DNA from: Candidatus Dormiibacterota bacterium
GTDB taxonomy: Bacteria; Chloroflexota; Dormibacteria; Aeolococcales; Aeolococcaceae
Direction of reading: 5' to 3'
Length of the DNA: 64,000 bases
Assembly (NCBI GenBank): GCA_963709585.1
Contig: CAVPXI010000004.1
Coordinates: 170,547-234,546 of the forward strand
In this document: one piece after another, positions 1-64,000 of the stretch
How the letters are laid out: every line of letters starts with the position of its first letter
How positions within the stretch are numbered: the stretch's first letter is position 1
The notes under the pieces: generated by a model
Told to the model about the DNA's origin: nothing
Seen by the model: the letters and a program-made list of their open reading frames with translations, nothing else
Database searches by the model: none
Program-made: the position numbers and the translations under genes

Positions 1-903
1 CGGACCCTCGAGCTCACCAAGCATTACGGGGCGGCCGTGGCGCTCTCGGGCCTGACCATGGTGGTGCCGCGTGGAGAGGTCTTCGGATTCCTCGGACCGA
101 ATGGCAGCGGCAAGACCACAGCGGTGAAGCTGCTCCTCGGACTCAGCCGGCCCACGGGCGGGGAGGCATGGGTGCTGGGGCGGCCGGCGGGGGATCGCCA
201 GACCCGGAGCAGGGTGGGGTATCTGCCTGAGCTCTTCCGCTACCAGGGCTGGCTCAGCGGCGCCGAGGTGCTCGGCCTCCACTGCCGGCTCGCCGGGCTC
301 GCTCGCGCCGAATGGCCCGCTCAGATCTCGAGGGCGCTGTCGACGGTCGGCCTCAGCGACCACGGCGACGCGAGGGTTGAGACCTTTTCCAAGGGGATGC
401 AGCAGCGTCTCGGCCTTGGCGTGGCGCTGCTCGGGAATCCGGATCTCGTGGTTCTCGACGAGCCCACCTCGGCGCTCGACCCGGTGGGCCGCGCCGATAC
501 CCGCACGATCATCCGGGATCTTCGGGATCGGGGGTGTGCAGTGTTTCTGAACTCCCATCTGCTCGGCGAGGTCGAGCAGATCTGCGATCGTGCAGCGGTC
601 GTCTCCGACGGCCGCGTCCTGGCGATCGGACGCCTCGACGAGCTCCTCGGCAGCGGCGGGGTGCGCATGCGGCTCACCGGGTTGACCGACAGCGGGCGGG
701 CTGCGCTCGCGCGCCGCGGCGCGCTCGCCGAGCACGACGGGTGGTTCGTGGTTAATGGTGTCGACGCGGATCTCGTCCCCGACCTGGTGGCGGAAGTGGT
801 GGCGAGTGGTGCGCGGGTGTATGCAGTCGAGCCGGTTCGCCAGACGCTCGAGGAGCGGTTCCTGGCGCTGATCGAGGCCGAGCAGGCGCGATGGCAGCGC
901 TGA
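1..903 (+). CDS. ABC transporter ATP-binding protein (5 prime partial)
   Basis: Reading frame is open from base 1. Walker A GPNGSGKTT, Q-loop, signature-like LSGG-type region and Walker B VVLDEPTSALD. The gene starts upstream of the window. Confidence 0.85.
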   Translation, partial: RTLELTKHYGAAVALSGLTMVVPRGEVFGFLGPNGSGKTTAVKLLLGLSRPTGGEAWVLGRPAGDRQTRSRVGYLPELFRYQGWLSGAEVLGLHCRLAGLARAEWPAQISRALSTVGLSDHGDARVETFSKGMQQRLGLGVALLGNPDLVVLDEPTSALDPVGRADTRTIIRDLRDRGCAVFLNSHLLGEVEQICDRAAVVSDGRVLAIGRLDELLGSGGVRMRLTGLTDSGRAALARRGALAEHDGWFVVNGVDADLVPDLVAEVVASGARVYAVEPVRQTLEERFLALIEAEQARWQR

Positions 904-1748
904 CCATCGCCCGGCTCACGATCCGCGAAGCCGCGCGGCGGAGGCTGCTGCTCGCGCTCGCCGTCCTCACGGTCATCGTCATCGGGCTCACCGGCTGGGG
1001 GTTTCAGCACCTCACCACCCTCACCAACCCCGACGGGACCCCGATCGCTGCCAGTGAGCTCCATCTCGCGACGTCGCAGGTGCTGGTGCTCGTCGAGTTC
1101 ATGTTCAGCGGCGTGCTCGCGCTCAGCGCCGTCGTGGTGGCCTCGCCGGCAATCTCGGGTGACGTGGAGTCCGGCGTCGCCCTCGCCATGCTGGCTCGCC
1201 CGCTCAGCAGGTACCAGGTGGTCCTCGGAAAGTGGCTCGGCCTCGCCGCGCTCATCGTCGTGTACGTCGCGGCCACGACGACCCTCGAGCTCGTGGTCGT
1301 GGGGCTCACGACGGGATACGTCCCACCTGGGCCTGTCGGCCTGGGCGCGTATCTGAGCGGCGAGGGGATCGTGGTGATGTCGCTCACTCTGCTGATCAGC
1401 ACACGGCTCTCCGGCATGACAGCCGGGGTGATCAGCCTGGTGCTCTTCTTCGTCGCCTGGATCGGCGGCATCGCCGGCGCGATCGGCGACGTGTTCGGCA
1501 GCCATGCGATCAAGAACGCCGGCACCATCACGCAACTGCTGCTGCCGACCGACGCGCTCTGGCGCGGGTCGGTGTACGAGCTCGAGCCTGTGCTGTACCG
1601 GGACATTCTCGGAGCGACGACCGAGCGCGCGGGCAATCCGTTCTTCGTCCAGTCCCCGCCCTCCGCGGTGTTCCTCGGATACGTCATCTTCTGGGTCGCT
1701 GCGATCGTGGCCCTGGCGGTGTGGAGCCTTAACCGCAGAGAGGTCTGA
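891..1748 (+). CDS. ABC-2 type transporter permease
   Basis: 285 aa with multiple hydrophobic TM segments. Overlaps the 3 prime end of the upstream ATPase gene by 13 nt, consistent with an operon. Confidence 0.7.
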   Translation: MAALTIARLTIREAARRRLLLALAVLTVIVIGLTGWGFQHLTTLTNPDGTPIAASELHLATSQVLVLVEFMFSGVLALSAVVVASPAISGDVESGVALAMLARPLSRYQVVLGKWLGLAALIVVYVAATTTLELVVVGLTTGYVPPGPVGLGAYLSGEGIVVMSLTLLISTRLSGMTAGVISLVLFFVAWIGGIAGAIGDVFGSHAIKNAGTITQLLLPTDALWRGSVYELEPVLYRDILGATTERAGNPFFVQSPPSAVFLGYVIFWVAAIVALAVWSLNRREV

Positions 1749-1967
1749 CCGAGGTCGGTCGAACCTGAGGGATCGAGTTGGGCCGGTAGCCTTGACAGTT
1801 CACCGACGCCAGGCGGATAGTGCGTTTGGTCAGTTAAGCACGATCATTGAGTTTGCAGAGAGGGGGCGTCATGACAGAGAGACAGGCTGGAAGCGAGGCT
1901 CGAGGCGTGAGAGGCCGCGCTACGGGCCCGTGGTCGAAGCCGGCGCTCGCGACTGATCGGAGCCGGG

Positions 1968-3606
1968 ATGACCCTCGCGCTGAGCGCGGTACTCTTCGGC
2001 GTCGGCGCGAACGGCCAGGTCGCGGCTTCGACAAAGAGCGGGGCGCTGAAGCCCTCGACGGTCGGCGAGCTCGACTGCAACGGCTACAGCCCGGCTCAGA
2101 AGTCGCTCCGAGCGATGACCTGCACCGACATCAAGGGCATTGCCGGCGTCGACAACCAGAACACCTGGGGCGGCAAGTTCTACGACAACGGCCAGTACAT
2201 CGGTCACGACGAGCCCGACACAACGTTCGTCTCGTCAGAGTCCCGGCTCCGGCAACAGCGTCACCTGGACGGAGAAACTTGGCTCCGATCCGACCGCTTT
2301 GCCCACAGTCGCGACCCCCGGGAAGGACGTCTCGCACTGGTTCGAGCTGTCGGTGGCCCCGTGGTTCTCGATGGCCCAGTGCGATCCAAACTCCTATCCG
2401 CAAGCACCCTGCACCCCCAACTCGGACGCCAACGCCCCGACGACCACATTCCCAGGCGGGGGATCGGCGTTCATGGAGATGCAGTTCTACCCGCCGGGCG
2501 ACGCGCCGTTCATCGACAGCGTGAGCTGTGACAACACCCATTGGTGCGCGGCGCTCAACATCGACAGCCTCGAGTGCACCAACGGCTTTGCCACGTGCAA
2601 CCCCAACTGCACCGAGCCGGTGAACTTCGCGTTCATCCAGACCAACGGCGTGCCGACCGGTCCGCCGAATCCGCAGACCACCAGTCCTGCCAAGTTCATC
2701 CCGAATGCGCACACGCTGCTCATGAACCCCGGAGACAAGATCGTGGTTCACATGGGGGATGCACCGGCGAAAGGCGGCGGAAACGCGTTCAAGGTCACCA
2801 TCGACGACCTGACCCTGCACAGGAGCGGGTTCATGCAGGCGTCGGCGGCCAACGGGTTCGCGAACACCTTGATGGCTGATTGCAGTGGCACCCCGTTCAA
2901 CTTCCAGCCTGAATACTCGACTGCGAAGAAGGGCAACATCACGCCATGGGCCGCACTCCAGACGAACATCAGCACCGAGTACGAGATCGGGCATTTCGAG
3001 GCATGCACCTCGGTGACCGACCCGATCGGCACCGGTGCGGGCGGATCCGGCGATCCTCTCTACAACAATTGCGTCGGGCCGTACAAGTCGACGGCCGACA
3101 CCGGCAGCCCGGAGGCCGACGCCGCGTGCTGGACCAAGGGAGACACGCACGGAACGCTCAACTCAACGCCTGATGAGGTCGCCGGCTGTCTTGCCAACAT
3201 CTTCCAGAACGGTGATCTCGATTTCGACGGAAGCGCCTACTGGGCCGAATGGCCGAAGGGAACGAGCGCGTCGACCTATCCCGCGAGCTTCGTGCAGGCC
3301 TTTCCGACCACGGGTGGGGCGCAGTACCCGAAGTTCTACTTCCAGACCGACATCGCCTTGAGCGAGAACACCTGCACGCCGACGACCTTGAGCGGCTGCA
3401 CGGTACCGCCGTCAGGTCCCGGCAATTTCTATCCGTACTGGAGTCAGACCAAGACGGGTGGGCAGTGTGTCCTCGAGTTCGGCAACGTCTCGGCGCTCGT
3501 CAACGCCTATGGAAAGGACGCGCAGTACGGGACCAACCAGTTCGCAACGATCGGCTACCCGGAGTTCGAAGGCCCGCTGCACAAGAACGCGTGCGCCACG
3601 AGTTAG
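1968..3606 (+). CDS. secreted Cys-rich protein of unknown function (frameshifted at ~2242)
   Basis: N-terminal signal peptide MTLALSAVLFGVGANGQVAAS in the 1968 frame. The body continues in the 2140 frame with many conserved Cys (CNPNC, CDNTHWC), no TM segments and a Thr/Pro/Gly-rich composition. The frames join at a CCC run (2242-2244). Confidence 0.6.
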
Positions 3607-3638
3607 GACTCGCTGATCGGCGACAGGTCATTCGCCTT

Positions 3639-3665
3639 GCCGGCTGAGCGTCGCGCTCAGCCGGC
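3639..3665. terminator. GC-rich hairpin between convergent genes (bidirectional terminator candidate)
   Basis: Perfect 12-bp inverted repeat gccggctgagcg/cgctcagccggc with a 3-nt loop, lying between the convergent secreted-protein and ABATE genes. Confidence 0.5.
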
Positions 3666-4237
3666 AGGTTGTGGCTGCGCGGTCGCGCCGGCGCGCTGCC
3701 GGGCTCGATAGGTCCGAGCCTTCTCGCGGGAGCCGCACACCCGCATCGAGCACCAGCAGCTGCGGCCGTTCTTGGAATGGTCATAGAACGCCCACCGGCA
3801 GCTGTCGCTCCGGCAGACCTTGAACCGCTCCCACGTGCCCATCAGGGTCGCCTCGACCAGCGCCGTCGAGATCATCCCGAGGAAGCTGTCGATCCCGCGG
3901 CAGTCGACCGCCAGGGTGGCTCCGTGTACCGAGAGGATCGGCCGCAACGGCGCGTGACCGAGGAGCTTCTCGAAGTTCTCACAGCCACGGCCGGATCGAC
4001 GTTCTCTCCTGTGTGTCCTTCGAGCAGATCCCGAAGCGCCTCCCGGGTCGCGATGAGCCGTTCCAGGTCCCGCTCGGAGACGGTGAGATCGGCCCCGGTC
4101 GCGTCATGCAGCCACTGGGCCGCCAGCGGAGCGGTGCGGAGCTCGTCAACCCCGTCGGGCATCTCGTTGCTGTTGATGAACTTCTGGACGAGCGCGAGCG
4201 ATCCCGGGGCAGGGTCGCGGGTTCCGGTGGTGGTCAT
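3657..4237 (-). CDS. ABATE domain / CGNR zinc-finger protein (putative stress-responsive regulator), frameshifted
   Basis: The N-terminal ORF (3872..4237) has ABATE-like LVQKFINS...REALRDLL. The C-terminal ORF (3657..3947) has the CGNR-type zinc finger CRSDSCRWAFYDHSKNGRSCWCSMRVCGSREKARTYR. The frames join near 3975-3990. Confidence 0.7.
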
Positions 4238-4280
4238 GTCAGGCGGTGCTCGCGATGGTCATCGTTACCAGTATACGCAT

Positions 4281-4309
4281 TTGACAAGTGATGAATCGTG
4301 CGGTAAGAT
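4281..4309 (+). promoter_or_regulatory. sigma70-type promoter (TTGACA-17-TAAGAT)
   Basis: Perfect -35 TTGACA at 4281-4286, a 17-nt spacer and a -10 TAAGAT at 4304-4309. It sits in an unusually AT-rich 110-bp gap and is followed by a strong SD (GGAGGA) and an ATG at 4352. Confidence 0.5.
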
Positions 4310-4351
4310 ATCACCAGTAAACCACCTTGAACGGTTACCCTAACGGAGGAC

Positions 4352-4591
4352 ATGATCATGAACGGACCGCAACTTATCGAGATGGCTCAGGTGGCTGAGC
4401 AGGAGCACATGATGCACGCCGTCATGGCACGCGCCCGCGCCCAGCAGCGTCGGGAGCTTCGCCGCCAGCTCGGCCCCGGACGCGTCGCCCGCGCCTGGAG
4501 CGCCTTCTGGGCCCCTCGCGACGTCGAGCTCGTCTACCGCCGCCGCGCGGGTGATGGGCCGGTCGACCTCACCCCCTGCGTCGACTGCTGA
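4352..4591 (+). CDS. small hypothetical protein (79 aa)
   Basis: ORF preceded by the consensus promoter and an AACGGAGGAC SD 6 nt upstream of the ATG. No recognisable domain. Confidence 0.4.
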   Translation: MIMNGPQLIEMAQVAEQEHMMHAVMARARAQQRRELRRQLGPGRVARAWSAFWAPRDVELVYRRRAGDGPVDLTPCVDC

Positions 4592-4651
4592 TCTGAGCCG
4601 CCAACTCCAATGCCTCCGGCGGGTCCCGCGCCGGAGGCAGGGGAGCGGCGG

Positions 4652-5470
4652 TCAGGGGGTGCCGGTGTGGAAGTACGTGGTGCTGCTCACCGGCGCGATG
4701 TCGATCCAGAGTGAGGCGTGGAATCCGCCACACAATGTCAGCGGCATGCCCGCCAGGGAGACGGCGCCATCGCCCTGTGGCGGCGTGATCAGCAGTGTCT
4801 GCGTCGACGCGCAAGGGGTGGGACCGTTGGGAACGTCGGAGTTCTCAAACGCGACGTACGCATTCTGGCCCGGTTGCAGGGTGACCAAGCGCACCGTCGG
4901 AAGCGTGCCATTGTTGTTGTTGAGCAGCGGGCCCCCGGCACTGTGAGTGACACCGAGCTGGAGCACGCGGCCGCCGATCACTCCCTGGAAGTTCACATAG
5001 CCCTTGAGCGTGCATGCCACTCTGCCGCCGTTGCGCAAGGCGATGTCGCCGCCGAGCGTGCCGGCAGCCCCGTCCTGGTCATGGAGCCGGGCGCTGAGGA
5101 CGCCCGCGGCGCATGGCTGGATCCCCTCAAGGGATGGCGACGGAGTCGGCGACGGCGTTGCGGTAGGGAGTATCGATGGAGAGAACGACGGCGCGATCAC
5201 CGGCGCGGTGGCGGCTGGCGCCGGATGACCGTTGCTCGAAGTGCCGTTGCGCAACGCGAGGCTGACGCCCAATGCGCCGCCCACGACAAGGACGACCATC
5301 GCTGCGGCGATCGCCGCGCCGATGCGCGGTCCCACGCGAAAACCGAAGCGGCCTGCGGGCCGCATCGCCGCCGCGAGCACGCGCTCTTCGGCGGCAGGAC
5401 CGGGAACTCTCGGGTCGACCACTTCGTGCAGTCGCGCGCGCAGCGTGTCTTCGATGTGGTCGTCGCTCAT
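4652..5470 (-). CDS. anti-sigma factor-like membrane protein
   Basis: Start MSDDHIEDTLRARLHEV overlaps the stop of the upstream ECF sigma gene (ATGA). One TM segment (IGAAIAAAMVVLVVGGALGVSLAL) is followed by a Pro/Thr/Ser-rich extracytoplasmic domain. Confidence 0.6.
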   Translation of the reverse strand: MSDDHIEDTLRARLHEVVDPRVPGPAAEERVLAAAMRPAGRFGFRVGPRIGAAIAAAMVVLVVGGALGVSLALRNGTSSNGHPAPAATAPVIAPSFSPSILPTATPSPTPSPSLEGIQPCAAGVLSARLHDQDGAAGTLGGDIALRNGGRVACTLKGYVNFQGVIGGRVLQLGVTHSAGGPLLNNNNGTLPTVRLVTLQPGQNAYVAFENSDVPNGPTPCASTQTLLITPPQGDGAVSLAGMPLTLCGGFHASLWIDIAPVSSTTYFHTGTP

Positions 5471-5985
5471 GAGCGTTCCTCCGATGCGATGAGGGTTGCG
5501 GCCAGCGCGGTCAGTCCGCGCCGCACCCGGGATCGGGCGGCCTCCAGGCTGCAACCGCTGGTTGCCGCGACCTCGTCGAACGAGAGGTCGAGGTAAAAGC
5601 GGAGCACCACCGCGAGCCGGATGTCGTGGGGAAGCCGGCGCAGCGCCCTGGATATGTCGACGCTTCCGGCGCTGTCAGCAGCCAGGGCGGCCGCACCGTC
5701 AGGCGGATCAGCGAAACGCAGCACCGAAGCCCAACGCGCCCGGCGGGTCTCGCGGCACTGATTGGCGACGATCGCGAGGAACCAAGGGCGCAGGTCGGTG
5801 CCGGGACGCTGGTTCTGACGCCGCCTCCATGCCCGCAGCGCCGCCTCCTGGACAGCATCCTCGGCGTCGTTCCGCTCGAGGCGCATCGCCGTGGCCAGGC
5901 GCAACGCCACGCCGAGCAGGGGTCGCAATTCGGCCTCGAAGGTCATGCTGCGCTCATCGAGATGTTGATCGATCGTTGCGGTCAT
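5467..5985 (-). CDS. ECF (sigma-70 family) RNA polymerase sigma factor
   Basis: Region 2 (EDAVQEAALRAWRRR...WFLAIVANQCRE) and region 4 (LRFYLDLSFDEVAATSGCSLEAARSRVRRG) are recognisable. Internal start at MTATIDQ. Translationally coupled to the downstream anti-sigma gene. Confidence 0.8.
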   Translation of the reverse strand: MTATIDQHLDERSMTFEAELRPLLGVALRLATAMRLERNDAEDAVQEAALRAWRRRQNQRPGTDLRPWFLAIVANQCRETRRARWASVLRFADPPDGAAALAADSAGSVDISRALRRLPHDIRLAVVLRFYLDLSFDEVAATSGCSLEAARSRVRRGLTALAATLIASEERS

Positions 5986-6073
5986 CGGGGCCCTGTCATA
6001 CCGCGCCGCTGCTGGGGTCACACTCCCTATACGGGTTGAGCATCCGAAACCGGCCGAATTCAACTCCGTGCCG

Positions 6074-7271
6074 TCAACCGGCACAGAGGTTGACGTGCTT
6101 CGCGGTGAGGATGTTCGCAACCGCGCCCATCAACCGGCCGCGCTCGAGCGTCCCCGCGTTGACGGCCGCCACCAGTGCCGCCGCGGTTGCCCTCGTGAGC
6201 GAAGCCACCTGGGCGGGTGCGGCCGTGTACAGGACCATGTCCGCGCCGGCGCTGATCGCCGCAACCACCGCCTTGGGAACCGAATAACCGATATCGGCGA
6301 GCGCTCCGGCTGACAGCGAATCGGTGATCACCAGGCCGTTGAACCCGAGCTGATCGCGGAGGAGGGAGGTCATCACCACCGAGGAGATGCTCGCCGGAAG
6401 GCTCGTCAGACCCGGCACCGACGCGTTGGCGATCATGACCGCAGGGGCGCCAGAAGCGAATGCGTTCTCGAACGGGCCGAGCCCGGCATGCTGCAGCGCG
6501 GGCCACGGCTGCGTGGTCGCGGGCGCCACCTCGGTGGTCCCGGAGGCCTGGCCGAGCCCGGGGAAGTGCTTGACGACCGGCATCACGCCACCGGCCTCGA
6601 GGCCCTGCAGGAAGGCGATGCCGTCTGCAGCCGCAATGCTTGGATTGAGGCTGAAGGATCGCGTGCCGTCAGGATCTCGGTTGTTCGGGCCCACGCCGTT
6701 GTCGAGATCGAGCACCGGCGCCAGGTCCATGGTCACCCCCGCGGCCCGCATGCGGAACGCGACGGCGGTGACCAGCCGGCGGATCTGTGCGGGCGACATG
6801 GTGGCACCCATCTGCCGCGCCGAGGGCAGCGAACCGACGAGATTCGCCATGCGCTGAACCACTCCCCCTTCCTCATCGGTCATCACCAGCGGTGCGATGC
6901 CGCCGGGTGCCGATGCCGTGAGGGTGCGCAGGCTCGAGCCGAGGTTGGCCGGGGCGGACGATCCGAAGAGAATGACGCCGCCCGCGCCGGCGGCGATCTC
7001 CCCACTCACCGACGCCACGTCGCTTTCCTGGACCGGGACCACCAGGGTCTGCTCCGCGAGCCGGGTCGAGGCTCCAGCTTGCGAGCACGCTCGTGTTCGT
7101 GCAGGCGTTCGAAGTCGGCGGCGGCGACGTGGACGGGGTCGCGGTCGGGCCTGCCGATGTGCTCGGGCGCGTCGATGCGGTCGGGCTCGTGGATGTGCCC
7201 GGAAGCGCGCAACCAGCGAGAATCGATGTGGCCGCGGCGATGGCCAGGAGCCTAGGTGTTGTCGATCGCAC
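6074..7271 (-). CDS. glycoside hydrolase family 3 beta-N-acetylhexosaminidase-like lipoprotein (NagZ-like), frameshifted
   Basis: The 7271 frame gives a lipoprotein signal (LAGC lipobox) plus a Pro/Thr/Ser linker. The 7042 frame gives the GH3 catalytic domain (GGVILF..., KHFPGLG, DSLSAGA). The frames join at a GGG run near 7061-7063. Confidence 0.75.
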
Positions 7272-7357
7272 AGGGGTTATACGGGCTGTATCCGGAAAAG
7301 GGGCCGAACCACGTTCGCGGCGCAGCCAAGACGACCACCCAACTCACGGAGCCAGAG

Positions 7358-8177
7358 CATGAAGTTCGGCGTGGTTCTCCCGGGCGGGACGGCGACCGAG
7401 CAACTCGAGCAGGCGGCGGTGGCAGAGGGCTCCGGATGGGATGGAGTGTTCGTATGGGAGGCGGCGTACGGCGTCGACGCCTGGACCCTGCTGGCGGCAA
7501 TGGCCACGCGGACCACGAGGGTGATGCTCGGCACCCTGCTGACACCGCTTCCCTGGCGGCGTCCGTGGAAGGTCGCCAGCCAGGTCGTGACGCTCGATCA
7601 GCTCTCCGCGGGACGCGCGATCCTCACCGTCGGGCTTGGCGCGATCTCGACCGACCTGCCGCTCACCGGCGAGGTCATCGATCTACGGGTGCGCGCCGAC
7701 CACCTGGACGAGGGCATCGACCTCATCCGGACACTCTGGGAGGGCGGAACGAGCTATCACGGGCGCCACTACCACTACCAGTGCGACCGAACAGACCTCG
7801 CGGAGGTCGGACGTCCGGTCCAGGAGCGCATCCCGATCTGGGTCGTCGGCGTGTGGCCGAGGGCGAAGTCTATGCGGCGCGTCCTGCGCTGCGACGGCGT
7901 GGTGCCCCAGATCGAAATCGCCGGACGCGCGGGATCGCCCGAGGATGTCCGCGACATGCGCGCCTGGCTGGCCGAGCGCGGCCGTGATGACATCGACGTG
8001 GCCATCGACGGCGAAACTCCCACCGGCGACCGCGGTGCCGCGGCAGCGCAGGTGGTGCCCTGGGCGGACGCCGGCGCTACCTGGTGGCTCGAGACTCGCT
8101 GGGAGATGCCGCATCACAGTGACGAGCGGATGCTCGAGATTCGGGAACGTCTGACGAGCGGACCGCCTTCCATTTGA
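7358..8177 (+). CDS. LLM-class (luciferase-like) oxidoreductase, possibly F420-dependent
   Basis: MKFGVVLPGG start with a TIM-barrel LLM family signature (AEGSGWDGVFVWE, ILTVGLG). The long N-terminal extension in the ORF track is Arg-rich junk and is rejected. Confidence 0.7.
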
Positions 8178-8183
8178 GCCGGA

Positions 8184-9030
8184 CTACCCCCAGACTTCGG
8201 CGGCGGTCTCGACGATGAGGCGGAGCTTCGCGACCTCCTCATCGTCGGTCAGGACGTTCCCTTCGACGGTGGCGGCGAATCCGCACTGCGGCGACAGGCA
8301 GAGTTGTTCGAGCGGCACGAACTTCGCGGCAGCCTCGATCCGTCGCTTGAGGTCGTCCTTCGTCTCCAGGCTGCCGCGTTTGGTCGTCACCAGCCCGAGC
8401 ACGACGTACTTGTCGTTCGGCACATAGCGGAGCGGCTCGAAGCCGCCGGAGCGAACGTCGTCGTACTCGAGAAAGAATCCATCGACGCCGAGCTCACCGA
8501 AGAGCGCTTCGGCAACGAAGTCGTAGCCGCCTTCCGCCACCCCTGAGGAGCGAAAGTTGCCCCGGCACATGTGGGTTGTGATCCGCATGCCCGGTGGCTT
8601 TGCGGCGAGGACGCGGTTGATGTTCCTGATGTACAGCTCGTGCTGATGCTCGCGGTCACCCCCCGAGCGATGCGATCAACTCGCGCTGGCGTGGATCGTT
8701 GAGATACGCGAGGCTCGTGTCGTCGAGCTGGAGATATATGCATCCCAGGTCACCGAGGGGGCGCACCTCCTCGGCGTACGCGGCGGTGAGATCGTTCCAG
8801 AATCGATCCATATCCGGGTACACCGACTGGTCGATCGCCGCGCGCCCGCCACGGTAATGCACCATGCTCGGCGACGGAATCGTGAGCTTTGGCGTAACAC
8901 CGTCGCTGACGTTGTCTTTCAGGTACCGGAAGTGGTCGGCGAAGATCGTCTCGCCGAGGCGGATGCGCTGGTTGATGCGCAATGCGGCAGGGGCGAAATC
9001 GAGAGTGCCGCCGTCGTTGAAGAACTGCAC
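8184..9030 (-). CDS. cobalamin-independent methionine synthase (MetE C-terminal domain) family protein, frameshifted
   Basis: Two adjacent ORFs (8656..9030 and 8184..8588) are reunited by removing one C from the C6 run at 8658-8663. That gives LIASLGGDREHQHELYIRNINRV...HMCRGNF, where HMC is the Zn-binding motif of the MetE family. The N-terminal boundary is uncertain. Confidence 0.65.
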
Positions 9031-9219
9031 GTGCAGCTTCTCGTCGGCCTGCGTGACACCGCGGTGATCGTCCCCGCGGACTTCTGGGCTCGCGCCTGCA
9101 TCAGCGCCGCGGGACGCAGGAGGCCGCCAACGTGGTCGGCGCGAAAGGGTGGCTCTGCGCGTCTGCTCATCGCTGTTGCTCGTCGATCCTGATCAGCGCG
9201 GTAGCGTACCCGATGCCGC

Positions 9220-9255
9220 AACCGGTTGCCGGCGCTGTCCTGCGGCAGACCGGTT
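9220..9255. other. nested GC-rich stem-loop in divergent intergenic region
   Basis: aaccggt-tgccg-[11 nt loop]-cggca-g-accggtt gives a 12-bp interrupted stem. It lies between the divergently transcribed MetE-like and azlC genes. Confidence 0.35.
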
Positions 9256-9287
9256 CGGGACACGGATTCCCTACGCTTGCGCCGTCG

Positions 9288-9995
9288 ATGTCCGAGCCGT
9301 CCCGAAACGACCATCCCAATGGCGCCGTGAACCGGACGCCGGCCGAACGCCGGATCCGAAATCGCGCGTTGACCATCGAACTCAGCGTGACCCCCTTCGG
9401 GTTGTCGTTTGGGGCGGTGTCGGTGGAAGCGCATCTGAACCTGATCCAGGTGTGTTTGCTATCGCTGGTCTTGTTCTCCGGGGCGTCGCAGTTCGCGCTC
9501 GTCAGCATCATCGGCGCTGGCGGTTCGTACTTCTCCGCGGTGGGGACGGCGCTGCTGCTCGGAGTCCGCAACGGCCTGTATGGCGCGCGCATCAACGCGC
9601 TGCTCCGCCCGTCGGGCTGGCGTCGCCTCGTGATGGCGCAGGTCACCATCGATGAGAGCACCGCGATGGCGGTCAGCGAAGCGCCATCGGGTCACTCGGC
9701 GCGTGCGTTCTGGTCAACCGCACTGAGTGTGTACGTGCTCTGGAACGTGTCGACGAGCATCGGGGCTCTGGTGGGCAACGCCCTCGGCTCGCCGGCCACG
9801 ACGGGACTCGACGTCGCCGGGCCCGCCGCGTTCATCGCCCTGCTCGCGCCACGCCTCACCACGCTCCGCCTGCGCCTGGTTGCGCTCGGATCCGGGGTGA
9901 TCGCGCTGGTCACCGTTCCCATCGTGCCGGTCGGGGCGCCGGTTCTCATCGGTGGCTTGACGGCGGTCGCCCTGCTCCTGGTGTTGGATCGATGA
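9288..9995 (+). CDS. azlC: AzlC family branched-chain amino acid permease
   Basis: Multi-TM protein with the AzlC signature (FGLSFG, SGASQFALVS). Its ATGA overlap with the downstream azlD is the classic azlCD pair. Confidence 0.8.
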   Translation: MSEPSRNDHPNGAVNRTPAERRIRNRALTIELSVTPFGLSFGAVSVEAHLNLIQVCLLSLVLFSGASQFALVSIIGAGGSYFSAVGTALLLGVRNGLYGARINALLRPSGWRRLVMAQVTIDESTAMAVSEAPSGHSARAFWSTALSVYVLWNVSTSIGALVGNALGSPATTGLDVAGPAAFIALLAPRLTTLRLRLVALGSGVIALVTVPIVPVGAPVLIGGLTAVALLLVLDR

Positions 9996-10294
9996 AGCTA
10001 TGGCTTGCCGTGGCTGTCGCCTGCGCCGGGTGTGCGGCCTTGAAGCTTGCCGGCTTTGTGGTGCCCTCGCGCCTCCTCGAATCGCCCCTGGCTCGGCGGA
10101 CTCTCGAAGCGCTGCCGGTCACCTTGCTCAGCGCGCTGATCGCGGTCTCCGTGTTCGCGACCGGCAGTCATCTGACGCTCGATTCGCGCGCCGCCGGGCT
10201 CGCGGTGGCATTGGTGCTGGTGACCATGCGGGCGCCGTTTCTCGTGGTTGTCGTAGCTGCATGCGCCACAGCCGCCGGCGTGCACGCGCTCTGA
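9992..10294 (+). CDS. azlD: AzlD family branched-chain amino acid transport protein
   Basis: 100-aa, 3-4 TM protein translationally coupled to azlC. Confidence 0.75.
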   Translation: MKLWLAVAVACAGCAALKLAGFVVPSRLLESPLARRTLEALPVTLLSALIAVSVFATGSHLTLDSRAAGLAVALVLVTMRAPFLVVVVAACATAAGVHAL

Positions 10295-10301
10295 CGCCGC
10301 G

Positions 10302-11132
10302 ATGGATGCGGCGGGATGGCGTGATGCGATGCGCGACTGGGCGCTCCCCGACGCGATCCTCGCTGCCGCGCCGGAATCGCCGTGGGGATTCGCGGTCGAG
10401 CTGTTCCGATCGCGCGCCGAACTGGCGACGGACGGAGACCTCACCTTCGCGAACCGGCGCGCGAGCGACGCCCTGCCGAAAGGAGGTACCGTCCTCGATG
10501 TCGGCGCCGGCGCCGGAGCAGCGTCGCTCCCGCTCCGGCGGCGATGCTCGCTGATCGTTGCTGTCGACTCATCCGCGGAGCAGCTGTCCGAGTTCCGTCG
10601 GCAGGCGGATCGCGCGCACGTGACGGCGCGGACGGTCGCCGGCGAGTGGCCGGCGGTGGCGAGGCGAACGCCGATCACCGATGTCGCCGTCTGCAACCAT
10701 GTCGCGTACAACGTCGCCGACCTCGCGCCGTTCGTTCTGGCGTTGACCGGTCACGCACGGCGGCGCGTCGTCATGGAGATCACCGCCCGGCATCCGACCG
10801 CGTGGATGGCCGACCTGTGGTGGCGGTTTCACGCGCTGCCTCGCCCGACTCATCCGGACGCGAACGACCTGGTGTCGGTGCTGCGCAGCCTGGGGTTGCC
10901 GGCGCGGCGGCATACCGCGATCTCGCCGCGGCGTGCGGGCGGTTTCGAGCGCCGCGAGGATGCGGTCGCATGGATTCGTCGCCGTCTGTGCCTCGACGCC
11001 GCCCGGGATGGCGACGTGGCCGCGGCGCTGGGCGAGCGCCTGGTTCACGATGGGGCGTTCTGGTCGGTCAGGCCGCCGATCGAACCCGTGGTCACGGTGT
11101 GGTGGGACGTGCGGCCTGAAATTGCGGAGTAG
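10302..11132 (+). CDS. class I SAM-dependent methyltransferase
   Basis: Motif I VLDVGAGAGAAS and a Rossmann-like fold pattern. Confidence 0.65.
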   Translation: MDAAGWRDAMRDWALPDAILAAAPESPWGFAVELFRSRAELATDGDLTFANRRASDALPKGGTVLDVGAGAGAASLPLRRRCSLIVAVDSSAEQLSEFRRQADRAHVTARTVAGEWPAVARRTPITDVAVCNHVAYNVADLAPFVLALTGHARRRVVMEITARHPTAWMADLWWRFHALPRPTHPDANDLVSVLRSLGLPARRHTAISPRRAGGFERREDAVAWIRRRLCLDAARDGDVAAALGERLVHDGAFWSVRPPIEPVVTVWWDVRPEIAE

Positions 11133-11138
11133 GGTGAA

Positions 11139-12080
11139 GTGGTGCACGATCACGGACCCAACGGGCCGCCCCCGCAGCACGTCCCGACCGATGCGGATCA
11201 GGGACCGCTGGTTGCCGCGCTGTGCCTCATCGGAATTTTCATCGCCGTCGAGGTGGTCGCCGCGGTCCTCGCCCGTTCCCTCGCCCTGCTCTCTGACGCG
11301 GCGCACATGCTCACCGACGTCGCGGCGCTCGGGGTGTCGCTGGTTGCCCTTCGTCTCGCCCAGAGGCCTCCGAAGGGCGGACTGACATTCGGCCTCAAAC
11401 GCGCCGAGGTTCTTGCGGCGCTGATCAGCGGCGCGACGCTGCTCGTGCTCGCGGCTGTGCTCGTGTTCGAGGCGGTGCTTCGCTTCGCGTCACCCGTGCC
11501 CGTGCAGGGCGGTGCGGTGATCGCGATCGCCCTGGTGGGCGTCGTCGTCAATCTCGCGGTCACCTACCAGCTCGCACACGCGAATCGCCGCAGCCTGAAC
11601 ATCGAGGCGAGCTTCCGCCACATCCTCACCGATCTGTACGCGCTGATCGGGACGCTGATCGCCGGCATCGTGATCGTGACCACCGGCTTCGAGCGTGCCG
11701 ATGCCATCGCCTCGGTGGTGGTCGCCGCGCTCATGGTGTACGCCGGCATCCGGCTGCTGGGAAAGGCCGGCCGGGTGCTCCTCGAGGCGTCTCCCGCCGA
11801 CCTCGATCCCGAGGAGATCGGGAGTGCGCTCGCCGCGCATCCGCATGTGGTCAACGTCCACGACCTCCACGTCTGGGAGCTGACCTCGGGTTTTCCGTCG
11901 CTCTCCGCCCACGTGCTGGTGCATCCCAACGACGATTGCCATGCGATCCGACTCGACCTCGAGCGATTCCTCGAGGAGCGCTTCCACGTCGAGCACACGA
12001 CCCTACAGGTCGACCATGCTCCTGCCGAGTACCTCCGGGTTGAGCGGCTGGTGCCGGATCGGGAGCGATCAGCCCGCTGA
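11139..12080 (+). CDS. cation diffusion facilitator (CDF) family transporter
   Basis: Six TM helices, HxxxD motifs (HMLTDVAA, HILTD) and a C-terminal cytoplasmic domain, CzcD-like. GTG start. Confidence 0.8.
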   Translation: MVHDHGPNGPPPQHVPTDADQGPLVAALCLIGIFIAVEVVAAVLARSLALLSDAAHMLTDVAALGVSLVALRLAQRPPKGGLTFGLKRAEVLAALISGATLLVLAAVLVFEAVLRFASPVPVQGGAVIAIALVGVVVNLAVTYQLAHANRRSLNIEASFRHILTDLYALIGTLIAGIVIVTTGFERADAIASVVVAALMVYAGIRLLGKAGRVLLEASPADLDPEEIGSALAAHPHVVNVHDLHVWELTSGFPSLSAHVLVHPNDDCHAIRLDLERFLEERFHVEHTTLQVDHAPAEYLRVERLVPDRERSAR

Positions 12081-12702
12081 GGTCGAGACAGTTACCGCTC
12101 CCGGACTGCGTAGGTCAGGTGGGTCACCCGCTGCGTCGGCTCCGCGGACCGGCTCCAGGGCCGCGCGGCCCGCGTCCACCCCCTCGAACAGGCGGATTCC
12201 GGAGCCGAACAGGACGGGTGAGAGCGCGATCGTGAACTCGTCGATCGGGCCGGCGTTCACGTACTCGAGGATCGTTGCGCCGCCGCCCGCGATGCGGACG
12301 TCCCGGTCGCCGGCGGCCTCGCGGGCCCGGTCGAGCGCGGGCTCGATGCCATCGTTGACGAAGTGGAAGGTGGTCCCGCCCGGCCGCTCCCAGGGTTCAC
12401 GCTTCTCGTGCGTCACGACGAAGACCGGCGTGTGGAACGGCGCCTCTTCCGGCCACATCTGCTCGCCGGCGTCGAACATCCGCTTGCCCATCACGTTCGC
12501 GCCGGTGCGCTCGAACGTCTCCCGCGCGATGTCGTTGTCGCGCCCTTCCTCGCCGCCCTCGCCGAGCTTCAGGTTCTCCCGGAAGAACCGTTGCGGGAAT
12601 ATCCACTGCTGCAGTTCCATCCACTGCTGCCCCCCCGAGGGACCCGGGCGCGATGAACCCGTCCAGCGACATCGACACGCTGAAGAACACCTTCCCGGCC
12701 AT
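12069..12702 (-). CDS. dihydrofolate reductase family protein (RibD C-terminal domain-like), frameshifted
   Basis: N-terminal ORF reads MAGKVFFSVSMSLDGFIAPGSLGG and the C-terminal ORF carries GKRMFD...FVVTHEK. They are reunited by deleting one C from the C7 run at 12630-12636. Confidence 0.75.
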
Positions 12703-13136
12703 CAGCCGTCAACTCCGGCGCATTCGGCGCAGACGCCGAGCACCGCGAAGTGATAGGGACGGAGCTCGAACCCGAGGCGTCGCTTGGCGCCATCGGCCAT
12801 CGCCTCGAAAAGGTCCTCGGGCGCCTCGAGGGTCGCCCCGCACACCTCGCACACCAGGTGCCCGTGGGCTTCGGTCGCCAGGTGGTACGTGGCCGCCCCA
12901 TGTCCGAGGTGGGTATGCACCACGACGCCGAGGCGCTCGAGCTCCTCGAGATTGCGATACACCGTCGAGGGGTGCACGTCCGGCGCCAGCGCCCGGACGG
13001 CGACGAGCAGCTCCTCCGCGGTCGGGTGGTCCGGCCCTTTCACGAGCGCGGTGAGCACCAGGCGACGGGCGGTGGTGACCCGGGAGCCCCCGTCCCGGAG
13101 CTGGGCGACCAATTCGTCGACGGTGCTGCTCATCAC
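12702..13136 (-). CDS. Fur family transcriptional regulator (Nur/Zur-like)
   Basis: Winged-helix N-terminal domain plus metal sites HTHLGHG...HLVCEVCG...CAEC. Divergent from a NiCoT nickel/cobalt transporter, which suggests a nickel-responsive Nur. Confidence 0.8.
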   Translation of the reverse strand: MMSSTVDELVAQLRDGGSRVTTARRLVLTALVKGPDHPTAEELLVAVRALAPDVHPSTVYRNLEELERLGVVVHTHLGHGAATYHLATEAHGHLVCEVCGATLEAPEDLFEAMADGAKRRLGFELRPYHFAVLGVCAECAGVDG

Positions 13137-13265
13137 TCAAGGATAGCCGCGACCGGCAGCCATCGCCCGGACGAAGCACCTGGCTTCTGGACGCTGTTGC
13201 GTGCTGGTCGCGTTTTGATACGCTGGGTGGGCTCCTGACGTTGAGGGAACATGAGGAGGACCACC

Positions 13266-14363
13266 ATGGCCGCGACGGCGTCTCGCCTGGCCCGGATCCG
13301 CGGCGCGCTGACCCCCCGGGAGTGGGGACGGGTCGGCGGTATGGTCGGCTTCATCATCGGCCTCTATGTCGTCGGCTGGGGCGTGTTCATCGTTGCCATC
13401 CTGCCCCAGCACTCCAAGTTCCTCGGCATCGGGGTCGCGGTGACCGCATACACGCTCGGTCTCCGGCATGCCTTTGACGCGGACCACATCTCGGCCATCG
13501 ACAACACCACCCGCAAGCTGATGTCCGAAGGCAAGCGCCCGCTCTCCGTGGGCTTCTGGTTCTCGCTCGGCCATTCGTCGGTCGTGTTCGGCCTCGGGAT
13601 CGGCCTGACCTTCGCGGCGCGGGCGATCATCGGTCAGCTCAGCAGCTCGAATTCGACGGTCGCGTCCTTTGGAGGGATCATCGGCACGCTCGTGTCGGGC
13701 ACGTTCCTGTACCTGATCGCCTTCCTCAACCTGGTGATCCTGGTCGGGATCGTGAAGGTCTTCCTCGAGATGCGCCGCGGTCGCTACAACGACGAGGAGC
13801 TCGAGCAGCAGCTCAACGCACGCGGGCTGATGACGCGCTTCTTCGGCAAGCTGATGCGGTCGATCCGCAAGCCGTGGCAGATGTACCCGGTCGGCGTGCT
13901 CTTCGGACTTGGATTCGACACCGCAACCGAGGTGGCGCTCCTGGCGGCCACCGCCGGTGCCGCCACAGCCGGACTTCCGTGGTACGCGGTGCTGAGCCTG
14001 CCGATCCTCTTCGCCGCCGGCATGGCCACACTCGACACGCTCGACGGCTCGTTCATGAACTTCGCGTACGGGTGGGCGTTCTCGAAGCCGGTGCGCAAGG
14101 TCTACTACAACATCACCATCACCGGGCTGTCGGTCGCGGTGGCGATGCTCATCGGCACCATCGAGATCTTCGGGCTGCTGGCGGCTCAGCTTAATCTCTC
14201 CGGTGGCTTCTGGGCCTTCATGTCCGGCTTCAACATCAACGAGGCCGGCTTCATCATCGTCGGCTTGTTCGTGATCACCTGGGCGGCGGCGCTCGCCATA
14301 TGGCGGTTCGGGCGCATCGAACAGCGCTGGGAACGCGCCGCGGCGCGGCAGCGATCGCGCTGA
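13266..14363 (+). CDS. HoxN/HupN/NixA (NiCoT) family nickel/cobalt transporter
   Basis: Signature HAFDADHISAIDN and GLGFDTATEVALL with 8 TM segments. GAGGAGG SD precedes the ATG at 13266. Confidence 0.85.
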   Translation: MAATASRLARIRGALTPREWGRVGGMVGFIIGLYVVGWGVFIVAILPQHSKFLGIGVAVTAYTLGLRHAFDADHISAIDNTTRKLMSEGKRPLSVGFWFSLGHSSVVFGLGIGLTFAARAIIGQLSSSNSTVASFGGIIGTLVSGTFLYLIAFLNLVILVGIVKVFLEMRRGRYNDEELEQQLNARGLMTRFFGKLMRSIRKPWQMYPVGVLFGLGFDTATEVALLAATAGAATAGLPWYAVLSLPILFAAGMATLDTLDGSFMNFAYGWAFSKPVRKVYYNITITGLSVAVAMLIGTIEIFGLLAAQLNLSGGFWAFMSGFNINEAGFIIVGLFVITWAAALAIWRFGRIEQRWERAAARQRSR

Positions 14364-14370
14364 CGCGCGC

Positions 14371-16909
14371 TTACTCGGTGGTGATCGCCCGAAGGATGTC
14401 GATTCGCGATGCGCGGATCGTCGGGAAGATGGCGGCGACGACACCGAAGACTCCCGCGATGACCGCGTAGATGATCAGGTTCTGGCCGGGGATCGCGATC
14501 TCGGTGATCCCGAGGTCGTGCAACGACCCGCTCACCGCGACGCCGAGTCCGAGCCCGACGGCCAGCCCGAGCACCGCTCCGAGCAGCGAGATGATCACCG
14601 ACTCCCAGCGCACCATCGAACGCGTCTGTGACCTTGTCATTCCCAGCGCTCGCAACAGGCCGATCTCGCGGGTACGCTCGAGAACACTCAGGATCAGCGT
14701 GTTCGCAATTCCCAGGACGGCGATGATGATCGCAAATGCGAGCAGGGTGTAGATCAGGTTGAGGAAGCTGTCCAGCGACGCCCCGACGAAGGTACGGTAC
14801 TCGGAGCGGCTCATCGCCATCAGCAGCGGAAATGCCTTCACATCCTGGTGGAGCGCCCGCTCCGCCTGAACTCGATGACACGCCGTTCGCGGCGTTGGCA
14901 AGCACGATTGAGTCACGCTCTGTAGGCACGTTTGGTGCCATCGTTGCGAGCGAGACCACATAGCCGCTGACCAGAGCGTTGGCGGTGTAGATGCCTCCGA
15001 TGCGAACGGGGATGCTCGCGCCCTGCGGGAAGTTGAAGGTCACGAGCTGACCGATGTGCACACCGGAGGCGTTCGCCTCGGTGGAGTCGACGATCGCCGT
15101 GTTCGTCGAGGCGACCGAGGACGCCGTTCCCGACACCATGCTCAGCGACAGCACGCTGCCGAGGTTGGCCGGATCGATGGCGGCGATGCCCTGCGAACTG
15201 CCCTTGATGATCACCGATGTGCCGCGGACCTCGGTCACATCCCGAAGGCTCGGATCCTTCTGCAATGCCTGCGCCGCCTGCGTGTTGAAGTCCGGGCCCT
15301 GGGTGAACACGATGAAGTCGGCGCGAAAGGCGCCTTCGATCGCATCGTTGGTGGAGACACGAACCGAGTCGGTGAGCACCGCGACGCATGTGACCAGCGC
15401 AAGGCCGATCATCAGCGCAGCTGCGGTGAGCGCTGTGCGGCGCGGATTGCGCCGAGCGTTCTGACCGGCGAGTATTCCGGGCGCTCCGCGAATGCGCGCC
15501 ACCGGCCATCCAAGCACGGTCGCGACCGGCACGACCAGCACTGGGGCAAGCAGCGCAACGCCGAGGAAGACTCCGAGAAAACCGGCGCCGATGAGCTGCA
15601 ACTTCGAACCCGCGGAGGTGAAGAGCCCGATGACCAGCGCGGCGCACCCGACGACGAAGATCACCACGCCGACCGCGATCCGGCGTCGCGGCAGGGGTTG
15701 GGTCTCGGGGAGTGCCTCTGACAGGGCGGCGACCGGCGGGATGCGCGTCGCACGCCGTGCCGGGAGGCTCGCCGCGATGACGGTGACGATGGTGCCGACG
15801 AGCACCGCGATGATGACGGTGCGAGGGAGCAGCGTCACGCCGCCGGTCGAGGCCGAGCCGAACACCGACAGCAGCGCTCGCGCAATCAGAATTCCGACAA
15901 GGAAGCCGAGGATTGACGCCACCAGCCCGGTCACCGCCGCCTCGACAAGCACCGACGTCATCACCTGGGCTCGAGTTGCACCGAGCGCACGCAGCAACGC
16001 CAGTTCGCGGGTGCGCTGGGCAACGAGGATGTTGAAGGTGTTGATGATCAGAAAGCTGCCGACGAACAGCGAGATGAAGGCAAAGACGAGGAGCGGTGTC
16101 CCGATGAACGTGCTGATCGTCGACTCGGTGCTCTGCTCCGCCGCCGCCGCCGCCTGCTGCCCCGTCTCCGCCACTGCGTACGTGGGAAGTGCTGCGGCGA
16201 TGTGCTCTCGGAGCACGACGTCCGTCACGCCGCTCTGCGCGCTGACCAGGATGCTGTCGTACTTGTTCTGACCTTCGAGGACGCGCTGCGCGGTCGACTC
16301 CGTGAACAGCGCGATGGTTGCCCCGGCAAGGTTGTCGGAAGATCCGTAGCCGGCGAGGCCGGTGATCGTGAAGTGCTCCTCGACTCCTCCCAGGAACACG
16401 ATGGGCAGCGACTGTCCGACTGCGAGGCCGTTCTTCGCGGCGGTGCCGGCATCCACGACGACATCATTCGGCTGCGTCGGTGCCGTGCCGCTGCGCAGGC
16501 GATACGGCGAGATCGCACTATCGGTGATCCAGTTGGCGCCGAAGGTTGGAGGCCCGTTGCCGCCGATCGGCTTGCCGTCGTGCCCGATCAGCGTCGCACC
16601 CTCTCGAAAGAGACTGCCGACCGCATCGTTGACGCCGGGTACCGCCCGCACCGTGGCCAGCAGCGAGGTCGGAATCGGATGGTTCTGGCCGCCGCCGATG
16701 CCACCTGAATCACCGGCGATCGGGCGACCGTGCACCGTCACCGCGACACCGGCGTTCGCCGTGGCGAAGATGCTCGTGAACGTCGCGTTGATCGTGTCGG
16801 TGAGGATGAACGTCCCCGCCACGAATGACACGCCGAGGATGACGGCAATCGTGGTGAGCGCGAGGCGGAGCTTGTGCGAGAGCAGGCTTCGCAGACTGAT
16901 CCCGATCAT
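14371..16909 (-). CDS. ABC transporter permease with two FtsX domains (MacB/YknZ-like), frameshifted
   Basis: N-terminal FtsX domain (LVAQRTRELALLRALGATRAQ) is in the 16909 frame. The second FtsX domain (LSVLERTREIGLLRALGMTRSQ...FPTIRASRIDILRAI) is in the 14961 frame. They join near 14856-14858 (CCC/GGG run). The tail of the 907-aa ORF is out-of-frame junk. Confidence 0.8.
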
Positions 16910-16930
16910 GGTCAGCGCTCGGCGATGGCG

Positions 16931-17704
16931 TCAGTCACCGAGGTGACGCATGACGTCGAGCACGCTGTCGGCCGTTGGTCCGTGCATCTCGCTGACCACG
17001 CGACCGTCGGCCAGGAACACCACGCGATCCGCGTGCGCGGCGGCGAGGGGATCGTGGGTGACCATGATGATCGTCTGTCCCAACTCGGTCACGGCGTGGC
17101 GGAGAAAGTCGAGCAGGTCCGTGCTCGCGCGTGAGTCGAGGTTGCCGGTCGGCTCGTCGGCGAAGATGATCTCCGGCCGGCTGGCAAGCGCGCGGGCGGC
17201 GGCGACGCGCTGCTGCTGCCCTCCGGAGAGCTCGTTGGGGCGGTGCTTGAGCCGGTCACCCAGGCCGGTGATGCGCACCACCTCGGCGAGCGCCGCCGCA
17301 TCGGGTTTCTGTCCGGCGATGGTGAGCGGCAGCACGATGTTGTCGAGTGCGGAGAGCGTCGGGACCAGGTTGAACGACTGAAAGATGAAGCCGACCCGCA
17401 CGCGTCGCAGCAGGGTGAGCTGGCGGTCGTTGAGGCTGCCCAGCTCGATATCGCCGATGTGAACGGTTCCCGAGGTCAGGCGATCGAGGCCGGCGATGCA
17501 ATGCAGCAGGGTGGATTTGCCCGACCCGGACGGCCCCATGATCGCGCTGAACCGGCTCTTGTCGAATCCGACCGTGATGCCGTCGAGCGCACGCACCATG
17601 GCGTCGCCCTTGCCGTATTCCTTGACCGCATCGGTGGTTCGAGCCGCGATGGGACTGGCATCCGCCGCCGTCGTCGTCGCCCCTGCGGTGGTGATCGCCG
17701 CCAT
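16931..17704 (-). CDS. ABC transporter ATP-binding protein (MacB/LolD-type)
   Basis: Walker A GPSGSGKST, signature LSGGQQQRVAAARAL and Walker B IIFADEPTGNLD. Lies upstream of, and in the same operon as, the FtsX permease. Confidence 0.85.
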   Translation of the reverse strand: MAAITTAGATTTAADASPIAARTTDAVKEYGKGDAMVRALDGITVGFDKSRFSAIMGPSGSGKSTLLHCIAGLDRLTSGTVHIGDIELGSLNDRQLTLLRRVRVGFIFQSFNLVPTLSALDNIVLPLTIAGQKPDAAALAEVVRITGLGDRLKHRPNELSGGQQQRVAAARALASRPEIIFADEPTGNLDSRASTDLLDFLRHAVTELGQTIIMVTHDPLAAAHADRVVFLADGRVVSEMHGPTADSVLDVMRHLGD

Positions 17705-17740
17705 TGGGTGCCAGGGTAGACGAAGTTCGGGTTCGCGCCG

Positions 17741-18802
17741 ATGGAGCCCGTATCATGTCGATCCGTGGGGGATACGGAGGGGGGATCGAAGCTCGAGGTC
17801 GGCGATCCGCGCCGGCGGCAGCTCGGCGTCGCTGCATTCGGCACGCTCGCCGTCGCCGCGATCTTCCTGGTCTTTGCTCTCTCGGTCAAGCAGGTTCGCG
17901 TGCTGGATCACCACGCTCCCTGGCGCGATGACCCCTATGACGCAGTTGTGTCCTTCGTCGTGTTCTTCGTCCCGCTGACGGCGGCGCTGGGGATCGTGAG
18001 GATCTCGCTCTGGCGCAGCAGTCGGCCCCTCGCGGTCGCGCGGGTGACCAGCGTGATGCGCGGCGGTCGGGTGCTCATCGGCACGATGCTCCTCACCGTG
18101 CTCTCGGACTGGACCAGCGTCGCCCTGCAAGCGAATCACGCCCACTGGAACGGCACGACGGAATCGGACATTGCGTTGCTCGCGGCGATGACATTGCTGG
18201 TGATCGCCGCGGGAGTCGTGCATCTCCGGGCGTCGCGTCTTGTCCGTGACCTTCGCGATGGATCGCAGCGGACCGATTGGTTCAACGACCTCGTCGCGGC
18301 GGTGGAGCTCCATGCCGGTCGGCTGGGTCCGCTCAAGGTGCTCGGCGTCCAGGTCACCCGCGGGCTCGATCGCCAGGTAGTCGGCGCTCTCCGCCGGCGT
18401 CCGGTGACAGCGGCGATCGTTTGCGCATTGCTGTTCGGCGTTTCCCTGGCCCTCAACACGTTGCTCCGGGCCGGCCCTGGGCCGGCGATCTGGCTCGACG
18501 TCGCAGTCGGGGGCAGCGGGATGTTCGCGTTCCTGGTGGCGGCTGGCGCGTATCTGGGCCTGGTGGGAGCAAACCGCCCGGCGGCGGGGGCGCGCCGCCG
18601 GATCATCGATGCCGCGGTGATCGGATGCGCCTCCGTTCCCGTGACACTCGCCTTTCGCGACTGGCTCTGGTGGATCGTCGGGGCATCCTCGGGAGGATCG
18701 GATCGCCTGGCCAGGTTGCTCCTCACCGTGGCGGTGGCCACTGCGCTGATCGTCCTCGCGAGCGAGGCCGTCTTCCGGGTGCATCCTGCCCGCACGGCCT
18801 GA
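17741..18802 (+). CDS. hypothetical integral membrane protein
   Basis: 353-aa ORF with at least 8 hydrophobic segments and no recognised domain. The overlapping 672-aa minus-strand ORF is Arg-rich and is rejected. Confidence 0.45.
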   Translation: MEPVSCRSVGDTEGGSKLEVGDPRRRQLGVAAFGTLAVAAIFLVFALSVKQVRVLDHHAPWRDDPYDAVVSFVVFFVPLTAALGIVRISLWRSSRPLAVARVTSVMRGGRVLIGTMLLTVLSDWTSVALQANHAHWNGTTESDIALLAAMTLLVIAAGVVHLRASRLVRDLRDGSQRTDWFNDLVAAVELHAGRLGPLKVLGVQVTRGLDRQVVGALRRRPVTAAIVCALLFGVSLALNTLLRAGPGPAIWLDVAVGGSGMFAFLVAAGAYLGLVGANRPAAGARRRIIDAAVIGCASVPVTLAFRDWLWWIVGASSGGSDRLARLLLTVAVATALIVLASEAVFRVHPARTA

Positions 18803-18841
18803 GCGCGTCCCTGTCCGGGGAGCGCTTGCTAGAGTGGATTC

Positions 18842-19531
18842 GTGACCGGGGCCGAACTTCCCATCGGCGAGCGGAAGGCGCGAGCCGTCGAGGAGATGTT
18901 CGACCGGATCGCGCCGCGCTACGAGCTGGTGAACCGTGTGATGACGCTCGGGCTCGACGCTGGCTGGCGGCGTCGGGCAGTGCGCGAGCTGCACCTGGAC
19001 CCGGGGGCGCGGGTGGTCGACCTCGGCTGCGGGACCGGCGATCTCTGCAGGGGCCTCGGACGCGCCGGGCTCCGCGCGGTTGGGGTTGACGTGGCCGCGG
19101 AAATGCTCGCTCGGGCACACACCTCGGCTCCCCTGGTGCGCGCCGATGCCCTGCAGCTCCCCATCGCCGACGCATCCGTCGACGGCGCGATCAGCGGCTT
19201 CGCGCTGCGCAACGTGGTCGACATCGGCGCGTGCTTGGGCGAGGCGGCGCGGGTGATCCGCCCGGGCGGCCGCGCCGTCTTCCTTGAAGTGTCGGAGCCA
19301 CCGAGCCCGCTGGTTCGCCGCGCGCACGCGCTGTACTTCCGGAGGATCGTCCCCATGATCGGCGGACTGCTCTCCGACCGGCGGGCATATCAGTACCTGC
19401 CCGCGTCGACCGCATACCTGCCATCGCCGGACCAACTCCTCCGCCTGCTGTCCGATGCCGGGTTTGTCCGCTGCCATCGGGTGCAGCTGGGTGCCGGCGC
19501 CGCGCAACTGCTCATCGGGACCCGGCGGTGA
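18842..19531 (+). CDS. menG: demethylmenaquinone methyltransferase (UbiE/MenG family)
   Basis: FDRIAPRYELVNRVMTLGLDAGWRR and SAM motif VVDLGCGTGD. GTG start. First gene of the men cluster. Confidence 0.85.
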   Translation: MTGAELPIGERKARAVEEMFDRIAPRYELVNRVMTLGLDAGWRRRAVRELHLDPGARVVDLGCGTGDLCRGLGRAGLRAVGVDVAAEMLARAHTSAPLVRADALQLPIADASVDGAISGFALRNVVDIGACLGEAARVIRPGGRAVFLEVSEPPSPLVRRAHALYFRRIVPMIGGLLSDRRAYQYLPASTAYLPSPDQLLRLLSDAGFVRCHRVQLGAGAAQLLIGTRR

Positions 19532-20712
19532 GCGCGATCCGCCAGGCGCCCGATCTGCCGGCCGCGTCGACAGCACGCGATCTCTTCGAGCTGTACCGCG
19601 AGGACACTGGTGTTGTCCTTCGGCACGGCGCCGACGGTCTTGCCGCAGCGAGCGATTCTCGAGGGATCCACGTGGACGCGGGACCGGATCACGTGCGACG
19701 AGCGGCGGCGCTCGTGCAGACCGCCCTCGACGGGACGGCCGGTCTCGGGATTGCCATGGGCGCTCTGCCATTCGAGGGCAGCTGCGACGCGGTCATCCGT
19801 CTGCCTGAGCGGGTGATCCGGGGGGCGCCGTTCCACGGCGAGATCGCGCCGCAGCCCTTATGGGCGATCACCGCGCTCATACCGGAACCGCTGCCGGTCG
19901 AGTACGAAGCCGCGGTTGAGCGCGCGCTCGAGGCGATCGACGCGGGCGAGGTCGACAAGGTGGTCCTCGCCCGAACCCTGCTGGTGGAAGCGGACGCGCC
20001 GATCGATCCGCGTCTGCTCGCGCGGCGCTTCAACGCGGAGGAGCCTGGATCCTTCGTGTTTCTTGTGGCGCTCCCCGGAGGCAAGTCGCACCTGGTCGGC
20101 GCGTCGCCTGAACTCGTCATCCGGCGCAGGGGGCGGAAGGTTTTCAGCGATCCGCTGGCCGGCACGGCTCGCAGATCGCGGGATCGGGCTCGGGATCAGG
20201 AGATCGCCCGGCAACTGTTCGACGCCGTCAAGGAGCAGCGCGAGCATCGCTTGGTCGTGGAGGCAGTCGCGGACGCGATGGCGCCGTTCTGCTCGAAGCT
20301 CGTCGTCGATGGTGAGGCGAGCCTTACCTCGACGGCGACGCTCTGGCATCTCCACACCGCGATCAAGGGGACGCTCAATCCGGAGGCACCCGATGCACTG
20401 ACCATCGCCGCGGCTCTGCACCCCACCCCGGCGGTGTGCGGCACGCCGCAGGCTGCTGCAGCTGCGCTGATCGGCCGCCTCGAGCCCTTCAACCGCCGTT
20501 TCTTCGCGGGCCTCGTGGGTTGGGTCGATGCGCAGGGCGATGGGGAGTGGGCCTTGACCCTGCGGTGCGCGGAGGTCTCGGGATCCACGGCGCGGCTGCA
20601 CGCGGGCGCCGGCATCGTGGCGGGATCCGAGCCTGCGTCCGAGGAACTCGAGACCGAGGCGAAGTTCGGCGTCGGATTGCGAGCGCTCGGGGTGGAACCG
20701 CCTCAGACCTGA
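19528..20712 (+). CDS. menF: isochorismate synthase (menaquinone-specific)
   Basis: Chorismate-binding family C-terminal motifs (PTPAVCGTP, RRFFAGLVGW). ATGA overlap with menG. Confidence 0.8.
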   Translation: MSAIRQAPDLPAASTARDLFELYREDTGVVLRHGADGLAAASDSRGIHVDAGPDHVRRAAALVQTALDGTAGLGIAMGALPFEGSCDAVIRLPERVIRGAPFHGEIAPQPLWAITALIPEPLPVEYEAAVERALEAIDAGEVDKVVLARTLLVEADAPIDPRLLARRFNAEEPGSFVFLVALPGGKSHLVGASPELVIRRRGRKVFSDPLAGTARRSRDRARDQEIARQLFDAVKEQREHRLVVEAVADAMAPFCSKLVVDGEASLTSTATLWHLHTAIKGTLNPEAPDALTIAAALHPTPAVCGTPQAAAAALIGRLEPFNRRFFAGLVGWVDAQGDGEWALTLRCAEVSGSTARLHAGAGIVAGSEPASEELETEAKFGVGLRALGVEPPQT

Positions 20713-20719
20713 GCGCGGC

Positions 20720-22447
20720 CTACCCGGCAAGCGCCAAGGCCACCGTGCGCGTCACCTCGCCGCGCAGCTCGACTGCACGCCGGCGATCGACGCGAACCCT
20801 GACGATCTGAACGCCACCCGACGTGGCCGCCTCGCTCATCGCCGGCACCAATACTCGGGCGCTGTCGACAGTCCGAACGCCAATGCCGGCCGCACGCGCG
20901 ATCGCCTCGAGGTCGAGCCCGTGCGGTGTTCCGAAGAGCAGCTCGAACTCGTCCTCCGGCAGCGACGCCTGGGTGAGCATCGAGAAGATGCCGCCGCCGT
21001 CGTTGTCCACGACCACGAGCACGATGCCCGGGCCGCGCCGCGCGCCCCAGAGCAGACCCGATGCGTCGTGGAGCACGGACAGATCGCCGAGCAACGCGTA
21101 CGTCGGTCCGCTGACCTCGGCGATGCCGAGCGCCGTCGACACCAGGCCGTCGATGCCGCTGGCGCCACGGTTGGCCAGAACTCGAAGGCCGGTGCGCGGA
21201 CGCATGTACATGTCGAGATCGCGGACAGGCATGCTCGATCCGGCGAAGAGCACCCCGCCGTCCGGGATCGCGGCGGCGACATCGCGCGCGATCCGCCCTT
21301 CGAACGGCTCGTCCCACGAGTTGAGAAGCTCGTCGACGGCCTGGCGCACCTTGCGGTCCGCAGCGTGCCACTCATGGAGCCACTGCGGTCGCGTCGCAGG
21401 CAGCGACGAGCTCCGTCCGAACAGCGCTGCAACCACTTCTGCCGGATCGTCGTCGATGGTCAAGGTGGCGCGCCGATCGGGATCGGCCACCAGGCCGTCG
21501 GGGTCGACGATAAGCAGGCGGTCGGCACCACGGACCAACTCCTGCACGCCACGAGACGTGGGCGCGGCGCCGAACTGGATGACGAGGTCGGGATGATGCT
21601 GCTCCCGGAAGGCGGCGTCGGCGGCAAGCAGCGCGCCGGCTTGAAGCGCACCTGCGCGGCCGTGTCCATGGGGCGATTCGCGAAGCCCCGAGTGGGGTTC
21701 GGCGTGGAGGGGCCAGCCACGCTCTGCGCACAGGTCGACGAGTCCCGCGGGCACAACCCGGAGCCGCCCCGCCACGACCGCGACCCGATGGCCGGTGTTC
21801 ACCTCGCGCAGGAACGCGGGCATGCGGTCCACCGGACGATGCGTGGTCGTCAATGTCGTGTAGGTGATCGACGGCGCGTCGATGGCAGCGCCGCTCGGCA
21901 ACAGCGGCTCGCGAAAAGGCAGATTCAGGTGCACCGGGCCCGGCGGAGGAAACCGGACCGCGTGAGTGGTTGCCTCGACCCCGAACTGGGCCCAGCGATG
22001 CCGTTCGCGATCTCCCGCCACGGGAACGCCGGTGTCACAGAACCATTTGACGTAGCTGCCAAAGAGATTCTGCTGGTCGATGGTCTGATTGGCGCCGACA
22101 CCGTGTAACTCCGGAGGCCGGTCGGCGGTCATCACGATGATCGGCACGCGCCCCATGCATGCTTCGACGACGGCCGGGAAGTGGTTTGCGGCAGCGGTAC
22201 CCGACGTGCAGAACATCGCCACAGGTTTCCCTGATCCGGCGGCGATGCCCAACCCGAAGAACGCAGATGAGCGCTCGTCGACGTGCACATGCAGCGTGAT
22301 TCCCGGGTGACGAGCAGCCGCCAGCGCGATCGGCGTCGATCGTGATCCCGGTGTCATGCACATGTGCTCGACGCCTCCGCCCACGAGACCGTCGAGCAAA
22401 GCCGTCACGCACGCGAGCGCGATATCCCCTTCGCCGGGTTCCGTCAC
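20720..22447 (-). CDS. menD: 2-succinyl-5-enolpyruvyl-6-hydroxy-3-cyclohexene-1-carboxylate (SEPHCHC) synthase
   Basis: 575 aa, ThDP enzyme. N-terminus MTEPGEGDIALACVTALLDGL...MCMTPGSRSTP and a GDLS motif are typical of MenD. Confidence 0.85.
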   Translation of the reverse strand: MTEPGEGDIALACVTALLDGLVGGGVEHMCMTPGSRSTPIALAAARHPGITLHVHVDERSSAFFGLGIAAGSGKPVAMFCTSGTAAANHFPAVVEACMGRVPIIVMTADRPPELHGVGANQTIDQQNLFGSYVKWFCDTGVPVAGDRERHRWAQFGVEATTHAVRFPPPGPVHLNLPFREPLLPSGAAIDAPSITYTTLTTTHRPVDRMPAFLREVNTGHRVAVVAGRLRVVPAGLVDLCAERGWPLHAEPHSGLRESPHGHGRAGALQAGALLAADAAFREQHHPDLVIQFGAAPTSRGVQELVRGADRLLIVDPDGLVADPDRRATLTIDDDPAEVVAALFGRSSSLPATRPQWLHEWHAADRKVRQAVDELLNSWDEPFEGRIARDVAAAIPDGGVLFAGSSMPVRDLDMYMRPRTGLRVLANRGASGIDGLVSTALGIAEVSGPTYALLGDLSVLHDASGLLWGARRGPGIVLVVVDNDGGGIFSMLTQASLPEDEFELLFGTPHGLDLEAIARAAGIGVRTVDSARVLVPAMSEAATSGGVQIVRVRVDRRRAVELRGEVTRTVALALAG

Positions 22448-23301
22448 GCGGTGACCAGCAGGCGCATGTCCACCGATGGCCGCCGCGGGATGAGCCAGCC
22501 CAGGGTGGGGATGAGAGGATCGCTGACCACGTCCGACGCAAGCAGCAGGGCCGTGCCGGCGCCGTGGGCGAACGGCGCGTCCGGCAGTGACGCAGCGAGC
22601 GCGACCACCGCGGCGAGTCCGATGGACGTCTCCAGGGCACTTGACGCGATCGCGGGAACGCCGCTCTCCTCTGCGGCTCGGAGCGCCTGGCGCACTCCGC
22701 CGATGCGCTGAGGCTTGAGCACGATCACATCGGCGGCCTCGAGCTGGCGGAGGCGTCGCGCGTCAGCAGTCGCCCTGATGCACGACTCCGCGGCGACAGG
22801 CATGCCGGCACGGCCGCGCAACGTCGCGAGCTCTTCCAGCGACGCGACCGGGTCCTCGATCAACTCGATGTCGTAGGCGGCGAGTTGCGCCAGCTCGCGA
22901 ACGGCGGTCTCGACATCCCATGCACCATTGGCGTCAAGGCGGATCTTGACGTGCGGGCCGCACGCTGATCGGACCGCTGCGACCCTGTCGAGCGATTGCT
23001 CGTCGCCGACCTTGACCTTGACGGTGGCGCACCCCGAGCTGAGCGCGAGTGCCGCGGCGGCGTCAGGCGCGAGCCGCGGGACCATCGCGTTGACGGCGAC
23101 GCGATCGCGTGCCTCCGCTGGGAACGGCAGCGTCGCCGCCTCGAGCGCCGATCGCTCGGCCGCCGCGCGCTCGGCATCGCCCCAGCTTGGCAGTGGCGAG
23201 AATTCGCCCCATCCGGCAGGACCCTCGATGAGGTATCCGCTGCGCATGGTCACGCCCATGACCGGGTGGCGCAGCGCGACGCTGAAAGGCAGACGCTTCA
23301 C
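22444..23301 (-). CDS. menC: o-succinylbenzoate synthase
   Basis: Enolase superfamily (GWGEFSPLP, KVKVG, DANGAW, IEDP). GTG start chosen so that it overlaps the menA stop (GTGA). The start of the ORF in the track is junk. Confidence 0.75.
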   Translation of the reverse strand: MKRLPFSVALRHPVMGVTMRSGYLIEGPAGWGEFSPLPSWGDAERAAAERSALEAATLPFPAEARDRVAVNAMVPRLAPDAAAALALSSGCATVKVKVGDEQSLDRVAAVRSACGPHVKIRLDANGAWDVETAVRELAQLAAYDIELIEDPVASLEELATLRGRAGMPVAAESCIRATADARRLRQLEAADVIVLKPQRIGGVRQALRAAEESGVPAIASSALETSIGLAAVVALAASLPDAPFAHGAGTALLLASDVVSDPLIPTLGWLIPRRPSVDMRLLVTA

Positions 23302-24196
23302 GACGCAAGCAGCGCGCCCGCGAGGACGGCGCCGAACACCAGTTGCAATCGCGTGATGCCGATGAGCGCGGGCACGAGCGCCCGACCTTCGGCGGTGCGC
23401 ACGGTGCGCAGTGGCGCGAACGCGAGCGGAATCGTCAGCAGCGTGAGCGCGACGAGCCACGGCAGCGTGCGAACCAGCGCACCCGCCGAGGGCAGAAGCA
23501 GCGCGATCACCACGATCGCCACGAGGAGGTTGCGGCTTCGCGGCGCACCGAGGCGCACCGCGAGGGTTCGCTTGCCCACCGCGCTGTCGGTGGGAATGTC
23601 ACGCAGGTTGTTCACCATCAGCAGCGCGCACGCCAGCAACCCGACCGGAATCGCGAGCCAGAAGACGCTCGCGTCGAGCCGGTCCTGCTGGACGAACGCG
23701 GTGCCAGCCGTGGCCACGAGACCGAAGAAGACGAACACCGAGATCTCGCCAAGCCCGCTCGCAGCGTATGGCTTCGGACCGCCCGAGTAGAGCGCCAGGG
23801 CGAGCACCGAGAGCGCGCCTGCGGCGATGAGCCAGGGTGTGGTGAGCAGGGCGAGGACGAGCCCGGCCACGGCGGCGATGCACACCGTTGCGATCGCCGC
23901 GGTCGCGACCGCGCGCGGTGGCGCGAGGCCCGACGCGACCAGGCGCCGCGGCCCGATCCGCGCCGCGGTGTCGACCCCGCGCACGCCGTCGAAGTAGTCG
24001 TTGGCGTAATTCACACCGATCTGCAGGGCGACGGCGACGACCAGGGCGAGCAGGGAGCGTGGAATCGAGACCGCGCTCCGGCCGGCCCAGCCGCACCGAC
24101 GAGCACGGGAACGATTGCCGCGACCAGCGTTCGCGGTCGCGCACCGATCCACCAGACGGCGAGCGGACCCGGCCGGGGGGCCGCCTCCGCGATCAC
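23298..24196 (-). CDS. menA: 1,4-dihydroxy-2-naphthoate polyprenyltransferase, frameshifted
   Basis: N-terminus [22 protein letters not shown] is in the 24631 frame. The body ([15 protein letters not shown], UbiA family) is in the 24152 frame. Inserting one C/G at the GGG run 24054-24056 restores a continuous MenA. GTG start overlaps the menB stop. Confidence 0.8.
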
Positions 24197-25017
24197 GGCC
24201 GGTGGGGGAACTTCGCGAAGTCGGGTTTGCGCTTCTCGACGTACGCGTTGCGGCCTTCCTGCGCCTCCTCGCTCATATAGAAGAGCAGGGTTGCGTCGCC
24301 GGCGAGCTGCTGCACGCCGGCGAGACCGTCGCTGTCGGCGTTGAAGCCGGCCTTGAGCAGGCGCAGCGCGAGCGGGCTCATCTCGAGCATCCGGTTGCAC
24401 ACCGCGACCGTCTCCTCCTCGAGGCGCTCGAGCGGGACGACCCGGTTGACCAGCCCCCAACGCTCGGCGGTGGCAGCGTCGTACTGCTCGCACAGGAACC
24501 AGATCTCCTTGGCGCGCTTCAACCCGATGGTTCGGGCCAGGAGCCCGGCGCCGTAGCCGGCATCGAACGAGCCCACCTTGGGTCCGGTCTGACCGAAGCG
24601 CGCGTTGTCGGCGGCGATGGTCAGGTCGCACACCAGGTGGAGGACGTGGCCGCCACCGATCGCGTAGCCCGCCACCATGGCGACGACCGGCTTGGGCAGG
24701 CGCCGGATCTGCACCTGCAGGTCGAGCACGTTGAGGCGTCCGATCCCGGCGGGATCGCGATAGCCGTCATCGCCGCGGACGCGCTGGTCGCCGCCCGAGC
24801 AGAACGCCTGGGTGCCCTCGCCAGTCAGCACCACGACCCCGATCGTCGGATCGTCGCGGGCAATCTCGAAGGCGCGAGACAGCTCGAAGAGCGTGGTCGG
24901 CCGGAACGCGTTGCGAACCTCCGGCCGGTTGATGGTCAGCTTGGCGATGCCGCCGGCGGTCTCGTAGCGAAGGTCCTCCCAGTCGCCGGTCGCGACCCAC
25001 TCCACGATGGCATGCAC
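24193..25017 (-). CDS. menB: 1,4-dihydroxy-2-naphthoyl-CoA synthase
   Basis: Crotonase fold with MenB-specific motifs ([24 protein letters not shown]). Confidence 0.9.
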
Positions 25018-25094
25018 CTCACGTTGAACTCGAATCGATCGCTCTCGATGGTAGCCCGCCAGGGTCCGGGCGGGCGGCGGGGTACGCTCGGCGG

Positions 25095-26267
25095 ATGACC
25101 GCGTCCGAGCTACGCCGCGTGCTGCGTGTGGGCGACATTGCCGCCGTCACCCTGAAACCTGGCGCATCGTGGCTCCCGGTTCTCCGCCGCGCCCGCGAGG
25201 TGGGCGCGGCGATCCTGCCGATCGACATTCGCCTCTCGAAGCCCGAGCGCGCGGCGCTGGTCGTCATCGCGCAGCCGACCGTGATCGCCGACGAGGCAGG
25301 AATCCGTCGGGCGGACGGGGAGCCGATCGATCCCGAGATCGCCCTTGTCATCGCCACGTCTGGAACCTCGGGTCAGGCACGGCTGGCTGAACTCCCCGCG
25401 GTCGCGGTGGAGGCGGCGGTGGTGGCCTCGGCCACGGCCATCGACGCCCGCGCCGAGGACCGGTGGCTCTCCTGCCTGCCGCCGGCGCACATCGGCGGAC
25501 TGCTCGTTCTCGAGCGCCATCTACTCCTCGGGGCGCCGATCACGTTCCGGCGCCGCCTCACACGCTCGGTCGTGGCTCGGCTCGGCGACGCGCGTTTCAC
25601 GTCGCTGGTGCCCACGCAGCTCGCCCGCCTGCTCGACGTCGATGCCGACCTCGCCCGCTTCCGGGCGATCCTCGTCGGCGGATCGGGGGTGGATGCCGAG
25701 CTCACGACCAGGGCGGCGAAGGCCGGTCTGCGCGTGGTGCCGACCTACGGGATGACCGAGACCTGCGGCGGGGTCGTGTACGCGGGCCGCCCGCTTGCCG
25801 GCGTGGAGGTGCGCGCCGCGGGCTGGGGCGAGCTGCTCGTGCGCGGGCCGACGCTCATGCGCGGCTACCGGCTCGATCCCGCCGCTTCGCTCGCCGCCTT
25901 CGAACCGGGTGGGTGGTTGCGCACAGGAGACGCCGGCGAGGTCGATACCGATGGGACGGTCCGCGTGCACGGGCGGATCGCGGACGTGATCGTCAGTGGC
26001 GGCGAGAAGATCTGGCCGGCGGAGGTCGAGGCGGCGCTGATGAGCCATCCGGACGTTGCGGGTGCCCTGGTCTCGGCGAGCCCCGACCGCGAATGGGGCC
26101 AGCGGGTGGTGGTGCGCGTCGTCCCGCGACGCCGCTCGAACCCACCCACGCTCGACTCGCTGCGCGATCACGCAGCGCAGACGGTTGCCCGGCACAAGCT
26201 GCCCCGCGAGTTGATCATCGTCGAGCGCCTCGACCGCACCGCACTGGGGAAGATTCGCCGCCGTTGA
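25095..26267 (+). CDS. menE: o-succinylbenzoate--CoA ligase
   Basis: Adenylate-forming family ([48 protein letters not shown]). Short actinobacterial MenE form. Confidence 0.75.
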
Positions 26268-26271
26268 CCGC

Positions 26272-27087
26272 TCAGGAGACGGCTGCGAGGTATCGCGGAG
26301 GGTCGGTGTCAGACCCCGCGTCGACCCGCTCGATGCCACCGTCACGGACCAGCTTGTCGAGATGCGCCTGGACGGTCCAGGCGGCGAGGGGATAGACCTC
26401 GACCGGGTACCCCGCATAGAGCGTGGGGACGAGGTCCATGGGCGTGAACGCTGGCCTTCCCTGGGCCGCGGCGAGCACCTGCGCCTCGCGCTCCAGGCGG
26501 TGAGCGATGTACTCGTCAATCAGCGCCCCCGCGTTGTCGACGCGCTCGCCATGCCCGGGCAGGATGGTCAGCGGTTGCAGCGCGCGCACTCGGCGCAGCG
26601 ACTCCATGTAGTCGGACATGTCGCCTTCGCCGGGATGGACGACCGATGTGGTGCCGTTCAGGATGTGATCGCCGGTATAGAGCGTGCGCGTTGCGGGGTC
26701 GAGGAAGCAGAGATGGTCGCGCGTGTGCCCGGGCGTGTGCACGGCGATCAGCTCGAGGTCGCCACGGCGCATGACGTCGCCGTCGGAGAGTGCCTGCGCA
26801 TGCTCGTTCCCCGCCGACGGGTCGAAGCAGTGCACGGTCGCTCCAGTCCGCTGCGCGAGCCGCAGCGCCAGCGGGCGATGGTCCGGGTGCGAGTGGGTGA
26901 GCACGATCGTCGTGATCCGGCCGGCACGGGCGCCCGCGGCGTCGAGGATGGCGGCGAGATGACCGTCGTCGTCGGGGCCGGGGTCGACGCACACCAGGGA
27001 GGTGCCGCCGGCGAGGTACGTATTCGTCCCACGACCCGTGAACACCGACGGGTTGGGTGCGAGCACGCGCGTCGGGGGGCTGGTCAC
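26272..27087 (-). CDS. MBL-fold metallo-hydrolase
   Basis: THSHPDH and later HTPGHT motifs. GTG start overlaps the stop of the upstream NUDIX gene (GTGA). Confidence 0.7.
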   Translation of the reverse strand: MTSPPTRVLAPNPSVFTGRGTNTYLAGGTSLVCVDPGPDDDGHLAAILDAAGARAGRITTIVLTHSHPDHRPLALRLAQRTGATVHCFDPSAGNEHAQALSDGDVMRRGDLELIAVHTPGHTRDHLCFLDPATRTLYTGDHILNGTTSVVHPGEGDMSDYMESLRRVRALQPLTILPGHGERVDNAGALIDEYIAHRLEREAQVLAAAQGRPAFTPMDLVPTLYAGYPVEVYPLAAWTVQAHLDKLVRDGGIERVDAGSDTDPPRYLAAVS

Positions 27088-27767
27088 GACGATCCGCCCT
27101 GCTCGGGCTCGAGTGCCATCCAGCGGGCGATGATCTCCGGGGTGATCTCGGTCTCCTCGATCGGGTGCGCACCGAGCGTTCTCAGGATCGCGTCGACGGA
27201 TCCGAGCCGGGCAAACTCGTGGCACATCACCCGGGTGGGCGGCATGATCGCTGGAAGCTCGAGGCCGAGCATCTGCTCCGGCCGGTGCCACCCGCCCTCG
27301 ACGGCCTCCGCCGCGTGCACGCACACCTCCTGGCCGCCCGGTGCGGCGAGCGCGAAGAACCTCGTGTCGTAGCGACGCCCCTCGCGTGGCGGCGTGATGA
27401 GATGCCCGATGTAGACAAGACGCTCGGGCGCAATCACCAGGTCATGTTCGGTAAGGGTCTCGGCGAGGTCTCCACCCGCAAGCAGCTTCGAACGGGCCGC
27501 TCCGATACGTGCCGCGAGGTCGCCATCGCTAACGCCGTCAGCCCCACCGCCGATGAGGATGCCGACCTCCTCGAGCACCTCGCGGACGCCGGCGACCGCG
27601 TACGCCGCCTCACCGCTGCCGTCCGCGGCGTCCAGCGCGCCACCGGGGAAGACGAATGCCCCCGCGGCGAAGCTGCTCCGGCCCGGACGGCGCAGCATGC
27701 AGACCTCGACGCCTCCGTCGACGTCGCGCAGCAGCGCAACCGTGCTGGCCGGGATCGCGACACTCAC
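27084..27767 (-). CDS. NUDIX hydrolase
   Basis: Nudix box GGALDAADGSGEAAYAVAGVREVLEEVGI. Confidence 0.75.
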   Translation of the reverse strand: MSVAIPASTVALLRDVDGGVEVCMLRRPGRSSFAAGAFVFPGGALDAADGSGEAAYAVAGVREVLEEVGILIGGGADGVSDGDLAARIGAARSKLLAGGDLAETLTEHDLVIAPERLVYIGHLITPPREGRRYDTRFFALAAPGGQEVCVHAAEAVEGGWHRPEQMLGLELPAIMPPTRVMCHEFARLGSVDAILRTLGAHPIEETEITPEIIARWMALEPEQGGSS

Positions 27768-27833
27768 CTACGCATGGTATGAGTGCGGTGATCGAGCACG
27801 ACTCGACCGCCGATCGCGTCACCATGCCCTCCG

Positions 27834-28604
27834 ATGTCATCCCACCTCGAGGTCGCGCTGGAGCTCGCCGACATCGCCGATGCGATCACGCTGGCGCGCT
27901 TCCGTGCGCCTGATCTGCGCGTCGACACCAAGGCCGACCGCACCCCGGTGACCGACGCCGACCGCACCACCGAACAGGCGCTTCGTGGCGCGTTGCAGCG
28001 CCTGCGCCCGGGGCAGGAGATCGTCGGCGAGGAGTTCGGTGGCCACGCGCAGGGTGAGTGGCGCTGGATCCTCGACCCCATCGACGGGACGGTGAACTAC
28101 GCCAACGGTGTCCCGGTCTGGGCATCGCTGATCGCGCTGATGCGCGGTGACCGCGCCGTCTGCGGCGTGGTCTCGGCGCCCGCGTTGGGCCGGCGATGGT
28201 GGGCGGCGACCGGCCAGGGTGCGTTCACCGGTTCGGGACAGCGCATCCACGTCTCGGGGACGCCGGTCCTCGAGGAGGCGTATGTGTCGTGCACCGACGT
28301 GCGTGACTTCGCGACCCGTCGTGGTGAGCGGGGGTTCCGCACCGTGCTCCAGCGGGCGCGGGTGGTGCGAGCCTTCGGCGATTTCTGGTCCCACATGCTG
28401 GTCGCCGAGGGGGTGATCGACGTCGCCGTCGAAGCCTGGGTCAACCCATGGGATGTCGCCGCGACCCAGGCGATCGTGATTGAAGCCGGCGGCCGCTTCA
28501 GCGATTTCGACGGCGAGGTGCGCATCGACACCGGCACCGTGATCACCACCAACGGCCTGCTCCATGACGAACTGGTGAGCCTGATGGGAGATCGTTCCGA
28601 GTAG
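27834..28604 (+). CDS. inositol monophosphatase family protein (histidinol-phosphatase HisN-like)
   Basis: IMPase motifs (EEFGG, WILDPIDGT, WDVAA). The actinobacterial HisN subgroup is likely. Confidence 0.7.
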   Translation: MSSHLEVALELADIADAITLARFRAPDLRVDTKADRTPVTDADRTTEQALRGALQRLRPGQEIVGEEFGGHAQGEWRWILDPIDGTVNYANGVPVWASLIALMRGDRAVCGVVSAPALGRRWWAATGQGAFTGSGQRIHVSGTPVLEEAYVSCTDVRDFATRRGERGFRTVLQRARVVRAFGDFWSHMLVAEGVIDVAVEAWVNPWDVAATQAIVIEAGGRFSDFDGEVRIDTGTVITTNGLLHDELVSLMGDRSE

Positions 28605-28619
28605 CTAAACGAGACTGAG

Positions 28620-28646
28620 TTTCATGTAGACTTCGGTCTCATGAAA
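28620..28646. promoter_or_regulatory. AT-rich inverted repeat (TTTCATG-N13-CATGAAA), candidate metalloregulator operator
   Basis: 7-bp inverted arms in a conspicuously AT-rich 60-bp stretch directly upstream of the metal ABC-uptake operon. Confidence 0.35.
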
Positions 28647-28673
28647 TTCTCCTATCCTCGCCGCAGTTCAGAC

Positions 28674-29582
28674 ATGGCCCGGATGACAGCGGCCGGGCTC
28701 GGACTGATCGTCCTGGTCAGCGCGTGCGGCGCGACCTCCAGCCAGGCGGCGCCGGGCACCATTGCAGTCGTGGCCGCCGAGAACGAGTACGGCAACGTCG
28801 CTGCCCAGATCGGCGGGAAGGACGTGTCCGTGACGTCCGTTGAGAGCAACCCGAACACCGATCCGCACACTTATGAGGTCAGCCCGAGCGTGGCCCAGGA
28901 GGTCGGGGCCGCCGAGCTGGTCATCCAGAACGGCGTCGGCTACGACAACTACATGACCAAGATCCTGTCGGCGTCACCAGGCCAAACTCGCAAGGTCATC
29001 AACGTGCAGCATCTCCTCGGGCTTCCTGACAGCACGCCAAACCCGCATCTGTGGTATGACCCGACAACCATGCCGAAGGTGGCCAACGCGCTGGCTGCCG
29101 ACTACGCGGCACTGAAGCCGGCCGATGCCTCGTATTTCACGACGAACGCAAGCCGGTTCATCGTCTCGCTCAACCCCTGGCTGCAGGCTCTCGCGAGCTT
29201 CAAGTCGCAGTACGCCGGGACGCCGGTGGCCACCACGGAACCGGTCGCGGACTACATGCTTCAGGCGGCGGGCGCCGACAACCTGACACCCTTCAAGTTT
29301 CAGGCGGACATCATGAACGGGGTCGATCCCGCACCCCAGGATGTGTCGCTCGAGACGGGTCTGTTCACTCAGCACAGGGTCAAGGTGCTCGTGTACAACC
29401 AGCAGGTCACCGACACGCTGACGCAGACCTTCATCAGCGCCGCACAGTCCGCGAAGATCCCGGTCATCGGCGTGTACGAGACGATGCCGACGCCCGGCTA
29501 CAACTACCAGTCGTGGATGCTCTCGGAGGTCGCTGCGCTGCAGAAGGCCGTCGCCGACGGTATCTCCACGCAACACTTGTAG
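28674..29582 (+). CDS. metal ABC transporter substrate-binding lipoprotein (TroA/ZnuA/MntC family)
   Basis: Lipoprotein signal MARMTAAGLGLIVLVSACG and cluster-9 SBP fold motifs. An alternative upstream ATG lies at 28641. Confidence 0.75.
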   Translation: MARMTAAGLGLIVLVSACGATSSQAAPGTIAVVAAENEYGNVAAQIGGKDVSVTSVESNPNTDPHTYEVSPSVAQEVGAAELVIQNGVGYDNYMTKILSASPGQTRKVINVQHLLGLPDSTPNPHLWYDPTTMPKVANALAADYAALKPADASYFTTNASRFIVSLNPWLQALASFKSQYAGTPVATTEPVADYMLQAAGADNLTPFKFQADIMNGVDPAPQDVSLETGLFTQHRVKVLVYNQQVTDTLTQTFISAAQSAKIPVIGVYETMPTPGYNYQSWMLSEVAALQKAVADGISTQHL

Positions 29583-29584
29583 AC

Positions 29585-30414
29585 GTGCAGGGACGCGCCG
29601 CCACCGGCTCGGACGAGATCCTCGCCGTCGACGCCATCAGCGTCACCCTGTCCGGGCGCGAGATCCTCCACGACGTCACCTTCCACATCAATGCGGGTGA
29701 GTTCACCGGGCTGATCGGCTCGAACGGTGCCGGCAAGACAACGCTGCTCCGCGTCATCCTCGGGCTCATCAGCCCAGCGCCGGCACGGTGCGCGTTGATG
29801 GTGGAGGGCAGCGTCAACCGCTCATCGGCTACGTGCCTCAGCGGATCACGCTCGACCCGGACATGCCGTTGCGCGCGCGCGACCTGGTCGGGCTCGGCAT
29901 CGACGGTCAGCGGTTCGGACTGCCGCTGCCGTCGTCCACACGACGCAAGCAGGTCGACGACATGCTCGAGGCCGTCGACGCAACGCGCTTCGCCAACTCG
30001 CGGGTCGGCAACCTGTCCGGTGGCGAGCAGCAGCGGATCCTCATCGCCCATGCGCTGATCAGCCGTCCGCGCCTGCTGCTCCTCGACGAACCGCTCGCGA
30101 ACCTGGACCTCGGCAGCGAGCAGGAGGTGGTGGACCTGCTGGCGCGAATCGCGAGGGAGCAGCGGATCGCCGTGCTTATCTCTACGCACGACATGAACCC
30201 ATTGCTTCCCGTGATGGACCGCATCGTCTATATCGCGAACGGACGGATTGCGACCGGGACGACCGCTGAGGTTGTCTCGAGCGAGTCGCTCACCAAGCTC
30301 TACGGAGTCCACGTCGACGTCATCCACGTCCACGATCGCATTCTCGTGGTGGCGGGACGCCGCGAGGAGGCGCTTCAGCACGGGGACACCGAGTCGATCG
30401 TCGAGCTGGTGTAG
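29585..30414 (+). CDS. metal ABC transporter ATP-binding protein, frameshifted
   Basis: Walker A GSNGAGKTT is in the 29513 frame. IGYVPQR, LSGGEQQR and LLLLDEP are in the 29788 frame. Adding one C to the CCC run at 29773-29775 gives the continuous ...GLISPSAGTVRVDGG.... GTG start just after the SBP stop. Confidence 0.8.
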
Positions 30415-30416
30415 CG

Positions 30417-31316
30417 GTGCCCGGATTCCTTTCACCGATCATCGAGCCAGGCTTCTTCTCCAACCTGCCGGTGCAGACCGCTCTTGTGGTGGGTGGAGTG
30501 GTCGCTGTCGTATCCGGCATCGTCGGCACCTTCACGGTCATGCGTGGCCAGTCATTCGCCGGTCACTCGCTGGCCGACATCGGCACCGCGGGTGGGTCGG
30601 CGGCGTTCGTGCTCGGGATCAGCCCACTGTTCGGGTACGTCGCGATGAACCTGATGGCTGCGGGGGTGATGGAGTGGATCGGGATCCGGCGGCCGCGGGG
30701 ACGTGACCTTGCGACTGGAATCGTGCTCGGCGCGGCGCTCGGGCTCGCCGCGCTGTTCCTCTACCTGGACACGACGGGGTCGAGCACCACCGGGGCGACG
30801 GTCAACGTTCTGTTCGGGTCGATCTTCACCCTGCCCGCATCCATGGTCCCGGTCATCGCGATCTTCAGCGTCGTCGCCGCCGGCATCGTGCTCGCGATGT
30901 ACCGCCCGCTGATCCTGAGCTCAATCAGCTCCGATCTCGCCACGGCTCAGGGCGTTCGGGTTCGCCTGGTCGGTATCGGCTATCTCATCGCGCTCGCGTT
31001 GGCGGTGTCGCTTTCCGCGGTCACCATCGGCGCCATCCTGTCGACCGCCCTGCTGATCGGACCCGCGGCAACCGCGCTGCGCATCACCAACCGGACGGGT
31101 CGCGCCGCGGTGATCGCGGCCGGCATCGGGGTCATCGCGACCTGGCTCGGCGTGCTCCTCGCTTACGACAGCTACTACTGGTTCCCAAGCGGGGGTGGCT
31201 GGCCGGTGAGCTTTTTCGTCGTCACCCTGATCTTCCTCGGGTATCTCGTTTCGCAGCTTCGGTTTCGCGGACGCTCCGTTGCAGTACGCCGCTCGACCGC
31301 CGCGCAGGCAGGCTGA
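30417..31316 (+). CDS. metal ABC transporter permease (TroC/ZnuB family)
   Basis: 299 aa, 8-9 TM segments, ABC-3 family. Confidence 0.75.
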   Translation: MPGFLSPIIEPGFFSNLPVQTALVVGGVVAVVSGIVGTFTVMRGQSFAGHSLADIGTAGGSAAFVLGISPLFGYVAMNLMAAGVMEWIGIRRPRGRDLATGIVLGAALGLAALFLYLDTTGSSTTGATVNVLFGSIFTLPASMVPVIAIFSVVAAGIVLAMYRPLILSSISSDLATAQGVRVRLVGIGYLIALALAVSLSAVTIGAILSTALLIGPAATALRITNRTGRAAVIAAGIGVIATWLGVLLAYDSYYWFPSGGGWPVSFFVVTLIFLGYLVSQLRFRGRSVAVRRSTAAQAG

Positions 31317-32164
31317 TGTTCTCGGACCTGATGCTCAACGCCTGGGGGTCGGCGTCGATCGTCGCCATCGTCGCGGGCGTGGTCGGGTTCTTCATCGTCC
31401 TGCGCGGGTCCGCGTTTGCGGCGCACGCGCTACCCAACGGAGCGTTTGCCGGCGCGGCAGGGGCGAGCCTCATCGGCGTCGATGCGATCGTCGGGCTCGC
31501 GGTGTTCTCCGTGCTCGGGGCGCTGACCATCGCCGGCCTCGGGCGGCGGGCTCGCCACGACGTCGCCACCGCACTTGTCATCGTGTTGATGCTCGGCCTG
31601 GGATCGCTCTTCCTGTCGATGACCACCGAGTACGCGCCGGTGATCTTCTCGCTGCTCTTCGGCGAGGTGCTGGGTGTGAGCAGCAGCGAACTCATTCCCA
31701 TCGCAGTGATCGGTGTGATCTGCATCGCCGCGATGTTTCTGGTGTATCGACCCCTGATGTTGTCCTCGGTGATGCCCGATGTTGCAGAGGCACGCGGCGT
31801 CGGCAGCGGTCGCATGGAGGTCATATTCCTTCTCGTCGTCGCGCTGACGACCACGATGGCGGTCCCGGTCGTCGGCGCGCTGCTCATCTTCAGCCTGCTC
31901 ATCAGTCCAGCTGCCGCCGCCCGGTCGTTCACGAACAAGCCGTTGACGGCCATCAGCCTGTCGGTGCTGATCGCGCTGGGCACGGTGTGGTCGGCCATCG
32001 CGCTGGCGTATCTGTCCAACCTTCCGATCGGGTTCTTCGTCGGCTCCATCGGTGCGGGGACGTACGCCGCGGGCAGGGTGTGGGCAGCGTCGCGGCGAAA
32101 CCGGCATTCGTCACCGCGCGTGGGATCCACAGGACGCCGGACCGTCGGCGCCGAGAGTGGATAG
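31316..32164 (+). CDS. metal ABC transporter permease (TroD/ZnuB family, second subunit)
   Basis: ABC-3 family paralogue immediately downstream, with start and stop adjacent. Having two permeases is TroABCD-like. Confidence 0.7.
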   Translation: MFSDLMLNAWGSASIVAIVAGVVGFFIVLRGSAFAAHALPNGAFAGAAGASLIGVDAIVGLAVFSVLGALTIAGLGRRARHDVATALVIVLMLGLGSLFLSMTTEYAPVIFSLLFGEVLGVSSSELIPIAVIGVICIAAMFLVYRPLMLSSVMPDVAEARGVGSGRMEVIFLLVVALTTTMAVPVVGALLIFSLLISPAAAARSFTNKPLTAISLSVLIALGTVWSAIALAYLSNLPIGFFVGSIGAGTYAAGRVWAASRRNRHSSPRVGSTGRRTVGAESG

Positions 32165-32204
32165 CCCCGGACCGTCGATCAGGCGTCGCGGGTAAGATCT
32201 GCCC

Positions 32205-33485
32205 GTGCGACAGCGGCCCCGCGCCGAGCGTTCCCGTCCCTTCGGATTGATCGGCGCGCTGATCCTCGCGGTGCTGGCCGCGGCATGCGCAACCGTCGCG
32301 GCATCCGGGCCGGTGCCGTTCCGCGTCGGGGCGATCTTTCCGCTCTCCGGAAGCACGGCTCCGGGCTCGACCGACGAGTATCTCGGCGCGACCCTTGCGG
32401 CGCAGATGGTCAACGCCCAGGGCGGCGTCGCCGGCCATCCGATCTCGCTCGACCTGCGTGACGTCGAGGACCAGAGCCAGATCCCCGCCGCGGTGTCAAG
32501 TCTTCACGCTGATGGAGTTCCTGTCGTGATTGGCGCATACTCGTCGCAGCTCTCAATTCCCGCCGCGGCGGCAGTGTCGGCGGCGGGGATGGTGTACTGG
32601 GAGACGGGCGCGGTCGCCGACCGGGTGACCGGCCAGGGGTCGCCGCTGGTGTTCCGTGTCGGCGTCAACGGCGCCGAGCTCGGCAGCAACTCCGGGACGT
32701 TCATGCTCCAGGAATTGGTGCCGCGGATGGGCATCCCCATCAACAAGATTCGCGTCTCATTCGTCACCGCGGACGACAACTACGGTCATTCGGTCGCGGA
32801 TGCCACTCGCGCCGCGCTCGAAGCCGGTGGGATGAGCATAAGCGGCGAATCGATCTACAACCCCTACACACCCGACTGGGCCCCCGTAATGCGCGCGCTC
32901 GCCGCCGAGAAGCCCGACATCCTCGTGCTCTCGTCGCACATCCAGGACGGCATCGCTTTTCGGCGGGCGTTCCTCGCCGCCGGCCTTCAGGTCAAGGTGT
33001 TCATGGGCACGACCATGGCGCAGTGCGACCAGGACTTCGGCAACGTGCTCGGCTCGGCGGCGGTCGGTGTCTTCGCGTCGGATCGTCCCCAGGGCGACTT
33101 CAACCCGGGCGCCCTCGATCCGCAGGCGCGGGGGCTCTACAACCGGTTCGCGGCCCTGTGGAAGCAGCGCACCGGCGCGGCCGCTCCGGACGAGGAGGGG
33201 ATCGCCGGCTTCAGCGCCGCCTGGGTGCTCTTCGCCGAGGTCCTCGGACGGGCCGGCGATGTCAGCGCCGGGAGCGTCGCCGCGGCGGCGCGAGCACTCG
33301 ACCTCCCCAGCGGCAGCCTCCCCAACGGCGGCGGCGTGCTGTTCTCGACCGCCCGCGATCAGCTCGGCCAGAACACCCGGGCTGCGGCGGTGGTGTGGCA
33401 GTGGCAGGCGCCCCGGCACAGCGTCGTGGTCTGGCCACCGGTCTACGCGACCGGTCAGGTCAAGCTTTCGCTCTCCTCCGGGTGA
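32205..33485 (+). CDS. ABC transporter substrate-binding protein (branched-chain amino acid / LivJ-like, type I periplasmic binding fold)
   Basis: Signal/lipoprotein-like N-terminus (LAAACATVA) plus a PBP type-1 fold. No cognate permease is adjacent, so this is an orphan SBP. Confidence 0.6.
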   Translation: MRQRPRAERSRPFGLIGALILAVLAAACATVAASGPVPFRVGAIFPLSGSTAPGSTDEYLGATLAAQMVNAQGGVAGHPISLDLRDVEDQSQIPAAVSSLHADGVPVVIGAYSSQLSIPAAAAVSAAGMVYWETGAVADRVTGQGSPLVFRVGVNGAELGSNSGTFMLQELVPRMGIPINKIRVSFVTADDNYGHSVADATRAALEAGGMSISGESIYNPYTPDWAPVMRALAAEKPDILVLSSHIQDGIAFRRAFLAAGLQVKVFMGTTMAQCDQDFGNVLGSAAVGVFASDRPQGDFNPGALDPQARGLYNRFAALWKQRTGAAAPDEEGIAGFSAAWVLFAEVLGRAGDVSAGSVAAAARALDLPSGSLPNGGGVLFSTARDQLGQNTRAAAVVWQWQAPRHSVVVWPPVYATGQVKLSLSSG

Positions 33486-33518
33486 TTGGCTGAAGCCGGA
33501 TCGAGGCATACTCGAACC

Positions 33519-33998
33519 ATGGAAACAGCGACGTTCGGCGCAGGATGCTTCTGGGGTGTGGAATCGGTCTTTGAACAGGTCGACGGGGTCACCGCGACCA
33601 AGGTCGGGTACACGGGTGGCTTCACCCAGGCGCCCACGTATGAGGACGTGTGCTCACACCGCACCGGGCACGCCGAGGCGGTCGAGATCACCTTCGACCC
33701 CGCTCGGGTGAGCTACGACACGCTGCTCGACATCTTCTGGATGAACCACGACCCGACGCAGTTGAACCGCCAGGGTCCGGATGTCGGTGACAGCTACCGA
33801 ACGGCGATCTTCTTTCACTCACCGGAGCAGGAGGCCGCCGCGATTGCGTCGAAGAAGCGGCTCGAGGAGTCGGGCCAGTACCGCCGCCCGATCGTCACGG
33901 AGATCGTTCCCGCGGCGCGGTTCTGGGACGCCGAGGAGTACCACCAGAAGTATTTTTCCCGGCGCGGTATCGCCGCGACCTGCAACATCCCAGCCTAG
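33519..33998 (+). CDS. msrA: peptide-methionine (S)-S-oxide reductase
   Basis: Active site GAGCFWG, plus AIFF and EEYHQKY motifs. Confidence 0.9.
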
Positions 33999-36040
33999 CG
34001 CACGGTTCCGTCGCGGAGCACCGCCAGCACGGATTCCCCGTAGCGGTCGAGCTTCGCCGGACCCACCCCCGGGATGCCGGCCAGGGCCCCGGCGGACGTC
34101 GGACGGCGCTCGGCCATCTCGGCGAGGGTCCGGTCGTGAAAGACCACGTAGGGCGGGACCTCCGCCTGCCGCGCAATCTCGAGCCTCCAGGTCCGCAACG
34201 CTTCGAAGCGCGCCGCGACCTCCGGCGTCATCGCGAGCGCGGGTGCGCCCCCGGTCGCGCGAGTGCGCCGGCCGCTAGCACGCTTGGGTTGCGACGCACG
34301 CACGTCGACATCAAGGGCTTCCTCGCCGCGTAGCACCGACGTCCCCCGAGGCGTGATCCTCAGCGTCGGCTTCTCGCCGTGGCCGCGGCTGATACAGCCC
34401 AGCTCGACGAGTCGTTCGAGCAGCTCGCGGATTGCCTCCAGGTCCCAACCGCGGAGTGCGCCGAACCATCGGAGCTCGGCGACCCAGGGACGCGACGCCG
34501 TCCACGCGTCGACGGAGCCGCGCAGGATCGAGGCGATTCGAACACCACCGAGGTGGTCATCGAACCGCGCCACGCTGGCGAGCGCCGCATTCACATCGGC
34601 GGGGTCGACGGCCGCGTACGGCGCGCGGTTGCTGTCGAGACAGTTGTCGCACGCCATGCACCTCCGAGCGACGCCCTGCTCGCCGAAATAGTCGGCGATG
34701 CGCGCATGCCGGCAGGTGCGTGAGCCCGCGTACTCCATGACCTGGTTCACCCGCGCGTAAGCGTTGGCCTTGAGCAGCGCCTGCTCTTCGAAGTCGACGG
34801 GCGCTCCGGTCAGGCGTCGAATCCCGCCGTCCGGCTGGATCACCTCGGCGCGGCGCAACAGGTCGAGCGCGGCTCGTGCTCCGTTGATCGGGATGCCCCG
34901 CGCCTGCCAGTCGTCGATCGCGTCGCTCCCCTCACGGAGCAATTCGCGGTACACGGCGCGGACCGCGTCGCGCTCGGGGTAGGCGTGCTCGATGAAGAAC
35001 TCCTGCAGCTGGCGGTCGGCGGGGCTGTAGAGCAGGATGCACTCGGATGGTTCGCCATCACGGCCGGCGCGACCGGCCTGCTGGTAGTACTCCTCGAGGC
35101 TTCCGGGGAAGTCGTGATGGATCACCCGGCGGATGTCCGGGAAGTCGACGCCCATGCCGAACGCCGAGGTGGCGACGATCGCCTGCAGACGGCCCGCGGC
35201 GAAGCCCTCGTGCACGAGCTGTCGCGCGTCCCCGTCGACGGCGCCGTGATACGAGGCGACCGCGACCCCGGCACCGGCGAGCAGCTCGGTGATCTCGTCG
35301 GTGGATCGCCTGCTCCCGCAGTACACGAGCGCGCGGCCCCTGCCCGGTTGCACGAGGCCCAACAGGGCGTCGCGCTTGTCGGCCGCGCCGCGGCAGCGGA
35401 TGACCGACATGGTCAGGTTGTCGCGGACGAACCCGGTGATCCGCTCGACGGCTGCTCGCAGGCCGAGACTTGCCGCGATGTCCTCGCGGACCCGCGGGGT
35501 CGCCGTCGCCGTGAAGGCGCCGACCGGCGGGCGGCCGCACGCCGCGATGGCGTCGCCAAGGCGTCGGTAATCGGGGCGGAAGTCGTGGCCCCAGCTCGAG
35601 ATGCAGTGCGCCTCGTCGACGACGAAGCGATCGACGGACAACCTGCCGAGGTTGTCGAGGAAGCCGGGGGCGCCGAGACGCTCCGGGGCGAGGTACAGGA
35701 ATCGAAGCTCGCCGTCCGCCGCGGCTCGCAGTGACTCGGCCCGGTTTGCCGCGCTGACCTGACTGTGCACGCAGGCGGCGGGAACACCGAGCGCGTTGAG
35801 GCGCGCGACCTGGTCGACCATCAGTGCGATCAGCGGCGACACCACGAGGGTGAGACCGCCGCCGGCGATTCCCGGGACCCAGTAGGCGATGCTCTTCCCG
35901 GAGCCGGTCGGCGCCACGAAGAGCACGTCCGCGCGCGCCTCCGATGCGGCGACGACGTCGGCCTGCCCGGGTCGGAACTCCGCGAATCCGAAGGTCTGCT
36001 CGAGGACCGCGCGAGCCCGAGGCGAGGGCTCGAGCGGCAT
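33995..36040 (-). CDS. recQ: ATP-dependent DNA helicase RecQ
   Basis: Helicase motifs ([17 protein letters not shown], zinc-binding CRHA..CDNC), RQC domain and a C-terminal HRDC domain. Start taken at MPLEPSP. Confidence 0.85.
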
Positions 36041-36442
36041 CAGCTCGCCGACTTCTCCAGCTTGAGCGCGCAGGAGTTCATGCAGTAGCGCTGGCCGGTG
36101 GGCGCCGGGCCGTCGGGGAAGACATGTCCGAGGTGCCCGCCGCACTTGGCGCAGCGGATCTCGGTGCGCGGGATGAGCATGCTCCAGTCCCGATGCTCCT
36201 CGACCGCCGTCTCATTCAGCGGGGCAAAGAAGCTCGGCCAGCCGGTCCCCGAGTTCGAACTTGGTGTCGGAGCCGAACAGCTCGGCGCCGCAGCCCGCGC
36301 ACGTGTACACGCCCTTGTCATCCACGTGCACGTACTGCCCCGTGAATGGGCGCTCGGTGCTCGCCTTGCGGAGCACGGAGTACTGCTCAGGCGTCAGGCG
36401 CTGACGCCACTCGTCGTCGGTGAGGGTGATCTTCTCGTCCAT
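36040..36442 (-). CDS. msrB: peptide-methionine (R)-S-oxide reductase, frameshifted
   Basis: N-terminal half (CAGCGAELF) is in the 36442 frame. The catalytic half (GWPSFF...[17 protein letters not shown]) is in the 36321 frame. They join at a CCCC run at 36247-36250. Confidence 0.8.
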
Positions 36443-36447
36443 GATGC

Positions 36448-37446
36448 TCAGGTTTTACCCCGTTTCGCGGGACTCGACGCATACAGTGCCGCGGCCGCGG
36501 CATGAGTCTCCGCCATGTGCCGACGCAGCGACGCCGGTTCGAGCACCTCGACGTTGGCGCCCCACCGCAGCAACCATGGGCGCATCTCAACCTCGCCGGC
36601 AACGTCGAGCCGCACCTCGATCCCGCCGCCGGGCAGGTCTGTCCGTCTGGCACGGGCGGGCCATGGGGTCTCATCGACCCACTGACGCGCCTCGGGTGAG
36701 AAACGCAGCACCACCCGGTCGGCGCCGGCGCCCTGCCAGATGGCCCACGAGGCACCGAGCACTATGTCGATGTCGAAGTCGGCCGGGACCGAGAACGTTG
36801 TCGGCAGCAGGCGCGCCGACCGGATACGGTCGAGCCGGAACGAGCGAACCTCGCGGGACACGGAGTCGCGCGCGAAGACGTAGATGTGCCGCCCCTCTGC
36901 GGTCGGCTGGATGAAAAACGGACGAAGATCGCGACGGGTCTCATTGCCCTTGGCGTCGACGTAGCGAACCTCGATCTCGCGGTGGCTGACGAAGCCGTCG
37001 ATCACGGTGCGTTCGACCTTGAGCCGCTCGGTGTCAGCCGGCTGGCGCTCGGCGGCGATAAGGGTCCGGCGCAGGTATTCGCTCACGACCGGCACGCTCA
37101 ACGCGCGCGAGAGGTGGGCGAGCGCGCCGACCAGCGCGGGATCCTGCTCGGTGCGCACCTGCTGGAGCAGGCGCACGGCCACAAGGAGCAACGTGGCCTG
37201 GTAGTGGTCGAGCTGCAACGGGGGCAGCAGGCTGCCCTTGCCGATCCGCCAGCGACCTCCGGTCTCCTCGACGTCGATGCCGGCGCTGTCGCGAAGGGTG
37301 GCGACGTAGCGTTGCACCGTGCGCGGGTTGACCTCGAGCTCGTCGGCGAGTTGATTGGTGGTCAGCCCGACCTCGGTTTCACAGAGGCGTGCGAACAGCT
37401 TGATGACGCGGAGTTGCTTTTCTCCCTTTTCGTACACGCGTGGCAC
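36448..37446 (-). CDS. WYL domain-containing HTH transcriptional regulator (PafBC/BrxR/CapW-like architecture)
   Basis: N-terminal wHTH ([26 protein letters not shown]), central WYL domain (RDLRPFFIQ...HIYVFARD...RSFRLDRI) and a C-terminal WCX-like region. Confidence 0.8.
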
Positions 37447-37455
37447 ATGACGAGC

Positions 37456-37985
37456 CTAGCGATTTGCCGGGGCCGCGGACTCGATGTCGAGTGTGTAGCT
37501 GAGCAGCACCATCCCGTCCGGTCGTGCCTGCGGGCTGGTGGGCGCGAAACCAAGGCTTGCATACAGCTGCTGCGCCGCCGTCATGACCGGGTCGGTGTCC
37601 AACGTCATGACCTGCTTGCCGTGGGCCCTCGCCGCATCGATGCACGCCAACATGAGGCGGCGAGCAATCCCCCGTCCACGATGGTCCGGGCTCACCCCGA
37701 GCATACGGACATGCGCCTCGTCTGGCGCCAGGGGGTCGGCCACCCCGGGGCTGATTCGCGAGTTCGAGCTCCAGGGTTACCGATCCCGCGATGACGCCAT
37801 TTTCCACCGCCACCAACACGATGGCCCGGCCGGCCCGGCTTCCCACGTCGGCGATTCTCGCCAGGTACGCCTCCCAGCCGGGCGAGTCAGGCGTCAGAAA
37901 CTCGCGGAAGGCGCGCACGGTCGAACTCGCCTGCGGCCTCGTACTCGAACTCGCGGATCGGGCGGATCTCGATCTCGTCAGGCAC
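37456..37985 (-). CDS. GNAT family N-acetyltransferase, two frameshifts
   Basis: Three ORF pieces assemble into a canonical roughly 176-aa GNAT: MPDEIEIRPIREFEYEAAGEF / VRAFREFLTPDSPGWEAYLARIAD...VTLELELANQ / PLAPDEAHVRMLGVSPDHRGRGIARRLM.... The joins fall at GG 37919-37920 and at the CCCC/GGGG runs 37743-37750. Immediately upstream of, and in an operon with, the WYL regulator. Confidence 0.65.
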
Positions 37986-38039
37986 TGAGAAAACCCTACG
38001 CGACAGACATCTGTCGCCGGAGCCGCTCATGGTTGCGGC

Positions 38040-38291
38040 ATGGATACGGACACAGCGGCGCCGATCGACACCGCGGCCGCCGGCGACGGGCCCTACCTTC
38101 GGCGCGCCCAGGAGTTGGTGGCCGCGAGAGGGGATCTCTTCCTGGCCGGGCCGGGACGCTCGGTGCGGCTCGCCGCTGTCAGCGGCCCGCCGCGGGACCG
38201 GGCGGCCTCGAAGCTCCGGCAGGCGAGCCGGCAGCTCACGCTGCCCATGCCGCGCCAACCCACGCGCCGGCGGCCCAGGATGGTGCGCTGA
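38040..38291 (+). CDS. small basic hypothetical protein (83 aa), stop-start overlap with downstream gene
   Basis: ORF ends in a TGATG overlap with the nuclease-helicase start codon. Composition is borderline, with an Arg-rich C-terminus. Low confidence. Confidence 0.25.
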   Translation: MDTDTAAPIDTAAAGDGPYLRRAQELVAARGDLFLAGPGRSVRLAAVSGPPRDRAASKLRQASRQLTLPMPRQPTRRRPRMVR

Positions 38292-41200
38292 TGCGATACC
38301 TCGAGGACGGCTGTCCCGTGTACACGGCCACGGACCTCTGCGACTACCTCGCGTGCGGGCACCTGGTCGCGCTCAAGCGGCGCATCGCTGCCGGCGAGCC
38401 GATCAAGCATGACCGGACCGCGCTCAGCGAGGTGCTCGCGAATCTGGGTGCGGAGCACGAGCAGCGCTATCTCGACGCGCTTCGGGCACGGGGCTTGACC
38501 GTCAAGGCGTTCGAGGACGACCGCGACCGCTACGCGAGTACCGCCGGCGAACTCCGCGCTCTTGAGGCCGAGACCGTCGAGGCGATGGCTCAGGGTTTCG
38601 AGGTCATCTATCAGCCCACCTTCTTCGACGGGCGCTGGATGGGTCGCGCCGACTTCCTGCTTCGAGTTCGAGACGCCGAGCGCCCGGTGGCCGTGGGCGT
38701 ACGAGGCGGCTGACGCGAAGCTCGCCCGCCGCGTGCGTTCTGAGGCGATCCTCCAGCTCTGTGAGTACTCGGCGCACCTGGAGCGGCTCCAGGGGACGCC
38801 GCCCGCGCTGATGCAGCTGATTCTCGGTGACGGCGTCGAGCATGCATATCGGATCGATGAGTTCTCCGCGTACCACGCAGCCGTGAAGCGGGACTTCGAG
38901 GTGGCGATGCTCGCCGAGCTCGGCAGCACGTACCCCGACCCGGTCGAGCACTGCAACACGTGTGGATTCGCCGCGCGCTGTGCAGCTCAGCGAAAACAGG
39001 ACGATCATCTTTCCCAGGTCGCGCGCATGCGGTCGGGTCAGGTGCTCGCGCTGAAATCCGTCGGCATCGCCACCATGACCGCGCTCGCTCAGGTTTCCGC
39101 CGACGTCGAGCCTCCGGCACGTATGAGCCCGACCTCCTTCGGCGACCTGCGCGCCCAGGCGGCGTTGCAGCACACGGGTCCTCACGCTGACGGGGCGCCG
39201 CGACACGAGTTGCTCGATGCATGGGAGGTCGGACATGGTCTGTGTGCGCTTCCGAGTCCGTCACCAGGCGATCTCTTCTTCGACATGGAGGGCGACGGCC
39301 TCGCACGCGACGTGCCGCTGGAGTACCTCTTCGGTGCGGTCGACATGCACGGCGTGTATCGAGCGTGGTGGGGCCACGACGACGCCGGCGAGCGACGTGC
39401 GTTCGAGGGGTTCGTCGACCACGCCATCGCGCAACTCGAACGTTATCCGGACATGCACATTTACCACTACGCCGCGTACGAGAAGACCGCACTCCGCCGG
39501 CTGATGAGCCGCCACGGCACCCGCGAGGAGGAGGTCGACCGCCTGCTCCGCAACGAGGTGCTCGTCGACCTCTATCGCGTGGTGCGACAGGGAGTGCGGC
39601 TGTCCACCAACTCGTACTCGCTGAAGAAGGTCGAGCGGCTGTACATGCCGGCACGCGAGGAGTCGATCGCGGACGCAGCGGGAAGCATGGTGATGTACGA
39701 GCGCTGGCTGAACAGCAGCCGCGATGGGGGCGATGGGGACGCCGCGCTCCTCGACGAGATCGCGATCTACAACGAGCGCGACTGCATCTCGACCGCGCAA
39801 TTGCGCGACTGGCTCGAGGCGCGTCGCATCGAGGAGGAGAGGCTTCGCGGCGCGCCCATCGAGCGTCCGGCGGTCGTCGAGCGCGACGTCAGTGAGGCCC
39901 TCGGCGCAAAGATCGTCGCGACCCAGGAGGTCGCGGCCGCACTGGTCGACAATGCCCCCCCGGACCCGGACCTGCAGACGGACGCCGAACGAGCGAGGTG
40001 GTTGCTGGCGCCGCTTCTGTCGTATCACCGGCGCGAGAACAAGGTCAATTGGTGGCGTCACTACGACCAGCTGGCGATGAGCCCGGAGGAGCTCGAGCGC
40101 GACACGTACGCGCTCGGTCCGCTCGAGATGATCGGCGCGCATGAGGAGGGCCGTCGCACCATCGAGCGGTACCGGTTCGAACCCCAGGAACACCGCGTCG
40201 GCCTCGGCGACATTCCGCTCGATCCTGAAACCGACGCGCGCTGGGCACCCGTCGCCGGGGAGGTGACCGAGCTCGAACTCGGCACGAGGAACAATCACAC
40301 TGTCGCGCACTCCCGGTCAGGCAGAGCGCGGAGCCGTCCGCTTTCTGATCCAGACGACACCGTTCGCGACCGATGCGCAGGAGGCGGCGCTCCTCGACCT
40401 CGGCCGCTGGGTCGTCGCCAACGGCCCGGATGCCGGCGGGCCCAATCGCGCCGGACGCGACCTGCTGCTTCGGCTGCCGCCGCGCCTGCGTGACGGCACC
40501 GATTGCGTGCTCCGGGGCGCAGGGGAGACGGCATCCGAGGCTGCGATACGACTGATCCTCGGCCTGCGGCGTGGATGCCTCCCGGTCCAGGGTCCGCCCG
40601 GAGCCGGGAAAACGCACATGGCCGCGCTGGCGGCACTCCGGCTCATTGCGAGGGGGCGCACACCGGTTGGTGTCACCGCCGTCACGCACAACGCGATTCG
40701 CACCCTGCTGGCGAAGATCGAGGAGCTGGCCCCCTCGCTTGGCATGACCGTGCGCATGCAACACCGCAAAGGGGACGGAACCGGTTCCGCCGCGATCCAG
40801 GTTGTCCGCAGCAACGAGATGGTCGAGGCGGCGGTCGTGGACGGCACCGTCGACGTCGTCGGCGGAACCTCGTGGCTCTTCTCTCGCCCGGAGTTCGAGG
40901 CGGGTTTCGACACGCTCATCGTCGACGAGGCCGGCCAGATGTCACTCGCGGACACGCTCGCGGTCTCGCGCGCCGCCCGCAATCTCGTCCTGGTGGGCGA
41001 TCCGCGACAGCTCGCCCAACCGCTCCAGGGGAGCCACCCACCGGGCGTCGGGGTTTCCGCGCTCGACCATCTGCTCGGTGACGACGTCACCATCGCTCCC
41101 GACCGCGGCGTGCTGCTCGACCTCACCTGGCGAATGCATCCCGACGTGAGTGCTTTCGTATCGCGTTCCTTCTACGAGGGACGGCTGGGCTCGGAACCGC

Positions 41201-41757
41201 GATGCGCGAGCCAGGCGGTCGTCATCGACGGTGCCGCGATCACGGGCCTGCGGACGGTGTTTGTGGAGCATCAAGGCGATCGCGTTCGGTCCGATGCGGA
41301 GGCGGGGCGTGTCGGCGACGTCATCGACCAGCTCATCCGATCCGCGTGGCGGGACGACCGAGGCCATATGCGTGCGCTGTCGCTCGACGACATCGTAGTC
41401 GTCGCACCGTACAACGCGCAGGTCGCGTGTCTTCTCGAGTCGCTGCCGCCGGGTGCGAGAGTGGGCACCGTCGATCGCTTCCAGGGGCAGGAAGCCGCGG
41501 TCAGCATCTTCTCGATGGCGACGTCGAGCGTCGAAGACCTGCCGCGCAATCTCGAATTCCTGTTCAGCCTCAACCGCCTCAACGTGGCAGTGTCGCGAGC
41601 GCGCGGGCTCTCGATCCTGGTCTGCTCGCCCGAACTGCTCCGTGCTCGTTGCCGTACGCCGGAGCAGATGCAACTCGTCAATGCGCTATGCCGCTTTGTG
41701 GAGATGGCAGAGCCGTGGATCACCGCGCCGGTGGGCGCGATCATGCTGCCGGTATGA
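38291..41757 (+). CDS. TM0106-family RecB/Cas4-like nuclease - DnaQ-like exonuclease - SF1 helicase fusion protein (~1150 aa), two frameshifts
   Basis: Segment 1 (38291..38713 frame): PD-(D/E)xK motif GRADFLLRV. Segment 2 (38562..40320 frame): YEAADAK, Cys cluster CNTCGFAARC and RNase H-like exonuclease (FFDMEGD, HIYHYAAYE, LVDLY). Segment 3 (40267..41757 frame): SF1 helicase (Walker A GPPGAGKTH, DEAGQ, LVGDPRQL, FQGQE, NVAVSRAR). The joins fall at CCC runs 38683-38685 and 40312-40314. Confidence 0.75.
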
Positions 41758-42467
41758 CCGCCGATTCGCTCAAAACCCGCCTGCTGCAAACGCTCGATGC
41801 GGCCTCCACTCGAGAGGCCGCGCTGCTTGCGCTGTGTGACGATTCCCCGCCGTCCGAGGCCGGTCGCTGGACCGCGAAGGACAACGTCGCGCACCTCAGC
41901 AGCTGGCGTGAGCATGCGACCCGTACCCTCGATGCGGTGCGCCTCGGGAAACCAGTCGAAGGACCAGCCAATGAGAGCGACCTTGACGGGCGCAACGCGG
42001 AGATCTACGAGGCTCATCGCGATAACTCGGCGGCCACGGTCCGTGCTGCCGCAAGCGACAGTTACGCGGCGCTGATCGAGGCGGTGAAGGCGTGCACCGA
42101 CGAGGATCTGATTCGTGACCGCCCCGGTGACGGTGGCCCGGTGTGGCGTGTCATCCCCGGCAACGGTCATGGTCACGTCGCCCAGCACCTCTCGTACTGG
42201 GCTGCCGAGCACGACGATCAAGCAGGCGCGGAGGACGCCGCGAGATGGGCATATTCGCTTGACACCGATCTCTTCCCCGACAACCAGGCAATCGCCGACT
42301 ACAACTACGGCTGTTTCTACGCGCGGAACGGACGTGCTGACGAGGCGCTGCCGCTGCTGGGAGCCGCCCTCCGGTCGCGTCCTGAACTGCGCAGCTTCGC
42401 GCTCGACGATGCGGACATCGAGCCCATCCGCGACGATCCCCGCGTGCAGAGCCTCCTCGGCCCCTGA
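41754..42467 (+). CDS. ClbS/DfsB (DUF1706)-like four-helix-bundle protein with C-terminal TPR-like region
   Basis: ATGA overlap with the helicase stop. N-terminal domain (WTAKDNVAHLSSWREHA...EIYEAH) resembles the ClbS/DinB-like family. C-terminal region (YNYGCFYARNGRADEALPLLGAAL) is TPR-like. Confidence 0.45.
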   Translation: MTADSLKTRLLQTLDAASTREAALLALCDDSPPSEAGRWTAKDNVAHLSSWREHATRTLDAVRLGKPVEGPANESDLDGRNAEIYEAHRDNSAATVRAAASDSYAALIEAVKACTDEDLIRDRPGDGGPVWRVIPGNGHGHVAQHLSYWAAEHDDQAGAEDAARWAYSLDTDLFPDNQAIADYNYGCFYARNGRADEALPLLGAALRSRPELRSFALDDADIEPIRDDPRVQSLLGP

Positions 42468-42567
42468 TCGCCCCTCATGGACGGCTTTCTTCGCGCCTGA
42501 GTGGCTGACCCGAGAGGCTCTTGGTCAAACTTCGCAGGCCCTTTTCATGCCTGATTCTTTCTGCTAA

Positions 42568-42585
42568 TATCTATTCAAGTAGATA
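42568..42585. promoter_or_regulatory. inverted repeat TATCTA-N6-TAGATA in AT-rich leader, candidate GntR operator
   Basis: A perfect 6-bp inverted repeat inside the only AT-rich stretch (42540-42600) for kilobases, about 30 nt upstream of the gntR start. Confidence 0.4.
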
Positions 42586-42612
42586 AATACCCTTAGCGGG
42601 AACCACCGGACC

Positions 42613-43005
42613 ATGATCCACTTCCGTCTGAACGCCCAATCGGGCGTGGCCACCTATGTGCAGCTGGTTCATCAGGTGCGCCATGCCCTGCGGTCTGGAC
42701 TGCTCGAGCCTGGGGATCAACTCCCCACAGTGAAAGAGGTCGTTGGATCGCTCGCCATCAACCCCAACACGGTGTTGAAGGCGTACCGCGAACTGGAACA
42801 CGCCGGCCTGGTTGAAGGGCGCCCGGGAATGGGGACCTTCGTCCTGCGCTCGTTGGAGGGTCCGCCTCCCGACAAGCAGGCTGCTCTTCGAAAATCATTG
42901 CAGCGGTGGCTGCAATCGGCATTCGAAGCGGGCCTGAGTCCCGATGCCGTCCTTGCCTTTGTCGATGCAGCCATACGCGATGTCACAGAGGACAGCGTGG
43001 CATGA
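42613..43005 (+). CDS. GntR family transcriptional regulator (YtrA-like short subfamily)
   Basis: wHTH motif (LPTVKEVVGSLAINPNTVLKAYRELEHAGLVEGRPGMGTFV) with a short C-terminal helical domain. Translationally coupled to the downstream ABC ATPase. Confidence 0.8.
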   Translation: MIHFRLNAQSGVATYVQLVHQVRHALRSGLLEPGDQLPTVKEVVGSLAINPNTVLKAYRELEHAGLVEGRPGMGTFVLRSLEGPPPDKQAALRKSLQRWLQSAFEAGLSPDAVLAFVDAAIRDVTEDSVA

Positions 43006-43907
43006 CCGCCATCGTCGCGACCGGGCTCGGAATGCGGTACGGCAAACGTGTGGCGCTCCGCGACTGTTCGATGGAGATTCCTTCGGGAAGTGTCACTGCA
43101 CTTGTCGGCCCCAATGGGGCGGGAAAGACCACGTTGCTCCTACTCGCTGCCGGATTGCTCGCTCCAACCGCTGGAACGATCACTGTTCTTGACCGGACTC
43201 CCGATCGGGACGTGGAACTGATCTCACGAATTGGCTTCGTTGCGCAGGACGTTCCACTCTACGGGTCCTTCACCGTCGCCGAAATGCTTCGCTTCGGTCA
43301 AAAGATGAACCACCACTGGGACCAGCAACTGGCCCAGCAGCGGATGGAGAAGCTGCAAATCCCCCTGAATCAGCAGGTCCATGAACTGTCGGGCGGGCAG
43401 CGAGCGCAGGTATCGCTGGCTCTCGCCTTGGGGAAGAAGCCCGACATCCTGCTGCTTGATGAGCCCCTCGCCAGTCTTGACCCGCTGGCCCGGCGGGAGT
43501 TCATGCGCGTGGTGATGGAGACCGCCGCCGACTCGAAGATCACGATCGTCCTGTCATCCCACCTGGTCGCCGACCTCGAGCGTGTATGTGACCACCTTGT
43601 GGTCCTGTCCTCGTCGCGCACTCAGGTCGTGGGGGAGATCGGTACCCTGTTGGACGGTCACCGCGTTCTTGTGGGGCCTCATTGCGACTCCCGCGAGCCC
43701 GACATTGCGGGTGTCGCGTCCATCGTTGAGAGGACGGACTCAGAGCGCCAGACCAGCCTCCTGGTCCGCACCAATGGACCGATTCTTGATCCAAAATGGA
43801 TATCCGAACCAGTCACGTTGGAAGATCTCGTGCTTGCCTACCTGGCACGTCCGGGTGCGACCGCGCTTCCGGCCCCGCGAGCGATGACAGAGGCGTCCGC
43901 GTCGTGA
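43002..43907 (+). CDS. ABC transporter ATP-binding protein
   Basis: Walker A GPNGAGKTT, signature LSGGQRAQVSLA and Walker B ILLLDEP. Confidence 0.85.
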   Translation: MTAIVATGLGMRYGKRVALRDCSMEIPSGSVTALVGPNGAGKTTLLLLAAGLLAPTAGTITVLDRTPDRDVELISRIGFVAQDVPLYGSFTVAEMLRFGQKMNHHWDQQLAQQRMEKLQIPLNQQVHELSGGQRAQVSLALALGKKPDILLLDEPLASLDPLARREFMRVVMETAADSKITIVLSSHLVADLERVCDHLVVLSSSRTQVVGEIGTLLDGHRVLVGPHCDSREPDIAGVASIVERTDSERQTSLLVRTNGPILDPKWISEPVTLEDLVLAYLARPGATALPAPRAMTEASAS

Positions 43908-44905
43908 TGTGGTTGACGTGGCGCCAACATCGCGCACAGTTCATCGCGGGTGTGGTTCTCGGCGGTGTGCTGGTTGCCTTTCTGGTGGTCACGGGCTTGG
44001 GAATGCGCTCCACCTATGACTCCCTGGGTGTTGCCACGTGCCTGGCCGCTACGCCGGCGCGAGACTGCACCATGCTGTTCAGTCAATTCCAAAACCAATA
44101 CTCGTCGTTGCAGTTCCTGATCCCGCTCTTCCTCCTGCTGCCCGTACTGCTCGGAGTCTTCTGGGGCGCGCCGTTGATTGCGCGTGAAGTCGAGCAGGGG
44201 ACCTACCGGCTGGCCTGGACACAGTCGGTGACCCGCCGCCGCTGGACCGTCACCAAACTCTTCATTGTCGGTTCAGTCGCTGTGATTCTTTCGGCCATAT
44301 TCTCGGCGGTATTGTGGTGGTGGGCAGACCCGCTGGTGGGGGACCCATCCGTCCAGCGCTTCAAATACGGCATCTTTGACTTACTCGGGGTTGTACCGGT
44401 TGCCTACACACTGTTCGCGGTTGCACTTGGTGTCGCTGCTGGAGTGGTGCTGCGGCGTACGACCGTCGCCATGGTGGCAACGCTCTGCGGGTTTGCCGTT
44501 GCGCGGCTGTTTGTGGAATTGGTGCTGCGCCCAAATTACCAACGCGCGGTCACGGCCGCTTACCCTCTCAGCTTCAGCTCCAAGACCGGTCCACCCGATG
44601 GCGCGTGGGTTCTCGCCGAGAACACCGTTACGGCGTCAGGGTTCGCCGTGAGTGGTGACTCCAACGGAGTCAGCCTCAGCTATGTCCCGATGCAGCACAT
44701 CTGTCCCTATCTCACTCCTGTTTCGGCACCTGGTTCCGCGGCGATGCAGCAATGCCTCACCCAGAACGGAATTCACGTCGTCGCCACGTTTCAGCCGTAC
44801 GACCGCTACTGGTTGTTCCAGGGGATCGAGTCCGCGCTGTTCATCGTCCTCGCGATCGCGCTGGCCCTGTTCTCCATTTGGTGGGTGCGCAGACGGGTCC
44901 GATAG
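43907..44905 (+). CDS. ABC-2 family transporter permease
   Basis: Multi-TM protein in the gntR-ABC operon (ytrA-type module). Confidence 0.6.
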   Translation: MWLTWRQHRAQFIAGVVLGGVLVAFLVVTGLGMRSTYDSLGVATCLAATPARDCTMLFSQFQNQYSSLQFLIPLFLLLPVLLGVFWGAPLIAREVEQGTYRLAWTQSVTRRRWTVTKLFIVGSVAVILSAIFSAVLWWWADPLVGDPSVQRFKYGIFDLLGVVPVAYTLFAVALGVAAGVVLRRTTVAMVATLCGFAVARLFVELVLRPNYQRAVTAAYPLSFSSKTGPPDGAWVLAENTVTASGFAVSGDSNGVSLSYVPMQHICPYLTPVSAPGSAAMQQCLTQNGIHVVATFQPYDRYWLFQGIESALFIVLAIALALFSIWWVRRRVR

Positions 44906-44911
44906 CCCGTT

Positions 44912-45709
44912 TCACGCCTGCGGCGGTGTCACCCGGAGGCGGTCGATGAACAAGCCCTGCAGCGAACGGCCGATCGGCCCCCGCTCATCGTAGAGCCTGC
45001 TGTGCGCGACGCCGACACCGTGCCGATCGACATCGGTGCTCGCGTCAAGGCAGATCCATTCGCCCTCGGGCTGACGGTGCACATACACGGTCAGATCGGT
45101 GTTGATGAACATGAACTGTTGCCACGACAGCGCCGACGAGACGCCGTTGCCGAAATCGGCCGCGGCAAGCGTGCGCTGCAGCGGCGTCGGCGTCTGACCC
45201 GCGATCAGCGGGATCGCGAGCCGCATCCACACGGTCGCGGGCCCCGGCTCCATGAACGACCCACGCGCGTAACGCATCTCGACACCGGTGCGGTGAAACG
45301 CGGGATCGTCACTCTCGGCGACATGTGCGGTCAACTCGGCCGGCCCCGGGAACGGCACCTCGAGCGGCGGCTGCTCGCCGAGGTCGAGGTCCGCGATGCG
45401 CATGCGCCACGCCGTCGCTCGGCAGAGTTCGGTGTTGCCGTCGGTGAGTGTCGCGGTCACCAGCTGGACGCGGCGGCCTTCGCGCTCCACGCGGGCGGAG
45501 ACCTCAACGGGTCGGAGCGGCACCGGCCGGAAGATCTCAACGGTGATCCGTACGACCGCCATGGGCGCCTCGGTCCGAAGCGCCTCCATGGCTGCGGCCA
45601 TGAGCGCTGCCGGCGGGCCGCCGTGCATGGCGCCGCGATCCCAAGGCCCCCGCGCATGCTCGCTGGGCACGTAGCCGCGTTTGTGGGGAGTGAACAGCGC
45701 GTCGGGCAT
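44912..45709 (-). CDS. acyl-CoA thioesterase (double hotdog, TesB-like) family protein
   Basis: Hotdog-fold motifs (HGGPPAAL...). Internal start at MPDALFTP. Confidence 0.55.
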   Translation of the reverse strand: MPDALFTPHKRGYVPSEHARGPWDRGAMHGGPPAALMAAAMEALRTEAPMAVVRITVEIFRPVPLRPVEVSARVEREGRRVQLVTATLTDGNTELCRATAWRMRIADLDLGEQPPLEVPFPGPAELTAHVAESDDPAFHRTGVEMRYARGSFMEPGPATVWMRLAIPLIAGQTPTPLQRTLAAADFGNGVSSALSWQQFMFINTDLTVYVHRQPEGEWICLDASTDVDRHGVGVAHSRLYDERGPIGRSLQGLFIDRLRVTPPQA

Positions 45710-45812
45710 CGCCGCATGGTGCACCAAGAAGCCCGTGAGCGGAACGCCACTCAGGCTGCCTGCTACGCTCGTCCTCGTGGCGGCGAGGCGCACGACGCTA
45801 GCGGCGCGGGGC

Positions 45813-46638
<826 letters not shown>

Positions 46639-46640
<2 letters not shown>

Positions 46641-47706
46641 GGCCGGCATCGAGGTCACCGGGACCGCTCAACGGCGCTCCTGGGAGTCTGTGGGGCTGCC
46701 CGAGGTCGAGCGTGTTCGTCCCGGGCTCTGGTCGGTTCCCGTCCCGCTGCCGAACAACCCGCTGCGCTACGTCCTCGTCTACCTGCTCGAGCTGGACGCC
46801 GGCGTCGCGGCCATCGACACCGGCTGGAGCACCGAGGAGGCCTGGAGCACGCTCGTGGCCGGGATGGCGGTGGCCGGGTATGCCCCAGCTGATGTCCAGG
46901 CGATCCTGGTCACGCACATCCATCCCGACCACTACGGGCTTGCCGGGCGGCTGCGCGAGGCCTCGGGGGCGTGGGTCGCGCTACATCCGGCGGACGCCGC
47001 GCTGATCCCGGCTCGCTACGGCCTGGGTATCGACGACCTGCTCGCGAACATGGATGCCCTGCTCATCGACGCCGGCGTCCCCGACGAGGTGCGGACGGAG
47101 CTCACCGTCGCTTCGATGGGGATCCGCGAGCTCGTCGCCGCCACCGAACCGGACGTGCTCCTTGAGGACCGGGTCAGGGTGCCCCTGCCGGGATGGGACC
47201 TCCTCACCCTGCACACGCCCGGCCACTCGCCCGGTCATGTCTGCTTCCACGATCGCAAAGGCAGGCTGCTCTTCAGCGGCGACCACGTGCTCCCGCGGAT
47301 CAGTCCGAGCGTGGCGCTGCACGTGCAGCAGCCGATCAATCCGCTCGCAGATTTTCTCGACGCACTGCGCCGCGTGCGCGACCTGGACGTCGACGAAGTG
47401 CTGCCGGCGCACCAATGGCGGTTCCGTGGCCTGGACGCGCGTGTCGACGAGCTGCTCGACCACCACCGCCACCGGCTCGACGAGACCCATCAAGCGATCA
47501 GCGACACGCCGGGGCTCACCTGCTGGGAGACCACGCTCCGACTGCGTTGGTCCCGAGACTGGTCGCAGATCGTCGGCTACATGCGGCGCGCGGCGGTGGG
47601 CGAGACGCTCGCGCACCTGGTCCTCCTCGAAAGTTCGGGACGGGCGCGCCGGGACCAGGAGCGGCCCGTGCACTGGTACCCGGCGGGTGACTCTTCAGGC
47701 GGATGA
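46639..47706 (+). CDS. MBL-fold metallo-hydrolase
   Basis: HIHPDHYG and HTPGHSPGH motifs. Internal start MAGIEVTG. Confidence 0.75.
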
Positions 47707-49143
47707 GGGGGCGCGGACGGCCGATCCCGGCCAGGTCACGCTGATCACCCCGGCGAGAAGCGCCACGGCAACCAGCAGCACGGCGACCGACGCGATCCCT
47801 CGTCCCGAGGCGATCACGAGCGACGTCAAGGCGACGCCAAGCGCAGCCCCGAGACCGCGCGCCATGTTCAGCAGTCCTCCGGCCGCACCGGCCCGCTGCA
47901 AAGGAGCCGAGAACATGGTCGCCGCGTTGTTCGCCGCGACGAACAGCCCCAGACCCGCCCCGGCGACCGCCAGCGCGACCACGGTCAGGTCGTCCCGGCT
48001 CGCCGGGACGGCAAGCAGCGCCATTCCGGCGGCCGTCAGGAGCATGCCGGCGCCGGTCGGCACGCGGGATCCGATCCGGTCTCGGATCGCTCCGCCCAAC
48101 GGAGCCACGACCATGAGTGCCACGGGAAGCGCGCTGAGCTCGAGTCCCGCCTTCACCGGGCCGATGCGGCCCGACCGCTCCAGGAAGATCGGCACGGAGA
48201 CGAGGCAGCCGAAGAGGACCACGTACGAGAGCAGCGCCGCGATCGCCCCGGCCACGAAGGGCGGGATGCGTATCGACGCCGCGTCGACCACCGACCCGAT
48301 CGCGCTCCGCTGTCGCATCACCGCGCCGACAACCAGGATGCAGGTGAGGCCGATGAGAACAGGCTCGGCCCACACCGGCGTCCCCGATTGGGCGGCGAAG
48401 GACAGGGCTGCGAGAACCGCCGCCGGGATAGCCGCGAGGAGCAGGGTGCCGTAGGGATCGATGCGGCTGTCCGGGTCGTGCTGCGTGCTCCTCGGCAGCA
48501 GAAACCATCCCAGCGCCAGGCCGATCAGACCGATCGGGATGTTGACCAGAAAGATCAGACGCCAGCCACCGAGCGCGGTGAGCACGCCGCCGAGGGCCGG
48601 CCCGACGCTGAGGCCGGCCGCCTGCGCCGCGCCCTGAACGCCCAGCCCGGTGCCGAGCCGAGAGGGGGGAAGCACGTCGCGGATCAGCGCGAACGAGTTC
48701 GCCTGGAGCATCACGGCGCCGATCGCCTGCACGAGTCTGGCCAGCACGAGGATGCCGAGCGACGGAGCGACCGCGCAGGCGGCAGACCCTGCCACGAAGA
48801 TGCCGAAGCCATAGGTGTAGAGCAGCTTCCGACCGACCCGATCGGCGATCCTGCCCACCGCCGCAACCGTCCCCGCGAGGACGAGCACGTACACGAGCAC
48901 CACCCATTCGACACTGGCGATGGATCCGTGTAGGTTTTTCCCGATGACCGGAAGGGCTGTGGACACGATGCTGGCGTCGAGCTGGCCCATGAAGGCGCCG
49001 ACGCAGACCGTCCCCACCGCGAGCCACGGGGCGGCGTGCAATGCCCTGATGCGCGCCGGACGTCGCGGTTCGGTGAGGATGCGTGGGGTGGCGCGGCGCG
49101 GTCCCTCGGGCTCAGACACGGGTGGTCGGGCCTCCGCGCTCAA
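47695..49143 (-). CDS. MFS transporter (14-TMS drug:H+ antiporter, EmrB/QacA-like)
   Basis: 482 aa with 14 predicted TM segments and the MFS motif GRIADRVGRK. Confidence 0.8.
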   Translation of the reverse strand: MSAEARPPVSEPEGPRRATPRILTEPRRPARIRALHAAPWLAVGTVCVGAFMGQLDASIVSTALPVIGKNLHGSIASVEWVVLVYVLVLAGTVAAVGRIADRVGRKLLYTYGFGIFVAGSAACAVAPSLGILVLARLVQAIGAVMLQANSFALIRDVLPPSRLGTGLGVQGAAQAAGLSVGPALGGVLTALGGWRLIFLVNIPIGLIGLALGWFLLPRSTQHDPDSRIDPYGTLLLAAIPAAVLAALSFAAQSGTPVWAEPVLIGLTCILVVGAVMRQRSAIGSVVDAASIRIPPFVAGAIAALLSYVVLFGCLVSVPIFLERSGRIGPVKAGLELSALPVALMVVAPLGGAIRDRIGSRVPTGAGMLLTAAGMALLAVPASRDDLTVVALAVAGAGLGLFVAANNAATMFSAPLQRAGAAGGLLNMARGLGAALGVALTSLVIASGRGIASVAVLLVAVALLAGVISVTWPGSAVRAPSSA

Positions 49144-49320
49144 TCCGGGCCGGTGTGACCGCCATCACCCCATCATCCAGCACGGCAGCGCCCTCGACCG
49201 CGCGGTCCGGCGGCACATGTCTCCACCCGGTGACGGAACGATGGTCGCCGAGATCAGACCGCTCTGGCGCTCCGATACTGCGATGACCCACCTGTCCACG
49301 CGCCCGGGAGGCCGCAACCC

Positions 49321-49710
49321 TTGACCCAGCAGCGCATCCTTCTCGCTGACGACGAACCGCGCCTCCTGCATGTGGTCGGTCTGTATCTCAGCATGGAAGG
49401 ATTCGAGGTGCGAGAGGCGTCGGATGGGACCGAGGCGCTGTCGATGCTCGAGACCGAAGAGTTCGACCTCGCCATCCTCGATGTGATGATGCCGGGGGTC
49501 GACGGGATCGAGGTGTGCCGGCACATCCGCTCGCAGCCGGGCACGCAGTCGATGCCGGTTCTGGTGTTCACCTCACTTTCCTCGGACAAGGATGTGGAGC
49601 GGGCCCGTCTGGCCGGCGCGAATCACCTGATCACCAAGCCGTTCAGCCTGCCGGGGCTCGGGGCGGTGGTTCGCTCGTGCTTCGAGGACGCCCCAGCGCT
49701 CACCGGCTGA
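49321..49710 (+). CDS. single-domain response regulator (receiver only)
   Basis: Acidic pocket DDE, phospho-acceptor D (ILDVMMPGVDG), then conserved T/S and K (ITKPF). TTG start. No histidine kinase or output domain is nearby. Confidence 0.7.
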   Translation: MTQQRILLADDEPRLLHVVGLYLSMEGFEVREASDGTEALSMLETEEFDLAILDVMMPGVDGIEVCRHIRSQPGTQSMPVLVFTSLSSDKDVERARLAGANHLITKPFSLPGLGAVVRSCFEDAPALTG

Positions 49711-49752
49711 CAGCGCCCGCGCGCTCGCTTTGTCGCCAGGCGCCGCCCGGCC

Positions 49753-50514
49753 TCAGGCGATCGCCCGGCTGAAGCGCCGCGCGCCCACCAGGACTCCGAC
49801 GACCGCCAGCGCGGCCATGATTGCGAGGCCCTTGAAGACGTCGGGGTCCGAGCCGTGCCCGTTGAAGACATCGCGAGCGGCAGTGACGGCGTAGGAGAGC
49901 GGGTTCGCCTGCGCGACGTGCTGCAGCCACTCGGGTGCGAGCTGCAGGGGGAGCAGCACGCCGCTGAGGAGCAGCAGCGGCAGCGAGAGCGTGAAGATGA
50001 GCGGCGCGTAGGAATCCTCGCTCTTCAGCGCGAGCGCGGCCGCGTAGGCGAGCGACGACATGCCGAGACCGATGAGCGCGACCAGTCCGAGCATGACGAA
50101 AACGCCTGACACGGTCGGTTGCAGGCCGAAGGGAATCGACAGCAGCAGCAGGATCATCGATTGCACCACTAGCGTCAGGATGTCGCGGAGCGCGCGCCCG
50201 AGAAGGAGTGCGAACCGGCTCACCGGCGTCACCCGGAAGCGCTCGATGACACCGGCACGCAGCTCCGCGATCAGTCCGAAGCCGACGCCGCTCGCGCCGA
50301 ACAGCCCGAGCTGGATGAGCAGCCCCGGGACGAACACGTTGTACGCACCCCCGGATGGGAAGCCGCGCGTCTCGGTCAACGATTTGAGCAGGGGTGCGAA
50401 GAGGACCAGGTAGAGCACCGGCTGGAGCACGCCGATCGCAACCCACGCCGGGTTGCGCAGGAACACGAAGAGATATCGCTGGAACATCAGCCACGTGTCT
50501 TTGAGGAATTTCAT
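49753..50514 (-). CDS. ABC-2 type transporter permease
   Basis: 253 aa, 6 TM segments. Downstream of the ABC ATPase in the same operon. Confidence 0.75.
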   Translation of the reverse strand: MKFLKDTWLMFQRYLFVFLRNPAWVAIGVLQPVLYLVLFAPLLKSLTETRGFPSGGAYNVFVPGLLIQLGLFGASGVGFGLIAELRAGVIERFRVTPVSRFALLLGRALRDILTLVVQSMILLLLSIPFGLQPTVSGVFVMLGLVALIGLGMSSLAYAAALALKSEDSYAPLIFTLSLPLLLLSGVLLPLQLAPEWLQHVAQANPLSYAVTAARDVFNGHGSDPDVFKGLAIMAALAVVGVLVGARRFSRAIA

Positions 50515-50526
50515 GTCGATGCGCTC

Positions 50527-51471
50527 CTATGCCGCGTCGCGCAGCGAACGCCCGGTCTGACGCAGAAACACGTCGTCGAGGCTTGGACGGGTCAGCGACA
50601 GCGACGCGAGGGCGATGCCCTCGGCGTCGAGCGCGCGAAGGATCTGCGGCATCGCAGTCTCGCCCCGGTCGACGTAGAGGCGGACGACGCCGTCTCCCGA
50701 GGTGGCTTCGCGGACGAACGCCTGGCCGCGCAGCAGCTGGAGCACCTGGTCGCTCGCGTTGTCGGTGCCCACGATGACCACGTCGCCGGCGACCTGGCGC
50801 TTCAGCTCGTCGGGTGTGCCGAGGGCGACGATCCTGCCGTGATCGATGATCGCGATGCGGTCGCAGAGCGCGTCGGCTTCCTCGAGGTAATGGGTCGTGA
50901 GGAAGACGGTCGTTCCGGTGTCGCGCAGTGCGCGCACCTCGTCCCACATCCGAGCCCTGCTCTGCGGATCGAGCCCCGTGGTGGGCTCGTCCAGGAACAG
51001 CAGTTGGGGCAGGTGCATAAGGCCGATCCCGATGTCGAGCCGGCGTTTCTGTCCGCCCGAATATGTCTTTGTCGGCCTGTCCGCGCAGTCGGCGAGCTCG
51101 AGCGCGGTGATGAGCTCGGCGGCCCGCTGCTGGGCTCGCGCCTTGGTCATGCCGTAGAGCCGGCCCTGAATGATCAGCTCGGCGCGACCCGGAATCTCAG
51201 GCGCGCTGCTCCCCTCCTGACTCACGTAGCCGATCTCGTAACGCACCTTGGCCGGGGCGTGGAGGAGGTCGAAGCCCGCGACCGTCGCCTCGCCACTGGT
51301 CGGCGGCAACAGCGTCGAAAGCATGCGCAGCGTCGTCGTCTTGCCCGCGCCGTTGGGCCCGAGAAATCCGAAGATCTCGCCCTTCCTGACGTCGAGGTCG
51401 ACTCCGGCGACGGCTTCCACAGCTCCCTTGCGCGACTTGAAGGTCTTGCGCAGATTGTGGGTCTCAATCAA
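50527..51471 (-). CDS. ABC transporter ATP-binding protein (DrrA-like)
   Basis: Walker A GPNGAGKTT, signature YSGGQKRRL and Walker B LLFLDEPTTGLD. Confidence 0.85.
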   Translation of the reverse strand: MIETHNLRKTFKSRKGAVEAVAGVDLDVRKGEIFGFLGPNGAGKTTTLRMLSTLLPPTSGEATVAGFDLLHAPAKVRYEIGYVSQEGSSAPEIPGRAELIIQGRLYGMTKARAQQRAAELITALELADCADRPTKTYSGGQKRRLDIGIGLMHLPQLLFLDEPTTGLDPQSRARMWDEVRALRDTGTTVFLTTHYLEEADALCDRIAIIDHGRIVALGTPDELKRQVAGDVVIVGTDNASDQVLQLLRGQAFVREATSGDGVVRLYVDRGETAMPQILRALDAEGIALASLSLTRPSLDDVFLRQTGRSLRDAA

Positions 51472-51540
51472 TTCGTGTCCCCTCCGGGATCGCGCCCTTG
51501 CGCGATTTGAAAGTCTTTCGCTGGCCGCTGATCTGAATGA

Positions 51541-52231
51541 TCAATTCGTATTCCCCGCCGGAGACGTGTGGAGCAGCTTGGCGAGGTGGTTTTCCCGATG
51601 GCGATTGCGACGCTCCGAGTCGGCGGCGTGCATCGCCTCGAAATGCGCTCGGATCAGCTCCTCGTTCCACACGAGCGCGCCGGACTGCATGTCCGCGGTG
51701 ATGGAGTCGGATCCACTCGATCTCGGCCGCGGCGAGGGCGATCGCATGCTCCAGCTCGAGCAGCACGAGCCTCGGAAGGCCAAGGTCGTCCTGGGCCATC
51801 CTGAGGGTGGCCTCGAGGCCGGTCACCCGTACCCGGAGGCTGACGGTGCGGCTTGCCAGCGCAATCTCTGCGCGCTCCTGGGTGATGTAGCCGAGGAGGC
51901 CGACAGCGACGCGGAACACGGGCGTCTCATCGACAGGCGTCGAGAGCAGGTCGGCAAGCCAGTTCTCGAGCTCCTCGCTGCCCTCGGGCGTGATCCGGTA
52001 GACGGTGCGCTCCGGTCGCCGGCCCTCGCGGCTCGTCTCGATCGGCTCGATGTACCCGGCCAACTCCAACTCCTCGATCGCCCGGTAGAGGGTCCGGGTC
52101 TTGCCCACTGCGTACGCCTTGTGGCGCTCCTTGAGCAGGCGCTGGATCTCGTACGGATGGCAGGGCTGCTCGCTGAGCAGGCCGAGCGTGGTCAGGGCCA
52201 CCATGTCTTTGGGCTGTGTGCGGATTTCCAT
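51541..52231 (-). CDS. PadR family transcriptional regulator, frameshifted near 3 prime end
   Basis: PadR wHTH (PCHPYEIQRLLKERHKAYAVGKTRTLYRAIEELELAGYIEPI). The C-terminal helical domain continues in the 51783 frame (DSITADMQSGALVWNEELIRAHFEAMHAADSERRNRHRENHL). The frames join at about 51708-51714. Upstream of the ABC exporter. Confidence 0.7.
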
Positions 52232-52279
52232 ATTGCGAATCGCACTATAGCACGACGCAATGAGCGCGATGAAAGGCGC

Positions 52280-53494
52280 TCAGTCCTCGGAGTGACGGGC
52301 GACCTCGTGGTGCTCCTGGAGGTATTCGCGGATCGCGATCAGTGCCGCGATGCCGTCTCCGACAGCGGATCCCAACTGCTTGGTCGACCCACGGCGGACG
52401 TCGCCGGCAGCGAACACCCCGGGAACGGAGGTGGCGAAACCGCCCTTGGTGTCGACAAACCCTCGGGCGTCGAGATCCACGCTGCCGCGGAGAAACTCGG
52501 TGTTGGGATCGAGCCCGATGAAGACGAAGGCAGCACGCGGGGTCACCACCTGCTCCTCGCCGGTGGCGCGATCGCGAAGGCGGACCGACTCGAGCCGTCC
52601 GCTGCCGGCGAGCTCGACGACCTCGGTGTTGCGCTGCACCACGAAGTGCGGGTCGTTGTTCACCTTGTCCTGGAGCAGGCGTGAGGCGGTGAGCTCGGGC
52701 TCGCGCTGGACGACACGGATGCGGTTGGCGAACTTCCGGAGGAAGAGGCCCTCCTCGAGCGCCGAGTTTCCGCCGCCGATGACCAGAAGTTCCTCGGCGC
52801 CACGGTAGAACGGCCCGTCGCAGGTCGCGCAGAAGTGGACGCCGGCGCCGATGAGGTCGTCCTCGCCGGGAACGCCGAGGCGCCGATACGACGATCCGGT
52901 GGCGATCAGCACCGCGTGCGTCTCGATCTCCTGGCCGCTTGCCAGGCGGAGGCAGAGGTCACCCGCCTCCGCGCCCTCGGCGGCGACGTGCTCGACGCTC
53001 ACCGCGCTGAGAAGTTCGACCTCGTAGCGACGGGCCTGGGCGATGAAGCGCTCGGCGAGGTCCGCTCCGCCGACGCCCTCCGGGAACCCCGGGTAGTTGT
53101 CGATGCGCTCGGTGACGCCCGCCTGGCCGCCGAGCCCGCTGCGCTCGACCACCACGGCGTCGATGCCTTCTCGCGCCGCGTAGATGGCGGCGGCGAGACC
53201 CGCCGGGCCGCCGCCGACGATCGCCAGGTCGTAGCAGGTGCGCTTGGCCTCGAGGGTGAGCCCGAGCTTGTGCGCGAGCTCCTCATTGGTCGGATCGACG
53301 AGCACGTCGGTCGCGTCGAAAACGATCGTCGGAATCGTGCGCCCGCCCTTCTGCAGCTCCTCGACGTGCTCCAGGCCGGCGGCGTCCTGGTCGATATCGA
53401 CCCAGTCGTACGCGACGCGCTGCTCGGCGAGGAAGCGCTTCGCGCGCTTGCAGTCCGGGCACCACGGGGCGCCGTAGACGGTGACCTGGGCCAT
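52280..53494 (-). CDS. glutaredoxin-like (NrdH/mycoredoxin-type CPDC) domain fused to thioredoxin-disulfide reductase
   Basis: N-terminal roughly 80 aa: MAQVTVYGAPWCPDCKRAKRFL...TIPTIVF. Then TrxR: FAD motif LAIVGGGPAGLAAAIYAAR, redox CATC and NADPH motif VIGGGNSA. The upstream 197 codons of the ORF are junk and rejected. Confidence 0.8.
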   Translation of the reverse strand: MAQVTVYGAPWCPDCKRAKRFLAEQRVAYDWVDIDQDAAGLEHVEELQKGGRTIPTIVFDATDVLVDPTNEELAHKLGLTLEAKRTCYDLAIVGGGPAGLAAAIYAAREGIDAVVVERSGLGGQAGVTERIDNYPGFPEGVGGADLAERFIAQARRYEVELLSAVSVEHVAAEGAEAGDLCLRLASGQEIETHAVLIATGSSYRRLGVPGEDDLIGAGVHFCATCDGPFYRGAEELLVIGGGNSALEEGLFLRKFANRIRVVQREPELTASRLLQDKVNNDPHFVVQRNTEVVELAGSGRLESVRLRDRATGEEQVVTPRAAFVFIGLDPNTEFLRGSVDLDARGFVDTKGGFATSVPGVFAAGDVRRGSTKQLGSAVGDGIAALIAIREYLQEHHEVARHSED

Positions 53495-54000
53495 CAGGTG
53501 AGCCGGGTCAGGTCGGCGCTCACGCCGGACAGGGTCCCGAGGAATCGATCGACGATGTTGCCCTTGGCGTCGACGATGATCACCGTCGGCGGCGCCGCGA
53601 CGTTGTACTCGGAGGCGATTACTTCGCTCGCGTCGTTGACGCTCGGGTAGGCGACGTTGTAATGCCGTTCGTAGGCGGCTCCATTGGCGCTGGATTCCTG
53701 CTCGTCCACACCGAGGAACAACACGCCTTTCGGCGCCCATTGCGCCCCAAGCGTGTTGAGGTCCGGTTGCTCGGCGTTGCACGGGGCGCACCACGATCCC
53801 CAGAAGTCGATGACCACGACGTGCCCGCGCGTCGACGACCAGACGAACGGCGCCCCGGACAGGGTCGGGGCGGTGATCGGCGTCGCCGGGCCGGTCGGCC
53901 CGTTGCCCAGGCTCGGCACGGAGGAGAGCTCCTGCTGCAGCCCGCACCCGGCCACCATCACGGTGCACGCGAATGCGGTCACGAGAATGCGCACGTTCAC
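53494..54000 (-). CDS. TlpA family thiol-disulfide oxidoreductase lipoprotein
   Basis: Lipobox VAGCG and thioredoxin motif WGSWCAPC. Confidence 0.8.
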   Translation of the reverse strand: MNVRILVTAFACTVMVAGCGLQQELSSVPSLGNGPTGPATPITAPTLSGAPFVWSSTRGHVVVIDFWGSWCAPCNAEQPDLNTLGAQWAPKGVLFLGVDEQESSANGAAYERHYNVAYPSVNDASEVIASEYNVAAPPTVIIVDAKGNIVDRFLGTLSGVSADLTRLT

Positions 54001-54824
54001 GGCGTGACCGCCATGTCCTCGAGCACGCTGCGTGCCAGGTTCTGGTCACCTTCGACGATAACTCGCGAGCGGGCACCGGGGTCATCGGATCGTCCGCAGG
54101 CGAGCACCGTCAGCGTCGACAGGTCGAGCCGCAGCGTCAACGCCGGCCCCGCGGGAACGGTCGCTGCGGACCGCCCTTGCTCGCCGTCGAACGTGATCGA
54201 GCGCAGGGCGCCAGCGGGGCCGATGACGTCGAAGACGATCACCGTTCCGGCGGGCGGTCCGAGGCGCTCCTGGGCTCGATTGCCCACGCCCATCAGCATC
54301 CGCTCGCGGCTGTGCGCCGCGGGGAGACCGTCAAGCCCACCGGGCTCATGCAGGGCGCGGCGGATATCCTGCTCGTGAGCCCAGAGATCGAACACCCGGA
54401 TGGCAAGCAGCGAACGCATCCTGGCCTCACCGAAGAGTCCACGACCCATCTCGTCGAGCTGCAAGTCCTCGAGGGTCGCCAGACGGGCCATCCGCTCCGC
54501 CGTGACGTCGCGATATTCGGCGAGCAGGTCCGCCAGGGGGACGCCACGCCGGGCGTCGACACCAACCTCCATGAACACCCCGGGTTTGCTTCGAATGTAC
54601 GGGAGGCCGTCGGGCACGATGTGTTCGGCGCGCGCCCGCCCGACCAGGATGCTTTCGAGATCGGTGATGTGGGCGACATGGTCGCGCACCGTCCAGCCGG
54701 GACACCCGGTGGCGCGCATCGCCCGCTGGTCGTCGAGCGCTTCAGCCAGCTCGCCGACGTTCGAGAAGATCTCGGCGTAGGCGGTGCGGAAGCCATCCGC
54801 GGAGCTGATGTTCCCGCTCTCCAT
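53997..54824 (-). CDS. maleylpyruvate isomerase family mycothiol-dependent enzyme (TIGR03083-like)
   Basis: N-terminal DinB_2-like domain (WTVRDHVAHI). Internal start MESGNISS. Confidence 0.6.
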   Translation of the reverse strand: MESGNISSADGFRTAYAEIFSNVGELAEALDDQRAMRATGCPGWTVRDHVAHITDLESILVGRARAEHIVPDGLPYIRSKPGVFMEVGVDARRGVPLADLLAEYRDVTAERMARLATLEDLQLDEMGRGLFGEARMRSLLAIRVFDLWAHEQDIRRALHEPGGLDGLPAAHSRERMLMGVGNRAQERLGPPAGTVIVFDVIGPAGALRSITFDGEQGRSAATVPAGPALTLRLDLSTLTVLACGRSDDPGARSRVIVEGDQNLARSVLEDMAVTP

Positions 54825-54861
54825 CGACGTGCAGCCTAGCGCGTCGCCACAATCAATCGCG

Positions 54862-55599
54862 ATGCGACCAGGTGCAGATTCCGGCGGCGCGGCCGGAATG
54901 ACCGCCGTCAACTCGTCGGGGTTTCCGGCTCCGGCGGGCGTCTACGCCGTCCCGGTCGTGCTTGCGCCACTGTCGGGGCGGCTCCACGTGCTGCTCGTGC
55001 AGCGCGCGGAGGCGCCGTTCGCGGGGACGTGGGTGCTCCCCGGTGGCTTCATGAGCCCGAGCGAGCGGCCCGAGGAGACCGCCCAGCGCAAGCTCACCGA
55101 GAAGACCGGGGTGGGCGCCGTGTACCTTGAGCAGCTGGAGACGTACGGCGACCCACAGCGCGACCCGCGTGGCTGGATTCCCACGGTCGCGTACCTGGCC
55201 CTCATCGACGCGGCGGTGCTGCGGGCCGACAAGTCCAGCGCGAGGTGGGAACCGGTCGACGCGCTCCCGCCGCTGGGGTTCGACCACGCGCGCATTGTCG
55301 TCGACGCCGTGGAACGGTTGCGCGGCAAGCTCTGGTGGTCGAACATCGCCGTCGGGCTGCTCCCGGAGCGTTTCACCATGCCCCAGGCCAGACACGTGTT
55401 CGAGGCGATCAGCGGTGTGACGTACGAACCGTCGAACTTCCGGCGCGAGCTGGAGCAGTCCGGGCTGGTGCGAGCGACCGGCTCGCTCGCCAAAGGTGGT
55501 CCTGGACGCCCAGCTGCGATGTACGAGTTCGTCGAGCGACAACCGGCATGGAGCCTGCGCCGCTCGCGTCCGCCGGCGATGGTGCGACGCCGAGTGTGA
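54862..55599 (+). CDS. NrtR-like NUDIX hydrolase with C-terminal winged-helix domain
   Basis: Nudix box GTWVLPGGF...ETAQRKLTEKTGV, then a C-terminal wHTH-like region (FTMPQARHVFEAISG...FRRELEQSGLV). Start uncertain, either 54862 or 54898. Confidence 0.6.
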   Translation: MRPGADSGGAAGMTAVNSSGFPAPAGVYAVPVVLAPLSGRLHVLLVQRAEAPFAGTWVLPGGFMSPSERPEETAQRKLTEKTGVGAVYLEQLETYGDPQRDPRGWIPTVAYLALIDAAVLRADKSSARWEPVDALPPLGFDHARIVVDAVERLRGKLWWSNIAVGLLPERFTMPQARHVFEAISGVTYEPSNFRRELEQSGLVRATGSLAKGGPGRPAAMYEFVERQPAWSLRRSRPPAMVRRRV

Positions 55600-55697
55600 C
55601 CCGCGGCAGCCCGGCTTCACTCAAAACCACGCGCATCGTTCACGATTCCGGCAATCGGGCGCCCACCTCCGAGTGCCCTCCGTGAGGAGACCTGACG

Positions 55698-56213
55698 ATG
55701 ACAGACCAACCCATGCGGCCCATACCGATTCCCAGGGTGGAAGAGCTGTTCACGCACATTCCGCATCCGCGCATCGCGCAGCGCAAGCACGAGAAGCCGG
55801 TGAAAGTCGACGACGGGCGTGTTGGGGTCAACGGCAAGGTCGCGCTGATCATCACCGCGGTGGTCGGGACGATGTGGTGCGCCTACATCTTTACGTTGAT
55901 CGCGTTGATCTCGCTACCGTCGGCGATCTCCAGCGGGCAGGCGATCGTGATCGTGGCCTGGATCGCGCAGACGTTCATCCAATTGGTATTGCTGCCGATC
56001 ATCATCGTCGGACAGAACATCCAGGGCAAAGCGGCTGACAAGCGCTCCGAGCAGACGTACGCGGATGCCGAGGCGATCCTCAGCGAGTGCCTGCAACTTC
56101 AGGCGCATCTCCAGGCGCAGGACACGGTGCTCGACAACGTCGTCGCGCACGTGAAGGAGCATCACGTGGAGTTGCAGAAGCTCTCCGCGAGAGTTGGACC
56201 CGCGCCCGCATAG
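55698..56213 (+). CDS. DUF1003 domain-containing membrane protein
   Basis: Two TM helices followed by a coiled-coil-like C-terminus. Matches the DUF1003 pattern (LIITAVVGTMWCAYIFTLIALISLP...). Confidence 0.55.
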   Translation: MTDQPMRPIPIPRVEELFTHIPHPRIAQRKHEKPVKVDDGRVGVNGKVALIITAVVGTMWCAYIFTLIALISLPSAISSGQAIVIVAWIAQTFIQLVLLPIIIVGQNIQGKAADKRSEQTYADAEAILSECLQLQAHLQAQDTVLDNVVAHVKEHHVELQKLSARVGPAPA

Positions 56214-56329
56214 GCGCGGGCCGGCGCCCGGGCCTGAGCCATCATCGTGCGTCGCGGGGGTGTCTCCGGCATCTAGCGTTCTGGTGTGCCGTCTGCCCAT
56301 ATCAGCACACCCGTGCGGCGGTGACCGTG

Positions 56330-57334
56330 ATGACGTGCGCGCTCGGTCCGGACGCAGCGGGCACGGTGCTCATGCAGGTCCTGCGCGGTGCGCGTCGCAG
56401 CATCGACGGGGCGATCTACGAGGTCGGGCCGTCGTACCGGTGGGCGCTGGTCCGGGCGGCGGAGCGTGGGCTGCGGGTCCGCCTGGTGCTCGACGCGCAT
56501 ATCTCTGACGGCAATGGCGCGACCGCGCGGGCGCTGATCGCCGCCGGCGGCGAGTGTCGCGTGGCCGGACTGGGAGTGGACGCGGCGCATGGAAAGCTGC
56601 TGGTCGTGGACTCGACGGTGGCCGTCGGGACCGGGAACCTGATCTGGCGGGACGCCCCGCGAGAACGCCACAGTGGCTCGCTTCTTGCCGGGACGCGTGA
56701 GTGGTGGGTGACGGCAGCCGGGTCGCGGCGGCTGCATTGCGCCGCCGCCGAGGCGTTCCATGCTCACTGGACCACGGCCACGGCGCCTCCGCCGGCGTGG
56801 GGCGCGGCCCCACAGCGGGTGGCGCCCCCGATCGGCACGCCGATGCCCCAGTTTGCGCCGAGGACCCTCTGCGTGGCGTCGCGCCGGCTTCGCCTGATCA
56901 TTGGAGGAGCCGAGGTCGGGCGGACGTTGCGGGCGATGATCATCGCCGCCCGCCGGCGGGTGCTGGTGACCGTCCCGTACGCGCATCCGAGTGCCCTGCC
57001 GGTTCGCGACCTGCTCGATCGGATGACCGAGGCATCGTCACGCGGGGTCGCCTGCGCACTCCTGCTCGGCGGCATTCCTGACCCGAACGATGCCCACGCG
57101 CTGACCGCATTGCCGTTCCCGGTACGCCGGATGGACCCGGCTCGCTCCACGTCGGGCCATGCCAAGGGCATGGTCGCGGACGCCTCGGCGCTCGTCTCCT
57201 CGGCGAATTGGAGCGCATCTGGCCTGGGTGGCAACTGGGAGGCAGCGCTGCGCATCGACCACCCCGGCGCGGCCGCATACTACGCCGCCGCCTGGCGTCG
57301 CGATTGGGAGACAGGTCTCCGGATCGAGGTTTGA
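56330..57334 (+). CDS. phospholipase D-like domain protein (two HKD motifs)
   Basis: HxKx4D motifs HGKLLVVD and HAKGMVAD. Internal ATG start at 56330. Confidence 0.65.
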   Translation: MTCALGPDAAGTVLMQVLRGARRSIDGAIYEVGPSYRWALVRAAERGLRVRLVLDAHISDGNGATARALIAAGGECRVAGLGVDAAHGKLLVVDSTVAVGTGNLIWRDAPRERHSGSLLAGTREWWVTAAGSRRLHCAAAEAFHAHWTTATAPPPAWGAAPQRVAPPIGTPMPQFAPRTLCVASRRLRLIIGGAEVGRTLRAMIIAARRRVLVTVPYAHPSALPVRDLLDRMTEASSRGVACALLLGGIPDPNDAHALTALPFPVRRMDPARSTSGHAKGMVADASALVSSANWSASGLGGNWEAALRIDHPGAAAYYAAAWRRDWETGLRIEV

Positions 57335-57363
57335 CGCCGGAAAGGCCCGGCTATTCTGTTCGG

Positions 57364-60027
57364 ATGCCCGACGTCGAGCCACCGGGGCCCTCCGACCCCG
57401 CTCCGGCCGCTCCCGGACCCGCTTCGCTGACGCTCCCGGCGGTCCCGCTCCGGGACAACGTCGTCTTTCCTTCGCAACTTGCGCCGCTCGCCGCTGGCCG
57501 GCCTCGTTCGGTCGCCGCCCTCGAGGCTGCCGTGAACGGAGACGGGCGTGTAGTCCTGGCGATCCAGCGCGATGCCGAGCGTGACGAAGCCTCGATCGAC
57601 GACGTGCATACGATCGCCGTCATCGCCCATGTCGGCGCATTCCGGCGGCTGCCGGGCGGCGGCGCCCACGCGCTCGTCGAAGGCAAGGAGCGCGTGCGCA
57701 TCGATGCCTTCGACGCCTCGGGTGACGCCTGGATCGCGACGGTCACGCCGATCCCGATCGAGACCGTCGAAGGCACCGAGGTGGACGCGCTCTTCGGGTC
57801 GGTCCGCACGCTCTTCGCCGAATACGTCAACGCGGGCGCTCAAGTCGGCGCCGATACCGCGGTCGCGATGGCCCGCGCCTCCCAGCCCGAGTTGATCGCC
57901 GACATTGCCAGCACGTGTCCCGATTTCGGATTCGACGATCGCGTCGCCCTGCTGCAGGAGACCGACACGATCGCGCGCCTGCGCAAGCTCATCCCGCTGC
58001 TCGCGCGCGAAGTCGAGGTCGCGCAACTGCGCACCAAGATTCACGAGGACGTCCAGAAGACGATCAACAACTCGCAGCGCGAGCACATCCTTCGCGAGCA
58101 GTTGCGCGCCATCCGCAAGGAGCTCTCCGAGCTTGACGACGCCGGCGAGGACGACGAAGACCTGAGCGCGCGTGTCGAAAAAGCGGGCATGCCCGACAAC
58201 GTCAAACAGCGCGTCCTCAAGGAAGTCCATCGCCTCGAGCAGATCCCGAGCGCCTCACCCGAAATGGGCATGGTCCGCACCTGGGTGGACTGGCTCCTCG
58301 ACCTCCCCTGGTCCGACCCACCTGCCGAGACACTCGACATCGAACGCGCCGCCGCGATCCTCGACGAAGACCACTACGGCCTGACGAAAGTCAAGGACCG
58401 CATCCTCGAATGGCTCGCCGTCCGCGAACGCATCCGAGCCAAGAGCCTCGCCGAGCTCGCGGCAGCAGAGGCAGCGAAAGCAGAGTCAGAGAGTGCAGCT
58501 CCGGTTGAAGCGGGCGTTGCCAGCGAAGACGCCGCCCAGGAGGCGGAGGAAGGCGCGACCATCGGAACCGCTCCGACAGGACCCGCCGCACTCGTGCCCG
58601 CGCCCTCAGGACAAGCCGCACTCAACACAGCTCCCAAAAGGCGCACCTTGCAGACCCCGATCCTGTGTTTTGTCGGTCCGCCAGGCGTCGGCAAGACGTC
58701 GCTCGGCCGCAGTATCGCAAGAGCACTCGACCGCAAGTTCGTGCGCATGAGCCTTGGCGGCATCCGCGATGAGGCCGAAATTCGAGGCCATCGTCGCACG
58801 TACATCGGAGCATTGCCGGGACGGATCATCCAGTCGATGCGCACGGCCGGGACGCGCAACGCGGTCATAATGCTCGACGAGATCGACAAGGTGGGCGCCG
58901 ACTTTCGAGGGGATCCGTCGGCGGCATTGCTCGAGGTGCTCGATCCGGAACAGAACTGGGAATTCAGCGACCATTATCTCGAGGTCCCGTATGACCTCTC
59001 GCAGGTGCTGTTCATCACCACCGCGAACATCGCCGAGACCATCAGCCCACCGCTTCGCGACCGGATGGAGATCATCCGCATCACCGGATACACCGAGCAG
59101 GAGAAGGTCCAGATCGCGGAGCGCCATCTTGTTCCCCGACAGCTCGATCAGCATTCGCTCGACGCGAATGAGCTGACGATTCCACGCGACACCATCATCG
59201 CGATGCTCCATGGATACACGCGCGAAGCCGGTGTCCGTCAACTCGACCGCACCATCGCCGAGGTCGCGCGCAAAGTGCCGCGCAAGCTCGCTGCCGGTGC
59301 GACGCCTCCCGTGGTCATCACCCCCGAGGACCTGTCCGACCTTCTCGGTCCCCGGCGGCACGACTACGGCGAGGCGCAGGAACAGGATGAGATCGGTGCG
59401 GTCACCGGGGTCGTGGTCAGCGAGGTGGGCGGCGACATCATCACCGTCGAGGCGCTTGCGATCGAGACCAAGCCGGACCTGGTGCTGACCGGGCAACTCG
59501 GCAGCGTCATGGAGGAATCCGCCCGCGCCGCACTGTCGTGGGCGAAGGTGCATGCGGTCGAATACGGCGCGCCGCGAGATTTCTTTGACACCCATGCGAT
59601 CCACGTGCACGTCCCCGCCGGTGCGATCCCCAAGGATGGTCCGTCGGCAGGAGTGACCATGGCGACGGCGATGGTGTCGGTGGCGTCCGGCCGCCGGGTG
59701 CGGCGCGACCTCGCGATGACCGGCGAAGTCACCTTGCGCGGCAAGGTGCTGCCCATCGGCGGTGTCAAGGACAAGCTGCTCGCGGCGCATCGCTCCGGAT
59801 TGAAGACGTTCATCCTGCCCGCCAAGAACGTGCGCGACCTGTACGAAGTTGACAAGGAGATCCTCGACGCGATCGTCGTGGTGCCGGTCGATAACGTGGG
59901 CGAGGTGCTCGACCGCGCCCTGGTCGAGTCGGACGCGCCGCGCCGGCGCGAACGTAGGGGTGCGGGATTCGTGCTCCCGATCACCGCTGCTGACGTCATA
60001 GGCCCGATCAACGCCGGCCCCGCCTAG
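57364..60027 (+). CDS. lon: endopeptidase La (Lon protease, LonA type)
   Basis: LAN N-terminal domain, AAA+ Walker A GPPGVGKTS, sensor motifs and a protease domain with catalytic PKDGPSAG...K. There is an unusual Ala/Glu-rich insertion before the AAA+ module. Confidence 0.9.
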   Translation: MPDVEPPGPSDPAPAAPGPASLTLPAVPLRDNVVFPSQLAPLAAGRPRSVAALEAAVNGDGRVVLAIQRDAERDEASIDDVHTIAVIAHVGAFRRLPGGGAHALVEGKERVRIDAFDASGDAWIATVTPIPIETVEGTEVDALFGSVRTLFAEYVNAGAQVGADTAVAMARASQPELIADIASTCPDFGFDDRVALLQETDTIARLRKLIPLLAREVEVAQLRTKIHEDVQKTINNSQREHILREQLRAIRKELSELDDAGEDDEDLSARVEKAGMPDNVKQRVLKEVHRLEQIPSASPEMGMVRTWVDWLLDLPWSDPPAETLDIERAAAILDEDHYGLTKVKDRILEWLAVRERIRAKSLAELAAAEAAKAESESAAPVEAGVASEDAAQEAEEGATIGTAPTGPAALVPAPSGQAALNTAPKRRTLQTPILCFVGPPGVGKTSLGRSIARALDRKFVRMSLGGIRDEAEIRGHRRTYIGALPGRIIQSMRTAGTRNAVIMLDEIDKVGADFRGDPSAALLEVLDPEQNWEFSDHYLEVPYDLSQVLFITTANIAETISPPLRDRMEIIRITGYTEQEKVQIAERHLVPRQLDQHSLDANELTIPRDTIIAMLHGYTREAGVRQLDRTIAEVARKVPRKLAAGATPPVVITPEDLSDLLGPRRHDYGEAQEQDEIGAVTGVVVSEVGGDIITVEALAIETKPDLVLTGQLGSVMEESARAALSWAKVHAVEYGAPRDFFDTHAIHVHVPAGAIPKDGPSAGVTMATAMVSVASGRRVRRDLAMTGEVTLRGKVLPIGGVKDKLLAAHRSGLKTFILPAKNVRDLYEVDKEILDAIVVVPVDNVGEVLDRALVESDAPRRRERRGAGFVLPITAADVIGPINAGPA

Positions 60028-60037
60028 TCTTTCGGTC

Positions 60038-60691
60038 GTGACCGACACGCTCCGCGACCTCGTCGAACTGGCAATCGTCGTCGATCCCACGTTCGATCAG
60101 AACTGCTACGTGCTGCGCCGGCGCGACACCACCGACGTGCTGATCGTCGACCCCGGATTGCAGCATCCGCAGGCACTCGCGCTGCTCGAGCAGGGTGGAT
60201 TGCGCTGTGATCGGATCCTGCTCACCCATGGTCATCCCGACCACGTGAGTGGGGTCCCGGCCGTCAAGGCCGCCTTCGGATGCGCGGCCGCGATCCATCC
60301 CGATGATCGCGAACAACTCGAGGCGGTGCATTATCTTCCCGGCGTTCCCGATGACCTTCCCGATGTGGTCTGCGAGGAAGATCTGAAGGACGGCGAGCTG
60401 CTTCGCTGGCACGGCCTCGACATCGAGGTGGTGCACACGCCGGGTCACACGCGCGGCTCGGTGTGCTTCCGCATCGGACCGGATCTGCTCTCTGGCGACA
60501 CGCTCTTCAACCGGGGTGTCGGTCGCTGCGATCTGCCCGGCGGGTCGTGGCCCGCACTCGTCTTTTCGATCGAGCAGCGCATCTACACGCTGCCTCCCGA
60601 GACGGTCGTCTACCCCGGGCACGGCCAGCGGACCACGGTGGAGGAGGAGATGCACGCCAACCCGTTTGTGGTGCATCCGCGATACCGCTGA
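60038..60691 (+). CDS. MBL-fold metallo-hydrolase (glyoxalase II-like)
   Basis: THGHPDH, HTPGHT and a D..H C-terminal motif. GTG start. Confidence 0.75.
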   Translation: MTDTLRDLVELAIVVDPTFDQNCYVLRRRDTTDVLIVDPGLQHPQALALLEQGGLRCDRILLTHGHPDHVSGVPAVKAAFGCAAAIHPDDREQLEAVHYLPGVPDDLPDVVCEEDLKDGELLRWHGLDIEVVHTPGHTRGSVCFRIGPDLLSGDTLFNRGVGRCDLPGGSWPALVFSIEQRIYTLPPETVVYPGHGQRTTVEEEMHANPFVVHPRYR

Positions 60692-60728
60692 TCCCGGGAG
60701 CGTGTGCTACGGTGATCGAGAGGGGGCG

Positions 60729-61361
60729 ATGAGAATGAGCTACATCATGCGTGCAACACTGGCGATCGGCGCCTGCGCGGTCATGGGCGCGACCGCCGGA
60801 TGCGGCGGCGATGCAACGATCGCAAACAAGATATCGGACCCCGCCGCCGGACTCCCGTCGGTATCGGCTTCGCCCTCCGTCTGTGCCAATCCTCAGGTCA
60901 CCTCCGCGACGTCTCCAGTCACCCGGCTCGCGCTCACTGTCAGCGATCTTCCCGCCGGTGGACCGCCGCTGGAGCAGATCAGCGACGGTGAGATGAACAA
61001 GACGGCGAATACCGATCAACGTGGATTTGCAAATACCGGCAACACCTATCGCGTCGAGGATGACGTCGTGCTCGACACCTCGACGCAGGCGGCGGGCGCG
61101 GACTATCCGCAGTTGCGCGATGCGGTGAAGGCGCAGTTTGCGACGCTCACGAGCACATCGTCGCCGGCGACGCTCGGCTGTCAGGCCGATGAGTTCGTGG
61201 GCAAGGCATCGACCGGCTACAGCCAGGTCGGCATGGCGTTTCAGGACGGCGATGTCATCGTTGTGGTTCTGGTGGTCAACTCCGCGGGTCCGGTCGATGC
61301 GGCGTTCGCCTCGGCGGTCGCATTGGCGCAGGATCAAAAGATCGTCGCTACGGCGACCTGA
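60729..61361 (+). CDS. hypothetical lipoprotein
   Basis: Signal peptide plus lipobox (LAIGACAVMGATAGCGG). No recognised domain. Confidence 0.5.
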   Translation: MRMSYIMRATLAIGACAVMGATAGCGGDATIANKISDPAAGLPSVSASPSVCANPQVTSATSPVTRLALTVSDLPAGGPPLEQISDGEMNKTANTDQRGFANTGNTYRVEDDVVLDTSTQAAGADYPQLRDAVKAQFATLTSTSSPATLGCQADEFVGKASTGYSQVGMAFQDGDVIVVVLVVNSAGPVDAAFASAVALAQDQKIVATAT

Positions 61362-61364
61362 CCG

Positions 61365-61946
61365 TCAGTCGGTCCTCCCCAGGCGCTCCAGGAGCTCGTG
61401 CAGGATCGCGCCGGTGACGCCCCAGATGACGCGACCCGACGCCTCGTAGTAGTGCACCCGGCCGCGCATGCCGTTGCGTTCTATCTCTCGAACGGTGTGC
61501 GGCGCCGTCATGAGGTCGGCGATATCGATGCGAAACCATTCCGCGATCTCGAAGTCGTCCGTTCGCAACTCGATCGGACCGCGCTGCAGCCCGACGACGG
61601 GCGTGAGCCAGCGACCGGATACCACCGTCGAGAAGGGGGAGAGGACGCCGAGAACCTCGACGCGGTCGGGTTGGATGCCCAGCTCCTCCTCGGCTTCGCG
61701 CAGTGCTGTGGCGATCACGCCGACATCGACCATCTCAGTGCCGCCACCCGGGAACGCGATCTGACCGGGGTGGTGGCGAAGCTCCTCGGAGCGGAGCACG
61801 AAGAGCAGCGGCACCCCGGGTGTTGCCGGATCGCACAGGAGCAACACCAACGCCGGCCGAAGGCCGTCAGGCGCGATGTCCACCAGCTCGCGCGGATCGC
61901 GGACCGCCCTGCGGAGTCGATCGATGATCGACGCTGCGGTTGTCAT
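61365..61946 (-). CDS. NUDIX hydrolase (CoA pyrophosphatase NudL-like)
   Basis: Nudix box with the upstream LRHHPGQIAFPGGGTE motif typical of CoA pyrophosphatases, and REAEEELGI. Confidence 0.7.
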   Translation of the reverse strand: MTTAASIIDRLRRAVRDPRELVDIAPDGLRPALVLLLCDPATPGVPLLFVLRSEELRHHPGQIAFPGGGTEMVDVGVIATALREAEEELGIQPDRVEVLGVLSPFSTVVSGRWLTPVVGLQRGPIELRTDDFEIAEWFRIDIADLMTAPHTVREIERNGMRGRVHYYEASGRVIWGVTGAILHELLERLGRTD

Positions 61947-61996
61947 CGGGCGACCCTGCAGCCTGCGCACCGGGTCGAGGCCGTACGCTTGGGCCG

Positions 61997-62287
61997 ATGA
62001 GCGCCGCAACGCCTGCTGAGACAAAGCCTCGACGACGCTGTGCGAAATGTGGTGGCGAGTTGCGCTTCTCGCACCGCGAGTACGCCGGCCGGGGAACGGC
62101 GGCCGCGGTCCTGCGTTGTGCCGCATGCGGTGACGTGATCCATGACGCAGCGCGTGAAACCGTCCAGGCGCCGCAACGCCATACGTCGAAACGTCATCGC
62201 GATCTGGACGAGGGCCCTCCTCCGAACCCGGTCATCGATCCGGAGCTTGCCGCGCGGCTGCTGGAATCGAGCGGCGATCCCGGCTGA
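61997..62287 (+). CDS. hypothetical zinc-ribbon protein
   Basis: CxxC...CxxC motif (CAKCGGEL...CAACGDV). Short ORF, low confidence. Confidence 0.3.
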   Translation: MSAATPAETKPRRRCAKCGGELRFSHREYAGRGTAAAVLRCAACGDVIHDAARETVQAPQRHTSKRHRDLDEGPPPNPVIDPELAARLLESSGDPG

Positions 62288-62288
62288 T

Positions 62289-63095
62289 TCATCGTCCCGC
62301 GGTCGCGGTCGCGCGCCCCGCCGGTGCGAAGCGCTCGAACCACTGCAGAACCTGGGCATTGACGGTGTCGCGGTCGACATCGACGGAGATCGCGTGGCCG
62401 CTTCGCGGCAGCATCGTCAGCTCCACCGCAGCGCTGCCGATCAGCCTTCGCGCGATCTCTCGCGCGCAGCGCGGATCGATGGATCGATCCCGTTCGCCAT
62501 GCAGGACCAGCACCGGGGCGCGGATCTCGGCGAGCTGGTTGCGGACTGCGGCGCACAGGCGGCGGAGCTCGTCGATGCTCCGCGTGGGACGGAGGCCGTA
62601 GCTGTACAGCTCCTCGACCGCGTCGGGGTGCCAGAGGTCGACGTCGTCGCCCGCGCGGTGCCAGCGCACCACCCGTTTGATCACCGGCAGCAACGGCGCA
62701 AGCGGCCCGCTCAACCAGATCGGCGCCGCCAGCGACGCGACCGCGCGGACGCGCAGATCGCGCGCGGCGAGGTGAAGCGCGAGCGTCGCACCCATCGACT
62801 GGCCTGCAACCACAACGGCGTCGCACTCGGAGGCGAGGTCGTCGAACGCCGCCGCGACACTCGCCGCCCAGTCCTGCCAGCGCGTCCCCTCGAGATCTTG
62901 CGGGGTTGTGCCGTGACCCGGGAGCACCGGTGCGTGGCACGTGAATCCGTGTGCGGCGAGCGTCTCGCCGAGGCGGCGCAACTCGGGCGGGGTACCCGCG
63001 AACCCATGGATCAGCAGCGCGCCCCGAGGGCCATCACCGAGGTGCCACGGCCGGACGGCGTCAGGGTCGAAAGGCGCGAGCGTGCGGGCGGTCAT
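62289..63095 (-). CDS. alpha/beta hydrolase (esterase/lipase)
   Basis: HGFAG oxyanion motif and nucleophile elbow GQSMGA. Internal start MTARTLAP. Confidence 0.7.
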   Translation of the reverse strand: MTARTLAPFDPDAVRPWHLGDGPRGALLIHGFAGTPPELRRLGETLAAHGFTCHAPVLPGHGTTPQDLEGTRWQDWAASVAAAFDDLASECDAVVVAGQSMGATLALHLAARDLRVRAVASLAAPIWLSGPLAPLLPVIKRVVRWHRAGDDVDLWHPDAVEELYSYGLRPTRSIDELRRLCAAVRNQLAEIRAPVLVLHGERDRSIDPRCAREIARRLIGSAAVELTMLPRSGHAISVDVDRDTVNAQVLQWFERFAPAGRATATAGR

Positions 63096-63157
63096 GACTT
63101 CGAGTATATGGATCGCCCTCGCGAGCCTCGGTGCTACCGTCGCCCGCCATGGGCGAG

Positions 63158-64000
63158 GAGATGATGCGGCAGGCGCTCGAGACGGTCGTAGCCGGCCGCT
63201 CACTGGATATTCCGACAGCTCGGGCGGTGATGGACACGATGATGGAGGGCAAGGCGTCAGCAGCCCAGGTGGGGGCGCTGGTTGCGGCGTTGCGCACCAA
63301 GGGCGAGACGGTCGATGAGCTCTCCGGCATGGTCGAGTCGATGCGAGCTCATGCCACACCGGTCCCCCTGCAAGTCGATGCCGTGGACACCTGCGGCACC
63401 GGCGGGGACGGCGCGGGGACGTTCAACATCTCGACCGCCGCGGCGCTGGTTGCCGCGGGTGCCGGCTGTCCGGTCGCGAAGCACGGCAACCGCGCGGCGT
63501 CATCACGGTGTGGCAGCGCAGACGTGCTCGAAGCTCTTGGCGTGGTGATCTCCCTCTCGCCGCAGGGCGTTCGCCGTTGCGTGGAAGAAGCCGGGATCGG
63601 CTTCCTGTTCGCTCCCGACTTTCACCCGGCGTTGCGCCACGTCGCCGCGGTCCGTCGCGAGCTCGGGATCCGGACGGTTTTCAACGTGCTCGGCCCGCTC
63701 GCGAATCCCGCTCGGGTTCGCCGTCAATCCCTGGGTGTTTCAAACGCGAGACTTGCGCCGATGATGGCCGAGGTGCTGCATCGATTGGGACACGTCCACG
63801 CGCTCGTCTTCACCGGCCCCGACGGCGTTGACGAGCTTGGGGTTGCCGGGAGCGCGCGATGCTTCGAGGTGACCGTCGAAGGCGTGCGCGATTTCGTCCT
63901 CGACCCGCGCGACGTCGGGCTCGAGGCGGCGCCGTTCGACGCTGTGCGCGGCGGTGATGCTGCGGCCAACGCCGCGACCATCCGGTCAGTTCTCGAAGGT
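63158..64000 (+). CDS. trpD: anthranilate phosphoribosyltransferase (3 prime partial)
   Basis: Open frame to the window end. Absent from the ORF track because no stop is reached. TrpD motifs GTGGDG and KHGNRA.SS.CGSADVLEALG. Confidence 0.85.

Follow-up and report, generated by a model that had tools for sequence, protein, structure and literature searches.

The split genes in this stretch of DNA are very probably long-read consensus errors that arose mainly at a short sequence motif, with the genes themselves intact in the organism. The window, 64,000 nucleotides of a Candidatus Dormibacterota contig, carries ~17 gene-breaking lesions (~17 in 51 kb), with ~16 single-base lesions. These lesions are window-specific, repairable by one-base edits, tied to a motif, and recurrent in other long-contig assemblies. 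The lesions and motif-linked substitutions are collected in Table 1.

Table 1. Lesions and motif-linked substitutions in the window. The fifth column marks positions established against close relatives, and the sixth marks base changes outside any run of at least three bases.
Position	Strand	Feature	Window versus relatives	Against relatives	Outside runs
1937	+	Extra A, 5' part of secreted-protein gene	TCGAAGCC vs TCG-AGCC in L145		
2237	+	Extra A within CGAGTC, secreted-protein gene	GTCAGAGTCCC vs GTC-GAGTCCC in L145	yes	yes
3968-3975	-	ABATE / zf-CGNR frame break, one regulator (placed to an interval)	GAGAACTTCGAG vs GAGG--CTCCAG in L083	yes	
7067	-	Extra base, GH3 (NagZ-like) lipoprotein gene	minus strand CCTCGACCC vs CCTC-ACCC in L083, L086, L092	yes	yes
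8659-8664	-	One base too many in C6 (coding-strand G6), MetE-like gene	GGCGG in four relatives	yes	
9060-9061	-	137-nt deletion junction, MetE-like gene	L083-L086, L089, L092, L108 carry an extra 136-137 nt		
12138-12150	-	Second frame break, 3' part of RibD_C-like gene	removing one base gives the typical ...VTHLTYAVRER* ending		
12630-12636	-	C7 run, RibD_C-like gene	removing one base joins MAGKVFFSVSMSLDGFIAPGSLGG to QQWMELQQW...		
14869-14870	-	Extra T in CGAGTC, MacB/FtsX permease gene (initially placed at 14856)	CGAGTTCAGG vs CGAGT-CAGG in L087	yes	yes
24089-24090	-	Missing base, menA, not in a homopolymer	minus strand GGC-TGGG vs GGCGTGGG; base present in L089, L091, L082	yes	yes
29775-29776	+	Missing G, metal ABC ATPase gene	CAGCCC-AGCG vs CAGCCCGAGCG; G present in L081, L082	yes	yes
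36254	-	Extra base, msrB	plus strand CGAGTTCGAAC vs CGAG-TCGAAC; same insertion in L138	yes	yes
37763	-	Extra base, GNAT gene	GCGAGTTCGAGC vs GCGAG-TCGAGC	yes	yes
37924-37925	-	Second extra base, GNAT gene	GGTCGAACTCGCC vs GGTCG-CCTC... in relatives	yes	yes
38667	+	Extra T, TM0106-type nuclease-helicase gene (initially placed at 38683)	TTCGAGTTCGAGAC vs TTCGAG-TCGAGAC	yes	yes
40276-40277	+	Extra A, nuclease-helicase gene (initially placed at 40312)	GCTCGAACTCGG vs GCTCG-ACTCGG	yes	yes
46626-46628	+	Alpha/beta-hydrolase stop codon lost by substitution	TCA here, TGA in L081 and L137		
51706-51707	-	Extra base, PadR gene	plus strand GGAGTCGG vs GGAG-CGG (L140), CGA-TCGG (L081/L141)	yes	yes
28985, 29995, 37948, 39609, 41672, 45333		Six CGAGTC to CGAGTT substitutions	plus strand GACTCG to AACTCG		

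An initial annotation, made from this single sequence, had described at least 15 genes split by one-base indels. A frame break was confirmed at all 14 named sites, where two ORFs lie in adjacent frames: single Pfam families span both frames, and orthologues from relatives change frame there as well. Families divided in this way include SelR in msrB (1-48 and 48-115), ABC_tran in the metal ABC ATPase (1-39 and 36-137), ABATE and zf-CGNR in the regulator, and the two FtsX halves of the permease, with residues 1-679 in one frame and 681-845 in another. A further candidate indel at 46630 proved to be a plain G to C substitution in a stop codon, which yields a read-through ORF extending to 46892 and overlapping the MBL gene. 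The initial annotation had not listed the extra A at 1937, the second RibD-like shift at ~12142 or the 137-nt deletion at 9060; this deletion and the stop loss differ in kind from the other lesions. Two lesions each are found in the GNAT, RibD-like, MetE-like, nuclease-helicase and secreted-protein genes. The broken genes comprise 12 unrelated housekeeping and accessory genes and do include, as first noted, the conserved msrB, menA and metal ABC ATPase. Insertions and deletions are indeed both present, with insertions dominating (at least 12 versus two).

Comparison with relatives indicates that the same genes are unbroken elsewhere. A JGI short-read-style contig (L081, ~95% nucleotide identity) is syntenic with the window over 28289-53749 and carries uninterrupted genes for the ABC ATPase, msrB, GNAT, the 1154-aa nuclease-helicase and PadR, while support for GH3, ABATE-CGNR, the MetE-like gene and menA came from L083, L086, L089, L091 and L092. 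Every testable indel is missing from L081, L087, L140, L141 and L145, which are 95-97% identical to the window at the nucleotide level. A short-read relative, L087, has its own 1-nt deletion in a gene that the window has intact, which shows that frameshifts also occur as natural variants in these populations.

One-base edits produced stop-free ORFs whose lengths (1154, 845 and 133 aa) are those of the orthologues, with single-stretch Pfam matches. Removal of the bases at 38667 and 40277 gives the 1154-aa nuclease-helicase ORF without a stop, for which intact 1154-aa orthologues exist at 95, 90, 89 and 84% identity; the corrected FtsX permease has the same 845-aa length as its relatives and is intact in L087 (97.2% nucleotide identity). 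Corrected msrB matches SelR over 1-115 at 170 bits and regains a canonical 11-residue stretch, the ATPase, which lost its G after an unchanged CCC, matches ABC_tran over 1-137 at 112 bits, and menA matches UbiA over 2-230 in one stretch. The secreted-protein ORF becomes 550 aa (an intact 563-aa ORF in L145, NCBI GCA_049283735.1, 95.2% nucleotide identity); when merged models were aligned with orthologues, as the initial annotation had proposed, this protein was 95-96% identical to P0259 with a gap-free join. ABATE and zf-CGNR form a single 190-aa protein in the relative, and the corrected window model has both domains. The GH3 gene, whose lipoprotein signal peptide is encoded in the other frame, upstream, becomes a 397-aa ORF with its signal sequence. 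GNAT is intact at 175 aa in the relative and at least 172 aa after correction, with a continuous GNAT match, and PadR reaches 229 aa (241 aa, intact, in the relative). The RibD-like gene has no counterpart in the relatives, so that the position ~12142 is approximate; its RibD_C match grows from 29-177 to 2-177 in one stretch after correction and stops at profile position 177 of 197, short of the ~12142 join.

Genuine pseudogenisation, in a decaying or host-dependent Dormibacterota lineage that is losing genes, would fit the high lesion density (~17 in 51 kb), the genes with two lesions, and the 137-nt deletion and stop-codon loss, which resemble real mutations, but we consider it highly improbable. 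No in-frame stops remain in the repaired ORFs, GC3 is as high before each break as after it (0.82-0.93), and dN/dS between the window and L081 is unrelaxed, at 0.163 for five lesioned genes versus 0.118 for 16 intact genes (intact range 0.04-0.19). Conserved genes (msrB, menA and the metal ABC ATPase) are hit, relatives at 95-97% nucleotide identity lack the lesions, and identical lesions occur in phylogenetically separate long-contig assemblies, with the genes intact in closer relatives. Mycobacterium leprae has a pseudogene-rich, reduced genome. The window resembles genomes of this type in its many interrupted conserved genes and high G+C, but differs in lacking in-frame stops, in its unrelaxed dN/dS and retained codon bias, and in having one-base-repairable lesions that are absent from near-identical relatives. 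Intact relatives, ORF repair, unrelaxed dN/dS and recurrence in other assemblies thus bear out the original preference for sequence or assembly error over pseudogenisation, and its warning about over-called pseudogenes stands.

The cause first proposed was that virtually all of the splits are miscounts of short G/C homopolymers by unpolished long-read or flow chemistry, which now appears very unlikely. Such runs explain two of the ~16 single-base lesions, the C6 at 8659-8664, which is of genuine homopolymer type (tblastn frame switch at 8659-8663), and plausibly the C7 at 12630-12636. These two fall in the longest runs and, as runs of six or more bases total nine in the window, chance hits are unlikely; however, the other seven (13312, 17779, 19820, 24175, 27074, 39955 and 48664) match no frame break found. 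At 11 resolved sites the base gained or lost is not part of any run of three or more, and the named runs are mostly unchanged in relatives: four of five (2242, 7061, 24054 and 29773) are neither longer nor shorter in the intact relative, with 2237 lying outside the CCC at 2242. At the fifth, 36247, TCCC in the relative reads CCCC in the window by substitution, the added base being the T at 36254. The original site list therefore held for C6, and plausibly for C7, but most other exact positions did not; likewise, a one-base edit does restore a continuous protein, as full-length ORFs without stops, but mostly outside a G/C run. G/C runs of three or more number 1924 in 64 kb, or about one per 33 nt, so chance alone would be expected to place a short run close to any frameshift. 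Homopolymer-length errors of long-read and flow platforms (PMC9262707, PMC8011154) are alike in that C6 and C7 are one base too long, but differ in that the window's indels are not at the named CCC/GGG runs.

The motif accounts for more of the events. Seven insertions occur at CGAGTC, five of these changing CGAGTCGA to CGAGTTCGA, and most remaining insertions also touch TCGA or TCGAG. Among GAGTC/GACTC sites of L081/L087, 5 of 51 carry an indel and 6 of 51 read GAGTT in the window (11 of 51 changed), whereas GAATC/GATTC sites, taken for comparison, show no indel and one substitution in 38. In the L081-aligned region, four of five CGAGTCGA sites have a T duplication. An unbiased 6-mer scan placed T insertion at AGTCGA, GAGTCG and CGAGTC (p ~3e-8 to 2e-7) among the strongest of 12190 tests, and C to T at CGAGTC gave p ~2e-5. 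An A to C change at CAGAGG scored alongside the insertion contexts and was later judged natural. The motif-linked C to T substitutions are frame-neutral and were invisible to the single-sequence reading; all six have the motif on the window's minus strand, with none on the plus strand, and those at 39609 (D to N) and 41672 (R to Q) alter a residue kept in 22 of 23 orthologues. The insertions at 7067 and 51706 create TCGA/GAGTC-like sequence rather than falling in one, and the motif is absent at 24089, 29775 and ~12142. The ~16 events are compatible with GAGTC, CGAGTC(GA) and TCGA(G) alike.

Several changes recur elsewhere. L138 shares the insertion at 36254; that at 40276 is also present in L082, L136 and L138, and is missing from L081 and from L137, where the motif does not occur. 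L137 shares the 39609 and 41672 substitutions. The contigs sharing changes are 0.14-1.3 Mb long, bear Flye-style names and belong to one series of ENA assemblies. These partners are more distant Dormibacterota, and the short-read-style contigs used for comparison lack the changes. Where orthologues are intact, mostly on short contigs from JGI, NCBI and ENA, the ELDSARG frame is unbroken at 40276, and D is kept at 39609 in all except the long-contig P0018. Because the same lesions appear in phylogenetically separate long contigs while closer relatives are intact, they cannot be explained by inheritance.

Methyl-cytosine deamination has a known signature, C to T change at a constant place within a motif. 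The motif could therefore be hypermutable, with a methylated C in CGAGTC deaminating or provoking slippage to give true recurrent mutations, in keeping with the fixed position and the identical sites across lineages. We find this hardly credible: deamination makes no one-base insertions, it is implausible that frameshifts in conserved genes such as msrB would become fixed again and again, and the changes occur in Flye-style long contigs only, not in the same-clade short-read-style contigs compared. Programmed frameshifting or phase variation was also considered and rejected; inspection by eye revealed no simple-sequence repeat or obvious slippery heptamer at the shift sites that were read, and the sites are spread over 12 unrelated genes rather than one family or contingency loci.

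We favor consensus error at a putatively modified motif. The window is probably part of a 365-kb contig of an uncultured Candidatus Dormibacterota bacterium; a 364,917-bp contig carries identical proteins, and its sister contigs bear Flye-style names. The assembly would be a long-read one, presumably nanopore, made without short-read correction, its consensus carrying a single-base indel roughly every 3 kb. Flye assemblies of Nanopore reads alone, given one round of Medaka, were used in a large soil MAG project (PMC12313526). The final C of CGAGTC, above all in CGAGTCGA, would be called as TC, a frame-shifting insertion, or as T, a substitution, and length errors in runs of five or more G/C bases would form a minority class. 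The most likely cause would be a putative DNA modification at a motif containing GAGTC/TCGA. Distortion of the nanopore signal by the modified base would lead basecaller and polisher to miscall the motif at some of its sites. The window ORFs and called genes that were scanned showed no DNA methyltransferase.

In one benchmark (PMC6591954), ~70% of the consensus errors of nanopore assemblies were attributable to methylation motifs, and such errors affect only part of a motif's occurrences (PMC12392509). Those described at Dcm CCWGG, Dam GATC and CcrM GANTC (PMC6591954, PMC12392509) are like the events here in involving one short motif at a fraction of sites, in surviving consensus and polishing, in recurring in assemblies of motif-sharing organisms, and in producing substitutions at or beside the putatively modified base. 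The window's motif, CGAGTC/CGAGTCGA or more broadly TCGA(G), differs from those examples, and its commonest outcome is a one-base duplication, and thus a frameshift, rather than a substitution. It also differs from CcrM in that GANTC as a whole is unaffected, GAATC/GATTC sites being clean.

The 137-nt deletion and the stop loss do not match this error mode and could represent true strain-level variation. The deletion takes out ~46 codons of the MetE-like gene, including the conserved TDGEFRR region, and the merged window model is 327 aa versus 373 aa in homologues. A mixed origin, in which most single-base indels are artefacts and a few lesions (the 137-nt deletion, the hydrolase stop loss, and perhaps those of the RibD-like gene) are real strain-level mutations, is a distinct if lesser possibility. 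Imperfect short repeats and microhomology border the deletion and the segment is present in every relative, the stop loss is a plain G to C change, the RibD-like gene is an accessory insertion found in no relative and bears two lesions, and the short-read contig L087 has a natural 1-nt frameshift. However, long-read metagenome assemblers also yield deletions and substitutions at low coverage or under strain mixing, and 9060 is covered by one assembly, the L082 contig ending near ~9750 (estimated from record coordinates).

The "pseudogenes" of this window do not appear to reflect biology, and its frames should be repaired before annotation. If the 137-nt deletion is real, as it could be, the MetE-like gene would be a true pseudogene. 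Separately, and with somewhat less than even confidence, we suggest that the recurrent miscalls are the footprint of a DNA modification conserved across this Dormibacterota clade at a motif containing CGAGTC/TCGAG, which the basecalling and polishing models evidently did not handle. If so, the error pattern would expose, for an uncultured phylum, either a portion of its methylome or an unusual modification.

The frame breaks were examined with a frame map derived from GC3 and GC2 (G+C at third and second codon positions) and with Pfam searches run on stop-to-stop ORFs. At every place where the initial annotation had reported a split gene, one family indeed runs on across two adjacent frames. 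The SelR profile is divided into positions 1-48 and 48-115, and ABC_tran into 1-39 and 36-137; ABATE and zf-CGNR, the two FtsX halves of a MacB-type permease, the N- and C-terminal halves of a GNAT protein, the RNase_H_2 nuclease and AAA_11/12 helicase parts of a nuclease-helicase, and PadR are each distributed over two frames. All 14 named breaks are real, three further ones were found, and one case listed as possible is of another kind: the alpha/beta hydrolase at 46630, suspected of an indel, instead carries a TGA to TCA substitution at 46626-46628. Frame switches at 53500 and 54006 on the GC3 plot were rejected as lesions (gene-breaking sites), separate complete genes (AhpC/TSA, Grx-TrxR and MDMPI) being located there. 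A suspected frameshift near 7340 in a luciferase-like monooxygenase was also dismissed, as the 360-aa call in the related contig L083 extends too far and MKFGVVLPGG is the start of the gene in the window.

The lesions were placed by pairwise and multiple alignments with relatives. Both insertions and deletions are present, as had been proposed; two are deletions, and the other placed single-base events are insertions. The insertion at 51706 was considered as an error within an existing GAGTC site, but in L140, the nearest of the short-read contigs, the sequence is GGAG-CGG, and it is the insertion that makes the GAGTC.

Placed lesions, and related contigs aligned to the window
Feature	Window position	Change or identity to window
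Insertion	1937	TCG-AGCC to TCGAAGCC
Insertion	2237	GTC-GAGTCC to GTCAGAGTCC
Insertion	7067	CCTC-ACCC to CCTCGACCC (coding strand)
Insertion	8659-8664	GGCGG to GGGGGG
Insertion	about 12142	
Insertion	12630-12636	C7 run
Insertion	14869	CGAGT-CAGG to CGAGTTCAGG
Insertion	36254, 37763, 38667	CGAG-TCGA to CGAGTTCGA
Insertion	37924, 40276	TCG-ACTCG to TCGAACTCG (the CGAG-TCGA change seen on the opposite strand)
Insertion	51706	
Deletion	24089/90	GGCGTGGG to GGC-TGGG
Deletion	29775/6	CCCGAGCG to CCC-AGCG
Break	3968-3975	either +2 or -1 bases
Contig L087	13911-18694	97.2%
Contig L145	260-3609	95.2%
Contigs L140, L141	47.4-51.8 kb	94-97%
Contigs L083-L086, L089, L091, L092	1-27.9 kb	78-88%

The window has a G+C content of 68%, with GC3 of about 0.85-0.9 within genes, and carries genes for menaquinone biosynthesis, metal ABC transport, RecQ, MsrA/MsrB, redox proteins and similar functions; its nearest database proteins carry Candidatus Dormibacterota MAG annotation. 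When genome contigs were scanned with the RecQ gene, the best match reached 55% identity and no closely related genome emerged, RecQ being too conserved. The repaired nuclease-helicase model retrieved intact 1154-aa orthologues at 95, 90, 89 and 84% identity. The closest of these lies on contig L081, in which all genes are intact and which is syntenic with the window over 28289-53749, with a nucleotide identity of about 95%. Window 42467-44920 spans about 2.4 kb, as against about 0.5 kb in L081, contains an ABC-ATPase-like ORF and has lower G+C (0.65; GC3 0.75-0.80), and is a possible strain-specific insertion. The interval from the start of the ABC-ATPase gene to the end of PadR (51487-51569) measures about 81 nt, as against about 30-35 nt in L081, L140 and L141; since this spacing differs and the alignments are interrupted at this point, the C-terminus of PadR is unlike those of the relatives. 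The Cys-rich secreted protein of about 560 aa at 1915-3606 is without a Pfam domain and has 4173 matches at E<=1e-10, of 550-600 aa, in Dormibacterota, Actinobacteria and soil metagenomes; it belongs to a large, conserved and functionally uncharacterized family.

Frameshifts of this kind could reflect gene decay, which the initial annotation had set aside in favor of systematic error, and several observations agree with it in doing so. With one base edited at each site, the ORFs are free of interruptions and as long as the orthologues (nuclease-helicase, 1154 aa; permease, 845 aa; MsrB, 133 aa), and the repaired MsrB shows the canonical 11-residue sequence. After repair, Pfam profiles match in single stretches (SelR 1-115 at 170 bits, ABC_tran 1-137, UbiA 2-230 and RibD_C 2-177). 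Between the window and L081, dN/dS is similar in five lesioned genes (0.163) and 16 intact ones (0.118), and short-read contigs at 95-97% DNA identity are without the lesions. The most telling argument for error is recurrence in other long contigs. These (L082, L136, L137 and L138; 0.14-1.3 Mb) have Flye-style names and belong to one ENA assembly series, and the last three come from species just 75-82% identical in the nuclease-helicase protein. The msrB insertion at 36254 is also found in L138, and that at 40276 in L082, L136 and L138; in L137, both the motif and the insertion are absent at 40276. In closer relatives, represented mostly by short contigs, the sequence is canonical. Inheritance cannot explain this pattern, because distant long contigs share the changes whereas closer relatives are canonical; a technology-linked, motif-triggered miscall can produce it. 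The finding is a correct and useful quality flag, and not a biological feature.

The sister long contig L082/L139 (ENA ERZ25039506 contig_44619, 139 kb) is 96-98% identical to the window across 21351-42135 and 47321-51702 and is much noisier: 44 one-base insertions private to it occur within 13.9 kb, and its gene calls for RecQ, MsrB, ZnuA/ABC and others are fragmented. It has the 40276 insertion in common with the window and is without those at 29775, 36254, 37763 and 37924.

As to the source of the errors, the initial annotation had blamed indels at short G/C homopolymers for at least 15 split genes, and this common factor did not hold up. The runs at 2242, 7061, 24054 and 29773 are equal in length in an intact relative, and at 36247 the window CCCC corresponds to TCCC, a substitution. 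There are 1924 G/C runs of at least 3 bases in the 64 kb, so that chance alone puts one close to any position. The C6 and C7 runs are the sole ones that qualify as homopolymer lesions (2 of the 9 window runs of at least 6 bases). A general short-homopolymer problem is not the mechanism.

Most of the events have a sequence motif in common. CGAGTC holds seven insertions, five of them changing CGAGTCGA to CGAGTTCGA, and TCGA is touched by 10 of about 15 single-base events; four of five CGAGTCGA sites are affected. In an unbiased scan of all 6-mers and all change types, insertion of T in AGTCGA, GAGTCG or CGAGTC was among the highest-ranking changes (p about 3e-8 to 2e-7), C>T in CGAGTC reached p of about 2e-5, and CGAGTC was the 6-mer changed most overall. 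Three contexts from the k-mer scans (CAGAGG to CCGAGG, GCACTG to GCGCTG and GCCGCA to GCCGCG) were not taken as errors; they are most likely natural, because change towards G/C is expected at rare A/T-ending codons when GC3 is about 88%. Aligned with L081 and L087, the window has an indel at 5 of 51 GAGTC/GACTC sites and GAGTT at another 6 of the 51, whereas GAATC/GATTC sites show no indel (0 of 38) and a single corresponding substitution (1 of 38). CcrM/HinfI-type GANTC methylation was accordingly rejected as the cause, the GAATC/GATTC sites being unaffected. As candidate underlying motifs, GAGTC, CGAGTC(GA) and TCGA(G) all appear compatible with the data, and the whole GANTC does not. Two insertions generate a TCGA/GAGTC-like string rather than fall within one, and three lesions are without the motif.

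Substitutions were also found at the motif. Relative to L081, GACTCG reads AACTCG at six sites (28985, 29995, 37948, 39609, 41672 and 45333), and C to T substitutions are confined to the motif on the window minus strand (6 versus 0). Those at 39609 (D to N) and 41672 (R to Q) each alter a residue kept in 22 of 23 orthologues, and both are also present in the long contig L137. In the nuclease-helicase, five private residue changes found at conserved alignment columns have no common motif and were not counted as errors.

We conclude that most lesions are motif-linked long-read miscalls, probably modification-linked, accompanied by a few true homopolymer errors; the pattern suggests both a nanopore origin of the record and DNA modification at the motif. 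It matches published nanopore consensus errors at methylation motifs, which can account for most residual errors (PMC6591954) and which strike only some motif occurrences and the bases adjoining the modified one (PMC12392509). Flye assemblies made from Nanopore reads only, with one round of Medaka, are on record for at least one large soil MAG project (PMC12313526).

Two changes do not fit this error mode, and could be either true strain variants or assembly artefacts. At 9060-9061, in the MetE-like gene on the minus strand, the window lacks 137 nt present in all relatives, which corresponds to about 46 codons, among them those of the conserved TDGEFRR region; microhomology and short imperfect repeats border the deletion. 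At 46626-46628, the hydrolase stop is TGA in L081 and L137 and TCA in the window, giving an 88-codon read-through that overlaps an MBL-fold gene. The RibD_C-like (dihydrofolate-reductase-like) gene at 12082-12716, between Fur and a cation-efflux gene, has two frame breaks and is absent from all eight relatives covering that junction; it is an accessory insertion in the window lineage. A 353-aa membrane protein (17741-18802) is shared by the window and L087 and is absent from L083-L085; its gene is intact in the window and broken in the short-read contig L087 by a 1-nt deletion (CCC to CC) matching window 18325. Because L087 carries this deletion of its own, natural frameshift variants are possible in principle.

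The warning that automated annotation would over-call pseudogenes is borne out: about a dozen false pseudogenes are expected in this record, including msrB, menA, the metal-uptake ATPase and the MacB/FtsX permease. Silent amino-acid errors from the same motif (D to N, R to Q) would be invisible to any frameshift scan. Most errors would survive homopolymer-aware fixes; what would be required instead is short reads, polishing guided by homology or a polisher that takes methylation into account. Because identical changes sit in several other public long-contig Dormibacterota assemblies, the problem extends clade-wide beyond this record. Completeness estimates, pangenomes and metabolic reconstructions of this uncultured phylum would be distorted. 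The error signature also gives an inexpensive clue to a clade-wide DNA modification motif, and this clue would be testable on raw signal.

Follow-up and report, generated by a model that had tools for sequence, protein, structure and literature searches.

A WYL-type regulator back-to-back with a nuclease-helicase operon in Dormibacterota: a probable DNA-damage response unit

We analyzed a 64-kb stretch of DNA (hereafter, the window) from Dormibacterota, an uncultured soil phylum for which we know of no cultured representative, and find a WYL regulator gene lying back-to-back with a large nuclease-helicase operon. The cluster is probably a unit that responds to DNA damage or replication stress, in which a homodimeric, ssDNA-sensing WYL activator of the DriD/SiwR type serves a leaderless three-gene operon. 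We prefer this reading to a new anti-phage system because the nuclease-helicase operon and a divergent regulator of the ssDNA-sensor type have a conserved control site in common. What we computed is the gene content, the conservation of motifs, the geometry of operator and promoters, and co-occurrence; from these we infer binding, activation, enzymology and clamp tethering.

The gene cluster of the original prediction exists, but three of its details need revision: the reading frames, the length of the intergenic region and the extent of the operons (Table 1). The divergent start codons (37985 and 38040) are separated by 54 bp rather than by about 300 bp, with a conserved 83-aa gene following, and the regulator's operon runs further than claimed, into msrB and recQ. 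The WYL gene and msrB are 5 nt apart, and msrB and recQ overlap by 1 nt, the stop of the former and the ATG of the latter forming TGATG. On the other strand, the small-protein stop overlaps the start of the large gene, also as TGATG, and the predicted translational coupling of the last gene is borne out, its ATG overlapping the upstream stop as ATGA. The recQ product scores 356 bits against NCBIfam recQ_fam (cut-off 219.8), and the gene holds the same position in L001, L002, L083 and nine metagenome loci; Pfam SelR is recorded for orthologues of MsrB, and Acetyltransf_1/7/9/10 for those of the GNAT protein. The theme of the partner genes in the regulator's operon, RecQ and MsrB, is repair and oxidative stress. 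Across relatives whose TM0106-family proteins are 52-95% identical, the same housekeeping genes flank the cluster. Where WYL orthologues of at least 63% identity have enough upstream flank, the GNAT and TM0106 genes adjoin in every case (12/12), and the two likewise adjoin the WYL orthologue in L001, L002, L083, L084, L085 and L088.

Table 1. Genes and control elements of the cluster, in window coordinates
Feature	Position	Strand	Remarks
recQ, last gene of regulator's operon	33995..36040	-	681-aa RecQ helicase
msrB (SelR), methionine sulfoxide reductase B	36038..36442	-	extra base at 36254; 133 aa corrected
HTH-WYL-WCX transcription factor, 332 aa	36448..37446	-	Pfam HTH_11, WYL, WCX above cut-offs
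GNAT acetyltransferase, first gene of regulator's operon	37456..37985	-	175 aa corrected; extra bases at 37763 and 37924
-10 hexamer TAGGGT, GNAT-WYL operon	37993..37998	-	7 nt upstream of GTG start (leaderless); 1 nt from operator
Operator palindrome GCGACAGA-CA-TCTGTCGC	38000..38017	.	7-bp arms, 4-bp spacer; 18 bp
-10-like hexamer CATGGT (CAnnnT)	38028..38033	+	exactly 10 nt after TGTCGC, 6 nt before ATG
Small orphan protein, 83 aa	38040..38291	+	gene calls in relatives; conserved in 20/20 loci
TIGR03491 (TM0106-family) protein, 1154 aa corrected	38291..41757	+	extra bases at 38667 and 40276
DinB/YfiT-superfamily four-helix bundle (DUF1706/DinB_2) with C-terminal TPR end domain, 237 aa	41754..42467	+	

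A palindromic operator or a PafBC-type motif had been proposed for positions 37986-38290; a palindrome was found there, in PafBC-type geometry. The layout GCGACAG-N4-CTGTCGC-N10-CAnnnT-N6/7-start codon is common to about 20 related loci, with varying spacers. In 16 aligned loci the operator arms are invariant and the spacer is variable; no aligned locus departs from the C, A and T of the -10-like hexamer or from the spacings, and a TAnnnT hexamer is conserved at the leftward -10 position in related loci. The operator is present once in the window; among 169 loci, 16 have an exact match to it, each with a gene for a WYL orthologue of at least 51% identity. The half-site, CGACAG, is that of the DriD site ATACGACAG-TTA-CTGTCGTAT. 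At the rightward promoter we found no sigma-70-type -35/-10 pair; there is no -35 element, and the proximal half-site lies at about -23 to -29 (a "-26 element"). The rightward -10 reads CAnnnT, not TAnnnT. The position of the operator, taken alone, is compatible with an activator or with a repressor of the CapW/BrxR type.

The predicted WYL-domain winged-helix regulator was confirmed at the domain level (Table 1) and, as it is encoded by a single gene, is presumed to be a homodimer. It aligns over its full length to DriD (8tp8), and it also aligns to PafC (7p5x), with E-values of about 1e-7. Its R42, Q45 and R46 align to R37, E40 and R41 of DriD, which read CGxC...GxCG, and Y162, R172, Y189, R201, F203, R204 and W237 align to residues through which DriD contacts ssDNA; among the eight contacts compared, seven are kept or conservatively replaced. 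The earlier idea of a ligand-gated WYL unit holds.

In the mechanism that we propose, the regulator would bind the palindrome in the control region and, with ssDNA loaded into its WYL/WCX pocket, would recruit RNA polymerase to the rightward promoter. The bound dimer would cover -14 to -32 of the leftward leaderless promoter, so that it probably limits expression of its own operon (GNAT-WYL-MsrB-RecQ). The induced rightward transcript, predicted to be leaderless, would encode the small protein, the nuclease-helicase and the DinB/ClbS-fold protein.

The small protein has only 14 representatives among 1.84 billion proteins, and is conserved where it occurs: length changes across the 20 loci are all in-frame, its stop overlaps the following start in these loci, GC3 favours its reading frame, and it carries a conserved helix (Y..RA..L.A....LF) and a C-terminal QL[TSRKA]LP[LIM] motif. 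This clamp-binding-like motif is found in 20/20 loci versus 1/74 control upstream regions and, as QLxLP[L/I/M], fits Q-phi-x-[L/M]-x-[F/L]; through it, the complex may be tethered to the beta sliding clamp. The window's own copy, QLTLPM, ends in M and lies outside the strict consensus.

For the nuclease-helicase, which had been described as a single gene of about 1150 aa, the family and domains were called correctly, but in the window the gene is split over three reading frames. The TM0106-family call scores 252 bits against TIGR03491 (cut-off 97), and the predicted domains hold: a Cas4/RecB-like Fe-S nuclease, a DEDDy exonuclease (Pfam RNase_H_2) and an SF1B Upf1/Dna2-like helicase, with further Pfam matches to AAA_11, AAA_12 and AAA_30. 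Every catalytic motif of the enzyme is intact. In 15 homologues with 47-82% identity to the reference sequence, the invariant residues comprise four cysteines (C22, C221, C224, C230), D121, E138, D141, K143, Q155 and Y159, D331, E333, D426, Y493 and D497, together with the helicase motifs Walker A (GPPGxGKT, 767-774) and Walker B (D878/E879). A Dna2/Bad-like enzyme of this kind, with an Fe-S PD-(D/E)xK nuclease ahead of a 5'-3' SF1B motor plus a DEDDy 3'-5' exonuclease, would have ssDNA ends, flaps or stalled forks as its substrates, possibly with the co-located RecQ as a partner. Our literature search found no biochemistry for any TIGR03491 member.

Beyond this clade, 10 of 76 distant loci (0.4 expected) carry a PafBC-type motif no more than 120 nt upstream of the TM0106-family gene; among them are a site in Klenkia (TGTCGGTG-N8-TAGCGT) and palindromic sites in Chloroflexota. 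At the level of sequence, this points to the TIGR03491 family as a recurrent target of damage regulons. Orthologues that lack the WYL, GNAT and ClbS-like partners and belong to a damage regulon had been named in advance as evidence against the original prediction. Such cases were found in part: the partners are missing from homologues outside this clade, and several of these have PafBC-type promoters. The nuclease-helicase thus appears to belong to WYL-type damage regulons in the ordinary way, and not to a special new system.

The last protein of the operon had been labeled ClbS-like, with a TPR tail. The tail is confirmed (NCBIfam TPR_END_plus, 49 bits versus a cut-off of 32), and the label stands for the fold, whose closest matches are the ClbS and DfsB family, and for Pfam (DUF1706 above cut-off), but the protein keeps an invariant histidine triad of the DinB type (H47/H141/H145) that ClbS/DfsB lack. 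It is confined to one Dormibacterota clade, and two loci, L084 and L088, are without the gene and keep the rest of the unit. A metalloprotein of DinB/ClbS fold that ends in a TPR tail might serve in detoxification or DNA binding.

It is possible, if rather doubtful, that the WYL protein is instead the lineage's global damage master regulator, a counterpart of DriD or PafBC, with this operon as one of many targets and the adjacency reflecting autoregulation. DriD and PafBC each govern many promoters; the same promoter type precedes TM0106-family genes that have no adjacent WYL gene (L008, L089, Chloroflexota, Actinobacteria), and in a sister WYL branch (58-62% identity) the operator persists amid different genes. 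Against this, the window holds a single operator, and within the clade the regulator and the TM0106 operon are strictly linked, as for the local regulator SiwR.

We consider it unlikely that the cluster is an anti-phage unit in which the WYL protein, as a repressor of the BrxR/CapW type, frees a nuclease-helicase effector when the cell is infected or its DNA damaged. Gating of BREX and CBASS by WYL regulators is documented (PMC10693628), and the helicase domain partly matches the PADLOC models of Mokosh MkoA and DpdJ. Homologues of 47-50% identity adjoin McrBC, Dcm and Vsr (L090, where there are also four operator-like sites and a WYL gene of 51% identity) or lie in an island rich in toxin-antitoxin genes (L089); Shango, Zorya-like, restriction or DRT genes are neighbours in a minority of distant loci; and the TIGR03491 family is patchy in distribution and present on 60 plasmids. 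However, the PADLOC matches are limited to the helicase part, with the GNAT, small and DinB-like proteins unmatched; PADLOC gives no system-level match, in agreement with the original statement that the combination corresponds to no named defence system. The defence role suggested along with that statement is unsupported in this lineage: syntenic housekeeping genes form the flanks, the partners are RecQ and MsrB, and the rightward promoter, with its activator-type -26 geometry, has the layout of the damage activators PafBC, DriD and SiwR. The neighbours of distant homologues are mostly ordinary metabolic or transport genes, and no full-length homologue was found in phages.

Similarly improbable is a natural-product (genotoxin) resistance island, in which a damage-induced GNAT would acetylate a DNA-damaging antibiotic, the ClbS/DinB-like enzyme would inactivate it and the nuclease-helicase would remove the lesions. 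The ClbS/DfsB-like fold, weak matches of the GNAT to antibiotic acetyltransferases and the zeocin response of SiwR's DinB_2 operon would fit; but the GNAT belongs to the regulator's operon rather than to the induced one, the DinB-like gene is dispensable in the two loci named above, its product has a His triad foreign to ClbS, and no biosynthetic cluster was found nearby.

The frames in the window are broken by five single-base insertions relative to L001, a 94.9%-identical relative in which the large gene and the GNAT gene are both intact. All five lie inside CGAG[T]TCGA, and, in the sequence as given, they interrupt msrB once and each of the GNAT and large genes twice. Removing them yields the corrected lengths in Table 1, with a GNAT translation that agrees with L001 and a large protein comparable to its many intact homologues of 1153-1165 aa. 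As four further CGAGTCGA copies in the window carry no such change, not every occurrence of the motif is affected. Were the insertions real, the unit would be decaying, and perhaps non-functional, in this genome, which is very unlikely: all are +1 changes that hit one and the same position of a single 8-mer, in either orientation with respect to the gene; over 10.5 kb at 95% identity, the two sequences otherwise differ in length by just one compensating 1-base gap pair; codon-position GC is strongly periodic right up to and past every shift; neither stop codons nor further lesions are left after correction; and truncated calls of the large gene are also seen elsewhere (P0053, P0059, P0073), on contigs that measure about 1 Mb or more and are probably long-read assemblies.

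As a damage-response unit, the cluster invites comparison with DriD of Caulobacter crescentus, a homodimeric HTH-WYL-WCX activator of an SOS-independent damage response. The two share domain order, full-length alignment, the base-reading Arg/Glu(Gln)/Arg triad, most ssDNA contacts, a palindromic operator with a CGACAG half-site and a site before the regulator's own operon. DriD sites keep a constant distance to the -10 at promoters whose -35 elements are weak, as the operator does here at a promoter without a good -35. Unlike DriD, the regulator comes from a different phylum, with sequence similarity only at about 1e-7; its promoters are leaderless, its half-sites are 1 bp further apart (CGAC-N8-GTCG versus N7) around a GC-rich rather than AT-rich spacer, and its targets differ from didA, recA, recJ, bapE and dnaG.

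SiwR of Mycolicibacterium smegmatis, a local WYL activator that senses ssDNA and controls a divergent DinB-superfamily operon, is likewise of the single-gene homodimer type; it acts from a divergent region of about 60 bp with a palindrome of about 19 bp and a required -26 element, and its target operon also encodes a DinB_2-family protein. Its conserved triplet is GGA, however, versus GTC here, and its operon consists of two DinB-like genes only, whereas here the 1154-aa enzyme and the small orphan protein are present and the DinB-like gene is dispensable. PafBC of Actinobacteria, a heterodimeric WYL activator acting by sigma adaptation, has identical promoter spacing (consensus tGTCgg(N10)tA(N3)T versus TGTCGC(N10)CA(N3)T here) and a GTC triplet read by an R-x3-R pair of the recognition helix, and actinobacterial TM0106-family genes bear its motif. 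In contrast to the single gene and palindrome here, with no pafA nearby, PafBC occurs as a PafB/PafC heterodimer or fusion, is linked to the proteasome and pafA, and binds a site that is not palindromic.

BrxR and CapW resemble the regulator as HTH-WYL-WCX homodimers that adjoin or diverge from the genes they control and use palindromic operators; the differences are the activator-type promoter, a locus that is not a variable island in this lineage and the lack of BREX, CBASS or any other PADLOC system. ClbS and DfsB share DUF1706 with the DinB-like protein, which differs in its metalloenzyme-type triad, its TPR end domain and the lack of a colibactin context. The large enzyme, finally, resembles Dna2 and Bad of Geobacillus in its N-terminal RecB/Cas4-type nuclease, 1+3 cysteine "iron staple" and C-terminal SF1B helicase, the last matching Dna2 (5eax) with an E-value of 8e-13. 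Bad, compared by description only, also has an extra central domain, reported to lack detectable homology, whereas the one here is recognisably a DEDDy/RNase H-fold exonuclease. Eukaryotic Dna2 works with RecQ-family helicases, and here a recQ gene lies in the neighbouring operon.

The WYL-domain activators PafBC, DriD and SiwR are the best-understood non-SOS sensors of DNA damage. To our knowledge, they have been studied to date only in Actinobacteria and Alphaproteobacteria, and we know of no cultured member of the Dormibacterota. The locus analyzed here suggests that the promoter grammar of these activators, and their ssDNA-sensing head, are at work in that phylum too. Its best-supported reading, which we hold to be probably right, if by no wide measure, is a DNA-damage or replication-stress unit under a DriD/SiwR-type, ssDNA-sensing activator.

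The window genes have their best homologues in metagenome-assembled genomes of Candidatus Dormibacterota, and the GC content of the window is ~68%. The original prediction had listed a WYL regulator, a GNAT acetyltransferase, a TIGR03491 (TM0106-family) gene and a DUF1706/DinB_2-TPR gene, and all four are present, including the ATGA overlap (see the table). On the minus strand the GNAT and WYL genes stood as described, except that the operon does not end with them: since msrB starts 5 nt after the regulator gene and recQ in turn overlaps msrB by 1 nt, the leftward operon reads GNAT-WYL-MsrB-RecQ. The “roughly 300-bp” intergenic region between the divergent operons is really 54 bp, the remainder being coding sequence for an 83-aa protein. 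For the substrate of the GNAT protein, NCBIfam and PDB sequence searches returned generic GNAT similarity only. Beyond the DinB-TPR gene, and before a conserved thioesterase gene, lies a 2.4-kb segment with a lower GC content (62%; 42468-44919) that is missing from L001, a 95%-identical relative; relatives have different small genes at this position.

Genes of the cluster and of the adjoining low-GC stretch, in window coordinates
Feature	Position	Strand	Remarks
recQ	33995-36040	-	1-nt overlap with msrB
msrB	36038-36442	-	5-nt gap after the regulator gene; 133 aa after correction
HTH_11-WYL-WCX regulator	36448-37446	-	Pfam; single gene, 332 aa
GNAT gene	37456-37985	-	upstream of the WYL gene; 175 aa after correction
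Small protein	38040-38291	+	83 aa; called as a gene in relatives too; stop overlaps the large-gene start as TGATG
TIGR03491 (TM0106-family) gene	38291-41757	+	NCBIfam/Pfam
DUF1706/DinB_2 protein with TPR end domain	41754-42467	+	start codon overlaps the stop of the large gene (ATGA)
GntR/YtrA-like HTH protein	42613-43005		translation judged by eye
ABC ATPase	about 43000-43907		translation judged by eye
ABC-2-type permease	43796-44905		translation judged by eye

The large gene had been taken as a single open reading frame. As it stands in the window it occupies three frames, and codon-position GC switches cleanly near 38650 and 40280. In an alignment across 10.5 kb, the window is 94.9% identical to L001 and carries five frame-breaking 1-base insertions relative to it (36254, 37763, 37924, 38667 and 40276), every one of which turns the 8-mer CGAGTCGA into CGAGTTCGA, or does the same on the reverse complement. 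The GNAT and msrB genes are thereby frame-broken as well. When the five bases are removed, a 1154-aa ORF, a 175-aa GNAT and a 133-aa MsrB result, each collinear with L001; there are more than 40 intact homologues of the large protein (1153-1165 aa, 73-95% identity). The most economical reading of the extra bases is an error of the consensus or of the assembly, probably one in the consensus that depends on sequence context, which leaves their regional clustering unaccounted for. Truncated calls of the large gene also occur on other contigs of at least about 1 Mb (those of P0053, P0059 and P0073), which are probably long-read assemblies. A uniform, motif-wide sequencing error is not fully satisfactory, as four further copies of CGAGTCGA in the window are intact (16120, 26152, 30390 and 63334). 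Programmed frameshifting is ruled out: the 9-mer CGAGTTCGA runs both with and against the coding strand and is therefore no translational recoding signal.

The assignment of the regulator to the PafBC-type architecture holds, with HTH_11 (31.9 bits), WYL (40.4) and WCX (67.1) each exceeding its Pfam cut-off and arranged as an N-terminal winged HTH, an Sm-like WYL domain and a WCX dimerisation domain. Sequence matches at E values of about 1e-7 to 1e-5 are to DriD (8tp8, full length, the alignment spanning residues 7-314), PafC (7p5x) and PafBC (6sj9). R42, Q45 and R46 align with R37, E40 and R41 of DriD, the residues that read its CGxC...GxCG half-sites; the counterpart arginines of PafB are R46 and R50. 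Within the ssDNA pocket, Y162, R172, Y189, R201, F203, R204 and W237 correspond to Y168, R178, Y192, R204, W206, R207 and Y240 of DriD, while the DriD ssDNA contact K202 is not conserved and aligns to E199. R42/Q45/R46 and all seven pocket residues are invariant in six orthologues of 60-97% identity. By its domains, the arginine pair in its recognition helix, its pocket and its operator placing, the regulator belongs to the HTH-WYL-WCX (DriD/SiwR/PafBC) class, and ssDNA-dependent activation is predicted for it.

The intergenic region had been proposed as a place to look for a PafBC-type motif or a palindromic operator, and the 54-bp control region contains both: a perfect palindrome, GCGACAGA-CA-TCTGTCGC, at 38000-38017, and downstream elements at PafBC spacing. 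The palindrome is unique in the window, where no further copy with good arms was found and relaxed half-site matches lack either the palindrome or a downstream gene. We compared operators across loci whose WYL orthologues are 60-97% identical, formally aligning 16 loci and inspecting several more. The arms GCGACAG and TGTCG are invariant and the 4-bp spacer varies; after the palindrome come exactly 10 variable bases, an invariant C-A-N3-T, 6-7 bases and the start codon of the small gene, so that TGTCGC-N10-CAnnnT-N6/7-start is present at all loci compared. A canonical TAnnnT hexamer (TAGGGT, 37993-37998) lies on the opposite strand, 7 nt from the GNAT start; because it is only 1 nt from the palindrome, a bound dimer would occupy the leftward promoter from about -14 to -32. 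As placed, these elements would make both the leftward and the rightward transcripts leaderless. Exact operator matches were found at 16 of 169 loci, and each of the 16 has a WYL orthologue that is 51% or more identical; there was no exact match at the distant TM0106 loci or at loci with a WYL protein of 38% identity or less.

Linkage of regulator and putative target is tight within the clade. The GNAT-WYL pair with a divergent small gene and TM0106 gene is kept at six loci (L001, L002, L083, L084, L085 and L088) whose TM0106 proteins are 51-95% identical to that of the window. A metagenome scan with the regulator gave 22 orthologues of at least 57% identity, followed by a gap down to 38% or less; among orthologues that are 63% or more identical and have sufficient sequence upstream, GNAT and TM0106 adjoin in 12 of 12. 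Linkage to RecQ is confined to the sub-clade of the window and the DinB-TPR gene is absent from L084 and L088, so the core unit consists of GNAT-WYL, the small gene and TM0106. A sister branch of 58-62% identity (L101-L105 and L107) has the order MarR, membrane protein, WYL, M20 peptidase, MsrB; it is without a TM0106 or GNAT gene, yet has an operator-like palindrome about 2 kb upstream (for example, L104:4034-8723). The MsrB linkage predates the TM0106 linkage.

The large protein is a member of TIGR03491: P0001, its 95%-identical orthologue, scores 252.2 bits against a cut-off of 97.45 over residues 12-508 (NCBIfam). The N-terminal part has the residues of a RecB/Cas4-type nuclease (D121, E138, D141, K143, Q155 and Y159) and a 1+3 Fe-S cysteine, or iron-staple, pattern (C22...C221-x2-C224-x5-C230). 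These are followed by a DEDDy exonuclease (D331, E333, D426, Y493 and D497; Pfam RNase_H_2, E 2e-26) and a C-terminal SF1B helicase that is closest to Upf1, Dna2, IGHMBP2 and Sen1. The nuclease, cysteine, DEDDy and SF1 helicase motif columns are invariant in 15 homologues of 47-82% identity to the reference sequence, and the same residues are found in the frame-corrected window protein. The design is that of Dna2 and of Bad, the Geobacillus Dna2-like helicase-nuclease, with an iron-staple nuclease of the RecB family at the N-terminal side of an SF1B helicase, a 5'-3' motor; here a proofreading-type exonuclease is added. The central domain of Bad was reported to be without homology, whereas that of the large protein matches RNase_H_2, a comparison made by description only.

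The small protein is an orphan, for which 1.84 billion proteins yielded 14 representatives. A conserved helix and a QL[TSRKA]LP[L/I/M] motif are found in it at 20 of 20 loci, the motif ending in L at 14 of them, in I at 5 and in M in the window, and a QLxLP-type motif occurs in 1 of 74 control regions taken upstream of distant homologues. The motif fits the hexameric clamp-binding motif (CBM) consensus, Q-phi-x-[L/M]-x-[F/L], from which the final M of the window copy departs; binding of the small protein to the beta clamp is a hypothesis only. For the DinB-TPR protein, the ClbS-like label was right as to the Pfam DUF1706 match and the four-helix-bundle fold. However, ClbS and DfsB are without the DinB metal-binding histidine motif (PMC10693628), which this protein retains: 28 homologues all keep H47, H139, H141 and H145.

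Taken together, these parts allow a more specific proposal, which is tentative and which we would on the whole doubt: that the products of the rightward operon make up a Dna2-like machine, induced by damage and tethered to the clamp, which processes DNA ends or forks and partners the RecQ encoded across the control region. Its parts would be the small QLxLP protein, the combined Fe-S nuclease, DEDDy exonuclease and SF1B helicase, and the DinB-fold partner. If true, bacteria would possess an equivalent of the eukaryotic Dna2-RecQ (Sgs1/BLM) resection pair, and the ssDNA that it produces or consumes would itself be the inducing signal. By extension, TIGR03491 would be a widespread repair enzyme in WYL-type (PafBC/DriD-like) damage regulons of at least three phyla.

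We know of no characterised member of TIGR03491. Our literature search on TM0106/TIGR03491, and on WYL proteins with a RecB-like nuclease, found nothing relevant, and the genes named in a mitomycin C study of M. tuberculosis are rv2119 and rv2024c, with the TIGR03491 family not among them. The locus offers a first functional lead, as judged from sequence: the family appears damage-inducible, with a Dna2/Bad-like build plus a proofreading-type exonuclease, and in the window clade the enzyme has two orphan partners, one with a clamp-binding-like motif.

The family is large, comprising more than 5,900 clusters in our homologue search, with full-length relatives at no fewer than 594 loci in species-representative genomes of many phyla. 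Members were found on 60 plasmids and in no phage. One plasmid member (L087; Rhizobium johnstonii pRlX2, NZ_CP140847.1 440661-444057) has been annotated as a pair of CDS, being split or frameshifted, and is flanked by an imuA-imuB-dnaE2 plus dinB cassette and by a SIR2/ATP-binding gene pair. At 80 distant TM0106 loci, searched with phmmer at E up to 1, there was no recurrent WYL, GNAT, DinB-TPR or small-protein neighbour, and clustering of the neighbours gave no fixed partner; our in-house gene caller, which over-extends starts and loses small genes, was used solely to choose the neighbour ORFs. Most informative is the recurrence of a PafBC-type promoter motif at such loci. TGTC[GA]N-N10-[TC]AnnnT occurs in the 120 nt ahead of the gene at 10 of 76 distant loci, compared to 0.4 expected, and these ten have no adjacent WYL gene: L042, L045, L060 and L020 in Actinobacteria; L004, L005, L018, L019 and L029 in Chloroflexota; and L008 in Dormibacterota. 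The Klenkia motif reads TGTCGGTG-N8-TAGCGT, the five Chloroflexota carriers mostly have palindromic sites, and other carriers are Jiangella, Haloactinopolyspora, an Acidimicrobiales genome and another Dormibacterota genome. A PafBC/DriD-type motif was found separately at L089, also from Dormibacterota and likewise with no adjacent WYL gene. At this excess over expectation, WYL-type damage regulons seem to have taken in the family repeatedly, with the regulator adjacent or not, and in several phyla it may have been overlooked as a member of WYL-dependent damage regulons.

The original prediction also allowed for an anti-phage defence module, a reading that we regard as improbable: it draws little support from the window locus, though it may hold in the family at large. 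As had been suspected, the combination matches no named defence system: PADLOC-DB v2, run on all components, gave no full-length system match, with only the helicase segment matching MkoA, MkoC and DpdJ, the WYL protein matching generic WYL and Cas3c-fusion models, and the GNAT, small and DinB-like proteins matching nothing. Nor does the cluster sit in a variable island. Its position in the chromosome is stable: L001, L002, L083, L084 and L085 have the same flanks, with msrA and an ABC transporter on the upstream side and genes for a thioesterase, a hydrolase and lactamase_B on the downstream side. The window contains no tRNA genes as integration markers. Among 114 upstream neighbours of distant homologues (PADLOC and Pfam), housekeeping genes predominate and defence genes are a minority.

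Some distant members of the family do lie in islands. At L090, a TM0106 homologue of 50% identity lies beside McrBC, Dcm and Vsr (L090:9801-13555 and L090:11889-12872), 2.4 kb from a WYL regulator 51% identical to that of the window, and four operator-like GCGACAG-N4-xTGTCGx sites are interspersed with small genes of unknown function; L090 may represent a mobile or defence-island form of the window's regulon. The L089 homologue lies in a toxin-antitoxin-rich stretch. In two Erythrobacter loci (L055 and L059, 6499-9974), the homologue is directly downstream of matches to Shango SngB/SngC models, where the upstream genes also match BrxC/D-type ATPase and DEAD helicase families; L054 has a TerB-like gene nearby.

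PafBC is a heterodimer of PafB and PafC or a fusion, is encoded with pafA and the Pup-proteasome genes, and uses a non-palindromic site, whereas the window regulator is one 332-aa gene with a palindromic operator, and neither a second WYL gene nor pafA occurs within about 8 kb. The rightward promoter nevertheless has the spacing of the PafBC consensus, tGTCgg(N10)tA(N3)T, whose GTC element is at -23 to -28. With DriD the operator shares the half-site CGACAG, as in the DriD site ATACGACAG-TTA-CTGTCGTAT, with one base more between the halves here. The control region contains no sigma-70-type -35/-10 pair, and DriD- and PafBC-dependent promoters likewise lack one. A close parallel is SiwR of M. 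smegmatis, a homodimeric ssDNA sensor that controls a DinB_2 target and is encoded divergently from it across a ~60-bp region with a 19-bp palindrome and a required -26 element. The regulatory logic is of a known kind; what is new as WYL-controlled cargo is the Dna2-like TIGR03491 enzyme with a CBM-like small protein and a DinB/ClbS-fold TPR protein, beside RecQ.
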